Below are positions 1 to 64,000 of a stretch of DNA of 64,000 nucleotides, one piece after another. The stretch spans positions 1 through 64,000 of the forward strand of contig DAOVET010000001.1 in NCBI GenBank assembly GCA_030668825.1. Direction: 5' to 3'. Made by a program: the position numbers and the translations under genes. The DNA is from Candidatus Heimdallarchaeota archaeon (GTDB lineage Archaea; Asgardarchaeota; Heimdallarchaeia; Heimdallarchaeales; Heimdallarchaeaceae). The notes beneath the pieces were generated by a model. That model had not been told where the DNA came from, searched no databases, and saw only the letters and a list, made by a program, of their open reading frames with translations. How positions within the stretch are numbered: the first letter of the stretch is position 1; each line of letters begins with the position of its first letter.

Positions 1-90
1 TCAGGCGAAAAAATATTGGAGATTTTGAGAAAAGATCCTGAATATTCTTCATTTTTCTTTGTGACCCCCACAATAGAAAATGAGGATTAG
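1..90 (+). CDS. 3' end of an unknown CDS entering the window
   Basis: Frame 1 is open (SGEKILEILRKDPEYSSFFFVTPTIENED) up to TAG at 88-90, followed by T-runs; convergent with lysS. Confidence 0.45.
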   Translation, partial: SGEKILEILRKDPEYSSFFFVTPTIENED

Positions 91-125
91 GACGAAAAAT
101 CAAAACTCTCTTCTTTTTTCTTTTA

Positions 126-1760
126 TTAGAAGCACTTCAAACTAATTTTTAATAACTCCTGGACTTCATTTTTACCTATAACATCGATGAGTGTTCCAGC
201 TCTAGGACCAGATTTTTGAGCTAATACAACTGAATAAAGCGATTTGAAGAAATCTCCTGGTCTAATTTCTTTTTCCTTTGCAAACTCGTATAGAAATTGA
301 GTAATTGAATCTCCTTGATATTTTACTGGTAGGTGTGCTAGTGCATTCCTTAATTCTTTGAGAATTTCCATATCTAAGGTTTTCACAATTTCACATTTTG
401 GACTTTCAACTACACTGAATTTGAAGTTTTCACTAGCATAATTTTCTATCCAAAATTTTGCTCTTTGGATTCTATTTTTTAACAGCTGCAAATCTCTATT
501 ACTAATATTGAAAGGAATTATCTCTTTGGCTTTAAGGGTTTCAATAACCCGTTCTTCATCAAACAAATAAACTTGTAAGAATGTAACAAGCTGTCCATAA
601 TCCATCCTGATTGGCTTTTCTTCAAAAGGATCTGCCATAAGAGCAAGTTCGTAAGCTTTGACAGTTTTTTCCTTGGTTTTTTTATGTTCGATGTCCCTTT
701 CTTGATAGTACAGTTCTTCCGCAACATCAAAGTCTGAAGCTACTCCCGGCACATCCATCTCAACTTTAAAATCAGTGTCTGTTCTCAGATTAGTTCTATA
801 TATTTTGTAAAGAAATACCGATGGATCTAATATGCTCGGAAATTTTGATACAGGCAAACCACTGCCTGTGCTCCCACTTAATTTCTTACCACCAAAGGTT
901 AGAAAACCATGAGTAATTAACATAGGTAATTTGCTTTTTCCAAATATTCTCTCGTGGATTGCTAAAGATGAATCTATAGACCCCCCTGATACACCATGAT
1001 CTTTACCTGAAGATTCAACAGTAACTCCTAAGAAATCTTGTCTTGCAGCCCAATCGAGTCGCCATTTAATTTTCCAGATTGTATCTCCTAAAATTAAGGA
1101 GGACTTCTGTCCACATCCTCGTTTTTCTTTCTGGCAAAAGATTTCTACCTTGATTTTATCATCTATAAATTTATAATCAATTAGTTTTGGAGCAGATAGA
1201 TTATTACATTCAGGACATTGTATTAGAAAGAAATCTTCCATTTTTGAACCCGTTATTTCCTCTGTTAATTCGTACATTTCTTCCTTTTTCTCAAGAAACA
1301 ATTTTGCATATTTATCATATTTTCCTTCTTTATATAGTTTCGATGTAAGAATTGGATCAGGATTGACATCAAAATCATTCATTATAGCTAAAGCATCAGC
1401 GATGAAATGCTCTGCGTATGAATCATGACAACCTAAAGGATCTGGTACTTCACAGATTACATGTCCTAGGTAGGGCTTCAATAACTTAGCATACTCTTTG
1501 AAAAATGAAGGTATTTTTTCAAAAGGATCCACATCATCTATATTGAGTAAATAATATGAATCTGCCCCTAAGCTGATTAATTCTCTATGAATAGCTCTGC
1601 AAGTAACTGCTTCTTTGAAGTTTCCAATATGATAAAAACCTGATGGAGCCCAACCAGTAGCTACAACTTGTTTTTTTCCAAAAATCTCTATAACCTCATT
1701 GCTAATTACAGTCGCCCAGTGTTCATATGATCTTTCTTCTGCTTCTTCTTGATGTGTCAT
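126..1760 (-). CDS. lysS: Class I lysyl-tRNA synthetase
   Basis: PSGFYHIGN (HIGH motif), KKLSGS (KMSKS-like), WRLDWAAR, GKDH, Zn-binding CPEC, C-terminal SGPRAG anticodon-binding region. Confidence 0.95.
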   Translation of the reverse strand: MTHQEEAEERSYEHWATVISNEVIEIFGKKQVVATGWAPSGFYHIGNFKEAVTCRAIHRELISLGADSYYLLNIDDVDPFEKIPSFFKEYAKLLKPYLGHVICEVPDPLGCHDSYAEHFIADALAIMNDFDVNPDPILTSKLYKEGKYDKYAKLFLEKKEEMYELTEEITGSKMEDFFLIQCPECNNLSAPKLIDYKFIDDKIKVEIFCQKEKRGCGQKSSLILGDTIWKIKWRLDWAARQDFLGVTVESSGKDHGVSGGSIDSSLAIHERIFGKSKLPMLITHGFLTFGGKKLSGSTGSGLPVSKFPSILDPSVFLYKIYRTNLRTDTDFKVEMDVPGVASDFDVAEELYYQERDIEHKKTKEKTVKAYELALMADPFEEKPIRMDYGQLVTFLQVYLFDEERVIETLKAKEIIPFNISNRDLQLLKNRIQRAKFWIENYASENFKFSVVESPKCEIVKTLDMEILKELRNALAHLPVKYQGDSITQFLYEFAKEKEIRPGDFFKSLYSVVLAQKSGPRAGTLIDVIGKNEVQELLKISLKCF

Positions 1761-1815
1761 GGTTAAAACAACATCCCATTACTTAACTTAAAAATTATGG
1801 TTTCTGTTAGTATAT

Positions 1816-3171
1816 TTAAGTTATTTGTGAGTAAAGATCAAGAATCTTCAATTTCCATACATCATAGTTCTCTGGCGTTGCAGGATAGGTTTCGCAGTGT
1901 TTAGCGATTGCTTTGCTTGTGCTTATTGCTTTTCTCATCATCAACAAAAGTCCATATTTAGGAAAACATCTAACAGCTCTATCTAAATAATCTTTAAAGG
2001 ATTTCTTCTTCATAATACCTGCTGAAGTTAAATCTGATTGTTTAATCACTTTTCGCTTAAGTAGAAATTCTAGTTTTTCTGGGCCTATTTTTTCCAAAGC
2101 CATTGTTAGAATTCTACTCCTAGCATGATCTGCCCCAAATTCTTTCATGATTAGAAGATTATATTTCCATAAATCCTCCAGTTTAAATGAATTCTTTTCA
2201 ATTGCATTACAAGCAACTTCTCCAGCAAAGCATCCAGCCATTAATGCTGGACCATGACCTTCAGCTGTTAGTGGATCAGCATGAAAAGCAGCATCTCCTG
2301 CTACAATCAAACCATTACCGACTGCATTCCATAAAGGCGCTCTAATTGGTACTACATCTCCTCTCCCGTCTATTGTTTTGTAAGTACCTTTAGGATAATA
2401 TTTTTCTATAGCATTAAAATAAACCGATTTAACACTTTTTTTGGCATGTTTTCCTTCTTTGATAAATCCAGTTCCACAGTTCAAACGTTTCTTTCCATCA
2501 GCGAAGAACCATATATATCCCGGTTCTGGTATATCTGTTTCATACTGCAGAACTATTTTACCTTCTAAATCATGATCGTGATTTAATTCGATTATCTCTC
2601 GATAACATGGAGCAAAATCTGCTTTAGTAATCTTTTTGTTCAATTTTGGTTCATATTCTTGTGGTAAACCTGTTCTTATTACTGCCATAGTTCCACTACA
2701 ATCGATCACCATTTTAGAAAGAATTACTATACTATTATGCTCTGAATCTTTAATCAGAACTCCAGTTACTTTGTTATCTCTTATAATCGGTTGTTTTACT
2801 CTACATTGATCTTTTAAAATTACTCCTGATCTTATTACTTCTTGAAGCAACCTTTGCCCGAACTTATAACGATTAATCATATAACCTATAGCTGGAAGTG
2901 TAATATGATTCTTGGGTGAAGCTGTTCTAAGAACTAAATCTTCAATTCGAGCATTAATTTCCTCTTCCTTTGGAGGAGCAATAGAGAGTTTTTCCAAAGC
3001 TTCGTGAACTGTTTCTTTTGAAATTGCTTCGCCACATACTTTGTCTCCAATCTTCTCTCTTTTCTTCTTATCAAGAAGTAAGACATCATATCCCCTCTTT
3101 CGACAAATTAATGATGCAGCTACACCCGCAGGACCTGCTCCAACAACTATTACTTCATAAGAATCTTTCAT
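1816..3171 (-). CDS. Geranylgeranyl reductase family FAD oxidoreductase (DGGGPL reductase-like)
   Basis: VGAGPAG dinucleotide fold, KVCGEA, PGYIWFF, AGDAA..ADPLTAEG. Confidence 0.85.
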   Translation of the reverse strand: MKDSYEVIVVGAGPAGVAASLICRKRGYDVLLLDKKKREKIGDKVCGEAISKETVHEALEKLSIAPPKEEEINARIEDLVLRTASPKNHITLPAIGYMINRYKFGQRLLQEVIRSGVILKDQCRVKQPIIRDNKVTGVLIKDSEHNSIVILSKMVIDCSGTMAVIRTGLPQEYEPKLNKKITKADFAPCYREIIELNHDHDLEGKIVLQYETDIPEPGYIWFFADGKKRLNCGTGFIKEGKHAKKSVKSVYFNAIEKYYPKGTYKTIDGRGDVVPIRAPLWNAVGNGLIVAGDAAFHADPLTAEGHGPALMAGCFAGEVACNAIEKNSFKLEDLWKYNLLIMKEFGADHARSRILTMALEKIGPEKLEFLLKRKVIKQSDLTSAGIMKKKSFKDYLDRAVRCFPKYGLLLMMRKAISTSKAIAKHCETYPATPENYDVWKLKILDLYSQIT

Positions 3172-3231
3172 TGATAGACCCCAATTTTCTAAGTTGTAAA
3201 TAAACTCTATGTGATAAATAAATGAATAAAT

Positions 3232-4803
3232 CTAGAGAGATTTGACAAGCTCTCTAGAGATTGATGATTCTTTGTCTAAAACTTCTTTTTCAGTTTTATC
3301 TCCAATGAAAACTTCGAACATCCCAAAAGTTGGTGGGGTGTCTCCTGCAACTTTGATTTCAACAGATGCAAATTTTCCAATAGATGGAGGTTCAGTTATC
3401 CAAGTTATAATCTTAACTCCTGAATCATCTATTTGTTCCATTATTTGAGAATTTTCTGGATCTTTTCCTACCACTGCATGGCTAACAGGGAGTTTATCAG
3501 CCAGAGATATGATTTCATCAACATCTCCTTTAATATTTTTAACTATGTAATTAATAGTATACCCCACATCTCTTTCAGAGGATTTGATGAACTTAGCTAT
3601 CTTGAAAATTGTTTTTCCTTCTTTATCTTGAATGAGTTTCTTTCCTCTGAATAGGAATGGAAAATAATCAAGTTTATAGGATTTATCTAAGGAATGATTA
3701 GCTGGAACATTCTTATGTTTCCATCTTACTATAGTCCCCTTCAGTTTAATTTTTTCAATTACTGCATTTGGAGGAAGTGCTTCAGGATTTGTTTTTAAGA
3801 CGTCAAATTCTGGGGGAATCTCATCTATAATATGTAATTCCTGTAGCTGACGGTTATGAATGTTAAGATATTTAATACTGGAAGAAAATTCTAAACCTGA
3901 TAGAGAAATATTTTCAAATGAATTTAGAACTGCAATTACTTCATTCTGAATTATCTCTAATATTGTTCGATTTATTCTCTTAGATAAGTTGTATTTGATT
4001 TCAACTTCTTGATCTGGCTGAATTTCTGGAATCTCCCAAGTAATTTCCAAAACCTTTTCTTCTTTCTCTTTAGATGGTTCGCTTTCTAGGTTGGCAATTT
4101 CCATATTATCTACAGCAAAACAATAAGGTATCTCATCTATGATTTTAATTTCTGTGATTGTTTCTTTGTGATTATTTTTCAGACTTGAAATCAGAGTTAC
4201 ATCCTTGAGAGTTTCTCCTGCCCCTAATGAGTTTTCTTTTTCAGTGGTTTCAATTTCACCGCTTGCTAATCTATACTGAATTCGACTTTTTACTATATTT
4301 GGTATTTGATATTTATTATCTTCTATTAACTTCTGAAGAAGTTCATCTCTGAAGTAATCATCTTCTGGAAGTTTTTTAATTGTAATTTCATGCCCAATTA
4401 TTTTACTGTCTTCTACAGTATCAAAAGCTTTTTCGAAATTTTCAGTACTCACTTCTTTAGTTTCTGTAATTAGGTCTTCTAAATCTTCAGAAAATAGCTC
4501 ATCTGATCTTAAAAGCCGTAGAAGTAAATTGTAATCACCAATAATGCCTGTTTCTGATAAATATTCTTCGATCCATCGAGCTACTCTTGTTTCATGAGGT
4601 GCTAAAATTGTTGACCAGAATTCATTTACAGTATTTACTATCTCTTGAAGATTCCTACATTCTTTTTCATTTATCAAACCATGAGTATCATAGAACGAGA
4701 CTATACCACTCATAGAGGTACCAAAAACATTTGTATAAGGCTCAATTTTAATAAAGTACCTAATTGACCCCCAGACTGATTTTTGTTCAGCCATTTTAGT
4801 CAA
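3232..4803 (-). CDS. Hypothetical protein with three DUF11/Ig-like beta-sandwich repeats
   Basis: Recurring IIDEIP / IIDEIP / LADKLP motifs, each followed by ITW/VRW/ITW; no signal peptide. Confidence 0.55.
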   Translation of the reverse strand: MTKMAEQKSVWGSIRYFIKIEPYTNVFGTSMSGIVSFYDTHGLINEKECRNLQEIVNTVNEFWSTILAPHETRVARWIEEYLSETGIIGDYNLLLRLLRSDELFSEDLEDLITETKEVSTENFEKAFDTVEDSKIIGHEITIKKLPEDDYFRDELLQKLIEDNKYQIPNIVKSRIQYRLASGEIETTEKENSLGAGETLKDVTLISSLKNNHKETITEIKIIDEIPYCFAVDNMEIANLESEPSKEKEEKVLEITWEIPEIQPDQEVEIKYNLSKRINRTILEIIQNEVIAVLNSFENISLSGLEFSSSIKYLNIHNRQLQELHIIDEIPPEFDVLKTNPEALPPNAVIEKIKLKGTIVRWKHKNVPANHSLDKSYKLDYFPFLFRGKKLIQDKEGKTIFKIAKFIKSSERDVGYTINYIVKNIKGDVDEIISLADKLPVSHAVVGKDPENSQIMEQIDDSGVKIITWITEPPSIGKFASVEIKVAGDTPPTFGMFEVFIGDKTEKEVLDKESSISRELVKSL

Positions 4804-5401
4804 CCCTCACTGTTTCTTGGATGGAAATGACTTCATATTCAACAAGCTTTTCAGTAGAAATTTCGAGCTCCTCAGTTGTTCCACTCTTGTGATTTAATAT
4901 TGTTACAGAGAAAGATCCTTCAGGCAAATAATTATGTACATATCTCCTTACTAGTGAAACATTTTCAAACATTGTACTAGGGCTAGCTGGTGTTTGATCT
5001 AAGTCCCCAAAAATGTCCATTTTGCGAATACTTATGATCTCTCTATTGCTTTTTTTCTCACTCCTTCTTTCAAATATTGTTCTAACAGTATCTAGATGGA
5101 AACCTGAAAGTTCCTTACTTATTGACTCTTTAAAAACTTCTTCTGCTTTCTGAAGATCATCCAACAAAAGATACCTACTTATTAGCTTACTATATGCATA
5201 AGATTGATTATCTTGATCGTCAAGATTTTCCATAGTTTCTGCAACGAAGCTCCATAAGATAACAGATTCAATAAACTGGTCATTTTCTTCTAGCTTTTTT
5301 ATTCCTCTTTCAATGAATTTTAAAAAATCATCGGGTGATTTGTTAGCTAGTAGGTCTTTTCCTTCTCTAATCATTTTTTGTACATCATTATCTGCACTCA
5401 A
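4796..5401 (-). CDS. Hypothetical protein with a helical (TPR-like) N-terminus
   Basis: 201-aa ORF overlapping the 523-aa ORF by 8 nt, so probably co-transcribed. Confidence 0.55.
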   Translation of the reverse strand: MSADNDVQKMIREGKDLLANKSPDDFLKFIERGIKKLEENDQFIESVILWSFVAETMENLDDQDNQSYAYSKLISRYLLLDDLQKAEEVFKESISKELSGFHLDTVRTIFERRSEKKSNREIISIRKMDIFGDLDQTPASPSTMFENVSLVRRYVHNYLPEGSFSVTILNHKSGTTEELEISTEKLVEYEVISIQETVRVD

Positions 5402-5595
5402 TATAGACCACTTTCCAGTTAAACAATTTACAATTGTATATTTTGAGAACTTCTTATTTAAACTCTATCCTAGTATTCATTTAAATTTCATACAAAAATT
5501 ATATTGAAAAAAGGAATATATTCTATCTCTCTAAAAACACATAACAAAAAAGACTGATTCGATAAAGTTAAAAGAATACTCTTTTTTTTGTAGTT

Positions 5596-6618
5596 ATGGC
5601 TGAACTTGAAAGCAAAAATTTTTGTGCATTCCATTTCAACAATGATTCTGATGGGGAATGTTCAAACTGTGGATTAGCTATTTGCAATCTTGACCAACAA
5701 TATGACTTACAAGCTAACAGACAATGTCAAATATGTTTTAACTTAACGAGAGCTAAGAAGATTGCAAGATATATTCAATTTGGTTTGTGGGGTGCAATCA
5801 TTTCGCTTGTTGTAATGTTATGGTTATTATTAAGAGCCAGCGGAAACACCTTTTATGCTTTCCTACCTGTTCTTTTACTATTAGTTGTTCCATATCTTCT
5901 TCGTCCCGTTCTGATGAAATTGTATTTCAGAGATATAGCGCCCATTGAGTCTATATTGCCTATCCTTCGTTATTTTGAAGGTACTGGAAATATGGATCAT
6001 TACAAACTTTTCTTGAGATTTTTAGGTAAATTAACTAAAGAAGATATTAAAAAAATCCATAAACCATTATACGATTATCTAATTCCTGCTCTAGCGTTTA
6101 ATTATTCTAAGTTACCTGAAGGTTGGGAAGAAGATTTGACTAACCATCTTCAAATTTCTAAGGAAAGATTTATCGAACTCATGGTAAAGGATTATCGCAC
6201 CATCTTGATTCAGACTTCCGTTCATAGTGCTCAGTCTAATATGGCTCTCTTCATTTTCTACTTGAGTGAAACAGCTTCTGATAAAGACCTCATTAAAGAA
6301 TACATCATTGAAATTACATCTAAAGATGTTTTGAAGTTAAATGAAGAAGAAGTAAATATCATCTATAAACATCTTTTAGAAGATTTGTATCTCTATGAAG
6401 ATCGATTTCTTGAACTCTGTGATGAATTGGGACTTAAAAAACAAAAAGATTTACTTATTCAACTTATAGAAAGATTTGATCCCCCTCCCGTACCAAAGAA
6501 TCAGATTGAAGCTGTTATGTCTCCAGACCAACTTAGGGAGAAAAGAAGGAAAGAAAAGGAATTAGCTGAAAATCCCCCCATTCCAGTAATTGAGCAAAAA
6601 ACCGATGAAACTCAGTAA
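5596..6618 (+). CDS. B-box-like zinc finger, two TM helices and a helical domain
   Basis: N-terminal CAFH-x7-CSNC-x3-ICxxD...CQIC; two hydrophobic segments at about aa 60-105. Confidence 0.6.
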   Translation: MAELESKNFCAFHFNNDSDGECSNCGLAICNLDQQYDLQANRQCQICFNLTRAKKIARYIQFGLWGAIISLVVMLWLLLRASGNTFYAFLPVLLLLVVPYLLRPVLMKLYFRDIAPIESILPILRYFEGTGNMDHYKLFLRFLGKLTKEDIKKIHKPLYDYLIPALAFNYSKLPEGWEEDLTNHLQISKERFIELMVKDYRTILIQTSVHSAQSNMALFIFYLSETASDKDLIKEYIIEITSKDVLKLNEEEVNIIYKHLLEDLYLYEDRFLELCDELGLKKQKDLLIQLIERFDPPPVPKNQIEAVMSPDQLREKRRKEKELAENPPIPVIEQKTDETQ

Positions 6619-6682
6619 AATCTCTTTTTTTCTATTTTGTAACTATTCGTAATCCATATATTAGCTAGTGTTATATCTCTAC

Positions 6683-6763
6683 TTGAGAATAGCGAATATG
6701 ATGAGGAATTACAACCGATGATTCCATGACTTTCCTAGCTCACTCTGATGACGTTATTCTCAA
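6683..6763 (+). ncRNA. Box C/D methylation-guide sRNA
   Basis: Intergenic. Box C ATGATGA 6698-6704, D' CCGA 6715-6718, degenerate C' (CCATGA), box D CTGA 6745-6748. Closed by a 12-bp terminal stem TTGAGAATAGCG (6683-6694) / CGTTATTCTCAA (6752-6763) with one G-U pair. The D guide is complementary to the conserved LSU rRNA sequence GUGAGCUGGG. Confidence 0.8.
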
Positions 6764-6804
6764 TAATTTGTTATCTTGAATAACTATGGCAAAGTCTTAA
6801 TAGG

Positions 6805-8481
6805 TTGGTTTCTATTTTTCTAATTATCACTTATAAAGGACCTCTGATGACAATAACTGGACGAAGCAAGAAAACAATAACATTTGCTTGGCAATTTGCA
6901 GGTATTTTTCTTTATCTTTTTACGATTGCTGTAGCTTTAATAGGTCTAGTATATTTGGTCTGGTCTTTTGTATTGATGATTCAAAGATTCTATGAGGTAC
7001 CGTTCCAGAATATAATGATATTAGAGTTTATTTTGAATCTAATAACCTTACTAATAGAATTTCTAGGTGTATTCTATACTGTTATGTTATTGAACCACAT
7101 GGCTTCTACCTGTATGAATCCTCCAAGTCTAGCCAAAAAGGAAATCATCATAGAAAAATATCCAACAGTTAGTATACTCATCCCTATTAGGCATCCTGAG
7201 TATGAAATTCTTAAGGAAACTTTAGTTTCCATTTCAGAGATTGACTATCCTAAAGAAAAACTTACTGTGTTCTTGGGTGATGATACTGAAAAAGAGCATG
7301 AAAGTTATCTAAAAACAGTTGAACTAGCTCACCATTATAACGTTCAACACATACATGATCCATCAAATATTCATTTCAAAGCTGGAATGTTAAACGTTGT
7401 CTTAAAACATGTAACATCAGAATTTGTTATACTATTAGATTATGACCATAAGATAAAACCAAAGATTATCACCAAATTTGTTAAATTACTTATGAATAAT
7501 TCACAACTAGCTTTCGTACAATCCAAAGTAAATTTCAGACTTGTTAAAACAAAACTGCAAGTATGGGAATCTGTAATGTATGCCCAATTTTATGAAGTAT
7601 TTCAACGATCAAAAACAAAGCATTTTACAGTTTTAACTAATGGTTCTACAGCTTGTTATCGCAAGGCATGTGTCGATGAAATTGGTGGGATACCTTATGA
7701 TACATTCACTGAAGATGTAGATATATCAGTAGAGCTTCTTGCAAAAGGATACAAAACAGAATTAGTTGATGAATATGGTAGTTTTGGTTTGATTCCAGCA
7801 AATTTCTCACTTTTCTTATCACAGATATTAAGATGGGCAAAAGGGAGCATGCAAGTTCTAAGACTAAGATGGAAGAAAATATTGTCAGCTAAAATGCCTT
7901 TCATTCATAGGATAGATTTACTGTTTAGTGCTTCACTGTTTTTTATTGCTTCTTCAGTATACCTAAATCTAGTTTTCTACGTTATTATGTATTTTACAAA
8001 GAGTACTGTAGTTCGATTACCAATGAGTGTTTTTCCACCATTATTAATCATGCCAATAGCATTTGCCGTTTCCTATCAACTTTCTGGAATAATAGCTGTT
8101 CTTTACGCTAGAAGGAGTGGAATTACAAATCTAAAATTGTTTGATCTTGTCTATTTCTTAATTCTCGCTCTCGTACTTAATCCATTTACTGTTTACGCTG
8201 TTTTCAAGTCCATGTTCAAGCGAAAAATCCCATCAAGAGATAGGGACGAATGGAATGAAAAAGTGCCTTATATTATACTTTCTTTTATCATTTCCATCTT
8301 GGGTGGTGGTCTCATTACTATCTCAGTACTTGATATTTTAAACAATGGGTTTACTGGCTCCTTTTGGCTAATTTTAGGTCTCATGGGTTTAACCATGCTT
8401 GCAACTTTTCCAGTGTGTATTTTCTTCCATTTCTCAACAAAACACAACAAACCTTATTTTGTTAAAGAGTTTAACACATAA
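6805..8481 (+). CDS. Processive GT2 glycosyltransferase (cellulose synthase-like)
   Basis: GDD, HFKAG, DYD, TED and QILRW motifs with N- and C-terminal TM helices; the real start may be ATG 6847. Confidence 0.88.
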   Translation: MVSIFLIITYKGPLMTITGRSKKTITFAWQFAGIFLYLFTIAVALIGLVYLVWSFVLMIQRFYEVPFQNIMILEFILNLITLLIEFLGVFYTVMLLNHMASTCMNPPSLAKKEIIIEKYPTVSILIPIRHPEYEILKETLVSISEIDYPKEKLTVFLGDDTEKEHESYLKTVELAHHYNVQHIHDPSNIHFKAGMLNVVLKHVTSEFVILLDYDHKIKPKIITKFVKLLMNNSQLAFVQSKVNFRLVKTKLQVWESVMYAQFYEVFQRSKTKHFTVLTNGSTACYRKACVDEIGGIPYDTFTEDVDISVELLAKGYKTELVDEYGSFGLIPANFSLFLSQILRWAKGSMQVLRLRWKKILSAKMPFIHRIDLLFSASLFFIASSVYLNLVFYVIMYFTKSTVVRLPMSVFPPLLIMPIAFAVSYQLSGIIAVLYARRSGITNLKLFDLVYFLILALVLNPFTVYAVFKSMFKRKIPSRDRDEWNEKVPYIILSFIISILGGGLITISVLDILNNGFTGSFWLILGLMGLTMLATFPVCIFFHFSTKHNKPYFVKEFNT

Positions 8482-8498
8482 CATTAAGGGGAAACAGA

Positions 8499-10154
8499 AT
8501 GTATTGGAAAAAGATTCTATGGTATGTTTTAGCCTGTTCTCTTTTTGCTTTCCTTATATTCTATGTTATTTACAGTAGTATCGAAATTATTCGGGTATAT
8601 AGGACTATGCTACCAGGTGGGTCAGCTATAGTTGGTTTAATTCTAAATTTTTTCATTCTATTATTAGAATTATTTTCAGCATTTTTCTCAGTTTTCATTT
8701 ATTATTACATCGGTTCATCATCAAATTATACTTTACTAAGGGATAATAATAACAAATTTCTAAAGAGCGATTCTCTTCCTAAAGTAGCTGTAATACTTCC
8801 TCTGTATAGAGAACCATTTGCAGTTGTTTCCCAAACATTGGAGGGAGTAATGAATCTTGATTATCCTAAAGAGAAATATGAGATAGTTGTTTGCGACGAT
8901 AGTCCTGCTGAACATTCATCTGAGATAGAATCTTTTTGTAAAATTAATAGTATCACATTCATACGTAGAAAAAATCGTTCAGGATTTAAAGCTGGAGCAA
9001 TTAACAACGCTTTGAAACAAATAGAATGTGATTTTATAGGAATCTTGGATGCTGATCATATTCCAACTCCCAATTTCATCAGAACATGTCTCTCTGGATT
9101 TACTGAAGATGATATTGTTCTTGTTCAAGGAAAACCAATGTTTGTGAATCAAGATGATTACCTGATGAGAAGTAGTGCCTTTATCCAATCTCAATTTTAT
9201 CACATTTATCAAAAAAGTAGAGGTACTAGAAATGGTGTTATATTTGCTGGAACTACAGGATTGTTGAGAGTTGATTTACTAAAAGAATTCGGAGGTTTCT
9301 TGGAAGATACATTAGCTGAAGATACAGATACTTCTTTTATGTTAATGTCCAATGGATACAAGACCCGATATCTTCATGAGATCTGTTCCAAAGGTTTGGT
9401 TCCTTGGAATCCAATCAGTATGGTGAATCAAGTGTGGAGGTGGACAAATGGGATTACTTCGATTTTTCGTAAGAGATTTTGGAAGATAGTAAAAGGACAA
9501 AATAAGACTATAAATAAAATAGATATTCTTTCAACAATCACAACCCCAATAATTGGGACAGTTATGATTTTTGTATACATCTTACTGTTTGTTATGTATA
9601 TGATCAAAGAATTCACTGGGTTAGCTGAATTTGCATTCATAAGACCAGATTTAGGCGTTTTTCCCCTTCTATTGGTTGCCCCCATTTTGATTTCCCTTGC
9701 TAGTTTAATTATGGCTTTTGTTACATGGCGTAGAGAAGAAAAAGAAGATAGAATGATTCGTCTAAGAGGTATCTTTGGTATGGCATGGACAATTACTGCC
9801 TTTTACCTTTTAATGATGACTGCACAATATTTTCTAGTTTGGGCAGTTATTAGTGCTCTTTTAGGCGTTAAGAAAGAATTTGATAGAACGATAAAGGTGA
9901 AAACTAAAACCATAGGAAAAATGAGTCAGAAAGTAAAATATACTCTTTGGTCAACTGGATTACTTCTAGTTGCAGGCGCATTTTACTTTGCTAGTTATAG
10001 AACTATTATAGCTCATGATGCTCTATTTGGTTGGTTTATCATCGCTGCTGTCACTGCAACAATTCCAATGATAATTACAATCCGTCATTTCAGCAAATTA
10101 GATTTTACCAAAGATAAAACAGCAGCAGATGTAGAAAGAGAATACGGAGATTAA
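8499..10154 (+). CDS. Processive GT2 glycosyltransferase (cellulose synthase-like), paralogue
   Basis: CDDS, GFKAG, DADH, AED and QVWRW motifs; multiple TM helices. Confidence 0.88.
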   Translation: MYWKKILWYVLACSLFAFLIFYVIYSSIEIIRVYRTMLPGGSAIVGLILNFFILLLELFSAFFSVFIYYYIGSSSNYTLLRDNNNKFLKSDSLPKVAVILPLYREPFAVVSQTLEGVMNLDYPKEKYEIVVCDDSPAEHSSEIESFCKINSITFIRRKNRSGFKAGAINNALKQIECDFIGILDADHIPTPNFIRTCLSGFTEDDIVLVQGKPMFVNQDDYLMRSSAFIQSQFYHIYQKSRGTRNGVIFAGTTGLLRVDLLKEFGGFLEDTLAEDTDTSFMLMSNGYKTRYLHEICSKGLVPWNPISMVNQVWRWTNGITSIFRKRFWKIVKGQNKTINKIDILSTITTPIIGTVMIFVYILLFVMYMIKEFTGLAEFAFIRPDLGVFPLLLVAPILISLASLIMAFVTWRREEKEDRMIRLRGIFGMAWTITAFYLLMMTAQYFLVWAVISALLGVKKEFDRTIKVKTKTIGKMSQKVKYTLWSTGLLLVAGAFYFASYRTIIAHDALFGWFIIAAVTATIPMIITIRHFSKLDFTKDKTAADVEREYGD

Positions 10155-10158
10155 GATT

Positions 10159-12933
10159 ATGATTCAGTTAGATATTAGAATTCTTGTTCCCCTCATTTCG
10201 ATTCTTTCATCTGGATTACTTATCGTAGAAATAGTTAAGAAAAGAATATTGAAACTGAAAACATCAGATTCTTTTGCTGAAAATCTTGTAGAATCTCTAG
10301 TTGTGGGAACTATTGTTTTAGTTGTTCCAATGTTGATAATTGCTTGGTTCGCTAATAAAACAAATAACATTCTTATTCTAGAGCGATTTGTTTATGTTTA
10401 CCTAGCTATTGGATTACTTTATTTAATTTACAAAATATATGTTTGGGTTAGGAAAAAATTACCAATACTTGTTCTATCTGGAAGAAAAAGATTAACTCAA
10501 TCTATGGATCTACTTCTAAAAATTGTAATAATCTTAATGATACTCTTTTATGCATTCCAAATACTTGTGTACCCCCTTAAGGGCTGGGATTTCCTGCATT
10601 TTTATTTACCAAATTCTTTCAGAATCTTCATTACTGGTCAACTAAGTTCAATTAATGAATTAACATTTTTTCCTCAATTCAAACCTCCTATGAACATATT
10701 ACTTTTTGCATATACATTTTTTGTAACACAATCTGAAATGATTCAGTTTATTCCAATTCTATACTTATCAGGCACTGCATATTTTTGCTATAAAATATCC
10801 AAAATAATGGGTTTATCCAAGAAAACTGCTCTTTTTGCTTCAATTGCTTTTCTAGCTACTCCTCTTACCTATTTTCTTTTGTATGAATATACATACTATC
10901 AGGAGATGTATATACTCTTCTTTACTACTGGAGCTTTTTATTATTACAAACGTTTTCTGGGTACTGAGAAAAGTAAAGAACAGTTGTATTTTGCTATTTT
11001 AACGTCATTGAGTCTCGGCGGTTGTAGTTTAAGTAAACTGAGTGGTTTTGTTATTCCTATTGTTTTATTTGTTGCAATGCCTTCTGATAAAATTGGTAAG
11101 GTTTTACGGGTTATAATTATCGTAGGTTTTGCAAGCCAACTGATACGAAAATCAATTTTTGAGATTTACTTAGGTACAGGGATTCTTATTGGATTACTTG
11201 CGATATATTGCATTTATCTTGTTTTTAGCAGTAAGAGTTTAATTTTTTCTGTTAAGCGATGGATTTATACCTTAGGGATTTTTGCGTTCCCCTTTGCTAT
11301 TATAGTATTATGGGTTTTTTACATGCTAACAATTCCTGGTGTGGAAAATTATCTCGTTGATTTATTTGTGAATCTAAAATTCTCTAACTTAAGTTTATCT
11401 TGGCCTGGAATTGCTTTACCTGGTACTGTAACTTATCTAGAAAATGCCCATACAGCGTCCTTCATATCTTCATCATTTTCAATATTAATAGCAGCAATGT
11501 TTGCTGGAACATGGATGATTTTTAAGCTTGTAGGCTTTGTTAGCTCGAATAAGAAAAATAATGATCTTCTACTTTGGTTAATTTTCTTCTTTATTATCTG
11601 GCAAGGATTCTTTGCGATGGGATCAGTTAGATACCTTATACCTATCTTAGTTCCTTTAGCTATTATTTTTGCAGTAGGCTTTGAATCAATTGTTGAGTAC
11701 TTCAACAAGAGAGATGGAAAAGATAGGGATGGATTATTAGCTTACTTATTCATCACAGCGAGTGCTTATCTCTTCCTCTATCCAGTTTTACCTATTGAGA
11801 CTGTCTTTGAAAACTTTCATCTACGCTGGTATTTCGCTCACACAAGACTGTTGTCCTTATTTGGATATATTCTTTTATTCAATTTAGTAACTTTTCTTCT
11901 AATCTGGAAAGAGAAAAATCTCAAGTTAAGTTATTCACAAATCTATAACAAAAAATTCAATGTTAGAAAGATTCTTTCAGGAACTTTAATTTTTGTAGTT
12001 GTTTTTGTTCCTTTTGCAGGTCAAGCAGCTCTTCTTGCTTCTGTTGGTTTTAATTTGAAAAATTTTGAGAGCACATATTGTTATGATTACAGAGAATCAT
12101 TTCAAGAACTAATAGATGCCATTAATAGACTTGGTTACACAGATAATCAAATTATTCTCTCAGTGAATACACCAGGTTTAGAATATTATTCATCTCAACC
12201 GATAATTGATCTCTATATGATAGGTTTTCTAAGTGAAACGGGTTTATCTGACTCATCTGTTCCACTGTGGAAATCAAATGTTACAAGAAATCTAGAATTT
12301 TTTGAGAAATATGGTGTAACAATTTTCGTAGCTCTAAATGGTTCCAATGATTGGTTTCCAGCTTACTTGGAAGAATTTTACTGGAATTATTTTATTTTTA
12401 GATTTCTTCACAATAATGAATATTTCACTTATCGATTTGCAAACGAAGAATTCATGTTATTCACTATCATTAAATTCGAAGATTTTATTGGACCTGTTGA
12501 TATAGAATTGAAAGGAAATTCTTCTAAATCCAGTCTTCTTGCATATGCACCATTATCAATAGATATAACTGACGAAACTGCTTCAATTGAAGCATTATTG
12601 GATTTAACTGCAATTCAAACCAACCAACCAATTTCGATTGATATTTCTACACGGTATACTCTTTCAACCAATAGTACGATAATAGTAGATAATAGTAATT
12701 TTGTATTTAACAAGCCCATCAATGAAGCATTTACCTCCTTATCTCTAATGACCTTACCTCAGCAATTAACATACATTCATGATATAAGTATAACAATTAA
12801 TTATAATGATTTAGAGGGATTTCCACAGACTGTTATCCACAACTTAGATCCTATGTTCGGGAATTCAGTAAACATTACATGGACAGGCAACTCATGGTTT
12901 TATGAAGGATATTATGGATTTCAATTCCTCTAA
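10159..12933 (+). CDS. Large polytopic GT-C (PMT/ArnT-like) glycosyltransferase with a C-terminal extracellular domain
   Basis: Many TM helices, GWDFLHFYLP acidic loop, FKPP, SKLSG, RYLIP; starts 4 nt after the second GT2. Confidence 0.6.
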   Translation: MIQLDIRILVPLISILSSGLLIVEIVKKRILKLKTSDSFAENLVESLVVGTIVLVVPMLIIAWFANKTNNILILERFVYVYLAIGLLYLIYKIYVWVRKKLPILVLSGRKRLTQSMDLLLKIVIILMILFYAFQILVYPLKGWDFLHFYLPNSFRIFITGQLSSINELTFFPQFKPPMNILLFAYTFFVTQSEMIQFIPILYLSGTAYFCYKISKIMGLSKKTALFASIAFLATPLTYFLLYEYTYYQEMYILFFTTGAFYYYKRFLGTEKSKEQLYFAILTSLSLGGCSLSKLSGFVIPIVLFVAMPSDKIGKVLRVIIIVGFASQLIRKSIFEIYLGTGILIGLLAIYCIYLVFSSKSLIFSVKRWIYTLGIFAFPFAIIVLWVFYMLTIPGVENYLVDLFVNLKFSNLSLSWPGIALPGTVTYLENAHTASFISSSFSILIAAMFAGTWMIFKLVGFVSSNKKNNDLLLWLIFFFIIWQGFFAMGSVRYLIPILVPLAIIFAVGFESIVEYFNKRDGKDRDGLLAYLFITASAYLFLYPVLPIETVFENFHLRWYFAHTRLLSLFGYILLFNLVTFLLIWKEKNLKLSYSQIYNKKFNVRKILSGTLIFVVVFVPFAGQAALLASVGFNLKNFESTYCYDYRESFQELIDAINRLGYTDNQIILSVNTPGLEYYSSQPIIDLYMIGFLSETGLSDSSVPLWKSNVTRNLEFFEKYGVTIFVALNGSNDWFPAYLEEFYWNYFIFRFLHNNEYFTYRFANEEFMLFTIIKFEDFIGPVDIELKGNSSKSSLLAYAPLSIDITDETASIEALLDLTAIQTNQPISIDISTRYTLSTNSTIIVDNSNFVFNKPINEAFTSLSLMTLPQQLTYIHDISITINYNDLEGFPQTVIHNLDPMFGNSVNITWTGNSWFYEGYYGFQFL

Positions 12934-12941
12934 TTGTTCAT

Positions 12942-15900
12942 TTATCTTCTAACTGAAGATACTTTTCTTTCTTTACTCGCTTTTCTAGCAATCAGAAAAG
13001 TTGTTAGAATAGCAACAAGAAGAATTAATGCTACATTAAGGAGAAAAATGTTCCAACTTCCTTTTGGTACAAATGTATGTCCAAAGAAAACAGTTTGATT
13101 TAAGCTTGATAATATTTTTAGGATAAGAGTACCAATTCCATACCCAATAATCGATGCCACAAATGCAATAAGTCCTAGTCTTGAAAAAATCGAAACAATC
13201 GTATGAAGGTTTGTACCTCCTATCATCTTAATAATCGTTGTTTCCCTCTTGCTTTCTTTATACATATTCTGTAGAATTGAGTACATATTGACAATTACTA
13301 CAATAAGGATAAGTACAATCTCCGCATAAGCTAGTGTATACGTAAATAGCAACGAACCTCTAAGATAGTAGTTTAGATATTCTGTTGAAAACGCTATTAA
13401 GAAAGAAAATCCAGCCACTGGCTTAAAAGGAATTTTTAACCATTGTTCTTCTGAATCACTTGGTAAAACTATAGTTATTAATTCTTTCCCAGGTTCAAAG
13501 ATTCGACGTAAGTGTAAAGAACTTCCATCTTTTAGAAAAATAGTTAAATTCACATAACCATAGGATAAATAAATTTGAAACTTTGAATATAATGAAGTTG
13601 TAGTTATTATTTGTCCTTGAAGTTCTGTTTCTACTATTACTGGAAGATTGTAGACTTTTGACCCATTATCATATTTGAATTCAAAAACAATTGCTTTTCT
13701 CTTAGAAGGGATTTCAAACAGAACGAGATTGTTTAATCCGTAAATTTCAAAGGGAACAGCAATTGTAGCATCTCCTCCTCTAGTGAAATAACAGATGTAA
13801 TCTCCAGAAGGTAAAGAAGAAGTGAAAAATTGACCTTGATTGTCAGTTATTTGAGACATGATTCTTCTTCCAAACAAGTCCCTAATAATGCAATATTGAT
13901 TGCCAATAGAAGAGTTAGCAAAATAGTCTCTTACTTCAACAATTGTATCACCACAACCAATTAGGATATTCTGATTGATTCCAATTCTAGTATCTAATTG
14001 GAAATCGTAATGTTTATCTGCATAATTGAATATTACCTGAAATTCTCCTTCGAAAACATTGAAAAAAACACTTCCATTAATATCTGTAGTAAAATAGTTG
14101 GTTGGAGAATTGTAAAAATCATTAATAGCAACAGTTAGATTAAAGATCTGATAAATCACATCCCCTATTTTTACTTCAAGAGTTAAATTAACAGGAACAT
14201 ATTCTTGTTCCATGTAAAATGTATAGGTTTCTGTTTTTGTGTTATAATAAGAATCAGTGAGATAGAAAATTATTGTGTGCTCCCCTCCTACCAGAAACTG
14301 AAGATTATAGATTATATCATATTCGTAAATCGGCTCATTATCTACTTTGAATAATATTTGTACTGCATCACTTTCTAGTATTAAATCGGCATCTAGCCCC
14401 TCTTCTCCTTTGTGAGGTGACAAAACTGTTACATAAGGCTTATTTGTATCCACAATGAAATTATAGTTAAAAGTATCATTAGAGATGTCAACTAATTGAT
14501 AAAAAAGAGAGTAGTATCCATCACTAACATAGAGTGAATTAATTGAATTAATAGTATAATTAACATCAAAATATGTAAGGTTTACAACAACATCCCCGAC
14601 ATATGTTTCGTTTAAATCATCATTAGTTATTATCGATGTTTTCTGACCATCTAAAATGTCAAAAGTCCATGTACGTTCTCTATTATCCCATAAATTTACC
14701 CAATAGATTATTTTGAGATTATAATTGCCTGGATAAAGAAAAACTCTAGTAAAATCTCTAACGCCCCCTGCTTTGAAAACGGTTCCTGTTATTTGATATT
14801 CAACAACGATCCCTGCAGAATTAGAAAAAACTTCCAAATCAATATAATTCTGATTTATTGTTCCTGAATATTCATTTAATAGGTAAAAATCTATTGGAAT
14901 ACCTCCAGTAAAATTAACTACGACAAACTCATAATACAGTTCTATGGAATTTCCTGCAAGATCAGTCGTTCTTAATGTTAAAGTATGGATACCGTTTCCT
15001 TGAGGAACAAGAATTTTTGTATCATAAGCAGTTGAAAAAGAAAGACTATCCCATGAAAACTCAAGAGAAGAAAGCGTTTCATTTGTTAAAACCGTTAGTA
15101 CAGATTCATGATTGATTTCACTTCCATTGATATACGATAATGTAATAATTGGAGTTGAATTATCTATCCTAAAAGTGTATGATCGATTTGACCATGTAGA
15201 GGTATCATAAAATGCTAAATACAAGGTATGATTACCTTCAGCCAATCCATCTGGTTTGATTATACCGTTTTTACTTATCAGTAAATCTGCATTACTATCC
15301 CAATTGTAGTATGCGTCATATTGCGGATTGAACCATGTTTGAATTTCAGATTCTGCTCTGACTTTCATGTGTTCTTTCAAGCCAATAATACCTATTCCTT
15401 CAGGATTGTCTGTCACTGCAAAAACAAAATTCCATTCTTTACTAGAACTCTCAAATTCCGCTTTCAGTGTTAAGGTGTGAATTCCATTGACATAAGGTAC
15501 GGATATTATATCGGAAAGAATGTCCAACCAAGGATCATTATTCCATCTATAGAAGAAATTGCCACTAAATCTCTGAGTTGCATTAAGAATTATTACACTT
15601 GAAGGATTCAAGTGAGAGCCATTCATTGTATTTATGAAATAATAGTCTTCAGGAATAGCTTCTATTACGTTAAAGTAAACTTTGGCTTCTGCGTAATTTA
15701 GACTCTTATTAAATCCACTCGATATAAAATCTTGATTATAAGTTTCGATTGTTAAAGAATGAGAGCCCTCATCAAAAGGAATTGAAATACTTTCTGGTGC
15801 TTCTTCACCAGGAGATGCTAAATAGAAGTCTACCATTGTTGATAGGTTATCATCCCAGTAGAAATAAATGGAATAACCCGGAGAGGAGGATATTCTGATG

Positions 15901-17135
15901 TCAACATTTTGACCAATAATTACGGAATTATTAATTGGGTTTTCTACTATTATTAGTGGGTGTCTACTGATTAATATAATTTCGAAATCATTTGTAATAG
16001 ATGTTATGAACGTAACATCTTTTCTATATATTTCATACGAAATTCTACCATAGTAACTGCCATCACTTACTGATATATTTGCTTCTCCATTACTGTCTGT
16101 GATACTTACATAGTTACTATCTTCTGAATTGACTCCATCCCGTCTGTAAAGAGCTATCGCCGCTCCTTGAATTGGTTCGTTTTCATCTGTTATTACTCGG
16201 AAATACACATTTCTCTCGATATAAGGAACGGATACTTCTACTTCCTTATCTTGATCTAATAGAATCTTTGTTGACTCTGAAATAACATCTTTAACTTCAC
16301 ATTGTATTTCGTATTCACCAAAAGGCATTACAAACGAAACTTGATTATCATTAAAAATAATGGTTTCATTCATTAATTCACCTCTCTTGTTATAAACTGA
16401 AACTGTTGCGTTAAGCTCTTGCAGATTCCCAGGAGTTATGATACTCACAACTAATTCAAATTCCTTACTAACTAATTCCCTTAGCATTTCTTTGTTGTCA
16501 ATGATATCTAAGTCTATCTCGATTCTCAAGTGAGTTATATAATTGAAATCCTCAAATGCAAAAAACTGACCGATCCATAGAGAAGAAATAACCTCATCAT
16601 CCAATAGGGTATTAGTTCCAAAAATTGATTTGATTTTTAATTCAATAGCAGCTTCTGATCTGGTAGAAAAAAGTGTAATATAATCCCCAATATTTAGGTT
16701 ACTTCTTTCAGCAAAATTAATGCCCACGCTAACCTCAAAAGTATCATTGACAGTTAGAAGTTGCCCTTCTAGGTATTCTACATTCGTAAAATACCAGAAA
16801 GAAGAAGCATCTACACCTCTGAAATAGACAGCTTTGTTCTTATATACAGCTGCAGTCATTACTTCAGGACTAACTTCTTTTACCCCTTCAATTGAACTAA
16901 TAGTATCTGCTAAATCTAAGGGTATCACACTAGTATATGGGGTCGATGCCTCTGGATTTGAAATTACCAATACACTCTCATCCTCTCCTAGATATGTTGC
17001 TGTACTATTTACAATGCTTGACATAAGGATTCCAGCCCCAGAAATTATTGTTGAACTAATAAGAAACCCTATGAAAACTAAGAGTATTCTCTTCTTTGGT
17101 AGGACATTGTAGAGAAAGATCTTTCTGAGATTCAT
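12942..17135 (-). CDS. FtsX/MacB-type ABC permease with a very large extracellular Ig-like insert
   Basis: N-terminal TM plus MacB-like region (VYFRGVD, VSVGINFAE); C-terminal FtsX segment (ESKRETTIIKMIGG); internal repeats of INGS...SWD...GIHTLTL. Confidence 0.8.
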   Translation of the reverse strand: MNLRKIFLYNVLPKKRILLVFIGFLISSTIISGAGILMSSIVNSTATYLGEDESVLVISNPEASTPYTSVIPLDLADTISSIEGVKEVSPEVMTAAVYKNKAVYFRGVDASSFWYFTNVEYLEGQLLTVNDTFEVSVGINFAERSNLNIGDYITLFSTRSEAAIELKIKSIFGTNTLLDDEVISSLWIGQFFAFEDFNYITHLRIEIDLDIIDNKEMLRELVSKEFELVVSIITPGNLQELNATVSVYNKRGELMNETIIFNDNQVSFVMPFGEYEIQCEVKDVISESTKILLDQDKEVEVSVPYIERNVYFRVITDENEPIQGAAIALYRRDGVNSEDSNYVSITDSNGEANISVSDGSYYGRISYEIYRKDVTFITSITNDFEIILISRHPLIIVENPINNSVIIGQNVDIRISSSPGYSIYFYWDDNLSTMVDFYLASPGEEAPESISIPFDEGSHSLTIETYNQDFISSGFNKSLNYAEAKVYFNVIEAIPEDYYFINTMNGSHLNPSSVIILNATQRFSGNFFYRWNNDPWLDILSDIISVPYVNGIHTLTLKAEFESSSKEWNFVFAVTDNPEGIGIIGLKEHMKVRAESEIQTWFNPQYDAYYNWDSNADLLISKNGIIKPDGLAEGNHTLYLAFYDTSTWSNRSYTFRIDNSTPIITLSYINGSEINHESVLTVLTNETLSSLEFSWDSLSFSTAYDTKILVPQGNGIHTLTLRTTDLAGNSIELYYEFVVVNFTGGIPIDFYLLNEYSGTINQNYIDLEVFSNSAGIVVEYQITGTVFKAGGVRDFTRVFLYPGNYNLKIIYWVNLWDNRERTWTFDILDGQKTSIITNDDLNETYVGDVVVNLTYFDVNYTINSINSLYVSDGYYSLFYQLVDISNDTFNYNFIVDTNKPYVTVLSPHKGEEGLDADLILESDAVQILFKVDNEPIYEYDIIYNLQFLVGGEHTIIFYLTDSYYNTKTETYTFYMEQEYVPVNLTLEVKIGDVIYQIFNLTVAINDFYNSPTNYFTTDINGSVFFNVFEGEFQVIFNYADKHYDFQLDTRIGINQNILIGCGDTIVEVRDYFANSSIGNQYCIIRDLFGRRIMSQITDNQGQFFTSSLPSGDYICYFTRGGDATIAVPFEIYGLNNLVLFEIPSKRKAIVFEFKYDNGSKVYNLPVIVETELQGQIITTTSLYSKFQIYLSYGYVNLTIFLKDGSSLHLRRIFEPGKELITIVLPSDSEEQWLKIPFKPVAGFSFLIAFSTEYLNYYLRGSLLFTYTLAYAEIVLILIVVIVNMYSILQNMYKESKRETTIIKMIGGTNLHTIVSIFSRLGLIAFVASIIGYGIGTLILKILSSLNQTVFFGHTFVPKGSWNIFLLNVALILLVAILTTFLIARKASKERKVSSVRR

Positions 17136-18307
17136 CTAGTGCCCCTCCTTGTGACTTTGATTTTTGAAGCTTCAAGCGAAGGAATTATTCCGGATATTAT
17201 GGATAATGATAAGGAAAATAGAAATATTATTCCAACCAAAAAACCTTCAACTTTCAATGCTATGTATGGTAATCCCATTGTTGCTGTAACTAAACCCACT
17301 ATACCACTCACAGCTAAATATCCAATTACTAGAGAAAGTAAAGCTGATATTACTCCAATATAAAGAGATTGAAGCATGAATAACATAACTATTTGCCTTT
17401 TAGTAGCTCCAATAGATCTTAATGTAAAAATCTCTCCTTCACTCTCTCTAACTAATGTGTAAATGCTATATGAAATAGAAACAAGCATTAAAACAAAAAA
17501 TAAAATCTCTAGAAGAGTTAGGGTTCTTATTACGTCATTTGTAGCAAAAATGATGAAATTCTGAGTCTGTTTCTCATCAAGCACTTCTAAGAAACTGAAT
17601 TCATTTATAATGTCGGTTCTAATTGTTTCAATTTCCCTAATATCTAGAACTCTTAATTCTATAAATGAGAAATAATCCAAAGATGTATTTAGATCAAAAC
17701 TGGATAGCGATCCCATTAACTCTATATCATACTCGTGACCTGATTTAATTATGTTTGTTACAGAATAGCTTTCATTATGTGATAGTACAAATGACTCATT
17801 TACTTGATAATCACTAAATTCAATTCTTATTAAGGATCCTACTCCTGCAGCAGTCAGATAAGCAAGTTGTTGTCCTATGATTACTTCATCATTTTCTAGT
17901 TCTGTTGGGGGAAATTCATAATGATGAGATTGAAATCGCTCGAAATCACTGATGTTGAGCAATCGTAAATGCGTCGTTAACCTTGTTCCTGTTTCTCCTT
18001 CAACCACTACTGGAATATATAATTCCGGTAAAATCACCTCTAAGTTTGGTGTTCTACTAGCGTATTCCTCTAAAAATTCTAACACTTCAACATTTATTCT
18101 ACTTTCGGATAAACTCTTTCCTTCTTCTATAACAAGAAGAAGATCTGAAGGTTGAATAATCTCTGCCATTCCACTTATATTGGATGCATATCCTTTGACT
18201 AAAAGGGTTGTAGAAATATATATGACGAGAGCTAAAGTTAATGTCATTATAGCTTGATAAGTCCTCTTTCTATTATGAAAGAAAAACCGAACACTAAACT
18301 TTAGCAT
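17132..18307 (-). CDS. FtsX/MacB-type ABC permease
   Basis: ESEGEIFTLRSIGATKRQI motif, 4-TM layout, 4-nt overlap with the next gene. Confidence 0.85.
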   Translation of the reverse strand: MLKFSVRFFFHNRKRTYQAIMTLTLALVIYISTTLLVKGYASNISGMAEIIQPSDLLLVIEEGKSLSESRINVEVLEFLEEYASRTPNLEVILPELYIPVVVEGETGTRLTTHLRLLNISDFERFQSHHYEFPPTELENDEVIIGQQLAYLTAAGVGSLIRIEFSDYQVNESFVLSHNESYSVTNIIKSGHEYDIELMGSLSSFDLNTSLDYFSFIELRVLDIREIETIRTDIINEFSFLEVLDEKQTQNFIIFATNDVIRTLTLLEILFFVLMLVSISYSIYTLVRESEGEIFTLRSIGATKRQIVMLFMLQSLYIGVISALLSLVIGYLAVSGIVGLVTATMGLPYIALKVEGFLVGIIFLFSLSLSIISGIIPSLEASKIKVTRRGTR

Positions 18308-18387
18308 TTAACATCTCACTTGAAGACATGAATTTCTAGTGATATAAAATTTTCTAGCTAAAAAAAAGAAGAAATTTCTTCTTCTCT

Positions 18388-19710
18388 TCATGTTACATAT
18401 TGGTAGAGACTGAAGAATACCAATCTTTGAATAATTAATGTAATGTATATTGCAAAACCAACTGCAAAAATAGATGGTATTCGGGTTTTTGAAGGAGTTA
18501 CTCTGTTTACCCCTATACCTAAGAATAGTAAAAATCCATAAAAGAATATGTTAAGAGGGATTTTGACAAGCAATTGATACGTTATTTCACGCATTTCGTC
18601 TCTAAATATATCACTGGTTGGGTGAAATCCAATTGCTTCTAAATATTTTATACCACCGAAAATATAGCCGATCATATATATGAAAATAGCAATAGAAGCA
18701 ATAAAAACTGCATTACGGTAGATTTTCAACCACTTCCTTTCTCCCAATAGCAGTGAATAAATGAGTGGAAAAACAAAAACCCATGTAAACCATGCAAGAA
18801 TCCCAAGAAACATCTGATCTCCAATGTCACTTGTTGCGAAATTTGTAAAATCAAATTCTTCGGTTAAACCACCTACCAAACTTCCAGGAAAGAGAGGAAA
18901 GACTGTTGTCTCTGACCAGAAACCTCCCGCGAAAAGCATAAAACTTACGTATACGAGAAAAGATGTTAAAATATTGATTAGGAAGTAATTTGGTAACAGT
19001 TCAGAGTAACTTGCTCTTGTTGGTCTAGTCAAATAATCTTTTGCAAATCTGAAAGTATCCTTAACATATGTAAATTTGAAAAGCAGATAGACAGCTATTG
19101 CAGGAATAGCTATAACTGCTATAAGAAATAGGATATTAAGCGTCAGTACTACAGGATTCGATAAAGAACCAAGTACATCATCCCAGATGAAAGTTCTTAT
19201 ATCGAAATCAGCCATTCCCTTAAACGGAGGGGATCCGAAAATAAGTAGAGAATACCAACACAAAGTTAATGCTACAAAAAATGTTGCTAAATAGTCTCTT
19301 ATCCTGAATTTCCTTTTTTGAGTGTCCAAATACCATAGTTTCTTGTAAACTATTTCTGTAGCATCAGCTTCAAAATCAGTTAATACTAATCCATCTACTC
19401 TTATTTCACCGTATTTTTCATAGAATCTCTTAGCAATCATATCTAGTAATTCTTCGGTGTCTTTTGTATCCATTCTTTTATCTACTGATAAAACAAACAG
19501 TAAATCATTCTCCTCTTCTTGAAAAATGATCCTTGAAGTTACCAGCTCAAATTCAGAAATCTTTTCTCTTTGGGTTTCTGTTGCCATTGAATAAATTGCG
19601 CTCATCAACCCCCCTGTTAGAGCAATATCAACAGCTTCTTCTGTTTTTTCAAATTCTTGACTATAGAAAATTTGACCATAAGTTGTAATAATAAGTAGAT
19701 GTTTAATCAA
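18388..19710 (-). CDS. Longin-domain protein fused to about 7 TM helices
   Basis: N-terminal ~125 aa match the Asgard longin pattern (LLIITTYGQIFYSQEF...LTGGLMSAIYSMA...LDMIAKRFYEKYG), followed by seven hydrophobic segments. Confidence 0.7.
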   Translation of the reverse strand: MIKHLLIITTYGQIFYSQEFEKTEEAVDIALTGGLMSAIYSMATETQREKISEFELVTSRIIFQEEENDLLFVLSVDKRMDTKDTEELLDMIAKRFYEKYGEIRVDGLVLTDFEADATEIVYKKLWYLDTQKRKFRIRDYLATFFVALTLCWYSLLIFGSPPFKGMADFDIRTFIWDDVLGSLSNPVVLTLNILFLIAVIAIPAIAVYLLFKFTYVKDTFRFAKDYLTRPTRASYSELLPNYFLINILTSFLVYVSFMLFAGGFWSETTVFPLFPGSLVGGLTEEFDFTNFATSDIGDQMFLGILAWFTWVFVFPLIYSLLLGERKWLKIYRNAVFIASIAIFIYMIGYIFGGIKYLEAIGFHPTSDIFRDEMREITYQLLVKIPLNIFFYGFLLFLGIGVNRVTPSKTRIPSIFAVGFAIYITLIIQRLVFFSLYQYVT

Positions 19711-19810
19711 GGTGGTATTCCCCTTTTCTTATAACTCATAATATGAACCTCTCTCCTAAAAATATTACGGAAGTTTTCAGGAAATAGAAAAAAAGGGTGG
19801 TATAGAAGAA

Positions 19811-21064
19811 TTAGGTGCCTTCAAAGTAGGCATCCTTATAGGCTTCTTGTTCAGGAGTCAATATATCTATTTTATATCCCATGAGTGACAGTTTTAAACC
19901 TGCTATTTTTCTATCTTGTTCATCTGGAATATCATAAACTTTATTTTCGAGACTTTTACCCTCTTCTGCAAGATGAATTAAGCTTAACAATTGGTTCGCA
20001 AATGACATATCCATAACTTCTGAAGGATGACCTTCAGCTGCAGATAAGTTTACCAATCTTCCTTTTGCTAGAAGATACAATTTTCTTCCATCTGGCATTA
20101 GATATTCTTCATTATTTTTTCGTATTTCTCTTTTTGCTGTGCTTAAATCTTCTAACTCTTGGATGTTTATTTCAGCATCATAATGTCCAGTATTGCATAC
20201 AATAGCACCTTCTTTCATGCTTTCAAAGTGTTTTTTTACAATAACATCCTTCATCCCAGTTGCAGTAATGAATAAATCGCCCAAACTTGCAGCTTCATCC
20301 ATCTTCATAACCCTAAACCCATCCATTGCAGCCTTAAGAGCTTGAACTGGATCAACTTCAGTTATGATTACATCAGCCCCTAATCCCGATGAATTCTTAG
20401 CCAAACCTTTTCCACAGTGTCCATAACCAGCTATAACAACGATTTTACCAGCAATTATGATGTTAGTTGATCTCAACACTCCATCTAGTGTAGATTGACC
20501 TGTTCCATAGTAATTATCAAAGTCACTTTTTGTTTCTGCATCATTTACTGCCATTATTGGATACAAGAGTTTTTTAGCTCTGTCCATTGCTCTCAATCTG
20601 TGAACACCAGTTGTTGTTTCTTCGGTTCCACCTATGATAGTTTCAGCTAGATCTGAAAATTCAGAATGTACTCGAAATATTAGATCAGCTCCATCATCTA
20701 AAGTTAAAGTAGGTTTGGATTCCAAAACCTTGTCTATTGCCCAATAGAATTCTTCATTGGACATTCCATACCAAGCAAATATGGAGATATCTTTAGCTGC
20801 TAAAGCAGCAGCAATATCGTCTTTTGTAGATAAAGGATTACACCCACTCCAAGAAACCTCCGCTCCAGCTGCTATCAAAGTTTCAACCAAAACTGCTGTT
20901 TCTTTTGTTACATGAAGACATCCTGCTACCTTCATACCTTCTAATGGTTTTGTTTCTGCAAACTTCCTTCTTAATTCCATAAGAATAGGCATCCTAGACT
21001 CTGCCCAGTCTATATTCTTTCGACCCTCTTCAGCTAGATTTATGTCCTTAATTTTGTATTCCAT
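19811..21064 (-). CDS. ahcY: Adenosylhomocysteinase
   Basis: GCLHVT, GCNPLST, DDGAD, EETTTGV, FDNYYGTGQS, GHPSEVMDMSF. Confidence 0.97.
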   Translation of the reverse strand: MEYKIKDINLAEEGRKNIDWAESRMPILMELRRKFAETKPLEGMKVAGCLHVTKETAVLVETLIAAGAEVSWSGCNPLSTKDDIAAALAAKDISIFAWYGMSNEEFYWAIDKVLESKPTLTLDDGADLIFRVHSEFSDLAETIIGGTEETTTGVHRLRAMDRAKKLLYPIMAVNDAETKSDFDNYYGTGQSTLDGVLRSTNIIIAGKIVVIAGYGHCGKGLAKNSSGLGADVIITEVDPVQALKAAMDGFRVMKMDEAASLGDLFITATGMKDVIVKKHFESMKEGAIVCNTGHYDAEINIQELEDLSTAKREIRKNNEEYLMPDGRKLYLLAKGRLVNLSAAEGHPSEVMDMSFANQLLSLIHLAEEGKSLENKVYDIPDEQDRKIAGLKLSLMGYKIDILTPEQEAYKDAYFEGT

Positions 21065-21122
21065 GTTTCTCCCTTCTTCTTCAATTTTAAAAATATGTCG
21101 AGTTAAGATTTTTTGAAAAACA

Positions 21123-21140
21123 CAAGATTAATCAATCTTG
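21123..21140. promoter_or_regulatory. Palindrome in the divergent ahcY/GDPD promoter region, possible regulator site
   Basis: Perfect inverted repeat CAAGATT-aatc-AATCTTG in the 92-bp intergenic region. Confidence 0.3.
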
Positions 21141-21156
21141 AAAAAAAACTGATAAT

Positions 21157-21876
21157 ATGGTGGAATATACTACACCCTTGATTATTGCACATAGAGGCGC
21201 TTCTATAAAAGAACATGAGAATTCCATTAAAGCTTTTGAATTAGCTGTTAAACAAAAGGCTGATATGATAGAGTTGGATGCTCATTTGACTAGGGATGGT
21301 TATTTTGTCGTTTTTCATAATGACACAATTCCCTATAAGGATAACAATATAGTAATAGCTGAATCAAATCTTGAAACTATTCAAAAGTTCAAACTACCAA
21401 ATGGTGAACCTATTCCTCTATTAGAAGATGTTCTTAAGCAATTCCTCTCGAAAATTAAATTTAATATTGAATTAAAATGTGATGTGACGAAGGAACAATT
21501 CGATTCTCTTTTAAATGAAGTAGGTGGAGACAATTCCCGAATTCTTGTAAGCTCATTTCTTCATGAACCAATTGTAAACTTGAAAAATTCAACTTTAGGA
21601 TATGAGTTAGCTTATCTTTATATTTTCCCAATATATCAGAACAAAAGTGTCGCTCTAAATGATTTCATTGACGCAATGAACCCCTTCTACAGATTTCTTA
21701 CCAAAAGGGCAGTTAATTTTTATCATAAACAAGGTAAAAAGGTCTTTCCTTGGACAATTAATGATGAGAAACAAATTAGAAAACTAGTTAGACGAAATGT
21801 GGATGGAATTATTACTGATCTCCCCAAACAAACAAGAGAAATAATCTCTTCAGAACTTGAGAAACTAAATAGTTAA
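21157..21876 (+). CDS. Glycerophosphodiester phosphodiesterase
   Basis: IIAHRGAS, ENS, IELD, VFHND, NIELK, WTIND, GIITD. Confidence 0.93.
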   Translation: MVEYTTPLIIAHRGASIKEHENSIKAFELAVKQKADMIELDAHLTRDGYFVVFHNDTIPYKDNNIVIAESNLETIQKFKLPNGEPIPLLEDVLKQFLSKIKFNIELKCDVTKEQFDSLLNEVGGDNSRILVSSFLHEPIVNLKNSTLGYELAYLYIFPIYQNKSVALNDFIDAMNPFYRFLTKRAVNFYHKQGKKVFPWTINDEKQIRKLVRRNVDGIITDLPKQTREIISSELEKLNS

Positions 21877-22607
21877 TAGTATTTGACTAAAGAGAATGCA
21901 TATTCTTGCCATTCTGCTATTTGATTTACATTTTCAAGAAGTTCCTCTTCTTTGTTTTTCTCTACATTGAAGATCATGCTTACAATCTCAGGTGAATAAC
22001 CTGATTCAAGTATTTTCTTGTAATCAGTAGGTTCTTCGATTATTTCCAATTTATAGTCTCCTTCCTTAGAAATCATTAACTTTATGATATCAGGTTTAAT
22101 CCCTTCTTGGATTTTATTAAATATTTGAACAAATTCAGTTCTTTTCTCTAGCTCTTTGCTTACTCTGAGAATAGCAACATTGAACAATCCTTCATTTACT
22201 AAAACAGGAATTAACCAGAAAGATTGGCTTGGAATAGTTAATTCTGCAATAGAACAATCATTTTTCTTTATTTCCTCATCTAAATCTTGTGCCAATTCTT
22301 TAGCTCTTTCCTCAGTTTGTTCCTCAGGAAGTAAAACAATTTCATCGATTGCAAAGATGTTTGTCACAGTTTTTTTTCCACTAGCTTCTTCTTCATCTTC
22401 TTCTTCAACTTCTCTTTCTTTTAACCAAATTAGATAACCAGTAAACTTCTCCCCCGATTTTATTAGACTGATTTTAGAATTTTTATCTTCTAGAGTAGAA
22501 TCAACAAACATTTCTATTGTGATTTCATTACCATACAGTGATTTTACTAGTTTTTCTAGCTCTTGGGAGGTTTTAGGATTTTTAACTTCTGTAAACATCT
22601 CTGACAC
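21873..22607 (-). CDS. Hypothetical acidic protein with a possible degenerate GNAT fold
   Basis: FTGYLIW...IDEIVLLPEEQ...AKEL pattern resembles GNAT motif A but lacks the GxG. Confidence 0.45.
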   Translation of the reverse strand: MSEMFTEVKNPKTSQELEKLVKSLYGNEITIEMFVDSTLEDKNSKISLIKSGEKFTGYLIWLKEREVEEEDEEEASGKKTVTNIFAIDEIVLLPEEQTEERAKELAQDLDEEIKKNDCSIAELTIPSQSFWLIPVLVNEGLFNVAILRVSKELEKRTEFVQIFNKIQEGIKPDIIKLMISKEGDYKLEIIEEPTDYKKILESGYSPEIVSMIFNVEKNKEEELLENVNQIAEWQEYAFSLVKYY

Positions 22608-22696
22608 GGTATGAGCTATATCTAAATAAAACTATTCTTTTTAACGATGTTACTAAGGATTGAAAAATAAAATAAAAAAATAAAAGAATTAAGAAT

Positions 22697-23104
22697 TTAT
22701 GCCGTGTGAGAAAATGTTTTATCCAATTCACCAAAGCTTAATGTTATATCGTAAACAGCACCTAGTGCGAACGGGCCAACAATATATAAGGTATCAAACT
22801 CATTTTCCGCAATAACAGTACCTATTAAACTACTTCCTTCCGGAAGATCAAGAATTTGAACTCCTGTTAAACCTATTACTGATACACCCGTTATATTTAA
22901 TGGTCCATTTTTGGCTTCAACCTTAATCTGTATAGCTCTGTCACCAGTGGTAGTGTTAGTTGAACCTGGTGTGATAGTAATAATAGCTTCAGGTGATCCT
23001 TGTAACATTGGTATAACCACTAAGAACACAATGGCAGCTGCTGCTGTCACAAGTGCTATTAGCAAAACTGTAGCGATTACTGGAGATACTCCTCGTTTCT
23101 TCAT
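22697..23104 (-). CDS. Archaeal type IV pilin (class III signal peptide)
   Basis: MKKRG|VSPVIATVLLIALVTAAAAIVF is a canonical prepilin cleavage site followed by the hydrophobic helix. Confidence 0.88.
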   Translation of the reverse strand: MKKRGVSPVIATVLLIALVTAAAAIVFLVVIPMLQGSPEAIITITPGSTNTTTGDRAIQIKVEAKNGPLNITGVSVIGLTGVQILDLPEGSSLIGTVIAENEFDTLYIVGPFALGAVYDITLSFGELDKTFSHTA

Positions 23105-23270
23105 TTTTTAATTCACCCTTGATTATAATTAATCAAATCAAAATAGCTAAATATTACTTAAAAAAGTAGCGGTTGTCTTAACGCGCTGAAATTATTCATT
23201 AGTAGAATAACTCAATTTTGCAGATTAACAATTATTTATATTGGAGTATGTCCTTAGTTAAACGGAACAA

Positions 23271-23966
23271 ATGGATACTATCACCAATATCATATTCAGG
23301 TCATTGACCACAATTTATGAAGGAACGATTAGTGGTAGCGCTTTGCATCCGAACATGTATTTTCTCGAAAATAATAAATTGAATACTTATTATGGTTTCA
23401 ATCTTCAAGACGTTATTCCAACAAGATTAATTACACGTATTTATGAAGAAGGAAAGCATATCATTACTGATTTACTCTGGTTGGTAGATGACTCAAAAAT
23501 AACTGGGAAAGGGCATATATCTTTTACAGAAAAATCTAACAAAATTTCAGTAGAAGGAGAACCAAAAGAATATATCAAGCTATTTGAGAATGATGCAACC
23601 ATAACCGCATGTTATGGTGATCTCCTCACGCTACCTAATTATCTAGAACTGGTTCTAACTGGATCTAGAGACTGGTCTCCAGCTAAAATCCAATCTACAA
23701 CTAAGTTGAATATACCAAACATTCCCACAAACCTGTACAGTTTCTCAAGAACTATCTTAGATGCAAAAAAAGTTAATGACGAAGATTATCAAGATCTTGC
23801 ACTAGACAGTTACTTAGCTCTAATTGATCTAGTACACAGGTCACTTGAAATACTTTCTAAATATTCTCAGAAAGAGAAGGGAGAAATTATTTTTTGCGTT
23901 AGATGTGGTCAAGAGCTTCCTTTAAACTCATACTATTGTCCAATATGTGGAAGTAAACAAAATTAG
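23271..23966 (+). CDS. Hypothetical protein with a C-terminal zinc ribbon
   Basis: FCVRCG...YCPICG at the C-terminus. Confidence 0.65.
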   Translation: MDTITNIIFRSLTTIYEGTISGSALHPNMYFLENNKLNTYYGFNLQDVIPTRLITRIYEEGKHIITDLLWLVDDSKITGKGHISFTEKSNKISVEGEPKEYIKLFENDATITACYGDLLTLPNYLELVLTGSRDWSPAKIQSTTKLNIPNIPTNLYSFSRTILDAKKVNDEDYQDLALDSYLALIDLVHRSLEILSKYSQKEKGEIIFCVRCGQELPLNSYYCPICGSKQN

Positions 23967-23978
23967 GTTTAATGAAAA

Positions 23979-24320
23979 TTAAGTGTGATAAAGTATTTCT
24001 GCTCGTTCAATTAGTTCTAAGGTATCAGTTTGATTTGCTAAATCTCTCGCATTTGGGGAAAAATTATTAGCTATTATGAACCCACCACTCAGGTTCGACC
24101 TTTGAACTAAACGTTCTATATGAATAATTTTATCTGTTCCGACACTTCTTTTCCAGTCTAAAACCCAAACACCTACTAGTAATTCCTTTATTATTATCAG
24201 AAAATCTATTGCATGTTTGGAAGGTCCTGTAATAACTGATAAATCGTGAGAAAGAATTCCGAAACTCTTCAGATATTCGAGTGACAGTTCAATCAGCGGT
24301 TTACTTCGGTCGTAATTCAT
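23979..24320 (-). CDS. Small Mrr-like/PD-(D/E)XK-fold protein
   Basis: GPSKHAIDF, DWKRSVG and GGFIIANNFSPNARDLA resemble the Mrr catalytic domain. Confidence 0.55.
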   Translation of the reverse strand: MNYDRSKPLIELSLEYLKSFGILSHDLSVITGPSKHAIDFLIIIKELLVGVWVLDWKRSVGTDKIIHIERLVQRSNLSGGFIIANNFSPNARDLANQTDTLELIERAEILYHT

Positions 24321-24378
24321 TGACTACAGCATTCTAATGTCTATTAAAATATTTGTATGAAAATCCTCTTCTTCTTAA

Positions 24379-24687
24379 TTAGATTTCAATCTCGAGATTT
24401 TTGTCGTTACATTGGATAATCCATTTGCCCTTTGTTTTAAGGATTAAAGAAATACTTTTTCTGAAATTCTTAACAACTTGTGCTGCCATAAGATTAGGGT
24501 CTCTTTTTCCATAAATTTTGATTGACACTACTTGTTTTGTTTCATCTATTGAAACTTGTTCTCTAAACATTTCCCATGCTGGATCTGGTAGATACCCCTC
24601 AATTTCTATAAAAAATTCACTACCTACTTCTGGTGGAGTGTGGATCAACATCCTTGTGATTGGAACAAGTCTCTGACTCTGCTTCAT
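24379..24687 (-). CDS. Hypothetical protein
   Basis: 102-aa ORF, co-oriented with its neighbour. Confidence 0.55.
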   Translation of the reverse strand: MKQSQRLVPITRMLIHTPPEVGSEFFIEIEGYLPDPAWEMFREQVSIDETKQVVSIKIYGKRDPNLMAAQVVKNFRKSISLILKTKGKWIIQCNDKNLEIEI

Positions 24688-24781
24688 CAGTTCTTACCTT
24701 ATAAACTACTTAATAAACCTTGAGAACAGATAAAGAATTCAAAAGCAAATTTTTATAATATCCTTTGAATCAATTAACATA

Positions 24782-25975
24782 ATGTCTTCCTCTGATGATA
24801 AAACCCTAAAGGAAAAGGCAAGTACATTTGTTAAAAAGTTTGTCAGTGATATTGATGCCAAAGAAGTAGCTATTCTCATAATATTTGGATTGATAATTTT
24901 CATTATTTTCAAAATGATGTTTGGAGGAATTTTTGGTTTATCTTTAGTAGTTATAGAAAATGGTCCACATTCAAGCATGTGGCCTACTTACGATAAAGGT
25001 GATATGTTTCTTATTTACAAGTGCTCTCCAGAAAAAATTGAACTTGGGGATGTAATTGTTTACGTTTCAGATACCTCATTGAATAGAGGAACTCTAATTA
25101 TTCATCGTGTGATTAATATAACTAAAGAAGACATAGGGAATGGATTAGAGTACTTTTTCAGGGTTAGCGGAGATAATCCAAACTCAAATAATTATGCGGA
25201 TAGTTACGATGGATTAACATCTCTTATACCATATGAAGCAGTTGTAGGTAAAACAGTGCTTCTAATAAGAAAAATTGGTTATCTTAGATTGTGGTTAGCT
25301 GATAACGCAGCTGTAAGGTATATTCTTCTGGCAGCTGTCATTCTATTAGGTGCTTATCTGATTTTATCTCCTGATAAGAAAAAGGAAGAAGAAGAAGTTG
25401 CTTCAGAGAAATTTGATGAAATGCAACAGAAAGAGAAGAAAGAATTCAGAGTAAGAATCAAAGAATATTTTGTTAATAAATGGAAGAACACAAAGAAATG
25501 GTTTATAGAGTTATTCACAGTTAAAAAACAAAGAATAAAACTAATTATCTTCTGTTCAGTTATCTTATCACTTGTAATCTTCATTCCAGTTATTGATAAT
25601 TCAATCAGAACTCAGGGAATAACAACTGGAATTGATGATATTTCTCTCCTTTCCTCTGATTACTATCCTTTGGAAGGTATGGTTTATGTTCCGTTTACAA
25701 TCTATTTCAAACATGATGGCTCTTGGAATCAAGTACTTAAATATTTTACAACTGAGGGTATTCAAAATGGAACTGTTTTAGCTACATCAGCTTGGTGGTC
25801 ATTCTATCAAGTTGAAGGAGATAGAACGTTAGGTGGGTCCTTAGTGTTTGTGGAAAGTGAATTCAACAGCAGTCTTGCTTTGACAATAAAGATAACTTAT
25901 ACAATAAAAAATAGGTTTGGACCAGATCTTATAGATTTAGAGTATGAAGAAACTTTTCTCCCTCCTATCCCATGA
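24782..25975 (+). CDS. Archaeal/ER-type signal peptidase I (Sec11-like) with a long C-terminal extension
   Basis: SMWPT (catalytic Ser), GDVIVY, IIHRV (His), GDN...D, VVGK, GYL; extra TM and beta-rich domain at the C-terminus. Confidence 0.85.
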   Translation: MSSSDDKTLKEKASTFVKKFVSDIDAKEVAILIIFGLIIFIIFKMMFGGIFGLSLVVIENGPHSSMWPTYDKGDMFLIYKCSPEKIELGDVIVYVSDTSLNRGTLIIHRVINITKEDIGNGLEYFFRVSGDNPNSNNYADSYDGLTSLIPYEAVVGKTVLLIRKIGYLRLWLADNAAVRYILLAAVILLGAYLILSPDKKKEEEEVASEKFDEMQQKEKKEFRVRIKEYFVNKWKNTKKWFIELFTVKKQRIKLIIFCSVILSLVIFIPVIDNSIRTQGITTGIDDISLLSSDYYPLEGMVYVPFTIYFKHDGSWNQVLKYFTTEGIQNGTVLATSAWWSFYQVEGDRTLGGSLVFVESEFNSSLALTIKITYTIKNRFGPDLIDLEYEETFLPPIP

Positions 25976-25998
25976 GAAAAATAAAAAGTAAATGAGAA

Positions 25999-26886
25999 TC
26001 ACAGATTCTCTTTTATTCGTAATGGTATTTCACTTGAGGTTTTTACTGTCGTAATTCCTGCTTCGCTTAAGATACGCATTTTTTCTTTAGCTGTTCCTGA
26101 TTTTCCATGAACTATAGCACCAGCATGACCCATCTGTTTACCAGGTGGTGCAGTCTGTCCAGCAATAAATGCATATACCGGTTTGGTTATCTCCTTTTTG
26201 ACTAAATCTGCTGCTTGTTGTTCTCCTGTTCCGCCTATTTCCCCAACAAGTATGATCTGTTTTGTTAGAGGATCGTTTTCAAACAATGTCAAACATTCAT
26301 TAAAACCAATACCCTTTATTGGATCTCCGCCTAAACCTACACAAGTTGATTGACCAAAACCATTTACGGTCAAATTTTGTATAATCTCGTATGTGAGAGT
26401 ACCGCTCCTACTCACAATACCAACATTTCCTTTAGTACAGATTTTTCCAGGGATAATACCAATTTTACTTGCTTCTGGAGTAATTAATCCTGGGCAATTT
26501 GGTCCTACCATTACTACATCATTATCTAGCGCCTTTTGCCTTATTCTTGCTGAATCTTGAACGGGAACTCCTTCAGTTATAACTGTAAGTAGATTTATTC
26601 CAGCATCTATTGCTTCCATAGCCGCAGAATAAGTAAATCTTGCAGGAATAAAAATAACAGAAGCAGTTGCCTGTGTTGCTTCAACAGCTTCTTTCATACT
26701 GTCAAAAACTGGCACACCTAAATGCTCTTGACCTCCTTTACCTGGAGTAACACCTGCTACAACTTTAGTACCATAACCAATCATAGATTTTGCATGGAAT
26801 GTTCCTTGTTTTCCAGTAATCCCTTGCACAATAACTTTAGTGTTTTCACCTAACAGAATTGCCATTTTAATTTCCTCCTTTAACAA
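25999..26886 (-). CDS. sucD: Succinyl-CoA synthetase alpha subunit
   Basis: QGITG, GPNCPG, SRSGTLTYE, GEIGG, MGHAGA (phospho-His); the real start is probably MAILL. Confidence 0.96.
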   Translation of the reverse strand: MLKEEIKMAILLGENTKVIVQGITGKQGTFHAKSMIGYGTKVVAGVTPGKGGQEHLGVPVFDSMKEAVEATQATASVIFIPARFTYSAAMEAIDAGINLLTVITEGVPVQDSARIRQKALDNDVVMVGPNCPGLITPEASKIGIIPGKICTKGNVGIVSRSGTLTYEIIQNLTVNGFGQSTCVGLGGDPIKGIGFNECLTLFENDPLTKQIILVGEIGGTGEQQAADLVKKEITKPVYAFIAGQTAPPGKQMGHAGAIVHGKSGTAKEKMRILSEAGITTVKTSSEIPLRIKENL

Positions 26887-28030
26887 GCTCTATAATTTTT
26901 CTTGCAGCGGGTTCCATCTCACCATATGCCTTTATTCCATTTTCCTCTAAAATACTAATACCTTTTTTGTCATTGGTTCCTACTAATCTAATTACTATTG
27001 GAACTTTTATCTCAAATTTCTTTGAAGCATTGATGATTCCTTGAGCTACATCATCACATCTAGTGATTCCTGCAAAGAAGTTTACGAAAATCCCCTTGAT
27101 ATTTTGCCTTGAAAGAATTTCTAAAGATTTCTCAATTTTTATTTCATCAGCTCCTCCTCCTACATCTAGGAAATTAGCAGGAGAACTACCAAAGAATTCT
27201 AGCAAATCACAGGTCGCCATTGAAAGACCTGCTCCTCCAGCGATAATCCCAATCTCTCCATCAAGTTGAACATAGCTTATACCTGCTTGATCTGCTTCAA
27301 ACTCTAACTCTGTGTGTCTATCTCTTTGAGATTTTAAAGATGCAATATTTGCTTGTCTAAAATCTGAATTGCCATCTATTACCACTTTAGAATCTGCTGC
27401 AATTATCTTCTTATCAGGTGTCAATATTAATGGGTTGATCTCAACCAGAGTAAGGTCTCTTTGCTTAGCCATGTTGACCATGTTTGTCATTAAGTTGGTA
27501 AAAGAAGTTAGTGTTTTTGCTTCAAAACCAAGATTCTTCCCTAGATCTATGAACAGATATGAAAAAGGATTATCCCAAATCGAAAGAGATTTTTTGAAAA
27601 TATCATCTGGATAGTGTTCAGCAACTTCTTCAATATCTACTCCTCCACGAGAACTAGCAATAATTAGATACTTTCCAGATTCGTTGTCTAACATAACAGC
27701 AAGATAATACTCTTTTTCGATTTCCAAAGGTTCCTCCAACATAACAATTTCAACAGGTTTACCTCTATGATCTCTGCCTAAGATACTTTGAATGTATTCC
27801 TCAGCTTCAGCACTTGAGACTTTTTTTATCAATCCCGCTTTGCCTCTTCCCCCTGAAAGAGCTTGTGCTTTAGCCATCATAACATCACTACCAATTTCCT
27901 CAACAAACTGACTAATACTGCTGGAATCAGTATATGCTCTGAATCGAGGAACTGGTATTTTGTTTTCTTTAAAAAGTTGTTTTCCTTCAATTTCATAAAG
28001 CATTGGCATATTGTTGAAAACTGGCATCAA
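26867..28030 (-). CDS. sucC: Succinyl-CoA synthetase beta subunit
   Basis: KAQALSGGRGKAG, GGVDIEEVA, EINPL, GAGL, PANFLDVGGGA, GITRCD. Confidence 0.95.
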   Translation of the reverse strand: MMPVFNNMPMLYEIEGKQLFKENKIPVPRFRAYTDSSSISQFVEEIGSDVMMAKAQALSGGRGKAGLIKKVSSAEAEEYIQSILGRDHRGKPVEIVMLEEPLEIEKEYYLAVMLDNESGKYLIIASSRGGVDIEEVAEHYPDDIFKKSLSIWDNPFSYLFIDLGKNLGFEAKTLTSFTNLMTNMVNMAKQRDLTLVEINPLILTPDKKIIAADSKVVIDGNSDFRQANIASLKSQRDRHTELEFEADQAGISYVQLDGEIGIIAGGAGLSMATCDLLEFFGSSPANFLDVGGGADEIKIEKSLEILSRQNIKGIFVNFFAGITRCDDVAQGIINASKKFEIKVPIVIRLVGTNDKKGISILEENGIKAYGEMEPAARKIIELVKGGN

Positions 28031-28119
28031 TGTCTTTTTAAGGTCTTTGAAGTGAGCTCAAAAGATACTAGAACCAACGATCTAAAAATTCTAAAAGAGA
28101 TTTAAAAGAAGAGTTTAGA

Positions 28120-28431
28120 TTATTTTACCATCTCTACTCTTTTGGCTCTGGGATATGAAAGTACCCATTTCTTTCCACAATCAGGGCAGCTTAATCTCAG
28201 ATCAACTTTCTTCGATGTTTTAGAAGCCATTTTTGTTTGAGTGACAGGTCTCTTACTATATTTACCAAGATTACCATACCCTCTTCTTTTAAGTTTCATT
28301 TTCCTTGCGGTCGCTGACATACCTTTTTTTCTTCTTGCAGTTTTTTCTTGCTTAACTTTCATAGTCTTGTGTGTGCCGCATTTTGGGCAATATTTGAACA
28401 TTGTTTCAGGGATCTTAACCATATCAGTCAC
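28120..28431 (-). CDS. rpl44e: 50S ribosomal protein L44e (eL42)
   Basis: YCPKCGTH...RRGYG...KKVDLRLSCPDCGK; highly basic. Confidence 0.92.
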   Translation of the reverse strand: MTDMVKIPETMFKYCPKCGTHKTMKVKQEKTARRKKGMSATARKMKLKRRGYGNLGKYSKRPVTQTKMASKTSKKVDLRLSCPDCGKKWVLSYPRAKRVEMVK

Positions 28432-28490
28432 TCACCTTATTGCTTGGACATATCTTTTTATTTGTTTCCTTTTTAGAGAAGCAATTTTTG

Positions 28491-28802
28491 TTATATCTCT
28501 CTTAATGCTTGGATATCTCTTAGTTTTTGCAGAGGAATGATTTGAAAGGTTTGGTTTGGATTCGTCCTTCGTATGCTCAGGGGTAAAACCTTAGCCCTTA
28601 GCTCAAATTCTGCTATAACAAGAGGTGATTTATTGTCTAAATCTTGAAGTTGGAGTAATACAGGAGCCCCCATACTTAATTGTAAAGCACGCGCACCTAC
28701 AATGCGAGCCCTTTCAAAACGTGTTAGTCTATCGGGACCAACTTTAACTTTTTTAGAAACGATTTCTCTGTCACTTGGGTTCCTATCTACTTTCAGAGCC
28801 AT
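28491..28802 (-). CDS. rpoK: RNA polymerase subunit Rpo6 (RpoK)
   Basis: [22 protein letters not shown] signature. Confidence 0.96.
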
Positions 28803-29138
28803 AACAAACCACCAAAATATGTTTTAAAGGTTACATCATTCAACCTTGCTCTTATTTTAAAAATTTTTAGATAATGGGGAATTCCGAAGTACAGTAAAAA
28901 TTATTTTTCGTGTGCAAAATATCTTTGAGAGCTATCAAAATTTTTTTAATACTGACATTAAAGCAAAAAAACAAGCAAGATTAAACTATAAACTGTAAGT
29001 TTGGGATATTCTCGCTTGCATATCTGGAAAAACTTTAATAAGAAAATAACAGCAAATAAACCAGATATAGTCAAGAAGAAGATAAGACTTATAAAATAGA
29101 TACAAAATGTAAATTAACTTATACGGAATGACAGCTGC

Positions 29139-29705
29139 ATGAGTATGTTCGGGTCGTTTTCATCATGGTTGAGAACTAAGCTTAAGAAAGAGCAAAAGGC
29201 AAAGATATTGATATTAGGTTTAGATGCAGCAGGAAAAACAACTTTGACCCGTTTTATGAGATTTGGTAAATTTGCTGAAAACTTGACACCAACAATAGGT
29301 CAAAATATTGAATCTTTTGAATTTGAAGGATGGACAATTACAGCAATAGATGTAGCAGGACAATCACATTTCCGTTTCTTATGGGAGGCACACTACCCAG
29401 GATGTAGCTCTGTGATCTTCGTTATAGACGCAGCTGATATTGAACGTTTGCCTGAAGCAAGAGATGTTCTCAAGACTCATGTTTTCAATAATCCATATAT
29501 GGAAAATGTTCCAACTTTAATAATGGCCAACAAACAAGATTTGCCAGGAGCTGTTGAAGCACCTCTATTAATCCAAATGCTTGGTCTTCATCTTGATCTC
29601 AAAGATCGAACCTTTGCTGTTTTTGATACAAGTATTCTACATGGAAAGGGAATAAAAGAAGCATTCATTTGGTTAGTAAATGAACTAGATATACACACTC
29701 AATAA
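29139..29705 (+). CDS. Arf-family small GTPase
   Basis: ILGLDAAGKTT, PTIG, DVAGQ..FRFLW, ANKQDL; N-terminal amphipathic extension. Confidence 0.92.
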   Translation: MSMFGSFSSWLRTKLKKEQKAKILILGLDAAGKTTLTRFMRFGKFAENLTPTIGQNIESFEFEGWTITAIDVAGQSHFRFLWEAHYPGCSSVIFVIDAADIERLPEARDVLKTHVFNNPYMENVPTLIMANKQDLPGAVEAPLLIQMLGLHLDLKDRTFAVFDTSILHGKGIKEAFIWLVNELDIHTQ

Positions 29706-29720
29706 TCACAAAGTAAACTC

Positions 29721-31019
29721 TTACTTTTCTTCTTGTTTTAATTTGAAGTTGAATTTTGCTATAAATCCACCTGTGTTATTAGTGGTTATAGGATCAAGAT
29801 AAACTGAAGATTTAACGAGCTCTTTCTCAATTTCTTTGTAAATTTCCAGAGGAGCTCTTGAACTAATTTTTTTCTGTTGTTTTAATTTTCTTATTTCTTC
29901 AGGGAATTCTTGATTTTCGTAATATGCTTTTTGCAAGGTGTTTTGGAAGATCTCTTCATTCTCAAGATGATCAATCGAATGTGTAACATATGTTACTGAA
30001 GCTTGTCCATGAGTACTCCTATAAAGTTCAGAAATTAGTTTTTGTTGCTTTTTAGTGAATTGTTTCAATCTGTCTAAACTTAAATTTGATGAAAAAACAG
30101 GAATTACAGCTGTTCGAGAGTTTTGTGGTTCAACAAAGAATGATGTATACTTTATCTCAGGCATTTCTCTGACAAAACTAAGAAAAGGTCTATGAATAAT
30201 TCTAATTGCTTTATTCTTTGTTCGTGCAATATTCTTATTCAAAACTTTTGTATGCATTTTATTTGTTGCTAAAACAGTTATTGGAACTTTATTTCTAGTT
30301 AGCTCAGCAATATAATTTGCAACATCCCCTTTGTCAGTAGACATTACCAAGATATTGTCATTAGCTTCAAAATTCATAGACTTAACACCTATTGCTTGAG
30401 TTGGTGACAATATGCTAAAAAAACCTCTTCTATACTCCTTTAGTTCAGTTATTGGAGGAGCATATGCTAATGATTCAGTAACCTTTACAACAGTTTCTTG
30501 AAATCGCTTATTTATTTCACTGCTTTTTAACTGAGTTTTACCAACTGCTAGAATATTATTCACATAATCCGCAATACACACTGTTTCCCCTGGATCAAAA
30601 TCGTCGTGATTCATAATATTCGCAGTTTGAACATCTCTACCTAATGCAATACCTGTGGTAGATTCATGATCTACTCTTATTATAGGTAATTTTCTAGAAT
30701 ACTCTGTTAATTCTCCTTTCTGAACTTCAATTTCTATAAAATCATCAAAAATAGGATGCTTGCGAGTAATATTACCCATTTCTTCAAAGATGTCAAAGAG
30801 CGTGTCGTAATCGATCTTTCTTGTATTTACTTGAACCCACATCGAATTGTAAGGTAATCTAAGACCATCTAATAATTCCAATGTCTGATTTAAACCGAAA
30901 GTTTCAAGCCAATGATTCAGTAGACTAGCTGGATATTGGAATCTTTTCATTAAATCGGCTGATAGCAGATCATTTTCTTTGAAGTTCTCTGAAGAATTCA
31001 TTATGACATAGAATTTCAA
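29721..31019 (-). CDS. RsmB/NOP2 (NSUN6-like) PUA-domain protein, apparently catalytically inactive
   Basis: Overall layout is NSUN6-like (QVNT, PUA insert, ENE, GGFIAKF), but motif IV reads VEPQNS (for DAPCS) and motif VI reads YVTHS (for YSTCS). Confidence 0.7.
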   Translation of the reverse strand: MKFYVIMNSSENFKENDLLSADLMKRFQYPASLLNHWLETFGLNQTLELLDGLRLPYNSMWVQVNTRKIDYDTLFDIFEEMGNITRKHPIFDDFIEIEVQKGELTEYSRKLPIIRVDHESTTGIALGRDVQTANIMNHDDFDPGETVCIADYVNNILAVGKTQLKSSEINKRFQETVVKVTESLAYAPPITELKEYRRGFFSILSPTQAIGVKSMNFEANDNILVMSTDKGDVANYIAELTRNKVPITVLATNKMHTKVLNKNIARTKNKAIRIIHRPFLSFVREMPEIKYTSFFVEPQNSRTAVIPVFSSNLSLDRLKQFTKKQQKLISELYRSTHGQASVTYVTHSIDHLENEEIFQNTLQKAYYENQEFPEEIRKLKQQKKISSRAPLEIYKEIEKELVKSSVYLDPITTNNTGGFIAKFNFKLKQEEK

Positions 31020-31118
31020 AATTTAAGCTTTAAGAATATTATCAAAATAGTGTTACTTTTTATCTCCAAAACACAAAATTGAAAAAAGAACTAATAAAGT
31101 CAAGTTAGAGGTTAATAG

Positions 31119-31628
31119 ATGGAGCAATCTGTTACTGTACGGTTAGCTGAATTAAGTGATATTAATGACATCATTAAGATCAATAGGCTCTGTCTTCCAG
31201 AAAACTATTCCTTTGATTTCTTTTATCGTATTCTTTCAGAATTCGGTTTTGCATGTGTTGTTGGAGAAATAGACGGACAAGTTATGGGTTATGCGCTTTC
31301 CAGACTGGAAAGACCTTTTTCCACTTTCATAGGTTTAAGCTCATCTAAAGGTCATGTGATTTCGATTGCAGTTATTCCTGGTCTTAGAAAGAAAGGTTTT
31401 GGGACTCAAATTATGAAATATGGAATGCAAAAACTAATCGAACATGGTGTGGATACAATCTACTTAGAAGTTCGAGTGTCTAATATAGCAGCAGTTGAGA
31501 TGTATAAGAAATTAGGCTTTTATATCAAAAGGGAGTTCAAACAGTATTATAGGGATGGAGAATCAGCTTTTGTGATGGAATGGGGAAGAAAACAAGAAGC
31601 TGAAGAAGCTGAAGAAGCTGAAGCTTAA
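31119..31628 (+). CDS. N-terminal acetyltransferase (Ard1/RimI family)
   Basis: CLPENY, GHVISIAV, RKKGFG, LEVRVSN, YYRDGESA. Confidence 0.92.
   Translation: MEQSVTVRLAELSDINDIIKINRLCLPENYSFDFFYRILSEFGFACVVGEIDGQVMGYALSRLERPFSTFIGLSSSKGHVISIAVIPGLRKKGFGTQIMKYGMQKLIEHGVDTIYLEVRVSNIAAVEMYKKLGFYIKREFKQYYRDGESAFVMEWGRKQEAEEAEEAEA
31596..31625 (+). repeat. Coding 9-bp tandem repeat (GAAGCTGAA)x3, giving an EAE tail
   Basis: Read directly at the 3' end of the acetyltransferase gene. Confidence 0.7.
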
Positions 31629-31723
31629 TTCTTTTTTTATTGTTTTCTATGTAATAATGATATATGATGAGTTGTTGTCATCTTGTCATACTAGACAAGA
31701 ATAGATTGCTTCTTTCGCAGAGG

Positions 31724-32978
31724 TCATAGTAAATTTTCTATACTCACTCTACGAGGATACATCACGTATCCTCCTACCCCGTTCACACGACTTTTAGGTA
31801 GTGCTTTCGGATCGCTTTTAACTAAAATATTATACGCAGCATTCACATCAGCATTGATTAAAAATCCTTGAGCAGACTTGAACAACCCTCGGGTGACTCT
31901 TCTCCCTGCATAAGTTGTTCTAAATTCAGGGAACTCATTATCAAGGAAACTACATTTGGAAGTGTATTTCTCAGGAATGAGTTCAACCTTTATTCCTCTC
32001 TCCGCAGCTTTGTACTTTAGCATATTGATGATTCGCATATAGGGGATTGAGACAAACATTTGGGTGATTTTTTTCCAAAAATGCACTCGTTGTTTCCATT
32101 TTTCATTGTAGCCAATAATCACTTCTTGGAGACCACGTTCTACCCACATGTTGACCAAAAAACTAGTCAACTTGTGAATGGAATCTTTGAGTTTTTTTCT
32201 CCACTTCTCCCGTAAGTTATAGAAAGCAGGTCCATAATTCAATCTGTTTTTAACTTTCAGCTGTTGTTTTTGCTGTTGCACATATTGTTCTCGTAATTGT
32301 GTCTGTTTTTTCAAGTAAAATTGCGTAATAGATTTTATTCCTTTCCCCTCGTCCTTGATAACAATCGGTTGACCTCCGAGGTTATCCACAAAGGTAGCGA
32401 GGTTATACATCCCTAAATCGATAGCTCCTTTTCTCTTAGCTCGTTTACTGGGTTTAGGTAAGGTTTTAAGATACACTAGTTCTATTGTATATCCTACTCT
32501 TCGGGGAACAATTCTCACTTCTCTCAATTTCATTCTAGCCGTTAATCTTGTCTTGTGGTAATACCCTACTTTCCTTGGAAGAACTAGCCACCCATTTTGT
32601 ATTCTTGCTTGTTGGTTGGTAAAGATTGCTGCAACTTCCCCATCTTTAGCCTTATATCCTGGAGGATGTGGTATGGCAAAAAATGCAGCAGGTTTAATCT
32701 TCCACTCTTTCATCGCTTGGAAATATCCTTTCCAGTTTCTACAGAGAAGTTTGAGTGTGTGTTGAGCGGTCTGAGCAGGGAGAAATTTGTAACATTCCTC
32801 CTCTTTGAGGAGGGTGTTAAGATCGTAATAGTAAAGAAGCTTATTTTCTCTTTTTAGTGAGTTTTTAACCAAATAATTTGCTCGATGTATAGAGATTTTT
32901 CACTTGATGGCAGAGTTTGCTTAACGCTTGATGATATTTTACTTCTATACATTCAATTCGTAAACCTTGTACCATCAT
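31724..32978 (-). pseudogene. tnpB: TnpB (IS200/IS605 family, tnpB-only) with a +1 frameshift
   Basis: RuvC motifs AIDLG, EKYTSKCS, INADVNAAYNI. The upstream frame from ATG 32978 (MMVQGLRIECIEVKYHQALSKLCHQVKNLY) matches the N-terminus of the second TnpB and joins the main ORF if the base at 32887 is removed. Confidence 0.85.
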
Positions 32979-33068
32979 TCTTTTGGCAAGCTTTTGCTAT
33001 AAAAACTCCAGTAATATTTGTTCTGAAGTGTCTTTCAAAGTGATTCTTTGTGCGCTTAATATGACAGT

Positions 33069-36000
33069 ATGTTAAAAACATTTTATAATGAAATAAATAT
33101 TGTAGAAATAATCAAAATGACTCTCCATTACTTAGATGAACCTTCTTCCTCAGCTGATATTTATTCCTTCTTAGCTGATGAAATTAAAGATTGGTTTACA
33201 TCTAAGTTTCCTGGAGGGTTCACTCTTCCTCAGCTTTATGCTATACCTTCTATTCATAATAGAAAAAACACACTAGTATTCAGCTCTACAGGATCAGGTA
33301 AAACCTTTGCAGCTTTCCTTTCAGCAATAAATGAACTGTTTATAGAAGCAAAGGAAGGTAATCTAAAGGATGAGATTTATGTTTTATATATCTCTCCACT
33401 TAAAGCTCTTGGGAATGATATCAGAAAAAATCTCGAAGAGCCATTACAAGGAATCCAAGAGTTAGCAGCTTCAAATAATCTAGTAACACCTAAGATAAGA
33501 GTAGGTGTGAGAACTGGGGATACAACTCAAGCAGAAAGAACTAGAATGCTCAAAACCCCACCCCATATTCTAATAACTACTCCTGAAAGCTTAGGACTTA
33601 TACTAACATCTCCAAAGTTTTCATTGCACTTAAAGAGTATTCGTTGGTTGGTTCTGGATGAAATTCATGAAGTTAGTTCGAATAAAAGAGGAGTAATGCT
33701 TTCACTCTTTCTTTCTTATCTACAGCAAGAAGTTGCAGAAAGAGAAATCACTAGAATTGGCCTGTCTGCAACTCAAGCTCCCATAGAGGAGATTGCTAGA
33801 TTTTTAGTGGGAAGCAAAGATGGCTCTCAAGAAGAAGATTGCTATATAGCCAATCTCCCACCGCAGAGGAAACTAGACTTGGAAGTAAAAAGTCCAGTAA
33901 ATGATATGCTCCATACTCCTTACGTTATTATTCAAGAAGGAATATACGCTATCTTAGCTGATTTAATCTTAGATCACGAAACATCTATAGTTTTCACAAA
34001 CACACGAAGAGGGGCCGAGAATGTAGCGTTTCGATTAAAGGAATATCTTGGGGAAGAGTATGCTTCTTCAATTGCTGTTCATCACTCTAGCCTTTCTAGA
34101 GAAATCCGCTTAGATGTTGAAGATAGATTGAAGAATAATGAATTACTTGCAGCAATAACTTCAACCTCTCTTGAATTAGGTATAGACATAGGAAGTGTAG
34201 AACTTGTATCTCAAATTGGGTCACCAAAGACTGTTGCAAAGTATTTGCAGAGAGTTGGACGAAGTGGTCATTCCCTAGATAGAATAGCAAAGGGGCGACT
34301 AATTACAACTGATAGAGATGACGCAATTGAATGTGCAGTTCTTACCAAAAGTGCTTATAGCCGAGAGATAGATAAAGTTCAAATTCCTATCAACTGTTTA
34401 GATGTTCTTGCTCAATTTATTGTGGGCATATCTCTTATGAAGAGATGGGGTGTTGAAGAAGCATTTGACATGATAAGAAAATCATACAACTACAAGACTC
34501 TTGATTTTGATGATTATATTAACGTACTAGAATATCTGGGAGGGTACAATCTAGATGTAGAAGAGAGAAAAATCTATAGAAAAATATGGTATGATGATAA
34601 AGAAAAAGCATTTGGGAAGAAAAGAGGTTCTAGATTGGTTTTTTACACTAATATAGGAACCATCCCAGAAAATGCAGATTATCGAGTAGAATTAGAAACT
34701 TATAGAACAAGAATAGGTGTTCTTTCTGAAAGTTTCGTTGAACGATTGACACCAGGGGATATTTTCGTATTAGGTAGTCATACCTACCAGTTTAGAAGAA
34801 CAGTGGGTTCCAGAGTTGTTGTAGCTGAAGCTTTTGGAAGGAGACCCACTATACCTAATTGGGTTGGTGAAGAACTCCCTAGATCTTTTGAATTATCGCA
34901 ACAGATTGGGAGATTCATTGATGCTGTTTCAAAGAAAATACAGAAAGAAGATGAAAGTCAAGTAAGAGATTGGATTGAAAGATCATTTCAAGTAGACGAT
35001 ATTATTTCGAAATCAATTGTTGAATATGTTAAGGAACAGATGATGTTTCTCAATGTTACTCCGAGTGACAAAAAACTATTGATAGAATCTTATATTGATC
35101 CACAAGGTAGAATGGTTTTAGTTTTTCATGCCTATTATGGTAGGAGGGTAAATGATGCATTATCAAGGGCTTATGCGTATACTATAGGAAAAGCTATTGG
35201 TTCTGACATAGGATCAGCTGTTAATGATAACGGTTTCTTGTTAATGCTTCCTATAGACAAAATAATAGACACTTCCATTGTTCCTGAACTATTGTCTGCT
35301 GTAAATCTAGAAGAGATTCTTAAACAAGCGATAATTAACACAGAATTGTTTGTTAACAGATTCCGTCATGTAGCAAATAGAGCATTTATGGTTCTAAGAA
35401 GAAGTGGTGAAAAACATATTTCTGTATCTAGACAAAGCATGTATGCTAAAAGAATATTCTCAACGCTTCGGGACCAGGACAGTTTTTGTGTAATAAAGGA
35501 AACTTATCGGGAGATATTAAAAGATTACATGGATCTGGTAAATTGTTTAATAGTTTTATCAAAATTGCAAAAAGGTGAATTTGAGTATCACATCACTCCC
35601 TTGTCAGATATCCCTAGTCCATTTGCTCATGGAATAGTTCTAATGGGTATTTCAGATATAGTCCAGATTTCAGATAGAAGTGCTTTATTAAGAGAGCTAC
35701 ATCAACAGGTTCTGGCGAAAGTTTTTGGTAAGGAAGGATCTAAAGAAATATTATTTAACACTGAATTAGTTGAGAGGATTTTCAATAATCGAAGCTATAA
35801 GAACACTGATCTCCCCATTTCTTCTCTCAAGCAATTGAAGAGCGCTGTAAAAGCTTTAGCACCAATTAAAACAACAGATAGTGTGAATCCAAGCATCTAT
35901 CATCACAGTATTAATGATGCAAAACAGATAAGAGCATGGTCTTTGGCTTTACACAATAATCGGGAATTAATAGAAGTTCATATTGCTAAAGGAGATAGAA

Positions 36001-38843
36001 GATCTATACCGATTACAGATTTTCAGTTATTTTGGAATCTTTATCTTAAATCAATTGAGAAAACTGAATTTGATGAGAAAATTCTGAAACTAATTAATGA
36101 TATTCATCCTATTTCTCTTAACAAAATCGCAGAAGAACTTAAGGAAGAAACAAGAACTGTTCAGATACATCTAGAAAAATTAGAAAGAGCTATGTTAATA
36201 GCTCGTGTTGAATATGAGCTATATGGTGGGAGAATTCGATCAAAATATGCACCAATAAGTGAAGTTGTTCCAGAACCTCTACTTAGAGAAGCAAAAAAGC
36301 TTGATCCTGAAGAATGTTTAAAGAAGATTATCCTTCGTTTCTTAAAGGTACATGGACCTTCTACTATACATCAAATAGCCGATTATTTGAGAATCGAAGA
36401 GGAGAAACTTGTACGAGCTTTGGCTGAACTTGAACAGAAAAATCGAGTACTAAAAGGAAGAATTACTGAATCGTCCACTGACCTTCAATATATTCGTTTA
36501 GAAGATAGAGAATTACTTCGGAATCTCAGTAATCGAAAACCAGATTCGATAATATTAACACCTGAAGATTTAAACTATATGCATTATAATTTCGCAGTTG
36601 AGAGCATATTTGATGAGAATTTACAGGGAAAAGAGAGTGTTCTTAATCTCCTGAATCGCTTTGGCTCAATTGAGGATTTAAGTTCATTATCTGTTAGAAT
36701 AAATGACTTTGATCTTGATTGGATAAGAGATTTAATTGAAAAAAATGAACTTATCAAGGGAAGATTCAGTCACAAGAGATTATCTTTTGTAAGCAGAGAA
36801 ATGTTTCCATACTATTATGTTGCTTATAGAGAACCATTTAATCTCTCTAGAGCTGACGAAAAAATACTCTCAACAATAAGAAAGTATGGACCACTAACAA
36901 AGAGAGAAATTATAGAATTTACGGAAATGGATGGAGATATAATTCAAGAAAGCTTGACGATACTTGATAAAACACTGTATTTAGTTCGAAAATCAGTATC
37001 TCAAGAGTCTTTTATTCCTAAACAATTTGTTCCTAATGTTTATGAAATATCTGAACGATATTTTGCTGTAGATAAACTTCCTTCATTTGAAAAGAGTCAA
37101 GAGTTTATTCTTTTGCAAGCTATTGAATCTCTAGGCCCTGTATCTTTGGTAGAGTTAACCCATCTAATTGGCTTCAGATATAGTAATATCGAGAAATTGA
37201 TTAAGATTCTGTTAAGCAAAAAGAAAATTATTGAGAGAAAACTAACTGAAAGAGAAACTAATTACTATATGACACCTGAGAGATTCAAAGATATTGGTCA
37301 GATAAAAGACAATCTGATAAACATGGCATTGAAGGAGGATGAAAGAATAGTAATACTTCCTAAAAATGATCCCTTCACTAGATTAGGGATGCGCTTACAT
37401 TTACGTGATATTTATGGGGAAGGACAAATTGATCCCATTTTACTAGATGGTGAGATGGTAGGATCAGTTGAATATAAACTTCATAGAGGACAATATTTAC
37501 AGATTTATGACTTAAAACTAAAAGATGAAGTAGCTTTTCATTCAATCACACTTCAGAAAATTGCATCCGAGTTAGTTTCCTATACCAGAAAGATTCATAG
37601 AGTCTTGAGTCTTCAGATAGAAGATATTAACGGGAAATCAGTTCTCTCTAAAAGCAACAATTTCATAAAAACAACTTTGGTAAAAACGGGTTTCAAACTA
37701 ATAAAAGATACTTTAGTAGGTGGAGATACGGTAACCAAAGTATTTCCAGAGAGAGTCATAAATAAGTACATTATGGAGTCTTTGTGGTTAAAGAAAAAAA
37801 CACCTTCCTTAACTGTAGAAATACTTCTACAGATGATCAACCACTTCAGTTTTATCAGCATAAGAGAGATTCTTTCAAGATTCCCCGAAAATATGTCCTC
37901 AATTATAGTCTATCTTCTGAATAATCTTCTTGAAGACAAAGAAGTTATTTGTCAAGGAAATGTATTCCTATCACTAGATTTTGCTCTCTATAAGAAGAGT
38001 GGTTTAAGAAGAAGAAAAAGAATGAATACTGAAATTGAGGAAACCTATAGGAATATTCAGAAAGGAAGTACTAATCAGGTAGAGTTATCCAAAAAATGGA
38101 AAGGGGCCACTTCATCATTAAAATCTGCTTTAAGTACTCTTGAAGAAAATATGAAAATTGGAGTAAGATCATTAAACAATCTATTTGAACCTCAGGACTA
38201 TTGGGATATAGAACCCTTCTTAGTTGAACTGAAAAAAGATATTGCTGAGATAAGGAAAGAATATATTTTTGATATTTTATGTGGTTTAGGTGTTGCTACA
38301 GAAGATCATATTGCTGAAAGAGGAGTTATTCCAGGAGTTTTAACCAAGATAAGAATCAAGGAAGTTCTAGCAGCTCTAATTGATGAAGATAAAATTTATG
38401 GTGGTAGATTTGTTGAAAATGATTTACAATTTTATTATATATCAACAGAAGATTATAACAAACTTCTCAAACTAGAAAAGAAAGAAGAATCTAAAGTTGA
38501 TTATTCTCCCAAAGAAGTTAGAGAAAGATATTACTTGTTATATCCAAAAGATTTAGCTATTAACATTCTCAGAAATCAATTACCTGCGCATTTTGATGTT
38601 TCAACAAATAATTACATGGTCGTTTTAAACCAGAAAGTAGCTGCACAATGCTATACTGAACAACTAAATCAGAGAACACTTGCGATCAAGAATCTTCTAC
38701 TTGCACCTTGGATACATTCTGAGAGTTCATTGAACTATGTAGTAAATGCTATTGAAGACATTCCCTCTTTCGATAATCTTGAAATCAAATCCTTAGTTGT
38801 TGAAAAGATAAATGGGATTCCAGCAAAAACATTGGTGAAATAA
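33069..38843 (+). CDS. lhr: Lhr-family SF2 helicase with a ~1000-aa C-terminal winged-helix/AlkZ-like extension
   Basis: STGSGKT, YISPLKAL, TTPES, DEIH, SAT, LELGIDIG, QRVGRSGH, PSPFA; the real start may be 33117. Confidence 0.92.
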   Translation: MLKTFYNEINIVEIIKMTLHYLDEPSSSADIYSFLADEIKDWFTSKFPGGFTLPQLYAIPSIHNRKNTLVFSSTGSGKTFAAFLSAINELFIEAKEGNLKDEIYVLYISPLKALGNDIRKNLEEPLQGIQELAASNNLVTPKIRVGVRTGDTTQAERTRMLKTPPHILITTPESLGLILTSPKFSLHLKSIRWLVLDEIHEVSSNKRGVMLSLFLSYLQQEVAEREITRIGLSATQAPIEEIARFLVGSKDGSQEEDCYIANLPPQRKLDLEVKSPVNDMLHTPYVIIQEGIYAILADLILDHETSIVFTNTRRGAENVAFRLKEYLGEEYASSIAVHHSSLSREIRLDVEDRLKNNELLAAITSTSLELGIDIGSVELVSQIGSPKTVAKYLQRVGRSGHSLDRIAKGRLITTDRDDAIECAVLTKSAYSREIDKVQIPINCLDVLAQFIVGISLMKRWGVEEAFDMIRKSYNYKTLDFDDYINVLEYLGGYNLDVEERKIYRKIWYDDKEKAFGKKRGSRLVFYTNIGTIPENADYRVELETYRTRIGVLSESFVERLTPGDIFVLGSHTYQFRRTVGSRVVVAEAFGRRPTIPNWVGEELPRSFELSQQIGRFIDAVSKKIQKEDESQVRDWIERSFQVDDIISKSIVEYVKEQMMFLNVTPSDKKLLIESYIDPQGRMVLVFHAYYGRRVNDALSRAYAYTIGKAIGSDIGSAVNDNGFLLMLPIDKIIDTSIVPELLSAVNLEEILKQAIINTELFVNRFRHVANRAFMVLRRSGEKHISVSRQSMYAKRIFSTLRDQDSFCVIKETYREILKDYMDLVNCLIVLSKLQKGEFEYHITPLSDIPSPFAHGIVLMGISDIVQISDRSALLRELHQQVLAKVFGKEGSKEILFNTELVERIFNNRSYKNTDLPISSLKQLKSAVKALAPIKTTDSVNPSIYHHSINDAKQIRAWSLALHNNRELIEVHIAKGDRRSIPITDFQLFWNLYLKSIEKTEFDEKILKLINDIHPISLNKIAEELKEETRTVQIHLEKLERAMLIARVEYELYGGRIRSKYAPISEVVPEPLLREAKKLDPEECLKKIILRFLKVHGPSTIHQIADYLRIEEEKLVRALAELEQKNRVLKGRITESSTDLQYIRLEDRELLRNLSNRKPDSIILTPEDLNYMHYNFAVESIFDENLQGKESVLNLLNRFGSIEDLSSLSVRINDFDLDWIRDLIEKNELIKGRFSHKRLSFVSREMFPYYYVAYREPFNLSRADEKILSTIRKYGPLTKREIIEFTEMDGDIIQESLTILDKTLYLVRKSVSQESFIPKQFVPNVYEISERYFAVDKLPSFEKSQEFILLQAIESLGPVSLVELTHLIGFRYSNIEKLIKILLSKKKIIERKLTERETNYYMTPERFKDIGQIKDNLINMALKEDERIVILPKNDPFTRLGMRLHLRDIYGEGQIDPILLDGEMVGSVEYKLHRGQYLQIYDLKLKDEVAFHSITLQKIASELVSYTRKIHRVLSLQIEDINGKSVLSKSNNFIKTTLVKTGFKLIKDTLVGGDTVTKVFPERVINKYIMESLWLKKKTPSLTVEILLQMINHFSFISIREILSRFPENMSSIIVYLLNNLLEDKEVICQGNVFLSLDFALYKKSGLRRRKRMNTEIEETYRNIQKGSTNQVELSKKWKGATSSLKSALSTLEENMKIGVRSLNNLFEPQDYWDIEPFLVELKKDIAEIRKEYIFDILCGLGVATEDHIAERGVIPGVLTKIRIKEVLAALIDEDKIYGGRFVENDLQFYYISTEDYNKLLKLEKKEESKVDYSPKEVRERYYLLYPKDLAINILRNQLPAHFDVSTNNYMVVLNQKVAAQCYTEQLNQRTLAIKNLLLAPWIHSESSLNYVVNAIEDIPSFDNLEIKSLVVEKINGIPAKTLVK

Positions 38844-41189
38844 ATGACAATTAGTGAAGTATCCTTATCCCTTGAACAACTAGCTCAGTATCTTGCAGAG
38901 AAACAAAATCTCGATAAAGAATTCAAAGGTGTCAACTATAGTCATGCAATATCCATAATAAATAACATAGTTATTTTTCAAGATTCTGAATCGCTTTTTG
39001 TAAGAATGAGAACCTATTCTTCTAATCTTCTTCAATCGCTTGTAAGGAACAAGCACTTGGTTCATGCTCCTTTCAAAGAGAACAAGCTCTCATATGTTGG
39101 TAGAGACAATCTATCGGCCTTTCATAAAATTTCTATAAAAGAAAATATTGAGTACAAGAAACCGCAAGCCAAAGCTGTTCTTGACTATATTAGAGGAGAG
39201 GATTCTTCTACTCGCTTTAAGATAATGGAACACTTTGATTTAACAAAGGATGCAGTGATGGAAATCCTTTCTGAGCTTAGAAATAATTTTCAAATCTTCA
39301 TGTTTTACGATGGAACAAGCTGGTCTATTTTCAGTACAAAATTATTGATGGAGGATCATTCAAAAAGCAAAACATCTGCGATTTCAGATTTAATTTATAA
39401 TGTTATCAAAAGCTATGGACCAATAACAGTTCCTCAGATTATACGAATTCTTAACATGACTGGAGGGAGGATAAGCACAAGTATAATTGAACTATTTGAA
39501 AATAAAAAAATTGTAAGAGGAAACTTCATAGAAAACTCAAGCTATGAAGCTTTTCTAACTACTAATGAATTGGATTATTTGAGAAAATATCTAGAAGCAT
39601 ACACTCCTCAAGTAACTCATCAGATTGTGATACTTCCAAACAACGATCCTCTTTCAGAATATTGGGCCTCTGCTGATTTCTTGAACATAGATGAAATAAA
39701 AAGTGAAATTGTATTTATTGATGGTAAACCCGTCTGTTCCTTTGACTATAAAATTATGGGAGATAAATTACATGTTTCTAATTTTATACGGTCAGTGGAC
39801 TATATTGTTTTGGAAAAGGAAATCAGAGATAAGATTCAGGAGTTTACTGAAAATAAAGGAAAAATTCTTGTCTTTCCAGAATTACACTCAGAAGTTATCG
39901 AAAATCAATCAAAAGTTTTTGCCAATATTCTTTCTCAGCGAGGGTATAGATCTCGATCCTCTGGATTAGTTTATTCAATAACAGGAAAGAAAGCACTAGT
40001 TGGTGATAAAAATCTATTTCCAACAGAAGATATTTTTCCTCTTCTGCTGAGTAAGCAATATCTTAGTAGCAAAACTCAATTCACAACTAAAACTGAAATT
40101 TTAAAGGGATTGGGATCACTGGGGATTCCTCTCCCTATGACTTCTGTTCTAATTAGAACAAGTTCTGGAAAAGAATATTATATAGATGAACTGGTAAAAG
40201 ATAAGCAACTTGCTCTTGGTAAATTTGGGTCATTTACTCGCGGTTCAGTTGTATCAAAAGATTACTCTGTCTTTGCAAAACTTAGTCCTTCTAGATATCA
40301 CGGAGTATTAGAAGAAAGAATTCTCAATCTAATCAAAAAGAAAGAAAGAATTAATTTTTCTCAGTTAAAATCCTCACTAAATCTGTCCAATCGAGTCCTT
40401 CTATCATCTATTCAGAAATTAGAAAATTCTCATGAAATAGTTCAATTAAGGTCTGTTTCTAATCAGATTATCTGGATGCCAGTGTCTAAATTTCTCAGTG
40501 GTATTCAACCCAAAAAATATGAAACTCAAAGAGAATCGTGGTTAGATGTTATTTATAGAATTTTATCATCAAATTTACCATTGACAATTGATCAATTAGC
40601 TAATCTAACAGGTTTATCTAATACTCAGATTGAAGTTAATATCAAGGAATTAATAGCTTCGAAAGGTGTTAGATCTGGAAGATTTATGGAAGATGAGGAA
40701 AATGTCCAATTCACAACAAAAGAGGTTGAAAGCTTAATATCTGGATATATCTACCAGAAGGACGATAATTTGATCCAAGAAGACAGTGTAGAGTTAATTT
40801 ACCTTCCTCGAAATGACCCTATGTTAATAGTTTATAGAAATTATCTTCTGAAACGATTTAAACTTCGTTCTCTATACTCTCGTTCTGTTCCTTCTGATTA
40901 TGGTGAAATAATCCTCAAAAATGGGGAACCCATTGCTCTGCTACATTTCAAAAAGGTAGAAAAAATAGATTTTATTAACAACATTGAGATTTTACCCGAA
41001 TTCAATGATACCCATACATTAATGTTCATTTTCAGTGCAATTCAGGAATTCTTCAATAAAACAAAAGAAGAAGGGAAAAGAATAATCCGAATCAAACAAA
41101 TCAACAGTATCCCGCTTTCTTCCAACGAGGGAGAAGACTATGCCAAGCTGTTGGACGATATGCAAATAGATTACCAAATTCTGTCTTAA
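38844..41189 (+). CDS. Winged-helix/AlkZ-like (HTH_42) repeat protein, paralogous to the Lhr C-terminal extension
   Basis: Starts immediately after the lhr stop (TAAATG); shares YGPIT/HGPST, GRF/GNF and LPNNDPL/LPRNDPM (vs Lhr LPKNDPF) motifs. Confidence 0.65.
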   Translation: MTISEVSLSLEQLAQYLAEKQNLDKEFKGVNYSHAISIINNIVIFQDSESLFVRMRTYSSNLLQSLVRNKHLVHAPFKENKLSYVGRDNLSAFHKISIKENIEYKKPQAKAVLDYIRGEDSSTRFKIMEHFDLTKDAVMEILSELRNNFQIFMFYDGTSWSIFSTKLLMEDHSKSKTSAISDLIYNVIKSYGPITVPQIIRILNMTGGRISTSIIELFENKKIVRGNFIENSSYEAFLTTNELDYLRKYLEAYTPQVTHQIVILPNNDPLSEYWASADFLNIDEIKSEIVFIDGKPVCSFDYKIMGDKLHVSNFIRSVDYIVLEKEIRDKIQEFTENKGKILVFPELHSEVIENQSKVFANILSQRGYRSRSSGLVYSITGKKALVGDKNLFPTEDIFPLLLSKQYLSSKTQFTTKTEILKGLGSLGIPLPMTSVLIRTSSGKEYYIDELVKDKQLALGKFGSFTRGSVVSKDYSVFAKLSPSRYHGVLEERILNLIKKKERINFSQLKSSLNLSNRVLLSSIQKLENSHEIVQLRSVSNQIIWMPVSKFLSGIQPKKYETQRESWLDVIYRILSSNLPLTIDQLANLTGLSNTQIEVNIKELIASKGVRSGRFMEDEENVQFTTKEVESLISGYIYQKDDNLIQEDSVELIYLPRNDPMLIVYRNYLLKRFKLRSLYSRSVPSDYGEIILKNGEPIALLHFKKVEKIDFINNIEILPEFNDTHTLMFIFSAIQEFFNKTKEEGKRIIRIKQINSIPLSSNEGEDYAKLLDDMQIDYQILS

Positions 41190-41229
41190 ACGGGGATAAC
41201 TTTTTATTTCAAAATCCTATCTAAGCATA

Positions 41230-42093
41230 ATGATACGTAGAGCAGTTTATGCAGGTTCATTTTATAAAAGCAATCCAGATACCCTGGTTAAATCAGTTGA
41301 AGCCTGTTTTATGGATTCCTTGGGACCAGGAAAACTTCCTAAAGGAATTGCAGAATCAGAAGAAACCTCACCTTTCTTTCTTGTTCCACATGCTGGTCAT
41401 ATGTATAGTGGTCCAGTTGCAGCTTCAAGCTTTCTGGAGATGTGTAAATATAAGAAACCTGATACAATTGTAATCTTAGGACCTAATCATACAGGTATGG
41501 GTTCTGACATTGCTGTTCCAGATAAAGCAGAAGGATGGGAAACTCCACTAGGAACAATGAAAATAAATCAGGAATTTGTAGATAAATTAATTGACATTTG
41601 CAGTTTAGTCAAAAAAAATGATTCATCTCATGATGGAGAACATTCTATTGAGGTTCAATTACCTTTTATTCAATATCTATATGATGACCCACCAGCTCTT
41701 GTTCCAATTGCAATGTTGAACCAAGGTTATGACTCGAGTATGCTACTTGGGGAAACTATTGGAAAGATAATTAATGATGAAAATATAATCGTAATAGCTA
41801 GTAGTGATTTTACTCATTTTGAAAGCCATGATTCAGCTAAGGAGAAAGACGCGCGTGTGCTTAAAGCAATTGAAAACATGGACCCTAAAACCATGTATAA
41901 AATAAAGTATCAAGATGGTGTTTCAATGTGTGGAATTGGCCCAATAGCAGCTACTATTGAAGCAGCTAAACAAACTGGTAGGGAAAAGTGCAAACTACTT
42001 AATTATGCTACATCTGGAGACGTTTCTGGAGATAGGAGTCAAGTAGTGGGATATGGGTCAGCTGTTTTCTATAAAAATGAGTTAATTATCTAG
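41230..42093 (+). CDS. MEMO1 family protein (AmmeMemoRadiSam protein B)
   Basis: AVYAGSFY, VPHAGHMYSG, GPNH, EHSIEVQLPF, ASSDFTH, MCGIGP, YATSGD, VVGY. Confidence 0.93.
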   Translation: MIRRAVYAGSFYKSNPDTLVKSVEACFMDSLGPGKLPKGIAESEETSPFFLVPHAGHMYSGPVAASSFLEMCKYKKPDTIVILGPNHTGMGSDIAVPDKAEGWETPLGTMKINQEFVDKLIDICSLVKKNDSSHDGEHSIEVQLPFIQYLYDDPPALVPIAMLNQGYDSSMLLGETIGKIINDENIIVIASSDFTHFESHDSAKEKDARVLKAIENMDPKTMYKIKYQDGVSMCGIGPIAATIEAAKQTGREKCKLLNYATSGDVSGDRSQVVGYGSAVFYKNELII

Positions 42094-42147
42094 ATGTCTC
42101 CATGATTAGATTTTTCCGCTTTACCGTTAAATCTTTTCCTTAGATTG

Positions 42148-43404
42148 TCATTGCTCAAAGCTCCATCTAAGTGGATAAATCACATATCCTCCTACCCCGC
42201 CCACACTTCTATGTGGAAGTGCTTGCGGATTGCCTTTCATTAGGATATTATATGCTCCATTCACATCAGCGTTAATGAGTATACCGTGGGCAGACCTGAA
42301 TAAACCTCGCTTAACTCGTCTTCCCTTATACTTTGTTCTTTTTCTTGAATATTCATTATCAAGAAAACTGCATTTGGAAGTGTAGTTCTCTTCAATCATC
42401 TCAACACTAATTCCTTTTTCCTCTGCTTTATACTTGAGACTATGTATGATTTTGTCAAAAGGGATGATAACAAATATCTGAGTCGTTTTATTACGTAATC
42501 GTATCTGTTGTTTCCATCGGGGATTATACCCGATAAACACTCGTTGTATATTATTTTCTACCCAGTATTTAACGAACTGTTTACTCATCTGATGAATCCA
42601 GTTTCTCACTTTTCTACGCTTAGTTTCACATAACTGGTAAAACCGTGGTCCATAACTTAGCTGATTATAATTTTGTAATGCTGAATGTTGCTGAAATGCA
42701 TACTTTTGCTGTATTTTTTTGACTTCTTTCAGATAGAACTGGATGATGGATTTGATACCTTTACCCTCATCCTTGACAACAATTGGTCTGCTGCCAATGT
42801 TGTCTACATAAGTGATGAGGTTGGTTAATCCTAGATCTATCGCTCCTAAATTATTTCCATTCACCTCAGTATCGGGAATAAGCTTACTATAGACAATCTC
42901 CACCGTATATCCTCTCCCTCGAGGAATAATTCTGACTTCTTTGAGTTTGACAGTTTCTGAAAGTCGAGTTTTCGTAGAAAATGCTATTTTCTTCGGGAGA
43001 ACTAGCTTTCTACCTATTATTCTAGCTTGCTGATTCGTGAAAATTGCTACTTGTTGGCCCTTCTTGGCTTTGTACTTGGGAGTACGAGGTTTTCCGATAA
43101 ACATTTTTGGATTATTTTTGTATTCTATCCTTGCTTGCTGAAAACTCTTCCAATTTCTGGTAAGTATTTTGAGGGTGTGTTGAGCTGTTTGAGCTGGAAG
43201 GTTTTTGTAGCATTTTTCCGTCTTCAGCTTACGATCTAGTTGCTGATACGACAAATATTGCTTCGTTTGACAATAATTTTGTTTGAACAGAAACATTGCC
43301 CGATTGTAGAGGTTCTTTGTTTGATGACACAGTTGCTGAAGAGCAGGTGTTGGATTTGTTTCTATCACTTCTGTTCTCCATACATCTTGCGCCATTTTCT
43401 TCAT
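42148..43404 (-). mobile_element. tnpB: Intact TnpB, tnpB-only IS200/IS605-type element
   Basis: KNLYNRA, AIDLGLTN, EENYTSKCSFLD, INADVNGAYNI; no tnpA nearby. Confidence 0.9.
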
Positions 43405-43528
43405 TACTTTATTTTGTTTTGCTTATTTAAATCCCAAAATTTCTTTTTTTGTTTAATGGTACAATAGCATCATTGTCTCCATAGAAACAATTATCAGCAA
43501 CAACAGAATCTTGGGAGTAGTGAGCTAA

Positions 43529-44056
43529 GTGTCAAAGAAAACATATCTTACTAACAAAATAGTTCTTATTGGTGACGCAAGAGTGGGAAAAACCTCACTT
43601 GTTCGAAGATTCGTATCAAATATGTTTGATCCATCTTACAAGATTACTTTAGGTACAACAATAATGAAAAAAGTAGTTGATTACCTTTCTTACAATGTGA
43701 CACTAGCGATCTGGGACGTAGGCGGCCAGGAGGTTTTTCGTCAAATAAGAAGCAAATATTTCTTTGGAAGTAAAGGTGCTTTAGCTATTTGTGATGCTTC
43801 CAACCTTGATTCTTTCAAGAATCTTTCTTCCTGGATTGCTTCTTTCAGTAACGAAGTTGGCGATAAACCTATCATTTTTTTAGCCAATAAATGTGATCTT
43901 AAGAATCAAGTTGTTTCTGAAGACCACTTAAAACAACTTGTTCAAGATACTCCTAAATCTGAATTCATGTTTACTTCTGCTAAAGATGGTACTAACACTG
44001 AAAAAGCCTTTATCGACCTCACTCGTCTCATGGTTGCTGAAGAAGATATTATTTAA
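43529..44056 (+). CDS. Rab-like small GTPase
   Basis: GDARVGKTS, switch I YKITLG, WDVGGQ, NKCDL, TSAK; no C-terminal prenylation Cys. Confidence 0.93.
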   Translation: MSKKTYLTNKIVLIGDARVGKTSLVRRFVSNMFDPSYKITLGTTIMKKVVDYLSYNVTLAIWDVGGQEVFRQIRSKYFFGSKGALAICDASNLDSFKNLSSWIASFSNEVGDKPIIFLANKCDLKNQVVSEDHLKQLVQDTPKSEFMFTSAKDGTNTEKAFIDLTRLMVAEEDII

Positions 44057-44057
44057 T

Positions 44058-45056
44058 TTATTCATGTTTTACTTTGTTATGCTTTTTTAGATATTCTTCT
44101 AATTTTTCTATTTTCTCTAGAAATCCTCTCTTCTTTTCCTCTTCTCTTTCCTCTCCCCTTAGATAAACATTCGGAAAACTTTCTTTTGTTTCTTTTATTA
44201 TTTTCTCGTATGGTAAATCTACTTCTTCTTCAATATACATTCTTATTTTTCCTGTTAGTGTGTCTAATATTGGTTCCACTTTGTTATAATCCAATACCCA
44301 CTGCAAGTATTTTGCTCTTCTTAAATCTGCTATTATTTCCCTACAGATATTTCTCAGTTTCTTCTTATTTGCTTGTTGTTTTTTCTTTTTCCTATATATC
44401 TCATCTAACATTACTGCTCTTATTATTCTTTCATTTACTATGTGTTCACATTCCCCATATTCTCTTTCACTTAGCGTATCTCCTAAATCATAACAAAAAG
44501 TTAAATCATCCAACATTGAGATAAAGATTATCAATTTCCTTGCAATTACACTTGTTTCATCCTTTACATCCACTCTTTGTTTTAGATTTTCATAAAATTG
44601 AACCAGTGTCCTCAGAATATCTCTTACAGTTTCTTCTTGTTGTTTTTTTTCAAACCTTCTTCCTTCTTTATTAAAATGCTTCAAATATATGCCTACCACA
44701 ATACTAAACAGTATTTCTATTTCTGGATACTTTTGTATAAAATTCCCAGATTGTATTTTCATTTTTACACTGTTAGTTAATTTCTCAATTCTCTTATTAT
44801 AATCGTCTTTCTTCTCTAATCCATATAATTCCAGTAATTCATTCTGAGCATCATTAGAAAGAATTTTTTCTGCTGTTTTAAAAAATTGGAATTCTTGTTC
44901 AATAATTGTAATGAGTTCTAAAAAATCCCAATTAAAATATCCTGTAGAAAAATAATCAATTTTTGTATATTGATGAGATACATTGTACTTTTCATCATTA
45001 ATCATGATAAAATCCAGAAATTCTTGAATTATCTGTGATTCTTGGACTTTGTTCAT
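44058..45056 (-). CDS. Hypothetical helical protein
   Basis: 332-aa K/E-rich ORF with no recognised motif. Confidence 0.6.
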   Translation of the reverse strand: MNKVQESQIIQEFLDFIMINDEKYNVSHQYTKIDYFSTGYFNWDFLELITIIEQEFQFFKTAEKILSNDAQNELLELYGLEKKDDYNKRIEKLTNSVKMKIQSGNFIQKYPEIEILFSIVVGIYLKHFNKEGRRFEKKQQEETVRDILRTLVQFYENLKQRVDVKDETSVIARKLIIFISMLDDLTFCYDLGDTLSEREYGECEHIVNERIIRAVMLDEIYRKKKKQQANKKKLRNICREIIADLRRAKYLQWVLDYNKVEPILDTLTGKIRMYIEEEVDLPYEKIIKETKESFPNVYLRGEEREEEKKRGFLEKIEKLEEYLKKHNKVKHE

Positions 45057-45150
45057 TTTCCTCTTTCCTTGTAATAATATTCATATTCTATAGATTTAAG
45101 CTTTCTGTGGCAAAAAAAGAGTGGAGGAGTGAAAATGACTCACCATTTCT

Positions 45151-45573
45151 TCAATTTAGGAAGTGCCAATTTGTAGTAATCCATTTGAAGAAATCTCGTA
45201 TCTTTGCTTTTTCTGGGAACGAGAAAACTAGATTTAGTGCTTCTATTTTGATTTCATTGATTAACTTTGATAACCAATTCCCACCATCACCTAATGAGTA
45301 TACACCTCTAGTGCTTTCCCATCCTGGAATAATTCTACCTGAAGTTTTCTGTTGTCCAAATCTTATGTTTATTTCTACATCATTTATACGTATATTCCCA
45401 TTCCAATCAATATCAATACGAGAAATACGATTGTTTGCTTGAATTGTACCAAAACTTATCCCATCTGGATAGAGCGAAATTTCTCTTCTTAAATATTGCA
45501 TTGCATCATCACAGTTTCTCTGATAATCTGCTAATATAAGAGCGAAAAGCTTCATCATTTCATCACAATTCAT
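45151..45573 (-). CDS. Hypothetical protein
   Basis: 140-aa ORF. Confidence 0.55.
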   Translation of the reverse strand: MNCDEMMKLFALILADYQRNCDDAMQYLRREISLYPDGISFGTIQANNRISRIDIDWNGNIRINDVEINIRFGQQKTSGRIIPGWESTRGVYSLGDGGNWLSKLINEIKIEALNLVFSFPEKAKIRDFFKWITTNWHFLN

Positions 45574-45628
45574 TCTTTTTAAACAAATAAGTTATAAAAA
45601 ATTATTATCTTAATATAAAGAGGATTTG

Positions 45629-46225
45629 TTAGTCTTTTTGAAAACGATTGTAAATAGGCTTCAAAAGAGGAACAAATAAGAGAAGAGAAAGCATCATAAA
45701 AGAAGTTGAATCTGGATTTGGACGCAGTTCAAACAAAACCAACCATGCCGAACTATGGTCTTCATCTGTCGCTAGTGGTATGTTTTCTGTAAAAGTTAAT
45801 AGGCAACGAACATTACAAGTCCCCCAATTTGAATTATAATTAATAGTTAGGTCTTGTGTAATATAGCTACCAACAGTTGTGAATTCCTCGCTATAGGTTT
45901 TTGTTTCAATGTTACCAATTGTATAAATATCTATAGTTAAACCTATGTTTTTTATTCCTTGTACATTGCTTCCAAGCGCTCCAAGTTCTATAATGATTTT
46001 ACCTTCCGCTTTCTGATTATGATTCAGAGAAACATCATCAAAAGAAGGCTTAATTAAAATCTCTGTCCCACGAGTGGTTGTTACAGTATGTACTTCAAAG
46101 GTAAGCGCAGAAGGATATGAAACAGCTGAGAAAATAAATAGTAAGCCAATGAACAGAATTTTAATCTTTTTATTCAAATGTAATTCACCGCAAATACAAA
46201 GGAAGTAAATATATTTAAAGTGCAC
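45629..46225 (-). CDS. Secreted protein with a C-terminal membrane anchor
   Basis: Signal-peptide-like KKIKILFIGLLFIFSAVS and a C-terminal hydrophobic helix with basic tail; the real start is probably downstream of the called one. Confidence 0.6.
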   Translation of the reverse strand: MHFKYIYFLCICGELHLNKKIKILFIGLLFIFSAVSYPSALTFEVHTVTTTRGTEILIKPSFDDVSLNHNQKAEGKIIIELGALGSNVQGIKNIGLTIDIYTIGNIETKTYSEEFTTVGSYITQDLTINYNSNWGTCNVRCLLTFTENIPLATDEDHSSAWLVLFELRPNPDSTSFMMLSLLLFVPLLKPIYNRFQKD

Positions 46226-46242
46226 TATAAGTTACTTTACAT

Positions 46243-46476
46243 ATGCGAATGAGTAACGAAGGTAAAATCATTTTCAATCACATGGGAATAGAATATAGAG
46301 AATGCATAATAGAACAATGTATGTGGAACGTCAATTGGGAAGAACTACGATTGGCAGAAGAGACAGCGGGAAGACCTCTACCAAAAAAATTCGAGGGAAG
46401 GGTGTGTAATTGTGTTCCAGAGAATCCTATAGGTATTTTAGAAGCTTCTAAAGTACGATGCAATCCAGAAGGTTAA
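46243..46476 (+). CDS. Small Cys-rich hypothetical protein
   Basis: 77 aa with C-x4-C...CNC...C. Confidence 0.45.
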   Translation: MRMSNEGKIIFNHMGIEYRECIIEQCMWNVNWEELRLAEETAGRPLPKKFEGRVCNCVPENPIGILEASKVRCNPEG

Positions 46477-46514
46477 AAAGGTTAATTATCAACTGTAGAA
46501 TTCATTTTCTATCT

Positions 46515-46751
46515 TTATATAAAATCTTCTAATCCTAATTGTTTCTTCGGTCTCATAAAATCCTTCAGTTCCTTATCCTTTTGGTCAATGAACCATTGTT
46601 TGATGAGCTTGGTTTCAGGATCAACAACAGACTTAGGTATCCAGATAGGATTATCAACAAAACCATCAATAAGAGCTAGAAAGGCTTTCTCTGTCTCAAT
46701 ATCTACTTTACCTAACTTAAAGTCTGAATACTTACTCCGATTCTCGTCCAT
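46515..46751 (-). CDS. Small virus-like hypothetical protein
   Basis: ETEKAFL...IWIPKS pattern recalls small beta-barrel phage proteins. Confidence 0.5.
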   Translation of the reverse strand: MDENRSKYSDFKLGKVDIETEKAFLALIDGFVDNPIWIPKSVVDPETKLIKQWFIDQKDKELKDFMRPKKQLGLEDFI

Positions 46752-46905
46752 ATTAAAAAGAAAGAGGAGATTTCAGTTTATAATGATAGAGCAAAGATGT
46801 ATATTAAGTTGGATATTTTTTCTCCTTTTTGCATTTACTTGAATAATCTAAACAAATAACTTTATTGTATTCAATTTCCAATATCTTAGATATTATGGGA
46901 AATTT

Positions 46906-47559
46906 CTATCTCTTGTTTGAATTTTTCTTTCGGATTGCGAAAATCACAGTACATATCAACAAAATGGATAATAGTGGTAATGCAAAAGAAACATTTGTTT
47001 GTTCAGTAGGATAATAGTCAAATTCAATGTAAGTGACATTCATATTACCTGAATTCATCTTTATTAAAGCAGGTAGTTCTAGAGTAGTTATGTTATTTAC
47101 AAAATAACCTGTATTTATTGGTCTCCAGAGAGTATAATTTCCATCCTCGGGTTGAGATAAACCCGATTGATTAATATAAAATTTCACGTAACTATGTTCA
47201 ACAGTGATTCCTGGAGCATAAGAATAGTGCATTATTGTTGCATGAGCTATCATCAATGGATCAATTACCAGTGTTTGGTTACTAAGGGTTGCATTTATGA
47301 AGACTTTAGGATAAAAATCTGATAACTCAACTACTGTTTGATTTTCCTCAGCTCTATTCAGAATTTCTACAGTAACACCGATACCAAATAGAGTAGAATT
47401 TGGTTTATTATATAGATTAGTAATTACAGCAATTTCACTAACTTCTGATACTCTTGAAGCAATAACAGGAAGATTACCAGAAACTGATAAATTGATTGAA
47501 GAAACACATATGTATGCAATTAATATTAAAGTAAGATATTTTCCTAGTGGTTTAATCAT
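46906..47559 (-). CDS. Secreted, C-terminally anchored surface protein
   Basis: Signal peptide, many N-x-S/T sequons, C-terminal TM followed by RKK. Confidence 0.65.
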   Translation of the reverse strand: MIKPLGKYLTLILIAYICVSSINLSVSGNLPVIASRVSEVSEIAVITNLYNKPNSTLFGIGVTVEILNRAEENQTVVELSDFYPKVFINATLSNQTLVIDPLMIAHATIMHYSYAPGITVEHSYVKFYINQSGLSQPEDGNYTLWRPINTGYFVNNITTLELPALIKMNSGNMNVTYIEFDYYPTEQTNVSFALPLLSILLICTVIFAIRKKNSNKR

Positions 47560-47628
47560 ACTTTTTCCTCCATTTAATCTTTTTAGCAGACGTACCTAAT
47601 TAAAGTTAAGTACGAGGTTTAATAATTC

Positions 47629-48825
47629 TTACCTTGCTAGTCTCCCCTCCGTATATGCCTTTCCAAATGCTAAATAAGCATCTATATATCCATATCCAAA
47701 TTTTTGATCAAAAGTGCTTCGCGAACTAGCATAGTATAAGATATCCAAAACTTTCTGGAGAGAAGGGTCAGTAGAAGAACCTATTCCATTGTGATAAGCT
47801 GTTATTATCAAAGCAATTGTTGCAGCCAAATAGGGAGTACTAAAACTGGTTCCAGCTCCATATTTCCAAATACCTCTATAGATTCCAAGTGATTGATCAT
47901 AATATGCATCCGTTAATATAGGTATACCATTCCCTGGTTCTACCCAGTTTACAATATGATTACCTGTAGTATAAGATTTATACCAAGATGAAAACCAGGA
48001 TTTATGATGTATCCATGAGTCGCTTCGATCTTCATGATCTATTGAACCAACAGCATACCACTCAGAGTAATATGATTGATACATGTAATTATAACCCCAA
48101 CGGTAATTAAGATAATTGTAATAGTTACCAGCTGCTGTAAGTAACATCACATTTTTAGTAATCAAACTTGCCCATTTTTGATGGATTGTTGTATCTTCAG
48201 TAAAATCAATTCTTGAGACCCAAGACCATGAAACTATATCGATATCCTTTGATGCTTGATTATCATCTATCCATTCCCAAATTTCATATTGTCCATAAGT
48301 AAATCCATAGGGATCATATAACTCTTCCTCTTCATTTTCCACATATAAATCGATAAAAATGACTTTTACATCTCTGGCGATGGAAGCTAGTACAGATATA
48401 ACTGCAAATCCATGTCCATGAAACACTTGATTGTCTAGAAATGGATCATTAGGATTAGTAATGAATTTTATTTCATTATAACATCTGAAATCGTTTGTTA
48501 AGAACCCAACAATATCCACATTCGCTTCAGGATTTTGTTCTAAAGCTTTCCATTCCAAATCAGTTAAACCATCATCAATTATTACGACAGTAACATAATC
48601 ATCTATAGTAACTCCATGCTCATACACAATTACATCTGTTTCTGTATACTTATATGCTGCATCTTGAAGATTTCCAACTTTTACTGCTGGATTTATAACA
48701 GGATCACCAATTGCTCCGCATTTTAACCAATCTAACATTTTGAGTTGATTATTACACATATCAGGTAAAGGTGCCAATCCAATACATACTATCAAGCAAA
48801 AGGAAAGAATTTTTTCATATTTCAT
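47629..48825 (-). CDS. Secreted subtilisin-like (S8) serine protease
   Basis: Catalytic triad VVIIDDG / HGHGFAV / GTSFSTP, oxyanion AAGN, FGYGYID; signal peptide. Confidence 0.88.
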   Translation of the reverse strand: MKYEKILSFCLIVCIGLAPLPDMCNNQLKMLDWLKCGAIGDPVINPAVKVGNLQDAAYKYTETDVIVYEHGVTIDDYVTVVIIDDGLTDLEWKALEQNPEANVDIVGFLTNDFRCYNEIKFITNPNDPFLDNQVFHGHGFAVISVLASIARDVKVIFIDLYVENEEEELYDPYGFTYGQYEIWEWIDDNQASKDIDIVSWSWVSRIDFTEDTTIHQKWASLITKNVMLLTAAGNYYNYLNYRWGYNYMYQSYYSEWYAVGSIDHEDRSDSWIHHKSWFSSWYKSYTTGNHIVNWVEPGNGIPILTDAYYDQSLGIYRGIWKYGAGTSFSTPYLAATIALIITAYHNGIGSSTDPSLQKVLDILYYASSRSTFDQKFGYGYIDAYLAFGKAYTEGRLAR

Positions 48826-49044
48826 TATTCTTGACTCCTAGATAGTAATTTTATCAAATTCTAGATCCTCTTGTTTCCTTAAAAACCTGTCTTATTTTCA
48901 GATGCTGCAAATGTGTCGTAAATTTCCAATATTCTTTCTTTCATTTCTTTCAATGTTGTTTTTACCACCTTTATAAATCAAACTCCTGATAATAGTTCAC
49001 CTACACTCCTTGTTTTACATCCCACTGAAAGTAAAAAAGGATAG

Positions 49045-49599
49045 TTGGTGAAAGAAGTGGGTAAGAACATGTATACAAGATTAAAAGAAGAAGTAAAGAA
49101 ATATCTCTCCTCTTTTAAAAGGTTTCAAGAAGAACTACAATCATTTAAAGAATTTAGAAGAAGTATTGATTTACCATCAGAGATGACAATAGATCTATCG
49201 GAAACTAAGGACCAGATGGAAGCTATTAGAAGATATGAAGCAAGATTACAGAAAGGAAAAGATGATCCAACTTGGTTTACTCTCACTAAGATGGTTACTG
49301 ATGTTTTTTTCGAGATGAAAAAAGAGTTTGAGGTATTCATGCAAGAACCTCAGTTTCTAGAAGGTAGAAAGTGTAAAAATCTAGTTGATTTAACTACTTA
49401 TGTAGTTGGAGAATTACAAGAACTAGAAGTTAAGCTTTACTCCAAACACATGGATGAAGTAGATTGTTCTGTTTGTAACCAAAGTCATCTTATTCTTGAT
49501 GAGAATAGAGCAGAACAGACATGTAAAAACTGTGGCATAGTAATTAGAGATAAGATATCCGAAGAGGAAATTAGTCTTAAATCACAACCTTTTTTCTGA
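49045..49599 (+). CDS. Coiled-coil protein with a C-terminal TFIIB-type zinc ribbon
   Basis: CSVCNQSHLILDENRAEQTCKNCGIVI matches the TFB Zn-ribbon pattern; likely start ATG 49069. Confidence 0.65.
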   Translation: MVKEVGKNMYTRLKEEVKKYLSSFKRFQEELQSFKEFRRSIDLPSEMTIDLSETKDQMEAIRRYEARLQKGKDDPTWFTLTKMVTDVFFEMKKEFEVFMQEPQFLEGRKCKNLVDLTTYVVGELQELEVKLYSKHMDEVDCSVCNQSHLILDENRAEQTCKNCGIVIRDKISEEEISLKSQPFF

Positions 49600-49663
49600 T
49601 AAAAACTTAAAAAGGATAAGGATAAATTCTACTAATCTTAATTATTACTTAAATAACGAATAT

Positions 49664-50242
49664 TTGGATGGAAAAATAATGACTATTGATGGTTATGATT
49701 TACAGGATGGTTTTACTAGAAATTATCATTCCTTTCAATTGACAGGAGAGCATACAAATACTACTTGGACACATAGAATCCTCGGTTACTTTGATAGACT
49801 GGGGAGAATGCTAGGATACGAAGTACAATTTGAAAAAGAAATATATGATTTAACTTGGTGGGATTATTCAATTAATCAAGAAAAAGGGAAGATTATTCTC
49901 CATGTCGAACATGAAAATTCAACAAATAAGAATAAGATAATCGAAGAAACTTTAGAATACAAAATTCTAGATTCTGAAGCAAAAATAGCTCTTGCTATCT
50001 GTTATCCTAATAATTCTCAAGATTTTGATGAAATTAAACTTTGGATTAAAAAGAATGTTAAAAAACGAATGAAAGCAGAAGAAGTAGCCATCATAGTAGA
50101 TGGTTGTTGTTATGGAGAAGAACCATATCATTTTGCAGTTCACATGATTACGAAAAAGAAATCAGAACTATACCTTTATGACAAAATAACAGTAAATGAA
50201 TATCATTGCTTAGAGTATAAGACAGAAGAAAATTACGCGTGA
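49664..50242 (+). CDS. Putative PD-(D/E)XK-fold nuclease
   Basis: YDLTWWD...LHVEHEN pattern (D...ExE variant). Confidence 0.55.
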   Translation: MDGKIMTIDGYDLQDGFTRNYHSFQLTGEHTNTTWTHRILGYFDRLGRMLGYEVQFEKEIYDLTWWDYSINQEKGKIILHVEHENSTNKNKIIEETLEYKILDSEAKIALAICYPNNSQDFDEIKLWIKKNVKKRMKAEEVAIIVDGCCYGEEPYHFAVHMITKKKSELYLYDKITVNEYHCLEYKTEENYA

Positions 50243-50271
50243 TGGACGTATCGTGTAAAATTGTGAATTAT

Positions 50272-50499
50272 TCATTGATTTTGTATTCTCGCTTTTATTT
50301 TTTTTGTTTCTTCTTCAGATAAAATCTTATCTCTCTTCCCTAAACTACATTCTTTGCATGTTGTTGCTAGATTGTCTAGTGAATGTTCTTTTACTATTGA
50401 CCAAGGTATAATATGGTCAACTTGTAATTCAACTTCTGGAGCTGAACGACCACAAATTATACAAGAAAAATTATCTCGTTGTAGAACCTCAAATCTCAA
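50272..50499 (-). CDS. HNH endonuclease domain, possibly the C-terminus of an interrupted TM-HNH fusion
   Basis: LRFEVLQRDNFSCIICG...VDHIIP...NLATTCKECS; in frame with the upstream ORF across one TAA. Confidence 0.8.
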   Translation of the reverse strand: MRFEVLQRDNFSCIICGRSAPEVELQVDHIIPWSIVKEHSLDNLATTCKECSLGKRDKILSEEETKKIKARIQNQ

Positions 50500-50502
50500 A
50501 CT

Positions 50503-51126
50503 TTAAGGAATTGAACTTTCATCATCTTTTTTGATTTTTGCTGTAAATACAAAACCCCCTAAACATACAAAGAAAATTCCAAATGTTAAGAGAAAAGCAC
50601 CAATAACCATCCACCACCATTCTAAGTCAAAAACTAATATCCATAATCCAACAATAGAAGAATATAGTAAGTTCAAGTAAGTACGTCCTCTGAATATCAA
50701 TCTGCAAAACAATTCCTTTCCATTCTTTGGAATACTATAACCTAGAATATATTTCCTGATTTCTTCATTATCAAATCCTTTTATTTGTAATCGAACAAAA
50801 TGCAGAAGCACGTATTCTTTCATCTCTTCGTACATAGTTGTAAGATTAAAATAATTGCACCCAATAACAAAGATTCCAATAAAAATTACAAAACCAATCC
50901 GTAGATAAGGTTCATCATTTTGTGTTGAAGGAAAATCGATCTGAATGTAACTTGAACCAAAATACGCTCCTAATGAAATTATTGCTAACAATGATGGGAA
51001 TACAGAAATAAATCTAAACTTTTGAGAATTTAGGAATTTAATTCTATTAAGAATCTGTTCATGAAGAGTCAGAAGTTGTTCTTGTGGAATATCATCGTTT
51101 TCTTTCTTATCATCTTTTTTTGTCAT
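50503..51126 (-). CDS. 4-TM membrane protein
   Basis: Two pairs of hydrophobic helices. Confidence 0.65.
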   Translation of the reverse strand: MTKKDDKKENDDIPQEQLLTLHEQILNRIKFLNSQKFRFISVFPSLLAIISLGAYFGSSYIQIDFPSTQNDEPYLRIGFVIFIGIFVIGCNYFNLTTMYEEMKEYVLLHFVRLQIKGFDNEEIRKYILGYSIPKNGKELFCRLIFRGRTYLNLLYSSIVGLWILVFDLEWWWMVIGAFLLTFGIFFVCLGGFVFTAKIKKDDESSIP

Positions 51127-51338
51127 TTTCTTTCATCGTAAACAGATAAATAGCACATATTTAAATCCCGATGTTTTTTTCACTAAATATAATAGATGTA
51201 AGAATTTTAATTTTTTTTCAATTTTCGGTATGTTTCTGATACTATACACTCCAATAATTCGTCAAAAACTACTTTTTATACTCAAATTTAAATAGAATAA
51301 AAAATAATTAAGATTGCTTTGAGTAATTCGTATATAAG

Positions 51339-51884
51339 TTGGGAAAAATCATGAATAACACTTCAAATAACAAAAGTGATGAACAACTACAATATGAATT
51401 AAAAAAACTAATAGACAAGTATAATAAATTCAAGAGAGACAAAGGTCGTTCAGGTTTAAATAAATTGAATGAAGCAGAAGTAAGAAAAGACTTCATTGAT
51501 CCTTTCTTTGCAATTCTTGGGTGGAATATTCATGATTCCTCAGAGTATGGTACTGAAGAACATATCAAAGGTGTAGGAAGAGCAGATATCATATTAAGAG
51601 ATTCCAAGCTTATTTCCACAAAACCTCAAAGTCTTGTTTATGTTGAAGCAAAACGGTTTGGTATTCTTCATTCTAAACCACTTGATACTAAACAAGTTGA
51701 TCTTTTGGGAAAATTTGTTCCTGATTGGACAGAAGAAGATAGACAAGCAACTAATTATGCAATGGCAAAAAACATAAGATGGGCAAGAATTAATGGAATA
51801 TATCCTATTGTTGTCAGTCAAGAAATCAACAATCAGATAATGGGTAAAATAACATTTGAAATTATTGCACATTCAGATATTTAA
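51339..51884 (+). pseudogene. Truncated restriction-enzyme N-terminal nuclease domain (HsdR_N/type IIG-like)
   Basis: NEAEVRKDFIDPFFAILGW, GRADIIL, YVEAKR, QATNYA; similarity stops after IRWA and no methyltransferase or helicase domain follows. Confidence 0.65.
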
Positions 51885-51910
51885 TATTTTGTTAATTAGG
51901 TTCAGAAAAT

Positions 51911-54256
51911 TTATAATAAATTAGCTAAATCATTTAATACCTCAAATTCTGAAAAATCGGTTCCAATTCTCTCCACTAATCTATATATCATTTCACTACT
52001 TGTGCTTTTTAATCTAATTTTTTCTCCAGCAATTTCTTCTAAAACTTCTTCTAAAGAGCCCAATTTCCAAATAAATATATTATCTTCTAAAAGGAGTTTG
52101 GTAAAATCATTTAGAATTTGTTCATTTGCTAAAACATTTTCTAGATTCTTATCAAGAAACTTAGATAATTCTTCTTGTTCTTTGAATTCATTTAGCATTT
52201 TTCCAAGAACAGAATCCTTGAAAGGTAAATATTTCTTTTTTGTATCCCCTTTAGTTTTGTTTGCAATTGGAAAAGCTGCATCTAGATCTACTACTATTAA
52301 GGCTTCAACCTCAAGTTTTTTTATTAGTTTCCAAACAATTGGAAGGTTTCTAATTCCATGTAATTCAATTATATCCCAACCATTTGATTCTAATTTGAAA
52401 TTCTCAGGAAAATTAGTCCCCAGTTCTTCAACGAATAATTTATCGTTTGGTCCTTCTACAATCATAACTTTGTTAGAAAAGAGTAGTTTATTTACACTGT
52501 CGATTCTTTTTAGGAATTTACTTGCTTTACCTTCAGATGACTTTCTTTTTGATTCTTCTTCTTTGTCATCAATCTCAGATATGTTAAATCTTATTAGTTT
52601 TCCATATACACCTTTCCAGATTTGTGTTCTGAGAAAATCGTTAATGAAATATGGGGAATGAGTAATCAAAATATAAGTAGGAATAATCTCTTCATTTAGA
52701 TAGTTCGATATTGTGTTAATCACTTTTCTTTGTAGTTGTGGATGTAATGCTCTTGCTGGCTCATCAATTATGATTGTTTTATCTCCTCTTTCAAATAAAG
52801 AAGTTAGAATCATTAAAGTTTCATAAGCTCCACTTGGTGCTTCATGCATCTCTATTGGTACATTCATGCTATCTGTAAATTGAATTAAGGGAGCTCTTTC
52901 TATAACATTTTCTTCTATATCAGCCCATTTAACATTTTTTTGAATATCTTCATTATATCCTGTTGTTGATGTTGTTCTAATAACATCCCCAATTATAAGT
53001 TTAGGATAATTTTCTGTTACTCTAATTGGTTCTTCTTTTACATAAACATCAAATTTCATTTTGAAAAGATTCTCAAATTCTTTCTTTAAATCATAAAATC
53101 TCTTTCGTTCATTCTGTATAGAAGAATTTTTCCATCTATAAAGTGTTTCAGATAATTGGTTTATGGTGAAATAGCTGATACCCGAATAATCTTCAGCAAT
53201 AAGACCTCTATGTTCAGGTATAATAATTGTTCTGTTTTTAAAGAGTTTTTTAATAATGTTGCAAAAAATAATATGAGAACCTTCATTTTCAATCGGATAA
53301 AACGCTTTAATTTTTTGAAATACTTCATATGAAAGATTTTTAATTTCACCCTTTCCATACTTTAGATTCAGATTTGGTAAAGTTATCTTATAGGAAATAT
53401 CTGCATCAAATGTACTTTCAAGCATTTTGTTTACAACATTAGGAGAAATTTTAGCATCATCTTTTCTCAAAAAAATATGCATTGCTTTTAGTAAACTTAG
53501 ATTAACATCACTGTTCTTCTCATTACTTAAACCATCATAATCTATTAGATAGCATCTAGATTTCTGAAAAACAGATATTGAAGGTATCAATCTAGTAACA
53601 TCTGCTTTAAGATTAACTTTTATTTTCTTAAATAGTTGACCGATATTAGAATGCATATCATTTGATAAAAGAATCCTCTTGAATTCTAATAGTCTATTAC
53701 CTTTCAAAAAACCAAGTTTAAAAGTAAAATCAGACTTTTCAAGGGTTTCTTTAAATTTCTCAAAGTTATTTTTATCCAGTTTTGAAAAAAGTTGATTTCT
53801 TTTTTCTTGAATTTTCAGCACTGGGGTTTGTTTAGTCTCAGGCAATTTAAGATTTAAAATATTTTTATTAAATTCATATAGATTATTGATTTCGTTATCA
53901 TCAATATCAAATATAATTTCTCTGATGAACATTTCCTTGAAATCATTAAATCTGTTTGATTCTTCCATCTCTTCTATTTCTCTATAGATACTCACGCATA
54001 ATATTGAACCAAGTAGTTCCTGCTCAAATTTTGATAGTTCAAGTTCTATGTTTAGGTTAATATCTGGATCATATTTACCTAAATCTACAGAGTTTTTTTC
54101 TAAACACAAACCCACCAGTTTAATAGCTCTTACTACATTGGTTTTTCCAGATCCATTAGGTCCAACTATGAAGTTGTTTCCGTTGTTAAAAGTGATTTCT
54201 TGGGTATCTTCTCCATAAGACAGGAAATTCCTGAGTTGGAGTGATGTAATTTTCAT
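51911..54256 (-). CDS. OLD-family ABC ATPase-TOPRIM nuclease
   Basis: VGPNGSGKTN, APSGA, IIIDEP, ITHSP; TOPRIM motifs IVEGPND and VDLD. Confidence 0.88.
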   Translation of the reverse strand: MKITSLQLRNFLSYGEDTQEITFNNGNNFIVGPNGSGKTNVVRAIKLVGLCLEKNSVDLGKYDPDINLNIELELSKFEQELLGSILCVSIYREIEEMEESNRFNDFKEMFIREIIFDIDDNEINNLYEFNKNILNLKLPETKQTPVLKIQEKRNQLFSKLDKNNFEKFKETLEKSDFTFKLGFLKGNRLLEFKRILLSNDMHSNIGQLFKKIKVNLKADVTRLIPSISVFQKSRCYLIDYDGLSNEKNSDVNLSLLKAMHIFLRKDDAKISPNVVNKMLESTFDADISYKITLPNLNLKYGKGEIKNLSYEVFQKIKAFYPIENEGSHIIFCNIIKKLFKNRTIIIPEHRGLIAEDYSGISYFTINQLSETLYRWKNSSIQNERKRFYDLKKEFENLFKMKFDVYVKEEPIRVTENYPKLIIGDVIRTTSTTGYNEDIQKNVKWADIEENVIERAPLIQFTDSMNVPIEMHEAPSGAYETLMILTSLFERGDKTIIIDEPARALHPQLQRKVINTISNYLNEEIIPTYILITHSPYFINDFLRTQIWKGVYGKLIRFNISEIDDKEEESKRKSSEGKASKFLKRIDSVNKLLFSNKVMIVEGPNDKLFVEELGTNFPENFKLESNGWDIIELHGIRNLPIVWKLIKKLEVEALIVVDLDAAFPIANKTKGDTKKKYLPFKDSVLGKMLNEFKEQEELSKFLDKNLENVLANEQILNDFTKLLLEDNIFIWKLGSLEEVLEEIAGEKIRLKSTSSEMIYRLVERIGTDFSEFEVLNDLANLL

Positions 54257-54477
54257 AAATATTTTAGTCTCAACTTAATTTATAAATCATACGATTGAAT
54301 GTTCATTTAAAATTCTAATCAATCAGATTCTATGATTGGTTGGTTTAAAGAAAGAATCTATCTCCACTTTATTGATTTCCAAATTTTTAATATCAATTTC
54401 TCTGCTAAACATAAATAGTACTACTACGAAGATCAATATACAGTAAGAATCAAATAAAAAGTGTAAATTCTGATGTT

Positions 54478-54849
54478 CTAATACTGTCTTTTTCTATTAA
54501 GAAAGTTTGCTTCTACTTCTGCTTCTATCTCTTCTCTTATCTTCTCCTCCATTCTTTCAGCCCATTTATTGAAGAGATACTTAAATGGTAACACTTCTAT
54601 TAAGAATAATAGTAAGAATATTCCAGAACCTATTACTCCCAATATTCTCAATAATATCATCCATATTGCTTCCCCCAAAACTGTCTTCTCAAAATAGAAT
54701 GCTGCTGCTGTTCCGCAAATAAACACTACTGCTCCTATGAACGCACCTAATCTATCTTCCCAGCTAAATACTTTTTCTCTCTCTCTTCTTATCCTTTCTG
54801 CGTATCTCTTTAATTCAGTATTTTTTATTATCATATAAACCCAAACCAT
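54478..54849 (-). CDS. 2-TM small membrane protein
   Basis: Two hydrophobic helices flanked by charged segments. Confidence 0.55.
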   Translation of the reverse strand: MVWVYMIIKNTELKRYAERIRREREKVFSWEDRLGAFIGAVVFICGTAAAFYFEKTVLGEAIWMILLRILGVIGSGIFLLLFLIEVLPFKYLFNKWAERMEEKIREEIEAEVEANFLNRKRQY

Positions 54850-54951
54850 ATCTTTTTTTCATCTTTCTACTCATCTCTGCAGGATGTGTTTCTTCTATTA
54901 TTATCACCATCCACATGACGAAAAATACTGTCAAATATCCCATTATCTCTA

Positions 54952-55266
54952 TCAACTTATCCCCTCCACTAACAGCTCCCCTATTGTCCTCTCTGTCATC
55001 TCAAAGAAGCTCATTATCCCCTCACTCTCATGGATCAGTTCATGTAGTTTCTTTAGTTTCACTTCCCTTCCCAGATTATCCTCGAAAGCTATCTCATAAC
55101 TCCATGCTCTCTTCTCCCTCTCTTCTATCATCCACTCCTTCTGTTCTTCAAAGAAGTTCTTCAGGAAGAATTGTAATCCATATACTGTCGTTATCTTCTG
55201 TCTTGTTAGTTCTATCCTTCCCTCTTTCCCTTCTACATAGATTACAAAGACCATATTCCAGTTCAT
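54952..55266 (-). CDS. Hypothetical protein
   Basis: 104-aa ORF on the purine-rich strand. Confidence 0.5.
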   Translation of the reverse strand: MNWNMVFVIYVEGKEGRIELTRQKITTVYGLQFFLKNFFEEQKEWMIEEREKRAWSYEIAFEDNLGREVKLKKLHELIHESEGIMSFFEMTERTIGELLVEGIS

Positions 55267-55665
55267 TTTGCTCTATTTTGCTTATCAGAACTTTGGTTTA
55301 TAAAGTAGGGAAAGTTTTTTTCTCGAGTTTTTAAATCAATTTACAGATTAGTGGTTGAAGCTGGCACAAACCCTTGAAATTCATATATCTAAAAAATATA
55401 ACTCATCACACTTTAGCTGGCTTCGACCCACTCTTTTCTTCTCTCAATCTCCTTCATCAGTTACTTATGGAAGCAAAATTAAAAATCTGGGTTTTAGATT
55501 GATAAAATAGAGAAAATTAGTGAATTTTTCAACCTTCCTCTCAAACACCTGAAAAAAATAGACTTCTAACTTATCTCACATTTAGTATTTCTATATCCTT
55601 ATTTTATTTCGATAGAGGAAAATCAAAAATGCAAAAATCAAACAAACTATTCTTGTTCAAGTATA

Positions 55666-57333
55666 CTATCTTCTTCTTTTAGAACTAAATCGGGAATAAC
55701 CAAATACAATTAGTGGGATTAGTACAATTAAAGAAAGAAACGAGTAGTAAATATTATTATTCCTATAAACTGGAGGTTCAGAAAGAGGATAAAGATCTTG
55801 TGCATTTGCAAATCCATCAATATAATAGCTACCAACTACCACAAAATAGTCTGACCAATAATTTCCTTCCTCATTTTCTTCATCATACCAGAGATTATCT
55901 CCATCATCTCTCGCTTGGGAAGTACCGTAATACTGGTTGTTATTGTAAAAGGAATTATGGTGAACAAGATTGTTGACTGAATCTTCATCTAAAAATACTC
56001 CCCAAAAATAATTATTAGTTAAAGTATTGTAAGTAATAGAGATATTTGATGAGTTTTCAAGCACTAACCCATGATTATTATTGCTTAAAATATTATTTTC
56101 GATTAATGAATTACTTGTTTGCACAAGTAGAATCCCTTGTTTTTTATTGAAACTACAGTTATTGTTCATGATGGTTATTCTATCACTAAATTTAACATGT
56201 ATTCCTATTAATGTTTGATCCAAGACTTGATTTTTTATCATGAATTCAGAGCAATTGGAAATAAATAGCTGACCATAGATTGGTTTTGTTATTTTCAAAT
56301 TATTTTGGTTTGTAAAATAACCGTACTCTTTTCCATTTATCATATTGTTGTACACTGTGTAAGTATGATAATCTGCTGGATTTAATTCGTAAAAATAATA
56401 GTCACACTCTGTTAATGTATTCCCAATAAATTCAGAAAATTCTGAATCCCTTACATATATACCATTAGACTCGGTAGTAATTTCATTATTTATAACAGAG
56501 ACATTTCCACTATATACTACTGTTAATCCTATTCCTCCTCCAAAACAGTAATTGTCTGTTACTACAGAATCATTTGAATGAGATAATCGAATGTTAAACT
56601 GAACATTATTGAAACAAGAGTTATTTGCAACTAAAGCTGCTCTAGATGTATGAAGATATATCCCTCCTAAATAAGAATTGTTATGAAGAGAATTGCTAAC
56701 AACGGTAGCGAAGAAACTGCTACCAAGAAGTAATCCTCCTTTGAAATTATCTGAAATATTATTACCATAGATATAACTAGAATTACAATTATTAAGGAAA
56801 ATACCTCCTTCATTACTCTTTGTACATGTATTATTTACGATTCTAATATTTGGTGAAAATATTACATGGATACCATAGCGTAAACCTTCATTACATGTAT
56901 TTTTGATGAGCTCTATACCTTCTGCTTTACTGATCTCCATCCCAGATTTTTGATAATTCTGACACAAATTTTCCTTAATTTTGATACTGTTAGGTGCTAC
57001 ATTTAGAATATAGATACTGTAGTTATCACCATCCAGAAAACAATTTTGGATCAGGAAGCATTTGGTAGTATAAGATATTGATATACACGCTTCTTCGGTT
57101 GTAGTAATGTTAAGATTCTCTATACGGTAAGGATCTACAGCTGTTCCTTCTCCTGGTAAGCTGTAAAGAGAGATATTGGTATCAGATTGTATGACAATAG
57201 GTATCGAGATTATATATGAATTAGAATTTAAATTTCCACTATCTGTGGTAGCTGTAGTAATTTCTATACTCCAACTTTTCATTAGAATTAAACTGAAACA
57301 CACCACTACTAGTAACCCTTTCTGATATTTCAT
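55666..57333 (-). CDS. Cell-surface parallel beta-helix (NosD/CASH) protein
   Basis: Signal peptide, GEGTAVDPYRIENL, repeated I.NN.C..N..GI.L units, GNYWSDY, DLYPL, C-terminal TM plus basic tail. Confidence 0.85.
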   Translation of the reverse strand: MKYQKGLLVVVCFSLILMKSWSIEITTATTDSGNLNSNSYIISIPIVIQSDTNISLYSLPGEGTAVDPYRIENLNITTTEEACISISYTTKCFLIQNCFLDGDNYSIYILNVAPNSIKIKENLCQNYQKSGMEISKAEGIELIKNTCNEGLRYGIHVIFSPNIRIVNNTCTKSNEGGIFLNNCNSSYIYGNNISDNFKGGLLLGSSFFATVVSNSLHNNSYLGGIYLHTSRAALVANNSCFNNVQFNIRLSHSNDSVVTDNYCFGGGIGLTVVYSGNVSVINNEITTESNGIYVRDSEFSEFIGNTLTECDYYFYELNPADYHTYTVYNNMINGKEYGYFTNQNNLKITKPIYGQLFISNCSEFMIKNQVLDQTLIGIHVKFSDRITIMNNNCSFNKKQGILLVQTSNSLIENNILSNNNHGLVLENSSNISITYNTLTNNYFWGVFLDEDSVNNLVHHNSFYNNNQYYGTSQARDDGDNLWYDEENEEGNYWSDYFVVVGSYYIDGFANAQDLYPLSEPPVYRNNNIYYSFLSLIVLIPLIVFGYSRFSSKRRR

Positions 57334-57387
57334 TTTATCACTCTTGTTTTATCTTCTAAATCTCACTTATTCACAATTTATTCTGAA

Positions 57388-59109
57388 TTATCTCAATTTC
57401 TTTTCTTGATTATTGAATCTTTTTTTCCTAATTGTTATTTGGAAATAACCATAAATCATCAGAGGAATAATAACAGCAAACGAGAAAAAAGCATAGTAAA
57501 TATTCTTATTTCTATAAACTGGGTGTTCAGAAAGAGGATAAGGATCTACAACACCAGCAAAACCGTCTATACTGTAGTTTCCAACTCCTGAATAGTCTTC
57601 CCAGTAGTTCCCCTCCTCTTTTTTCTCATCATACCAGAGATTATCTCCATCATCTTTTGCTTGGGATGTACCATAGAAGTTGTTGTTTATGAAAACGTTA
57701 TGGTGTATTGAGTTATTAGCAGAACCACCACCTAATACCACTCCCCATAATCCGCTATTTGTTATCACATTGTATGTGATCTCATTGTATGAGGATTGCT
57801 CTAATAAGATTCCATACAACCCATTATATTCTGAAGTGTTGTTAATTATATTCACTCGTTCAGATTTAAATAAATAGACTCCACTTCTGCTATTAAACTT
57901 GAAAACTGATTTTGAAATAGATATGTCCTCGCAATAATATAGACTTACTCCTGTAGAAAAACTACTTATCAACTGGTTCTTAATTTTGATGTTATTACAA
58001 TTTACAAGATGTAACTGATTAAAGATTGCTTCTGAAAGAGTAAGGTCATTTTCATCAACAAAATACCCGAAAAGTTTGTCATTAACGTAATTGGAAGTTA
58101 CGTAGTACTTCCTGAAATCTTCCACAGTTGATTCGTATATTCTAAACCCACAATCATAAAGCATATTATTGCTGATTATTGAGTATTCCGCATCCTTTAG
58201 ATATATACCTGTATTACTCCCTGCACAGATATTGTCAGAAACAGTCACGTTACCGCCTAAAACAACAATAATCCCATATATTTCACCAGAACAAATGTTT
58301 CTTGTTACTAAAGAGAAATTTGAGCTGTGGATATCTAAATTAGGTTGCCGATTATTATAACAGATATTATCAGAAACTGTCGATGTATAACACCTAAGTA
58401 ATCTTATCCCTCCATGTAAATCATTTAAGTAACAGCGATTATGCATAATAAGAGAATTCGTACAATCATCCAACACAATCCCTCCTTTTTTATTCTCATA
58501 ACAAGTATTGTTTTTAACTATGCTTTCAGAACTTTTATCTATAAACATCCCGACCCAGCTGTTATCAAAACAAGTATTAAGCTCGATTTGACAATTTGGT
58601 GAATCTTTGATATGTATACCAAAATAGCTATTTGAGTAACAGGTGTTATTAATTATCAGTGAGTTTGATGAATTATAAATACGAATTCCTCGTATAGAAT
58701 TACCAATACAAATGTTGTTTTCAATTTTTGCAGTTTCATTTTTAACTGATTCTATTACAATACCATTTACAGATGCGTTTACAAAACAATTTTGAATTAG
58801 AAAGTGTTTAGTTGTATTGTAAACATAAATTCCCCTTTCTTTTGTTGTAGTTATATTGAGATTTTCAATTATGAAAGGATTTACAGCTGTTCCATCACCT
58901 AGAAATCCATAATCTGTGAAATTAGAGTCATTTGTAATAACGATTGGTAATGAGTCAATATAGGAAAGAAAAGGTTGATAAGCTTCTTTAGAAGGAAATC
59001 TATAACATGTATTCTGAAATTCAGTTTCTTTAGATTCTACTGAGGTAAACATTGACAGTAACAAAATACAAAAAATTGTAACTGTTACATTCTTTCTCAT
59101 ATAACCCAT
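57388..59109 (-). CDS. Cell-surface parallel beta-helix (NosD/CASH) protein, tandem paralogue
   Basis: Same architecture; shares YGTSQAxDDGDNLWYDE..EEGNYW and YPLSE.PVYRN with the neighbour. Confidence 0.85.
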   Translation of the reverse strand: MGYMRKNVTVTIFCILLLSMFTSVESKETEFQNTCYRFPSKEAYQPFLSYIDSLPIVITNDSNFTDYGFLGDGTAVNPFIIENLNITTTKERGIYVYNTTKHFLIQNCFVNASVNGIVIESVKNETAKIENNICIGNSIRGIRIYNSSNSLIINNTCYSNSYFGIHIKDSPNCQIELNTCFDNSWVGMFIDKSSESIVKNNTCYENKKGGIVLDDCTNSLIMHNRCYLNDLHGGIRLLRCYTSTVSDNICYNNRQPNLDIHSSNFSLVTRNICSGEIYGIIVVLGGNVTVSDNICAGSNTGIYLKDAEYSIISNNMLYDCGFRIYESTVEDFRKYYVTSNYVNDKLFGYFVDENDLTLSEAIFNQLHLVNCNNIKIKNQLISSFSTGVSLYYCEDISISKSVFKFNSRSGVYLFKSERVNIINNTSEYNGLYGILLEQSSYNEITYNVITNSGLWGVVLGGGSANNSIHHNVFINNNFYGTSQAKDDGDNLWYDEKKEEGNYWEDYSGVGNYSIDGFAGVVDPYPLSEHPVYRNKNIYYAFFSFAVIIPLMIYGYFQITIRKKRFNNQEKKLR

Positions 59110-59273
59110 GCAAAATCCTCTTCACTCAAAATAAGGCAGATATTAATTTTTAAAGATTTTGACTGCATTTTAATTAATTTCCTTTTTCGAATACTATTAT
59201 AAGTGTTTAAGATATATTATTCTAGATAAAAAGACGGTTCAAACATATAGAAGACTTATCTAAAGGTGAAAGA

Positions 59274-60725
59274 TTGAAAACCAAATTCAAAGTGGCTATA
59301 ATTGCCGGAGCAATAATAGGGCTCGTAAGTATAACTATCCCTACTGTTTTTTTTCTAATACAACCTCCAGAGATAACCAATGGTAATAATGACAATAAGA
59401 GTATTGATAATGTTATTTACCCAAATCCGCTTTTTTACCGAGGAACAATTTCAGATATGATGCTTGAAAGTGACGACAGAGTACAGTTTATTGTAGGTAG
59501 CTATAATGCCACCTATGTCACCTATCCTCATTCACCTGCTTATATAATTTTAGATCACAAAAATCAAACGTGTACATATAAAGAGATGTTCCCAGGAATT
59601 ACTTCAGGAAATATGCATCAACTAAAAATAGGTTTAGGTCCAAATAATGAGTCAATTGCTTATAATTTTTTTACCAATCCTTTCGGTTATCTAGTGGCAT
59701 ACTTGTACAAAACAAATACTCTTGGGAGATGGATATTCTATCCTGCACTTTCTGATAAACCCATGCCTTACGGTGGTTTTAATAGGAGAAGTGTGTATAA
59801 CTGGAATTTTATGCCTTCAGGAAAAATAAATCTCGCTTTCTTATATCAAGGAACTTATAATACACCTGCAATCTATAATGAAACAACAGATAGTTTTTTC
59901 TTCTTGAGCGATGTTTTTGAGGAAATTAAAGATCAAGTAATTCTTAACAGGTATGGAGACTTTGCAGTTGTAGATTCAAATATTTTCTACTTTTGGTCAG
60001 AATATATAAATGAGTACAACTTTCATCCTTATCTAGCTATTAAATGGCAGGGAGAAGGATGGCAACTAACAAGAATAGGAAATGAATCAGAAACATATAT
60101 GCCCATCAGTATTATTCCTCAGAAAAATGTAGTGAATATTTTTTATCATGATTCTGGTAAAAGCAGTTTGAATAGTAGACTCTATCACACCCAGATTTAT
60201 AATTCTACTAGTAATACTACAACACTTCTACACCAATTTGATGGGAGAACTGTTTTTCGTCAAGATTCTGTATGTGCTCTCTCTCAAAATGAGTATGTGT
60301 TCTTGTATACTAAAGGGTCGTATGTACTAAATGCACAAAGAGATCTGTTTATGGGTTATTATGATGGTAAAGAATTCTATGAATTTATGCTTACAGATAC
60401 TCCACAACTTCTTGAACATCGAGCACATTGTGAATTAGGGGAGAATTACATTCATTTGGCTTGGGAAACTAGTATAGACAAAGGAACTGGAATCTATGAC
60501 CCAATGCAGACTAATCTTTTCTATAATAGAATATCCTTAAAGGAAATAAGACTGTCAAAAGAAACTGTTATAATACCATCAATGATAACCATAAAGAATG
60601 AAAACCATAGAACAAAGCTCTTTAACGATTGGACTTTCTTAAAACTTACTATCTATATTGCTCTGTCCATCAAAATCCTTTTTTTTCCAGTAAAATTCTT
60701 GTGTGAGATACAGGGATTCTTATGA
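59274..60725 (+). CDS. Membrane-anchored extracellular beta-rich protein
   Basis: N-terminal TM, beta-propeller-like composition, C-terminal hydrophobic stretch. Confidence 0.6.
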   Translation: MKTKFKVAIIAGAIIGLVSITIPTVFFLIQPPEITNGNNDNKSIDNVIYPNPLFYRGTISDMMLESDDRVQFIVGSYNATYVTYPHSPAYIILDHKNQTCTYKEMFPGITSGNMHQLKIGLGPNNESIAYNFFTNPFGYLVAYLYKTNTLGRWIFYPALSDKPMPYGGFNRRSVYNWNFMPSGKINLAFLYQGTYNTPAIYNETTDSFFFLSDVFEEIKDQVILNRYGDFAVVDSNIFYFWSEYINEYNFHPYLAIKWQGEGWQLTRIGNESETYMPISIIPQKNVVNIFYHDSGKSSLNSRLYHTQIYNSTSNTTTLLHQFDGRTVFRQDSVCALSQNEYVFLYTKGSYVLNAQRDLFMGYYDGKEFYEFMLTDTPQLLEHRAHCELGENYIHLAWETSIDKGTGIYDPMQTNLFYNRISLKEIRLSKETVIIPSMITIKNENHRTKLFNDWTFLKLTIYIALSIKILFFPVKFLCEIQGFL

Positions 60726-62417
60726 AATTATTATTGTTTTCATTAAATTGGTTTGAACTAAGAAATATTCAGGGTCTGTATTGTCGTTATAACAAGTGAG
60801 CACAAAATTAATTGTAGAATCTACAATAAATGAAGTGTTGAGAAAACCTCTAATTTGATAATTACCTGATTTTTGGAGCACAAAAGAGTAACCTCGTGAT
60901 CTATTTAAGATTAAGTATTCCAATTGCGGTTCTTCTGCAATGATTTCAATATAACTAAATAATCTAAATGTGTCAAATAACAAATTATTGTCACTATCTA
61001 TAACTATAGAATCGACTCTAATAATATCTGCACGCATAAAATCTGGAACATTGTGGTAAATATATTGGAAATTAATTTCCATTACAAAAGTAGAATTTTC
61101 ATATAATTCTACTTCTTTAATCGTTATTGATGAATTACTAGACCAATTCATACCATAAGCATCAGCAATTTCAAAGTTGTTGACAGTCCAACCATCACAA
61201 ACTTCTTCTCCTTGGATGATCAAATTACTAGGAAGCCCTAGAACTAAAATTATTAGAATAAAGGAGATTGCTTTTTCAATTTTTATCTTTTTGGAATAAT
61301 TAATTGGAACGATTTTATCCACTTCTTTAACAATCTTATCCTCTTCTTCAGTCTGATCAGTTTTTTTTCTCATTTTTAGTTTATGTATTAGAAATAGCAA
61401 ACTCGAAGATAGTATCAATGGAATTATAAATAATAAAAGAACCATAATAAAACCTGCTAGAAATTCGCTTGAAATTGCAGAAATGTCCAAATTGAGATAT
61501 GATTCTAGAATAAGGGATAAGAGTAAATTGTGAAATAACAAATCGCTCCAGAAAAATATTGTAAACAAGGTTATAGCTATAAAAAATATACTAGCTATCG
61601 AAAGTGAAATAATTTTAATTTTTCGTGATTTTGCTATTAAAGGTTCCTTAATCTTGCTTTGTAGTTTTGAAAGTATTAAAAAGATCCCACTTGTCACAAA
61701 AATATAAGCTAAGTAGATACCCAAAGGACCAACTTTTCCAGTAATAGGTAAAGTAAAAAGACAAGCAGAACCGAACATTCCAACTAAGCTAAAAGTATAA
61801 ATCCCATAGAATGGAATAAATGCAATTGTTTGATCAACTAGTTCTTCTTTACTATTTGTCCCCTTATGTTCACTTGAGCTCCTTGTTTTTTTCGTAGAAA
61901 TAATTAAGATCACCCCTTTTAGAAACAACAATAAAGGAGTAATAAATATTAAGAACAAGAAAAGAACATTCAAATTATTAGTATAACTATTTGCTCCACC
62001 AAGAAACATTATAGCTCCCCCTGCCCCATGAGACGAGTATTGTATGTGAGCTATTAGTCTTACTAGCTCATCTATATGATATATTGCGAAAAAAACACTA
62101 AATAATCCCACTTTTCTTGGGTAGAGTCTAGAGAGAAGGAAACCAGTGAGTACAAGAATTGCACTTAATATATAATTGGCTAAAGTGTTTTTTTCATTTG
62201 AAATATATGCGTCTATCTCGACCCAATTATATTCTATTGTTCCATTAGCTGAAGATATATCCTGAATTTGAATCGTTTGATCATATAGTGTTAACTTTGA
62301 TACTCTTATAGTTGCAATAAGTATAAAACCAACAATTATCAAAACAGAGAGTATTAAAACAATATAATCCCAACATTTATTCTTGGAAATGTAAAAATGC
62401 ATTCTTGTTTTCCTCAT
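60720..62417 (-). CDS. Polytopic membrane protein with a C-terminal extracellular domain
   Basis: About 9-10 hydrophobic segments. Confidence 0.65.
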   Translation of the reverse strand: MRKTRMHFYISKNKCWDYIVLILSVLIIVGFILIATIRVSKLTLYDQTIQIQDISSANGTIEYNWVEIDAYISNEKNTLANYILSAILVLTGFLLSRLYPRKVGLFSVFFAIYHIDELVRLIAHIQYSSHGAGGAIMFLGGANSYTNNLNVLFLFLIFITPLLLFLKGVILIISTKKTRSSSEHKGTNSKEELVDQTIAFIPFYGIYTFSLVGMFGSACLFTLPITGKVGPLGIYLAYIFVTSGIFLILSKLQSKIKEPLIAKSRKIKIISLSIASIFFIAITLFTIFFWSDLLFHNLLLSLILESYLNLDISAISSEFLAGFIMVLLLFIIPLILSSSLLFLIHKLKMRKKTDQTEEEDKIVKEVDKIVPINYSKKIKIEKAISFILIILVLGLPSNLIIQGEEVCDGWTVNNFEIADAYGMNWSSNSSITIKEVELYENSTFVMEINFQYIYHNVPDFMRADIIRVDSIVIDSDNNLLFDTFRLFSYIEIIAEEPQLEYLILNRSRGYSFVLQKSGNYQIRGFLNTSFIVDSTINFVLTCYNDNTDPEYFLVQTNLMKTIIIS

Positions 62418-62585
62418 TCTTGATTAGATGTTATAAGTACAAACGCGCTCTTAAAAATTCTTTGGAACATTGCTATAGCGCAAAACATAGAATCCATTTT
62501 ATCATTCTCGCCCTTCAAATTATCATAAAACTAGTGGAGTAGCAATGATATATGAAATTCTATCTTTTTACAAGTAATATAAATT

Positions 62586-62712
62586 GACACCGGTGGACAG
62601 GGGATGTTTACCTATCTCCGTCCCAAATACTACTCTTGACATCCCTGTTATCATCTGCGGTAACAAATTTGACCTTAACGAAGCTCGTACTCTTGATAAA
62701 GATACTATTTAA
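62586..62712 (+). pseudogene. Fragment of a different Rab-like GTPase (G3 and G4 pieces)
   Basis: 62586-62636 reads DTGGQGMFTYLRPKYYS; 62638-62712 in another frame reads DIPVIICGNKFDLNEARTLDKDTI*. Confidence 0.75.
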
Positions 62713-62725
62713 ATTATATTCGTCT

Positions 62726-63055
62726 CAAGAAGTTTTCAGACAAATCAGAAGTAAATATTTCTTTGGAAGCAAAGGTGCTTTAGCTATTTGTGATGCCTCT
62801 AATTCTGAATCTTTTAAGAATATCCCCTCGTGGGTTGAATCTTTTAAAAAGGAAGTGGGAGATAAGCCTATCATTTTTCTAGCAAATAAATGTGATTTGA
62901 AGGATCAACAAGTCACTGAGGATGACATGAAACAATTGGTTAAGGATTACAGTAACACTGAATATCTGTATTCCTCTGCAAAAGATGGAACAAATGCTGA
63001 AAAAGCTTTCATCAACTTAACCAGACTTATGGTTGCTGAAGAAGATATAGTATAG
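62726..63055 (+). pseudogene. Displaced 3' half of the Rab-like GTPase gene
   Basis: QEVFRQIRSKYFFGSKGALAICD...MVAEEDIV aligns without gaps to aa 67-175 of 43529-44056 (about 84/109 identical by hand count); no G1/G2 upstream. Confidence 0.9.
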
Positions 63056-63239
63056 TTATTTGAATAATTCTCTTAATCCGTTTGAGCTTCTTTCTTTATA
63101 AGGTTCAAAGCAAGAGTGATTTCCCAAAAAAACCTAATTCTTATAGTTTATCCATAAATTTCTGAAAATCACTAATCTAAGAAACCTTTTTATTATTGAA
63201 GGAGAGTTTTATTTTTGAGAATCTAAAAGGCGAACAACA

Positions 63240-64000
63240 ATGAAAAAAAGTATCCTAATTTTTATCTGTCTTTTTCTTTTCTTACCTTCTATTACTCAAA
63301 TTAATGCTCAAAATCCAGATCCATTTTTCTCTCTTTCTTTCCTAACTCCAAATACTTCAACTGAAAGAATTGAATGGTCAGAGCTAATAGCTCAAGAGCT
63401 TGGACAAATAGGTGTTGAAGTTAATTTGAACAATATTACTGGCTGGTCTGGAATTGGTTCCAGAACTTGGGGTTATCCATTAATTGATTATGACTACATA
63501 CCACCTTATGATGAAGGCGGCTACGATGTATTATTTATGGGATGGAATGATTATTTTGATTGGAATCCCGAAGCCTGGTTTGCTTCAGAAAGTATAGTAC
63601 CTTATGGTGATAATTTCTATCAATACAACAATACTCAGTTTGACCAAAAACTAACTGAATATCTTTTAGAAGCTAATATCACTACTAGAATTGAAAAAGG
63701 GAAAGAACTACAAGGTATTATTTATGAAGATCAACCCGCTATAGGAATTGTATACTTAAAACATGTCTATGGATTCAATGAAAATATAGTAGGTATGGAT
63801 ACTACTCTGTTCGGTCAAGCTTCTGATCAAACTCAGTTTTGGGATGTTCCGAGTGATCACAATCTTACTTTTGTTTCTCCCACAGTTTTTTACGACAATA
63901 ATATCTTTCGTGCCAGTTCATACTTTGATGCACAATGGATGCAAGCTGTTTATGGTTCTTTATTAAGAAGATCTCAAAATTCTCATCTTTTTGAACCTGA
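63240..64000 (+). CDS. ABC transporter substrate-binding protein, family 5 (Opp/Dpp-like), runs off the window
   Basis: Not in the ORF track. ATG 63240 gives MKKSILIFICLFLFLP..., IAQELGQIGVEV, GGYDVLFMGW, NFYQYNN, LQGIIYEDQPAI; frame open to the window end. Confidence 0.85.
   Translation, partial: MKKSILIFICLFLFLPSITQINAQNPDPFFSLSFLTPNTSTERIEWSELIAQELGQIGVEVNLNNITGWSGIGSRTWGYPLIDYDYIPPYDEGGYDVLFMGWNDYFDWNPEAWFASESIVPYGDNFYQYNNTQFDQKLTEYLLEANITTRIEKGKELQGIIYEDQPAIGIVYLKHVYGFNENIVGMDTTLFGQASDQTQFWDVPSDHNLTFVSPTVFYDNNIFRASSYFDAQWMQAVYGSLLRRSQNSHLFEP

Follow-up and report, generated by a model that had tools for sequence, protein, structure and literature searches.

The element at positions 6683-6763 (forward strand) of the window, by which we mean the whole 64,000-nt stretch of DNA analysed here, is a genuine-looking and well-conserved archaeal box C/D sRNA gene, as judged from its sequence. 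We consider it likely that the sRNA is independently transcribed, that its D guide directs methylation of the large subunit (LSU) rRNA adenosine equivalent to Escherichia coli A2577, and that its D' guide is a weakened guide for the A-loop. The window corresponds to contig C20 of a 2.76-Mb assembly of the Heimdallarchaeota host (138 contigs, 90.6% complete), in which the LSU rRNA is not assembled and approximately half of the SSU rRNA is present (L001, contig C25). The element starts 65 nt past the stop codon of a 340-aa ORF (5596-6618, forward strand) and lies approximately 85 nt ahead of the likely ATG of a family-2 glycosyltransferase (GT2) gene (6805-8481). This arrangement is common to the family, with the 340-aa ORF upstream in 25/25 family loci and the glycosyltransferase downstream in 24 of the 25.

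Anatomy and terminal helix of the sRNA

The sequence confirms the features described in the earlier note, with AUGAUGA at 6698-6704 as the C box, CUGA at 6745-6748 as the D box and a 12-bp stem enclosing the two (6683-6694 with 6752-6763, with one G-U pair, G6692-U6754). Three unpaired nucleotides separate the 5' arm of the helix from the C box, and another three separate the D box from the 3' arm. Between the two boxes lie the D' guide spacer GGAAUUACAACCG (13 nt, 6705-6717), a D' box (AUGA, 6718-6721), a UUCC linker that varies among the parsed homologues (6722-6725), a C' box (AUGACUU, 6726-6732) and the D guide spacer UCCUAGCUCACU (12 nt, 6733-6744), all on the forward strand. The C and D boxes, the internal D' and C' boxes and the terminal helix that define archaeal box C/D RNAs are thus all present. 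In the alignments, conservation peaks in the boxes and in the guide cores. The UGA of the C box is invariant in alignments A1 and A2, the U, G and A of the D' box are invariant or nearly so in both, RUGA of the C' box is invariant in the homologues, and the D box is conserved in them. Variants of the C box in the relatives are AUGAAGA, AUGACGA, AUGAUGU and AUGAUUU; the D box is UUGA in G026 and UAGA in G028, and the D' box is CUGA in 10 of 29 parsed relatives. The D spacer has 12 nt, and the D' spacer has 13 nt here and 13 to 16 nt in the relatives; a review of archaeal sRNAs gives guides of 10-12 nt and an sRNA size of 50-70 nt (PMC7994747), which is shorter than the approximately 77-81 nt of the present element including its helix.

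On the forward strand the predicted fold has an energy of -20.0 kcal/mol (z = -3.06), which was equalled by 2 of 200 shuffled sequences, and on the reverse strand z is -1.02. In a scan of the whole genome for a C box and a D box flanked by a stem of at least 7 bp, 10 matches were obtained, and a stem of at least 10 bp was found only here. The helix is also supported by its evolution. Among 23 distinct homologues, 86.3% of the cells of the stem are paired, compared with 33.8-56.0% in controls with a slid 3' partner; in five pairs both sides have changed, and the observed count of double-changed cells was reached in none of 500 shuffles. Good conservation is limited to the inner 10 bp (6685-6694 with 6752-6761); of the two outer pairs, one is kept in 8 and one in 15 of these 23 homologues. 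The terminal helix is much longer than is usual for an archaeal box C/D sRNA.

The host appears to have several such guides. A strict C/D scan of the genome returned this sRNA only, and a scan that takes the targets into account gave at least three more convincing candidates, at C14:3002-3049 (reverse strand), C17:5260-5313 (forward strand) and C115:16282-16331 (reverse strand). One of the three is a dual guide whose two matches to the SSU rRNA, both 9/9 Watson-Crick, are approximately 73 nt apart, one has a D' guide with a 9/9 match to the SSU 530-loop region (CGGUAAAAC) and an 8-bp helix, and one has a D guide for SSU CCGCCCGUC. Since their terminal helices measure 5, 8 and approximately 4 bp, the 12-bp helix in the window is the extreme of a range.

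Upstream of the element there is a TATA-like A/T-rich octamer, ATATATTA (6656-6663, forward strand), whose centre is approximately 24-26 nt from the conserved stem core, and a similarly spaced A/T-rich element is found in the upstream flanks of the homologues compared. The octamer is a putative archaeal promoter, for which the evidence is weak because the genome is AT-rich. As the two outer pairs of the helix are poorly conserved and the octamer lies approximately 25 nt upstream of the core, the transcript probably starts near G6685 and has a 10-bp helix. The U-rich stretch that follows the 3' arm (6764-6780) may be an archaeal terminator, and such a tail is clearer in the relatives, which have runs of 4 to 6 T. 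We found no RNA sequencing run carrying the locus, which says nothing either way on expression; two runs labelled RNA-Seq (X19 and X20) were judged to be probably DNA, and their three contigs fall at 6938-8019, off the sRNA.

Distribution among Asgard archaea

The element is kept throughout the family of the host. A DNA search of 60 relatives gave 22 homologues at E of 1.5e-6 or less, all in this family (f1), and a covariance model (R1) built from 26 sequences gave a match in 29 of the 30 remaining genomes of the family. It missed G010, which is 86% complete, and matched G028 only weakly (37 bits). The conservation in Asgard genomes that the earlier note had wanted checked is therefore present at the level of the family. 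In 52 genomes of the other families of the class, model R1 gave no strong match and two weak ones (E 0.06-0.09), which on inspection are not sRNAs. The weak matches in G038, G040, G028:C17, G006:C98 and G015:C203 (29-31 bits) have no D boxes or guides and were judged to be due to chance.

When one genome of each prokaryotic species was scanned for the pattern, 24 loci were found, 19 archaeal and 5 bacterial. All but one of the archaeal loci that carry a phylum-level label are labelled Heimdallarchaeota, among them those of the complete Ca. Heimdallarchaeum endolithica and H. aukensis genomes, which agrees with the previous view that the element is an Asgard guide RNA of the box C/D type. The 5 bacterial loci are without stem or boxes and were counted as chance matches. 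One further observation concerns a label: L053 (JBHLQZ010000224.1), labelled Candidatus Thorarchaeota, carries the Heimdallarchaeaceae sRNA. This locus is identical to that of G003, which the genome taxonomy places in the genus of the window, so that label and taxonomy are in conflict.

Two family genomes have a second, diverged copy of the sRNA approximately 75-170 nt 3' of the first (L004:1679-1769, forward strand, in G013, and L009:1337-1428, reverse strand, in G006). The second copies have degenerate D boxes (CAGU and CGGA) and a D' core, CGAACA, shifted by 3 nt along the A-loop. There is no second copy in the window.

Outside the family, the D-guide pattern was searched in 400 genomes of the phylum, where it matched 5 genomes compared with 7 genomes for a reversed control pattern; among the former, box C/D anatomy was found in G087 only. 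In the second Asgard class to which this genome belongs, an analogous dual guide occurs in 5/5 genomes (G087-G091), with a short terminal helix or none, a poorly defined D' box and another gene neighbourhood. Matches to the dual-guide pattern in G303, G353 and G373, from the same 400 genomes, were not sRNA-like by eye. The strict patterns, which may miss copies, yielded no example in 135 genomes of family f20 and no convincing one in 89 genomes of three families including f31.

Predicted targets of the two guides

The core of the D guide, CCUAGCUCAC (6734-6743, positions 2 to 11 of the spacer), forms 10 bp, 9 Watson-Crick and one G-U, with GUGAGCUGGG in the LSU rRNAs of relatives of the host. 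The site is the unique best one in the LSU and SSU rRNAs of three members of the same genus (G009, G013 and G004). It is present in all 13 LSU rRNAs of relatives, in which the wider sequence reads AACGUGAGCUGGGUU without exception. Position 5 of the guide (U6740) is opposite the A of GUGAG, equivalent to E. coli A2577, and forms a Watson-Crick U-A pair at N+5. The 10-bp duplex with one G-U and the adenosine at N+5, both of which had been proposed earlier, are thus borne out by the rRNAs of the relatives. For E. coli numbering we used the alignment of Dennis et al., in which the ungapped E. coli row has an offset of 274 (C2830 = C2556, 2880 = C2606).

A match of this length is not decisive in itself. 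When the guide was shuffled, 831 of 20000 sequences (4.2%) obtained 10 bp with at most one G-U in 7397 nt of rRNA and tRNA, so the assignment of the target rests on conservation and on the covariation of the guide, not on the match alone. We parsed 30 homologues, 29 from the family and one from another class. The guide core is CCUAGCUCAC in 22 copies, CUCAGCUCAC in 5 and CUCGGCUCAC in 3; these variants differ only by transitions opposite G or U, and all 30 copies keep 10/10 pairs with GUGAGCUGGG. Among 30 tRNAs predicted by ARAGORN, a set from which intron-containing tRNAs may be missing, there was no target for either guide, and the best tRNA site of the D guide has 8 Watson-Crick pairs and two mismatches.

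The same adenosine is methylated in eukaryotes. In the Heimdall LSU, the nucleotides at offsets 0, +1, +25, +27 and +38 from the A-loop uridine are U, G, A, C and C, which match yeast Um2921, Gm2922, Am2946, Cm2948 and Cm2959; this equivalence rests on the offsets. Yeast Am2946 is guided by snR71 (PMC5199042), and its listed equivalents are human Am4493 (U29), Arabidopsis Am2936 and Dictyostelium Am3279 (PMC8817022). The earlier note had equated A2577 with yeast Am2946 and named snR71 as its guide; the offsets agree with the former, and the table in PMC5199042 gives the latter. By inference from the sequences, then, A2577 (= yeast Am2946) is a well supported predicted target of the D guide.

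For the D' guide our reading departs from the earlier one, which had taken CCGA (6715-6718) as the D' box and a eukaryote-type SSU 530-loop sequence as a tentative target. In the relatives this tetranucleotide varies as CCGA, CCUA, CCAA, CCGC and CCAC, and the invariant box is NUGA at 6718-6721; the register of the guide was therefore wrong. Nor does the 530 loop provide the target. The SSU rRNA of the host itself reads GCCGCGGUAAAACC at this place, GUAAUUCC is absent from the 4 SSU and 6 LSU sequences checked, and the GGAAU portion of the guide is not conserved. What is invariant in the spacer is the core ACAACC (6711-6716), which is complementary to GGUUGU of the LSU A-loop, 25 nt upstream of the D target. 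Position 5 of the D' guide (A6713) is opposite U2552 in E. coli numbering, and N+5 falls on U2552 in every version found in the family.

The pairing with the A-loop varies greatly in length. In 14 copies, that of the window among them, it is 6 bp; 9 copies have 7 bp, G014 has 9 bp (8 Watson-Crick and one G-U), and G005, G008, G011, G022 and G017 have a 10/10 Watson-Crick match. For genomes without their own LSU, the A-loop sequence of the genus was assumed. In the 8 genomes that have both the sRNA and an LSU, the values are 6, 6, 6, 7, 7, 7, 7 and 10 bp. A pairing of 6 bp is less than functional guides usually show. Our reading is that the D' guide was directed at U2552 of the A-loop and has decayed in the lineage of the window. 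Decay of one guide within an sRNA family has been described for Pyrobaculum (PMC6009581). Elsewhere in the genome, a perfect 11-nt complement of the D' guide occurs at three other sites, close to chance expectation by a rough estimate.

Instead of decaying, the D' guide of a real sRNA might have been retargeted, with positions 4-13 (GGAAUUACAA) pairing with UUGUGAUUCC in LSU domain I (approximately nt 214-223 in G009) and methylation falling on the U that faces position 5. The LSU rRNAs of G009 and G013, which have the closest sRNA copies, do offer a 10-bp run with one G-U, that of G027 offers 9 bp, and such a target would account for the conservation of GAAUU in the commonest guide type. However, in G025 and G016, which have the same guide type, the site reads CAAAAGUGAUUCC and position 5 is unpaired. 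Retargeting also leaves the invariant CC at positions 2-3 unexplained and requires pairing at position 13, which adjoins the C box. Furthermore, a comparable run would be expected by chance for approximately 1 in 10 guides, a figure extrapolated from 4% per register and not computed. We thus regard retargeting as unlikely, and the decayed A-loop guide as the better reading of the D' spacer.

Another possibility concerns the function of both guides. The two complementarities are only 25 nt apart on the rRNA, and the sRNA could act mainly as a folding chaperone that clamps the A-loop and helix 90 during LSU assembly, methylation being secondary or absent. The short D' pairing suits an auxiliary contact, and paired guides that bridge rRNA sequences, with a role as chaperone, are discussed in a review (PMC7994747). 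However, a U-A pair at N+5 in a canonical 10-bp duplex, kept in 30/30 homologues, is the geometry of methylation, and eukaryotes methylate the same site (PMC5199042, PMC8817022). The two roles are compatible rather than mutually exclusive, and a mainly chaperoning sRNA seems to us decidedly improbable.

We give very little credence to a third alternative, in which the D guide of a real sRNA has its true target in another RNA bearing the perfect complement GUGAGCUAGG and not in the LSU. It would explain why the commonest guide has a U opposite G2581, which makes one wobble pair in the rRNA duplex. However, the 2.76-Mb assembly contains a single copy of GUGAGCUAGG, which is the antisense strand of this very gene, and the guide variants CUCAGCUCAC and CUCGGCUCAC misfit GUGAGCUAGG and fit GUGAGCUGGG. 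Finally, it is scarcely credible that there is no RNA gene here at all but a conserved intergenic hairpin serving as terminator or regulator of the 340-aa gene or the glycosyltransferase, as the intergenic position and the strong hairpin followed by a U-rich stretch might suggest, because the boxes on the loop side and the two guide cores, not the stem alone, are most conserved, the guides are complementary to two neighbouring rRNA sites, and the analogous RNAs of the other Asgard class keep boxes and guides without the long hairpin and in another neighbourhood.

Several features of the rRNAs themselves were observed. In the LSU rRNAs of G025 (L076) and G016 (L077), Heimdallarchaeaceae of different genera, the A-loop reads GGUUGUACGCC, with A at the position of U2555, and in these two genomes a U of the D' guide pairs with that A. 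The A-loop is GGUUGUUCGCC in 9 of the other 11 LSUs and GGGUGUUCACC, also with U at 2555, in the f4 genomes G033 and G035. A change at this conserved A-site nucleotide is unexpected, and the A at 2555 may be genuine, may vary between operons or may have arisen in assembly. The LSU of G016 spans 4235 nt. The LSUs of G009 (L038) and G013 (L039) depart from the others right after GUUGUGAGA, approximately 34 nt 3' of the D-guide target; they are 3577-3578 nt long compared with 3382-3416 nt, that is, approximately 165-195 nt longer, and their helix 90-93 region probably carries an rRNA intron or insertion. In the SSU rRNA, the 530 loop reads GCCGCGGUAAAACCAGC in the host and in G004, G009 and G013. 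Other archaea have UAAUACC and eukaryotes UAAUUCC at this place, and the Heimdall lineage is unlike both.

Protein partners, known guides and significance

The proteins needed to form a methylating particle are encoded in the host. Genes for fibrillarin (PF01269, 301 bits) and Nop5 (PF01798, 230 bits) are adjacent on contig C45, and a gene for L7Ae (PF01248, 89 bits) is on contig C21. In the mechanism that we propose, the C and D boxes, closed by the 10-12-bp helix, would form a kink-turn bound by L7Ae, the C' and D' boxes would form an internal K-loop, and Nop5 and fibrillarin would then assemble on the sRNA. The 12-nt D guide would form its 10 bp with GUGAGCUGGG in helix 90, beside the peptidyl transferase centre, and fibrillarin would 2'-O-methylate the A opposite position 5 (E. 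coli A2577, yeast A2946, human A4493). The D' guide, derived from a guide for U2552 in the A-loop and cut to 6 bp, would probably act only weakly or as an auxiliary, in the latter case as a contact that clamps this part of the rRNA, A-loop and helix 90, while it folds. The role of the long helix is probably to keep the two ends of the primary transcript together and to give stability to the RNA, kink-turn included, in this mesophilic, AT-rich host.

The A-loop uridine may also be modified by a protein enzyme. Approximately 6 kb from the fibrillarin-Nop5 pair, at G000:C45:65216-65746 (L134:1450-2046), the host encodes an RlmE/Trm7-like FtsJ methyltransferase, which reaches 203 bits on TIGR00438, short of the cut-off of 300. 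To judge from its sequence, this enzyme could make Um2552 without any guide. Exactly one strong match to the gene is found in each of 31/31 family genomes, so no link between the strength of the D' guide and the presence of the gene is possible.

At the gathering score, Rfam gave no match in the whole window, and a permissive search (E of 10 or less) gave 5 matches to generic C/D models, all with E of at least 1.2, of which the best was snoZ105 (17 bits, E 1.2); no snR71 or SNORD29 model was among the five. The sRNA is a new example of an already known kind of guide RNA. Helices 90-93 are a known hotspot of archaeal methylation (PMC4644070, PMC7994747), and in 5 of 7 archaea an sRNA is predicted to target U2552 (PMC4644070). 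There is a close likeness to sR56 of Methanopyrus kandleri, an RNA-seq-supported sRNA whose predicted D target is 23S A2851, equivalent to E. coli A2577 (Dennis et al. 2015, PMC4644070); its D guide ends in CCCAGCUCAC, followed by one nucleotide and CUGA, and has the same register. It differs in that the guide is all Watson-Crick, with C where that of the window has U, in that its D' guide is assigned to G2761, and in that the listed sequence has no long terminal helix; M. kandleri is a hyperthermophilic methanogen. In sR115 of the crenarchaeon Pyrobaculum calidifontis the dual arrangement is the same, the D' guide being directed to A-loop U2826 (= U2552) and the D guide to GUGAG(A/C)UGGG in helix 90 (PMC4644070). 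However, the D site predicted there is G2852 (E. coli G2578), one nucleotide further on, and sR115 has more degenerate boxes and lacks a long helix. With the same D guide in M. kandleri and the same dual arrangement in P. calidifontis, the target is not special to Asgard archaea.

In eukaryotes, yeast snR71, human U29 (SNORD29), Arabidopsis AtU29 and Dictyostelium CD11 direct methylation of the homologous LSU adenosine (PMC5199042, PMC8817022), and no sequence relationship of these snoRNAs to the Heimdall sRNA could be shown outside the guide, which is dictated by the target. The A-loop uridine addressed by the D' guide of the sRNA family is modified by yeast snR52 (Um2921) and by RlmE/RrmJ (Um2552 in E. 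coli). Compared with these, the D' pairing in the window copy is only 6 bp, and the host encodes an RlmE/Trm7-like protein as well. The earlier suggestion of an Asgard guide that shares its target with a eukaryotic snoRNA thus stands as to the equivalence of the position, whereas the link between Asgard archaea and eukaryotes that it implies is diluted by the identical guides in other archaea.

A stronger proposal would be that an Asgard dual guide for U2552 and A2577 is ancestral and that the eukaryotic guides of the snR52 type and the snR71/U29 type descend from it. If so, both eukaryotic methylations and their guides were inherited from an archaeal ancestor and later split over two snoRNAs, and the long helix of Heimdallarchaeaceae would be an early step toward the stem-dependent maturation of eukaryotic snoRNAs. 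We consider this highly improbable. The occurrence of the same guide in Methanopyrus and Pyrobaculum favours an old archaeal hotspot in helices 90-92 over a specific Asgard-eukaryote link. A search of full-text literature found no catalogue of Asgard box C/D guides or of predicted rRNA methylation sites. The locus provides one well-supported Asgard example, kept across a whole family near the eukaryotic stem, whose guides are directed to two rRNA positions at which methylation occurs throughout the eukaryotes, and it may serve as a test case for which eukaryotic rRNA methylations predate eukaryotes. It also offers a natural case in which one guide decays while the other is fixed.

Two minor observations concern the neighbouring genes. 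The 340-aa ORF upstream of the sRNA has no match in Pfam or NCBIfam, even at E of 1 or less, and shows 36-94% identity among the relatives. On the 3' side, a motif CUUAAUAG (alternatives UUUAAUAG and CUAAAUAG) is found approximately 25-50 nt from the sRNA in many loci, in the window at approximately 6797-6804, and probably belongs to the downstream glycosyltransferase gene as its TATA/BRE region.

What the first reader, a model, noticed from the sequence alone, without database searches (positions are those of the whole stretch)
43529..63055. ~19 kb island inserted at the G3 motif of a Rab-like GTPase gene, with the gene's 3' half replaced
Seen: 43727-44056 and 62726-63055 are both 330 nt, both start at the Gln codon of G3 (WDVGG|Q) and align without gaps. 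By hand count about 84/109 aa are identical, with many synonymous changes. The right copy has no 5' half but no internal stop. It uses AGA/GGA codons, while the left copy has more CGT/CTC/GGC codons. The DNA between them is orphan, defence and surface cargo. Established: some integrative elements insert in a CDS and restore it with their own diverged 3' segment (e.g. e14/phage 21 in icd). Inference: the right copy is the original host 3' half and the expressed gene is a host/element chimera. An element targeting a conserved motif of the expanded Asgard small-GTPase family would shuffle the C-terminal halves of eukaryote-signature proteins. No recombinase is visible, so the mechanism is unknown.
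Basis: partly seen in the sequence, partly recalled or inferred. Interest (0 to 1): 0.9.

Follow-up and report, generated by a model that had tools for sequence, protein, structure and literature searches.

The report
GTPase gene split by inserted island
A Heimdall-group archaeon has about 19 kb of foreign DNA inserted into a small GTPase gene, and the insert brought a foreign replacement for the gene's back half, so the gene stays whole while its original back half sits unused downstream; the joints look like DNA-repair scars, not the work of a dedicated mobile element.

Summary
The gene at 43529-44056 is an intact 175-aa Ras-family GTPase ("Y"). 62726-63055 is a 5'-truncated copy that starts at the G3 Gln codon.

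The core inference holds. The right copy is the original host half: it is 98.2% nt identical to an island-free near-identical relative and sits in the ancestral position. The left gene is a chimera. Its 5' part is host-like and its 3' part is foreign (75-77% nt identity, dS about 1.5, dN/dS 0.10).

In 13 of 17 same-genus genomes examined, Y abuts a convergent 159-aa gene directly. That is the empty site.

A second paralogue, "X", shows the same architecture in three relatives.

The idea of a G3-targeting element is not supported:
- No recombinase, terminal repeats or shared element ends were found.
- The right joint is an 11-nt microhomology (62725-62735) between a decayed X-type GTPase piece at the island's right end and host Y.
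- The X event's right joint is a 9-nt microhomology with a peptidase-gene scrap.
- Two further events broke elsewhere, at G4 and near codon 151.

Best reading: homology-anchored insertion joined by microhomology, the pattern called C-terminal displacement in bacterial Rhs and T6SS loci, here in an Asgard signature GTPase. The clustering of joints at G3 stays unexplained.

The parts
41230..42093 (+). Memo-like gene. It is the conserved left neighbour of the GTPase in all relatives examined.
   Evidence: Pfam Memo, E 1.5e-77. Synteny across 20 loci.
42148..43404 (-). TnpB / IS605 OrfB-type gene inserted between Memo and the GTPase. It is not part of the island.
   Evidence: Pfam Cas12f1-like_TNB and OrfB_IS605. 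Absent in G024, G012 and G013. Present at 96.5-97.6% nt in island-free G009.
43529..44056 (+). Intact chimeric Ras-family GTPase 'Y' (175 aa). The G1 GDARVGKT, G3 DVGGQ, G4 NKCD and G5 SAK motifs are all present.
   Evidence: Translation. Pfam Ras, E 6.5e-37.
43529..43704 (+). Host-derived 5' part of Y. The left crossover lies somewhere in 43634-43705.
   Evidence: Codons 32-57 match G009 at 79 of 80 bases. There is no mismatch between 43634 and 43704. The 5' half is 94-96% identical to host-clade genomes.
43705..44056 (+). Foreign (Y') 3' part of the expressed gene.
   Evidence: 18 of 26 bases match G009 in codons 58-66, and 76.1% match from the Gln codon onward. dS to the right copy is 1.5 with dN/dS 0.10. 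It forms a separate clade with G024's left copy.
44057..62585 (.). Island cargo, 15 ORFs of 120 aa or more:
- 332-aa gene (44058-45056, -)
- 140-aa gene (45151-45573, -)
- secreted or membrane proteins
- S8 peptidase (47629-48825, -)
- TFIIB-type Zn-ribbon protein (49045-49599, +)
- HSDR_N-like protein (51339-51884, +)
- OLD/GajA-like nuclease (51911-54256, -)
- two NosD/beta-helix proteins (55666-57333 and 57388-59109, -)
- 483-aa gene (59274-60725, +)
- 565-aa membrane protein (60720-62417, -)
   Evidence: ORFs. Pfam. PADLOC Old/GajA. All are absent from the empty locus of relatives. Parts recur in other genomes at other places.
62586..62735 (+). Decayed piece of an X-type GTPase gene of the island-borne X' flavour. 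It covers aa 74-92, then a deletion, then aa 122-156 with one frameshift.
   Evidence: tblastx and blastn to X genes. Base-level comparison with X genes of G013, G018 and G024. Metagenome contigs that match up to 62709 continue as an intact X' gene (table 7).
62725..62735 (+). Right joint: the 11 bases TCAAGAAGTTT are shared by the X' gene (codons about 153-156) and host Y (codons 66-70).
   Evidence: The window and G024's X-left gene share the run that leads into and through these 11 bases. Host Y in G009 and G013 carries the same 11 bases.
62726..63055 (+). Original host 3' half of Y (codons 67-175 plus stop). It is displaced, has no 5' half, and its frame is still open.
   Evidence: 98.2% nt identity to G009 and 92-94% to G012, G013 and G018. 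Inside the host clade. The downstream flank also matches relatives.
63240..64000 (+). Family-5 solute-binding protein gene, which runs on to 65060 on the contig. It is a separate insertion between Y and the 159-aa gene.
   Evidence: Pfam SBP_bac_5. Found at this spot only in G000 and G012:C163 among 17 genomes.

Best explanation
SHOWN. About 19 kb of foreign DNA (43705-62735) was inserted at one point in a Ras-family GTPase gene, Y. The insert begins with a diverged orthologous copy of the rest of the gene, so the reading frame continues and an intact chimeric GTPase is encoded. The host's own codons 67-175 are pushed 18.7 kb downstream as a silent orphan.

INFERRED. No dedicated integrase did this. 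It is a homology-anchored, microhomology-joined recombination or repair event:
1. One DNA end paired with a homologous GTPase gene on incoming or ectopic DNA, just upstream of G3.
2. The donor's 3' gene remainder and whatever lay behind it were copied or ligated in.
3. The far end was joined back to the host gene at a short identical run. In G000 this is an 11-nt run between an X-type GTPase piece and host Y.

The outcome matches what is called C-terminal displacement in bacterial Rhs, CdiA and T6SS effector loci.

The same process has hit this gene at least twice more (G024, G001) and a second paralogue, X, at least twice (the shared G013/G018/G024 event, and G023). Both genes border variable regions filled from one shared pool of surface, protease and defence genes. 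The islands then spread or are lost among close relatives by ordinary homologous recombination.
For: Empty site. In 13 of 17 genomes (20 loci), Y ends about 2-60 nt from a convergent 159-aa gene. G018 shows the same. G009 is 96.5-98.8% identical upstream, shares the same TnpB insertion, and has an undisrupted host-type Y.

Origin of the two halves. Identities, tree, AU test p 0.028, and dS 1.5 with dN/dS 0.10 between the left 3' half and the right copy, against dS 0.05 between the right copy and G009.

Point insertion. The left foreign tract starts at 43705 and the right copy starts at the equivalent of 43726, so both joints lie within about 20-90 nt of host sequence. The same adjacency of joints is seen for X, where the left tract turns foreign about 10 codons before G3 and the right copy starts at Thr75, and for G023, by reading the sequences.

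Microhomology and filler at the right joints.
- G000: TCAAGAAGTTT, preceded by two short pieces of an X' gene.
- X event: ATACAGGTG, shared with a roughly 55-nt scrap of an S8 peptidase gene whose full copy lies in the same island.
- G023: the remnant starts at CGNKYD, overlapping a Zn-ribbon CIRCGN.

No mobility machinery. Pfam, PHROGs and PADLOC gave no integrase or transposase inside the island. There is no direct or inverted repeat of 11 nt or more at the ends beyond the gene homology.

The island-flanking 332/419-aa protein. This family has 9 members in the protein search. A distant homologue lies in a ribosomal/SecY cluster with no GTPase beside it.

Variable ends. The G000 and G024 Y islands share their left end (332-aa gene, 85% aa). 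They differ in right-end genes and in joint position, Gln67 against Trp62.

Recurrence at X. X right fragments are 96-98.6% nt identical to island-free G012 and G009. X left 3' parts are 75-79% identical to them. The empty X site is seen in 12 genomes.

Mosaic cargo. Pieces of the island lie at 70-97% identity at other loci of other genomes. The 565-aa gene is 89.6% aa identical in distant G011, next to a PFK-like gene.
Against: Three right joints fall within six codons of the G3 Gln (Y in G000, Y in G024, X in the G013 clade). The X' remnant also begins at the G3 Asp. A purely random break and repair process does not predict this. By my own rough estimate, not from a call, the chance is about 0.02 given the first case. 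A site preference, such as a nuclease or a fragile site, therefore remains possible.

Most island ORFs have no known family, so an unrecognised recombinase cannot be excluded.

The donor was not found. No genome or metagenome contig carries the Y' 3' half continuous with its own native 5' half.

No reads were available, only contigs, so excision products could not be looked for properly.

DNA uptake and microhomology-mediated end joining in this uncultured lineage are assumed, not shown.
Confidence: 0.62

Rival explanations
1. A site-specific integrative element, or a homing-type nuclease, recognises the conserved G3/switch II coding sequence of small GTPase genes. It inserts there and carries its own 3' gene half, as e14 and phage 21 do in icd. 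The recombinase belongs to an unknown family or has been lost.
For: Right joints at Trp62 and Gln67 in Y and at Thr75 in X all lie within the G3 codons. The element-borne copies differ from the host at many synonymous sites exactly in G3: 8 of 26 bases in codons 58-66. This resembles a cleavage-resistant allele. The 3' half is restored, as in icd-type elements. Many island ORFs have no known function.
Against: No integrase, transposase or homing-endonuclease domain was found. There is no shared core and there are no repeats. The right ends are scraps of other genes joined at microhomologies. The G024 X island holds only two secreted-protein genes. Right-end content differs between G000 and G024. 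Other events broke at G4 (G023) and near codon 151 (G001). Only 2 of about 35-40 Ras-family genes per genome are affected.
Confidence: 0.17
2. Campbell-type integration. A circular DNA carrying a 5'-truncated GTPase fragment plus cargo integrated by a single homologous crossover, and it can pop out again by recombination between the left and right copies.
For: This gives exactly one intact gene plus one 5'-truncated copy. All three X right fragments share one upstream junction yet follow their hosts' phylogeny, as expected if one founder structure moves by homologous recombination. G024's left copy is mosaic.
Against: In G000 the foreign tract in the left copy starts at least 21 nt upstream of where the right copy begins. 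A single crossover within the shared homology cannot produce that. In every case examined the right copy is host-like from its first bases, so the crossover would have had to fall at the extreme edge of the homology each time. No circle joint was seen, though only contigs could be checked.
Confidence: 0.13
3. Local duplication and decay. Y was duplicated in place, cargo accumulated between the copies, and the right copy lost its 5' half by a random deletion.
For: Both copies are the same paralogue. The next best paralogue is 39% identical.
Against: The right copy is 98% identical to the single gene of G009, while the left 3' half has dS 1.5 to it. The AU test rejects left plus right as sisters. 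The left 5' half is host-like, so the left gene would have to be half old and half new. The same pattern occurs at paralogue X.
Confidence: 0.03
4. Assembly artefact: the MAG contig joins two strains or two loci wrongly.
For: Contigs of relatives often break near these genes. Strain variants are visible at 43738-43768.
Against: Contigs from runs of other studies bridge the right joint and the GTPase/332-aa boundary. G024 was assembled separately and shows the same two joint types.
Confidence: 0.02

Closest known systems
C-terminal displacement with orphan 3' modules in Rhs, CdiA and T6SS effector loci, proposed to arise by homology-facilitated illegitimate recombination. Kirchberger et al. 2017, PMC5361080: passages read with find mode. 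Jackson et al. 2009 was seen only in that paper's reference list.
   Same: The 5' part is constant and a new 3' part arrives with extra genes. The old 3' part is shifted downstream without its 5' end. The process recurs at the same loci, needs no integrase, and the resulting structures then move by homologous recombination.
   Different: The gene here is a small regulatory GTPase of an Asgard archaeon, not a polymorphic toxin. The incoming half is an orthologous allele, not a new domain. The cargo is up to 19 kb of surface, protease and defence genes, not an immunity gene.
Homology-facilitated illegitimate recombination in transformable bacteria. Abstract of PMC3240628 seen in a search listing. 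The primary papers of de Vries and Wackernagel, Prudhomme, and Meier are recalled or seen only as references.
   Same: One joint lies in homologous DNA and the other at a microhomology of a few bases (here 9-11). Foreign DNA is trapped beside a conserved anchor.
   Different: It was shown experimentally in bacteria with short inserts. Here it is inferred from sequence in an archaeon. Both joints lie within tens of bases of each other in the host, which fits repair of a local break at least as well.
Integrative elements that insert in a coding sequence and restore it with their own 3' segment, such as e14 and phage 21 in icd
   Same: The insertion lies inside a gene, and a diverged element-borne 3' end keeps the gene intact. 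The original 3' end remains at the far side.
   Different: Those elements have an integrase, a defined attP with a core identical at both joints, and fixed ends. None of these was found here.
MGE-associated small GTPases in Atabeyarchaeia (Valentin-Alvarado et al. 2024, PMC11529989: passages read with find mode).
   Same: Small GTPase genes of Asgard archaea are linked to strain-variable, mobile-like regions.
   Different: There, whole Arf-like genes lie inside a variable region. No split gene, 3' replacement or orphan half is described in the passages seen.

Membership tests
Ras-superfamily small GTPase (Pfam PF00071) | Match over the family cut-off with the G1, G3, G4 and G5 motifs | tested here: met
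   E 6.5e-37, 127 bits against a cut-off of 21.6. GDARVGKT, DVGGQ, NKCD and SAK are read in the translation. A 'Rab-like' subfamily assignment was not tested.
Integrase-mediated integrative element that restores its target gene (e14/icd type) | Integrase or other recombinase gene in the element | tested here: not met
   No such domain in any island ORF of 120 aa or more by Pfam, PHROGs or PADLOC, nor in the G013 X island. Limit: most of these ORFs have no family at all.
Integrase-mediated integrative element that restores its target gene (e14/icd type) | Identical core sequence at both joints and fixed element ends in independent insertions | tested here: not met
   No repeat of 11 nt or more between the two ends outside the gene homology. 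The right ends of G000 and G024 differ in genes and in joint position.
Integrase-mediated integrative element that restores its target gene (e14/icd type) | Element-borne diverged 3' end that keeps the target gene intact | tested here: met
C-terminal displacement / orphan 3' modules (Rhs, CdiA, T6SS effector type) | Conserved 5' part, replaced 3' part, and the old 3' part retained downstream without its 5' end | tested here: met
   Y in G000 and G024. X in G013, G018 and G024. Shorter remnants in G023 and G001.
C-terminal displacement / orphan 3' modules (Rhs, CdiA, T6SS effector type) | Variable toxin domain with a cognate immunity gene as the exchanged unit | tested here: not met
   The exchanged part is the orthologous G3-to-C-terminus of a GTPase. 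The cargo is peptidase, beta-helix, membrane and OLD-nuclease genes.
Homology-facilitated illegitimate recombination / microhomology-mediated joining | One joint within homologous sequence and the other at a short microhomology between unrelated positions | tested here: met
   The left joint lies within 43634-43705 in homologous gene sequence. Right joints are an 11-nt run and a 9-nt run.
Homology-facilitated illegitimate recombination / microhomology-mediated joining | Uptake of linear foreign DNA, or a chromosomal break, as the starting substrate | not testable with these tools
   This needs experiments or population read data. Only contigs were served.
Diversity-generating retroelement (template repeat / variable repeat) | Reverse transcriptase near a 3' variable repeat and its template copy | tested here: not met
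   No RT domain in the island. The downstream copy is the ancestral, conserved one. Adenine-specific mismatch bias was not tested.

The most novel reading that the evidence does not exclude
The G3/switch II coding stretch of certain Heimdall-group Ras-like GTPase genes is a preferred entry point for foreign DNA, through a trans-acting nuclease or an intrinsically fragile site. The incoming DNA always brings a compatible gene remainder. This would make these eukaryote-signature GTPases both landing pads for surface and defence islands and genes whose effector-facing C-terminal halves are swapped between species. The displaced halves would be kept as silent donors for later gene conversion, as hinted by the mosaic left copy in G024 and by the low dN/dS among orphan copies.
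Probability: 0.2. Interest if true: 0.8.

Novelty: new variant of a known kind. Interest (0 to 1): 0.6.

Why it matters
Small GTPases are the most expanded eukaryote-signature family in Asgard archaea. How that family diversifies bears on how the eukaryotic trafficking toolkit arose.

This locus shows a concrete natural route by which the half of a GTPase from switch II to the C-terminus is exchanged between species without ever breaking the gene. At the same time, tens of kilobases of accessory genes are imported.

It extends C-terminal displacement, so far described for bacterial polymorphic toxins, to an archaeal regulatory protein. It also shows microhomology-joined gene capture in an uncultured archaeon.

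Practically, orphan gene halves and contig breaks at these genes are real biology. Annotators and binning pipelines should expect them.

Tried and rejected

Structure prediction of the 332/419-aa island protein: not accepted, twice, so no fold search was run. The Atlas search on a stored homologue gave only low-scoring look-alikes: feature scores of 0.76 or less, TM 0.25 or less, and a low-confidence model. No recombinase lead emerged.

Terminal repeats: none of 11 nt or more at the island ends.

Promoter and terminator scan around the right copy: nothing above shuffles worth using.

Donor search: the 25 genomes of the genus and the metagenome scan (5 orthologous contigs among 79 loci) hold no gene whose 3' half is of the left type together with a native 5' half. 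The donor lineage is unsampled.

RNA: no RNA holder listed, so nothing can be said on expression of either copy.

Excision: no contig joins about 43.7 kb to about 62.7 kb, and no circle joint was seen in 4 runs. These are contigs, which drop rare forms.

Genome-contig scan with the 332-aa family: 4 loci. Three were already known; one distant homologue sits in a housekeeping context.

TnpB as the agent: rejected. It lies outside the island. G024, which also carries a Y island, lacks it, and island-free G009 has it.

DGR: considered and rejected (no RT; the direction of conservation is wrong).

Literature: find-mode reading of PMC8813620 and PMC11529989 and three full-text searches turned up no description of insertion into an Asgard GTPase gene with 3' replacement. 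Supplements were not open.

Full report
WHAT IS THERE

The window is contig C20:1-64000 of a 2.76-Mb, 138-contig MAG. Database names of homologous proteins place it in the Heimdall group.

The ORF at 43529-44056 (+) encodes a 175-aa protein with a full Ras-family match (PF00071, E 6.5e-37) and all G motifs. I call it Y.

62726-63055 is an open 109-codon stretch. It aligns without gaps to codons 67-175 of Y, at 75.8% nt and about 76% aa identity. It has no 5' half. Similarity stops abruptly upstream.

In this genome the right copy is the only strong Ras-family fragment away from a contig end that lacks a P-loop, among 53 HMM domain hits. The next closest paralogue of Y is 39% identical.

WHICH COPY IS ORIGINAL

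I fetched the Y locus from 17 genomes of the same genus, 20 loci in all. The order helicase-like gene, winged-helix gene, Memo, Y is conserved in all of them.

In 13 of the 17 genomes, Y is followed within about 2-60 nt by a convergent 159-aa gene (G013, G016, G019, G007, G004, G021, G008, G005, G017, G002, G011, G014, G022). In G000 that gene lies at 65116-65595. This is the empty site. G018 shows it too.

The other four genomes differ:
- G012 has the SBP gene at that spot, plus two further partial copies on small contigs.
- G001 has a 1.3-kb insert.
- G020 has a 0.95-kb insert.
- G024 has an island like G000's, split over two contigs.

In G024 the right fragment lies 23 nt from the 159-aa gene, exactly as the intact gene does in G013.

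Identities:

| Part of Y in G000 | nt identity to relatives |
|---|---|
| Right copy | 98.2% to G009; 93.9% to G012 and G018; 92.4% to G013 |
| Left 3' half | 75-77% to those genomes; best 81% to G024's left copy |
| Left 5' half | 94-96% to those genomes |

An ML tree of the 3' halves (27 rows) puts both right copies inside the host clade (support 95/94) and both left copies in a separate clade (96/95). The AU test rejects left plus right of G000 as one clade (p 0.028).

dS between the left 3' half and the right copy is 1.5 with dN/dS 0.10. That is old divergence under purifying selection, not fast evolution of a fresh duplicate. dS between the right copy and G009 is 0.05.

G009 is almost the pre-insertion state. 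It is 96.5-98.8% identical through Memo, the same TnpB insertion and Y codons 32-57. Identity then drops to 18 of 26 bases in codons 58-66 and to 76% beyond.

So the expressed gene is host up to somewhere in 43634-43704 and foreign from 43705 at the latest. The right copy is the displaced host half.

THE ASSEMBLY IS SOUND

Twenty public runs from 12 studies hold the stretch or part of it. I laid contigs of four runs. X5 record 16 (60962-62797) and X9 record 32 (61563-63039) bridge the right joint. X5 record 9 (43978-45283) bridges the Y stop into the 332-aa gene. G024 shows both joint types independently.

No contig joins the two ends of the island to each other or skips the island. Contigs cannot exclude rare forms.

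A SECOND PARALOGUE BEHAVES THE SAME WAY

The stretch just left of the right copy (62586-62735) is a decayed piece of another GTPase, X (195 aa in relatives). X sits in a conserved locus: Cdc48-like gene, 283-aa gene, X, 386-aa gene.

In 12 genomes X is followed by the 386-aa gene after 66-117 nt, by tblastn coordinates (G009, G006, G010, G020, G007, G001, G017, G005, G008, G011, G014, G019).

Three genomes have islands at X:
- G013: an intact X is followed by a 9.1-kb island and then an X fragment covering aa 74-195, which abuts the 386-aa gene.
- G024: the island is 2.4 kb.
- G018: the two parts lie on two contigs.

The X right fragments are 96-98.6% nt identical to island-free G012 and G009. 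The 3' parts of the intact X genes are only 75-79% identical to them, while their 5' parts are 90-94.5%. This is the same chimera-plus-orphan structure.

G023 has an intact X followed by a remnant that starts at the G4 motif. G001 has, after its 1.2-kb insert, a remnant of the last roughly 25 codons of Y.

A Ras-family census of G024, G013 and G018 listed 113 matches. It finds strong orphans only for X and Y, four in all, each starting at HMM positions 49-52.

THE ISLANDS

G000's island carries:
- a 332-aa and a 140-aa gene,
- several secreted or membrane proteins,
- an S8 peptidase,
- a TFIIB-type zinc-ribbon protein,
- an OLD/GajA-like nuclease next to a small HSDR_N-like protein,
- two NosD/beta-helix proteins,
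- 483-aa and 565-aa genes.

The X island of G013 begins with full-length versions of the first two. The 419-aa protein has a double zinc ribbon, and the 520-aa protein's C-terminus matches the 140-aa ORF. It also has an S8 peptidase and related secreted proteins.

X and Y islands therefore draw on one gene pool, in varying order. Pieces of the G000 island lie at 70-97% identity at other places in other genomes. The 565-aa gene is 89.6% aa identical in G011, where core proteins are 55-90% identical, and there it sits next to a PFK-like gene.

The G000 and G024 Y islands share the left end (the 332-aa gene, at 85% aa identity). They have different right-end genes and different joint positions. 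Their left 3' halves are only 81% identical. G024's is a mosaic: its last roughly 90 nt match G000's at 87 of 90 bases, while the rest is closer to the host type.

Since G000's nearest relative (G009) and G024's nearest (G013) both lack the Y island, these are separate acquisitions or have been heavily reworked.

HOW IT GOT THERE

No integrase, transposase or homing-endonuclease domain was found in either island. There are no terminal repeats.

The 332/419-aa protein next to the chimeric gene belongs to a 9-member family in the protein search. A distant member lies among ribosomal-protein and SecY genes. Nothing marks it as a recombinase, though no fold could be predicted.

The joints themselves are informative.

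- G000 right joint. The X-type remnant runs on, with one frameshift, into ATTCGTCTCAAGAAGTTT. This matches codons about 151-156 of G024's island-borne X gene exactly. Host Y reads GGAGGTCAAGAAGTTTTCAGA. The two share the 11 bases TCAAGAAGTTT at 62725-62735. The break at the Gln codon is therefore set by a chance run of identity between non-equivalent positions of two paralogues.
- Metagenome evidence. Contigs that match up to 62709 and then continue as an intact X' gene show that the source gene exists in these populations (table 7).
- X event right joint. The right fragment is preceded by a roughly 55-nt copy of part of an S8 peptidase gene whose full copy lies in the same island. The two meet at ATACAGGTG, the Thr-Gly-Gly codons of G3.
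- G023. The remnant begins where a zinc-ribbon CIRCGN overlaps CGNKYD.

Short templated scraps and joints of 9-11 identical bases are hallmarks of microhomology-mediated joining.

In every case the left foreign tract begins only a few to about 30 codons upstream of where the right fragment starts. The host sequence is thus interrupted at essentially one point, with a small loss. This fits two processes:
- a local break whose left end invaded a homologous gene on foreign or ectopic DNA, copied the gene remainder and what lay behind it, and was re-joined to the right end by microhomology;
- equivalently, homology-facilitated illegitimate recombination of incoming linear DNA.

It does not fit a single homologous crossover with a circle. 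The foreign tract of the left copy starts upstream of the right copy's start, and the right copies are host-like from their first base.

WHAT REMAINS ODD

Three right joints (Y in G000, Y in G024, X) fall within six codons of the G3 Gln, and the X' remnant also starts at the G3 Asp. My rough estimate, not from a call, is a chance of about 0.02 for two of four further joints to land within five codons of the first.

G3/switch II is the most conserved DNA stretch among these genes. That could favour both homeologous pairing and microhomology. A site-specific agent is not excluded, and I give it 0.17.

The orphan halves are still open. Among the three X orphans dN/dS is 0.13-0.16. This suggests recent spread into different hosts by homologous recombination, or selection to keep them. 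I cannot tell which.

COMPARISON WITH WHAT IS KNOWN

The outcome is what is called C-terminal displacement in Rhs, CdiA and T6SS effector loci. [quoted passage not shown]

It differs in the kind of gene, in the orthologous nature of the incoming half, and in the size and type of cargo.

It resembles icd-type integrative elements only in the restored 3' end. The defining integrase, core and fixed ends were tested and not found.

Papers on Asgard mobile elements (PMC8813620 and PMC11529989, find mode) describe tRNA-linked viruses, integrase-bearing elements, and GTPase genes inside variable regions. They do not describe this. Their supplements were not open.

VERDICT

The direction of the event and the chimeric gene are confirmed. 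The "G3-targeting element" idea is not supported and is replaced by recurrent repair-type gene capture. I rate it a new variant of a known kind, with interest 0.6.

Noticed in passing
window 42148-43404 (-): A TnpB / IS605 OrfB-type gene is inserted between Memo and the GTPase. It is shared at 96.5-97.6% nt with island-free G009. It is absent in G024, G012, G013 and the other relatives, where Memo and Y are about 60 nt apart. A TnpB-like fragment also sits between X and the 386-aa gene in G012 (L065:12376-12579).
   Followed up: partly
window 63240-64000 (gene runs to C20:65060): The family-5 solute-binding protein gene lies between Y and the 159-aa gene only in G000 and G012:C163 (93.6% aa) among 17 genomes. 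It is a separate indel at the same spot. The spot downstream of Y also holds unrelated inserts in G001, G020 and G012:C94/C11.
   Followed up: partly
window 43561-43618: Seven mismatches to G009 cluster in Y codons 11-30 (the P-loop region), inside a stretch that is otherwise 97-99% identical. This may be a small gene-conversion patch.
   Followed up: no
window 51339-54256: An OLD/GajA-like ATPase-TOPRIM nuclease (781 aa, - strand) sits next to a 181-aa protein with an HSDR_N / type IIG-like N-terminal match. This is a likely defence module among the island cargo.
   Followed up: partly
window 60720-62516; L055 (G011:C128), L056-L058 (G018): The 565-aa membrane protein gene and 100 nt upstream of it are 89-97% identical in distant G011 (next to a PFK-like gene) and in G018 small contigs. 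This is far above core-gene identity, so the gene moves laterally on its own. Homology ends at 62516 in both.
   Followed up: partly
G000 contigs C3 (5110-5388) and C89 (end): G000's own X locus is not assembled. C3 starts inside X at aa 103 with a host-type 3' part, and C89 ends inside the Cdc48-like gene. G000 may therefore also carry an X island.
   Followed up: no
L024, L025 (G012:C94, C11): G012 holds two extra Y copies that start at contig ends (aa 18 onward, 76-77% to G000). Each has its own 159-aa gene copy and inserts of 0.95 and 5.2 kb (HEAT-repeat-like ORFs). This is probably a second strain or species in the bin.
   Followed up: no
window 43738-43768: Contigs from four runs carry an alternative path with five linked base changes in the first codons of the foreign half. 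More alleles of the left copy are therefore circulating in these sediments.
   Followed up: no
L062 (G016:C91:8256-10380): In G016, homologues of the 140/520-aa and 332/419-aa genes lie next to an X fragment that starts near aa 92, in a different relative orientation from G013. This may be another rearranged X island.
   Followed up: no

Follow-up and report, generated by a model that had tools for sequence, protein, structure and literature searches.

The window, by which we mean the whole analysed stretch of 64,000 nucleotides, carries a short relic of a Ras-like GTPase gene at the right border of an inserted island. Judged by its protein and DNA matches, the relic is the remnant of a second Ras-like GTPase (termed GTP-B, 195 aa), a paralogue which differs from the local Ras-like GTPase (termed GTP-A) into whose gene the island is inserted. 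It is a pseudogene piece which is now without coding function. We consider it probable, at about 60%, that the foreign GTP-B half of a sibling element that targets GTP-B arrived at the right-hand end of the GTP-A island, where a microhomology served to join it to the displaced GTP-A half, in which case the relic would be its dead remnant.

In the following, 'cassette' denotes the foreign half, from G3 to the stop codon, that is carried in by an island. The window's own genome (G000, 2.76 Mb) was compared to genomes from the same genus, 25 of which were covered by the DNA search. The genome assemblies used are fragmented MAGs, and the GTP-B locus of G000 itself is incomplete. The features are as follows.

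42148-43404, minus strand: TnpB gene (OrfB_IS605 and TNB domain), between a Memo-like gene and GTP-A
43529-44056, plus strand: resident intact GTP-A, with a native 5' part (43529-43714) and a foreign half from the G3 Asp codon (43715-44056)
44057-62585, no strand assigned: inserted island of about 18.5 kb; the same site is without an island in G012:C163
44058-45573, minus strand: marker module of the island family, consisting of a 332-aa protein (44058-45056) and a 140-aa ORF (45151-45573)
62586-62735, plus strand: the whole relic, covering GTP-B residues 74-155, between the island and the displaced GTP-A half
62586-62633, plus strand: relic segment 1, GTP-B residues 74-89 (G3 DTGGQ and switch II), opening at the Asp codon
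62634-62708, plus strand: relic segment 2, GTP-B residues ~121-146 (beta5 and G4 NKFD), out of frame
62709-62735, plus strand: relic segment 3, GTP-B residues ~147-155 (LNYIRLKKF), again in the frame of segment 1
62725-62735, plus strand: 11-nt microhomology TCAAGAAGTTT, the fusion point, matching residues 152-155 of GTP-B cassettes and the G3 region of GTP-A (G-QEVF)
62725-63055, plus strand: displaced native 3' half of GTP-A, residues 67-175 and stop

The GTP-A locus and its island

The first 186 nt of resident GTP-A are 94.1% identical to the native genes of G012 and G013 at the nucleotide level, while the remainder reaches only 76-78%. The change from native to foreign sequence is abrupt and occurs at the G3 Asp codon (43715). 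The displaced half, which reads SQEVFRQ...EEDIV from about 62726 and has its stop at 63055, is 94.0% and 92.4% identical to the orthologues in G012:C163 and G013:C63 in nucleotides (94.5% and 92.7% in amino acids), and it shares 77% aa identity with the 3' half of resident GTP-A. The Pfam Ras profile matches the resident 175-aa protein at 6.5e-37 and the displaced half at 6.1e-19. In G012:C163 the GTP-A site is empty, the Memo-like gene, the GTPase gene and the gene for a solute-binding protein being contiguous. The identity switch, the displaced native half and this empty site together indicate that about 18.5 kb were inserted at G3 along with a foreign G3-to-stop half. By these identities, the foreign half keeps resident GTP-A whole, and the native half has been pushed 18.5 kb downstream.

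Island genes recognised by Pfam code for an OLD-type nuclease, an S8 peptidase, two NosD beta-helix proteins and a TFIIB zinc ribbon. In G013 the counterpart of the 140-aa ORF is a 520-aa protein, of which the ORF covers the C-terminal part, so that the window copy is truncated. The marker module has a counterpart with 90.9% nucleotide identity in G034:C127, where it adjoins the GTP-A gene of that genome. The displaced GTP-A half of G034 (G034:C143) opens with CTGG directly followed by GATATTGGTGGACAAGAAG; its G3 is intact and the relic is absent. G034 has the left end in common with the window island, and its right junction is canonical.

Several additional observations were made at this locus. 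The resident GTP-A 3' half in G034 (locus L080, G034:C127, 10835-11176) is a mosaic, being of cassette type at G3 and at the 3' end and of native type in the middle, which suggests gene conversion between resident and displaced halves. The TnpB/Cas12f-like gene at 42148-43404 is not found at that place in the sister genomes and represents an insertion separate from the island; about 20 copies with 54-77% identity are spread across the own genome. Within the island, the OLD-family nuclease (ATPase and TOPRIM; 51911-54256, minus strand) adjoins a small protein with a weak match to the type I restriction domain HSDR_N (51339-51884, plus strand), and by these domain matches the two are a possible defence pair. 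A region of about 400 bp (60579-60986), in which the 483-aa and 565-aa island ORFs converge with their 3' ends, has a second copy at G000:C116:49649-50063 (65% and 88% aa identity), and contig C45 carries a paralogous block of a 104-aa ORF, a NosD protein and a 483-aa ORF. A homologue of the 565-aa ORF in G011:C128 proved uninformative with respect to the relic, as it adjoins housekeeping genes and the homology to the window stops at 62516.

GTP-A-like sequences elsewhere in the genus show further variants. Two contigs of G012 (L019, G012:C94, and L020, G012:C11; both 1-474) begin within a GTP-A-like gene, at its residue 18. Over the first ~170 nt they hardly differ, past G3 they diverge more and more, and beyond the stop they are unrelated; by this pattern, another population might have two alternative 3' halves, each followed by a different island. 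In G001:C5 (L014, 8740-8802) the very C-terminal end of the GTP-A half has a 21-aa match (67%) located 1.2 kb 3' of the intact gene, which could be all that remains of an earlier displaced half.

Anatomy of the relic

Translation of 62586-62636 gives DTGGQGMFTYLRPKYYS followed by a stop, and translation of 62638-62712, in a different frame, gives DIPVIICGNKFDLNEARTLDKDTI followed by a stop. The original prediction had described these as two pieces derived from a GTPase, with about 30 codons missing between them and a shift of frame. Translations, tblastn and DNA matches all bear this out, and an alignment with five GTP-B genes shows that 95 nt (~32 codons) have been deleted between 62633 and 62634. 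In the same alignment the first aligned base of the relic lies at the G3 Asp codon and the DNA upstream does not align with GTP-B, in agreement with the predicted start at G3. A second deletion, of only 1 nt, is located near 62708/62709, after which GTP-B homology goes on to 62735 (LNYIRLKKF).

The relic had been proposed to end 13 nt before the displaced half, and this turned out to be wrong: the supposed gap is relic sequence, because GTP-B homology resumes past the 1-nt deletion and overlaps the GTP-A homology, which begins at 62725. The overlap amounts to 11 nt, TCAAGAAGTTT, which is present in both parents, namely in the LKKF codons of GTP-B cassettes and in the G3 region of GTP-A (GGT CAA GAA GTT T). 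The native GATATCGGCGG, which represents the D-I-G-G codons and the first 11 nt of a displaced GTP-A half, is absent at the junction.

G3 and switch II are recognisable in the relic as DTGGQ(G/E)MFTYLRPKYY (62586-62633), which contains the DxxGQ motif, and G4 as CGNKFDL (62656-62676), which contains the NKxD motif. The features of a working GTPase are lacking: the sequence runs through three frames with stops, it has suffered the 95-nt and 1-nt deletions, it is cut at residue 155, ahead of G5, and nothing aligns 5' of G3, where the G1 P-loop and G2 would be found. As had been predicted, the relic is clearly unlike the local GTPase (8/16 residues across G3 and switch II). Its neighbours are a 565-aa island ORF on one side and the displaced GTP-A half on the other, so that the native synteny of GTP-B is not found. 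There is no element body 3' of the relic, which is directly fused to the displaced half, and the 419-aa and 520-aa marker genes are not next to it.

Assignment of the relic to GTP-B

The full-length GTP-B protein of G012:C41 matches the relic with 76% identity over residues 74-94 and 62.5% over residues 123-146. When it was used as tblastn query against the own 2.76-Mb genome, both relic pieces were found jointly with an E value of 2.4e-11. Segment 1 is identical to native GTP-B of G012:C41 in 15 of 17 residues; the native GTP-B sequence reads DTGGQEMFTYLRPKYYA ... DIPIVVCGNKFDLNEARSIEKEVM. In the DNA search of the 25 genus genomes, every match to the relic part of the query was a GTP-B gene, with 88-89% identity for 62586-62633 and with 82-85% identity (E 1e-19 to 1e-23) between 62634-62730 and the GTP-B genes of sister genomes. 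In the own genome the second peptide is matched best by a GTPase on contig C3 (62.5%, E 1.2e-8; next match 3.9e-4), which is a GTP-B remnant; the contig stops within the gene. The C3 remnant is of native type (91% to G012).

The claim of a second, different GTPase is thus upheld at both the protein and the DNA level, and the suggested tblastn search for a donor in host and relatives leads to GTP-B as the donor paralogue group. The proposed check against Ras-superfamily profiles gave a mixed result. Ras (PF00071) is the sole Pfam match of the 24-aa peptide, at model positions 105-125, but it stays below the cut-off (E 0.036; 14.1 bits versus 21.6).

Because the peptides are short, with a sub-threshold Pfam match, chance similarity or a MAG assembly chimera had to be considered. 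We regard this explanation as having next to no probability: it is refuted by the DNA E values, by the collinearity of all three segments with GTP-B and by the recovery of the junction in 4 of 4 runs from four studies. In these runs the relic is covered and its junction is bridged or tiled by contigs with 0-5 differences, and none of them restores the 95-nt or the 1-nt deletion. More broadly, 17 of the listed runs have at least half of the sampled words from 62300-63100, and at least 20 rows from 12 studies have some part of this region; runs with this locus stem from cold seeps and sediments. The relic and its junction are not an assembly artefact.

At position 62602 the window has a G (Gln-Gly), while all four runs have an A (Gln-Glu), so that the population sequence encodes the canonical DTGGQE; the G is either a strain variant or a MAG consensus error. 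Loose contig ends at 62725 or 62726 continue into the intact GTP-A genes that other populations have, and those at 62637 and 62709/62710 lead into an intact cassette-type GTP-B with about 90% identity to the relic (7 differences in 74 nt). Metagenome contigs were also scanned for the exact pattern of the GTP-B/GTP-A junction, with no match.

GTP-B loci and the island family

GTP-B is usually flanked by a 288-aa gene upstream and a CBS-domain gene downstream, and this empty arrangement is found in six genomes (G012, G009, G036, G001, G010 and G006). In G013:C101 the order is full GTP-B, a 9-kb island, a partial copy from residue 75 and the CBS-domain gene, and the same occupied pattern is found in G034 (C21, C59) and G018 (C288, C328). 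The displaced GTP-B halves of G013, G034 and G018 all begin with residue 75, and their identity to native genes is 98%, 87% and 97.5%, while the full GTP-B genes at the occupied loci are only 84-86% identical to native ones. The three displaced halves have a common upstream flank and may, and probably do, represent a single event or lineage.

The GTP-A and GTP-B islands are connected by their marker genes. The 332-aa gene beside the GTP-A stop has a homologue with 61% aa identity, and the 140-aa ORF one with 89% aa identity, beside the GTP-B replacement half of G013:C101. The first marker gene (332/419 aa) is also located beside GTP-B in G016:C91 and G004:C72, and beside GTP-A in G034:C127; its 419-aa form combines a double zinc ribbon with a helical part. 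Judged by the 332/419-aa and 140/520-aa genes, this is one island family with two targets, GTP-A (G000, G034) and GTP-B (G013, G016, G004).

A metagenome scan with a resident GTP-B protein resulted in 14 loci, 12 of which are relatives with at least 68% identity. Eight of these 12 are empty sites and four end at or just past the gene; none of the 12 contigs has an island and none is closer to the relic than the genus genomes. Scans of viral contigs with the 419-aa and 520-aa marker proteins as queries revealed no relatives. A search with the 520-aa protein gave only four matches among 8000 scored candidates, one of them from 'Candidatus Heimdallarchaeota archaeon', and no function emerged from these four.

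GTP-B fragments with later starts were also encountered: L065 (G016:C91, 9860-10168) starts around residue 91, L064 (G004:C93, 9143-9313) around residue 110 and L055 (G032:C169, 9616-9822) at residue 127. The fragment of G032 is located 172 nt past the full gene and ahead of the CBS-domain gene, a position that would fit the deletion of an island. The 288-aa gene (L053, 16510-17373, minus strand, in G013), which has orthologues upstream of every GTP-B, weakly matches the first longin domain of FUZ/MON1/HPS1 (E 0.027), and the two genes may form a pair of a GTPase with its longin partner.

The relic is of cassette type

Resident and native GTP-B halves are distinguishable, and the relic could be compared to both. 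Over 62634-62735 it matches the resident halves of G013:C101, G034:C21 and G018:C288 in 85, 87 and 88 of 102 nt (83-86%), as opposed to 60-73 of 102 nt (59-72%) for ten native, empty-site, displaced or G032-resident copies; G004:C72 has 75 of 102 nt. In a maximum-likelihood tree the relic clusters with the three resident halves (UFBoot 91 with 150 nt, 86 with 102 nt). The LKKF of segment 3 is a signature of resident cassettes, with LHKF in native genes. By its informative segments 2 and 3, the relic is of the foreign GTP-B cassette type and does not derive from the host's own GTP-B.

This bears on the idea, contained in the original prediction, that the relic is debris of the host's other paralogue: an island would once have resided in the host's GTP-B and carried off a piece of that native gene. 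GTP-B loci do serve as targets, and segment 1 points weakly in this direction, as it is marginally nearer to native GTP-B (42 of 48 nt) than to resident cassettes (37-39 of 48), a difference which is statistically weak. However, the 102 nt of segments 2 and 3 are clearly of cassette type by the counts and bootstrap values given above, and the native-type GTP-B on contig C3 of the own genome reaches only 62.5% with the second peptide. This explanation is therefore improbable in our view. The event itself took place at the GTP-A locus, because the relic is joined directly to native GTP-A sequence.

G3 as the point of insertion

In both GTP-A and GTP-B, displaced halves or inserted DNA begin at most ~5 nt from the G3 Asp codon. 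For GTP-A this applies to the resident gene of G000 and to the displaced half of G034, and it also holds for the relic; for GTP-B, it applies to the displaced halves of G013, G034 and G018. One insertion point is therefore used in independent events, of which clearly independent G3 junctions number only about 3-4, and empty sites are found in relatives. In three genomes scanned with Pfam Ras (97 matches), orphan halves occur for GTP-A and GTP-B only, out of about 31 Ras-family paralogues in each genome; G001 had none. A supposed orphan GTPase fragment on contig C16 of the own genome was rejected, as the gene is merely cut by the contig end.

Recurrent targeting of G3, as originally predicted, is supported by the starts close to the Asp codon in two paralogues and in the relic, but some fragments start later (~91, ~110 and 127). 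We take the latter (G016:C91, G004:C93 and G032:C169) to be secondary truncations. The best reading of these junctions is that islands of this family insert precisely at the G3 codons, between the W and the DxxGQ, of two Ras-like GTPase genes.

Searches of the G000 and G013 islands with Pfam, PHROGs and NCBIfam revealed no integrase or transposase, and PDB profile searches with both marker proteins gave nothing under E 0.1. As no recombinase was found in the islands, the term 'site-specific integration' refers to junction anatomy alone. The right-arm sequences 5' of five junctions, compared by eye, have no mutual similarity, and neither a second element body nor a circular form was seen at the locus in the contigs.

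It has to be considered that no site-specific mobile element is involved at all. Imported chromosomal DNA might have recombined, homologously or illegitimately, and so have spread the halves, similar to C-terminal displacement in Rhs/CdiA toxins, with the relic as an older orphan. The lack of an integrase would fit, as would the microhomology join of the relic and the mosaic resident half of G034, in which resident and displaced halves have recombined. Such recombination should lead to variable points, but the identity switch and the half starts are confined to ~5 nt around one codon in two paralogues, although in GTP-A a 44-nt stretch with a single mismatch lies just 30 nt downstream. We consider this scenario very unlikely.

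Our more tentative proposal is that the G3 (DxxGQ) codons are the attachment site of the island family in this Heimdallarchaeota-affiliated genus, served by a recombinase that is not recognised as such, with exchangeable cassettes for each paralogue. Such a system could create chimeric GTPases and drive their diversification.

How the relic may have arisen

According to our preferred reading, each island brings its own G3-to-stop half, so that the target gene would stay whole and the native half would be displaced downstream. A sibling element of GTP-B type, or a piece of it, would then have come to the right-hand end of the GTP-A island. This may have happened by integration into the G3 site that the right junction had kept, or by recombination with the resident island through common genes, the other end being joined by microhomology. 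By either route the cassette, with its A/T-rich left flank, would have come to lie 5' of the displaced half, and it would have been joined to the native sequence at the 11-nt TCAAGAAGTTT. With this join, the native D-I-G-G codons would have been lost together with the remaining cassette and any element body. The deletions of 95 nt and 1 nt in the relic would be later.

Because the left junction is canonical and common to G034, the right junction was presumably canonical at one time and its present state is secondary. Between the left flank of the relic and the right end of the island in G034 there is no homology, and the CTGG of G034 is absent. As this flank is unlike the right arm of G034 and lacks CTGG, a single tandem integration followed by one deletion is insufficient as an explanation; the non-homology favours the recombination route or additional deletions. 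A reciprocal integration with a crossover inside TCAAGAAGTTT was also considered and was rejected, because foreign sequence in the resident gene sets in 11 nt earlier, at the Asp codon.

Alternatively, the element that targeted GTP-A might have been a composite which already bore the GTP-B fragment in its right arm, originating for example from the joint excision of a tandem pair elsewhere, and only the 11-nt join would be local. The relic with its A/T-rich left flank does resemble an element junction, a right arm followed by a cassette, in a form like the right junctions at GTP-B, and the island interior is a mosaic, with the 520-aa gene truncated to 140 aa. On the other hand, the G034 island, whose left end is 90.9% identical at the nucleotide level, has a clean right junction without relic, and the join to native sequence would still require a local deletion of 11 nt. 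A composite element is thus a possible but doubtful source, and we prefer the arrival of a GTP-B cassette at an island already present in GTP-A.

The relic is of value as a dated footprint: it shows that the GTP-A island is no one-off duplication but belongs to a recurrent process aimed at G3, in which related islands reach at least two paralogues. It also shows that the cassette of one paralogue can end up at the locus of the other. Small GTPases are among the most expanded eukaryote-like proteins in Asgard archaea. A mobile element that swaps two thirds of a small GTPase would, if confirmed, be a concrete and testable mechanism for their diversification.

Comparison with known systems

Integrated elements have been described for Asgard archaea. 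Aloposons integrate at tRNA genes, according to the accessible part of their description (PMC8813620). For Atabeyarchaeia, the available portion of the report describes integrated elements and a mobile-like region that carries two Arf-type GTPases as whole-gene cargo (PMC11529989). As far as these parts of the two reports go, the elements resemble the GTPase islands in that they have Asgard hosts, form cargo islands and connect mobile DNA with small GTPases, but neither is described there as inserting into a GTPase gene at G3. In the literature searched, no description of a G3-targeted insertion into GTPase genes was found.

Another parallel is provided by islands which integrate within a gene. 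A Tn7-like element from Heimdallarchaeota is reported to carry a copy, 75% identical, of the methylase gene that it disrupts (10.1101/2025.07.27.667033). Islands and proviruses of the dusA and trmE/SGI1 type are described, in the excerpts available, as integrating within the gene and carrying a replacement for its end. With these and with tRNA-gene islands, the GTPase islands share a single conserved target point, a diverged copy that keeps the gene whole, an old end that is orphaned at the far border and empty sites in relatives. They differ in that the target is G3 in the middle of the gene, so that about two thirds of the protein are replaced, in that related islands serve two paralogues with different cassettes and in that no integrase or transposase is recognised.

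Serial integration at one att site results in tandem arrays of displaced tRNA-gene fragments. The relic resembles these, as a leftover target fragment between an island and the oldest displaced end indicates more than one event. Here, however, the intermediate fragment stems from the other paralogue and has been fused by a deletion at an 11-nt microhomology.

Rhs and CdiA toxin genes are subject to C-terminal displacement, which leaves 'orphan' modules downstream. As at the GTPase loci, a new 3' module replaces the old one at a conserved motif, old modules accumulate downstream, and resident and orphan copies recombine. The GTPases, in contrast, are not toxins, their boundary is a point and not a variable crossover, and the new half comes with many kilobases of island cargo.
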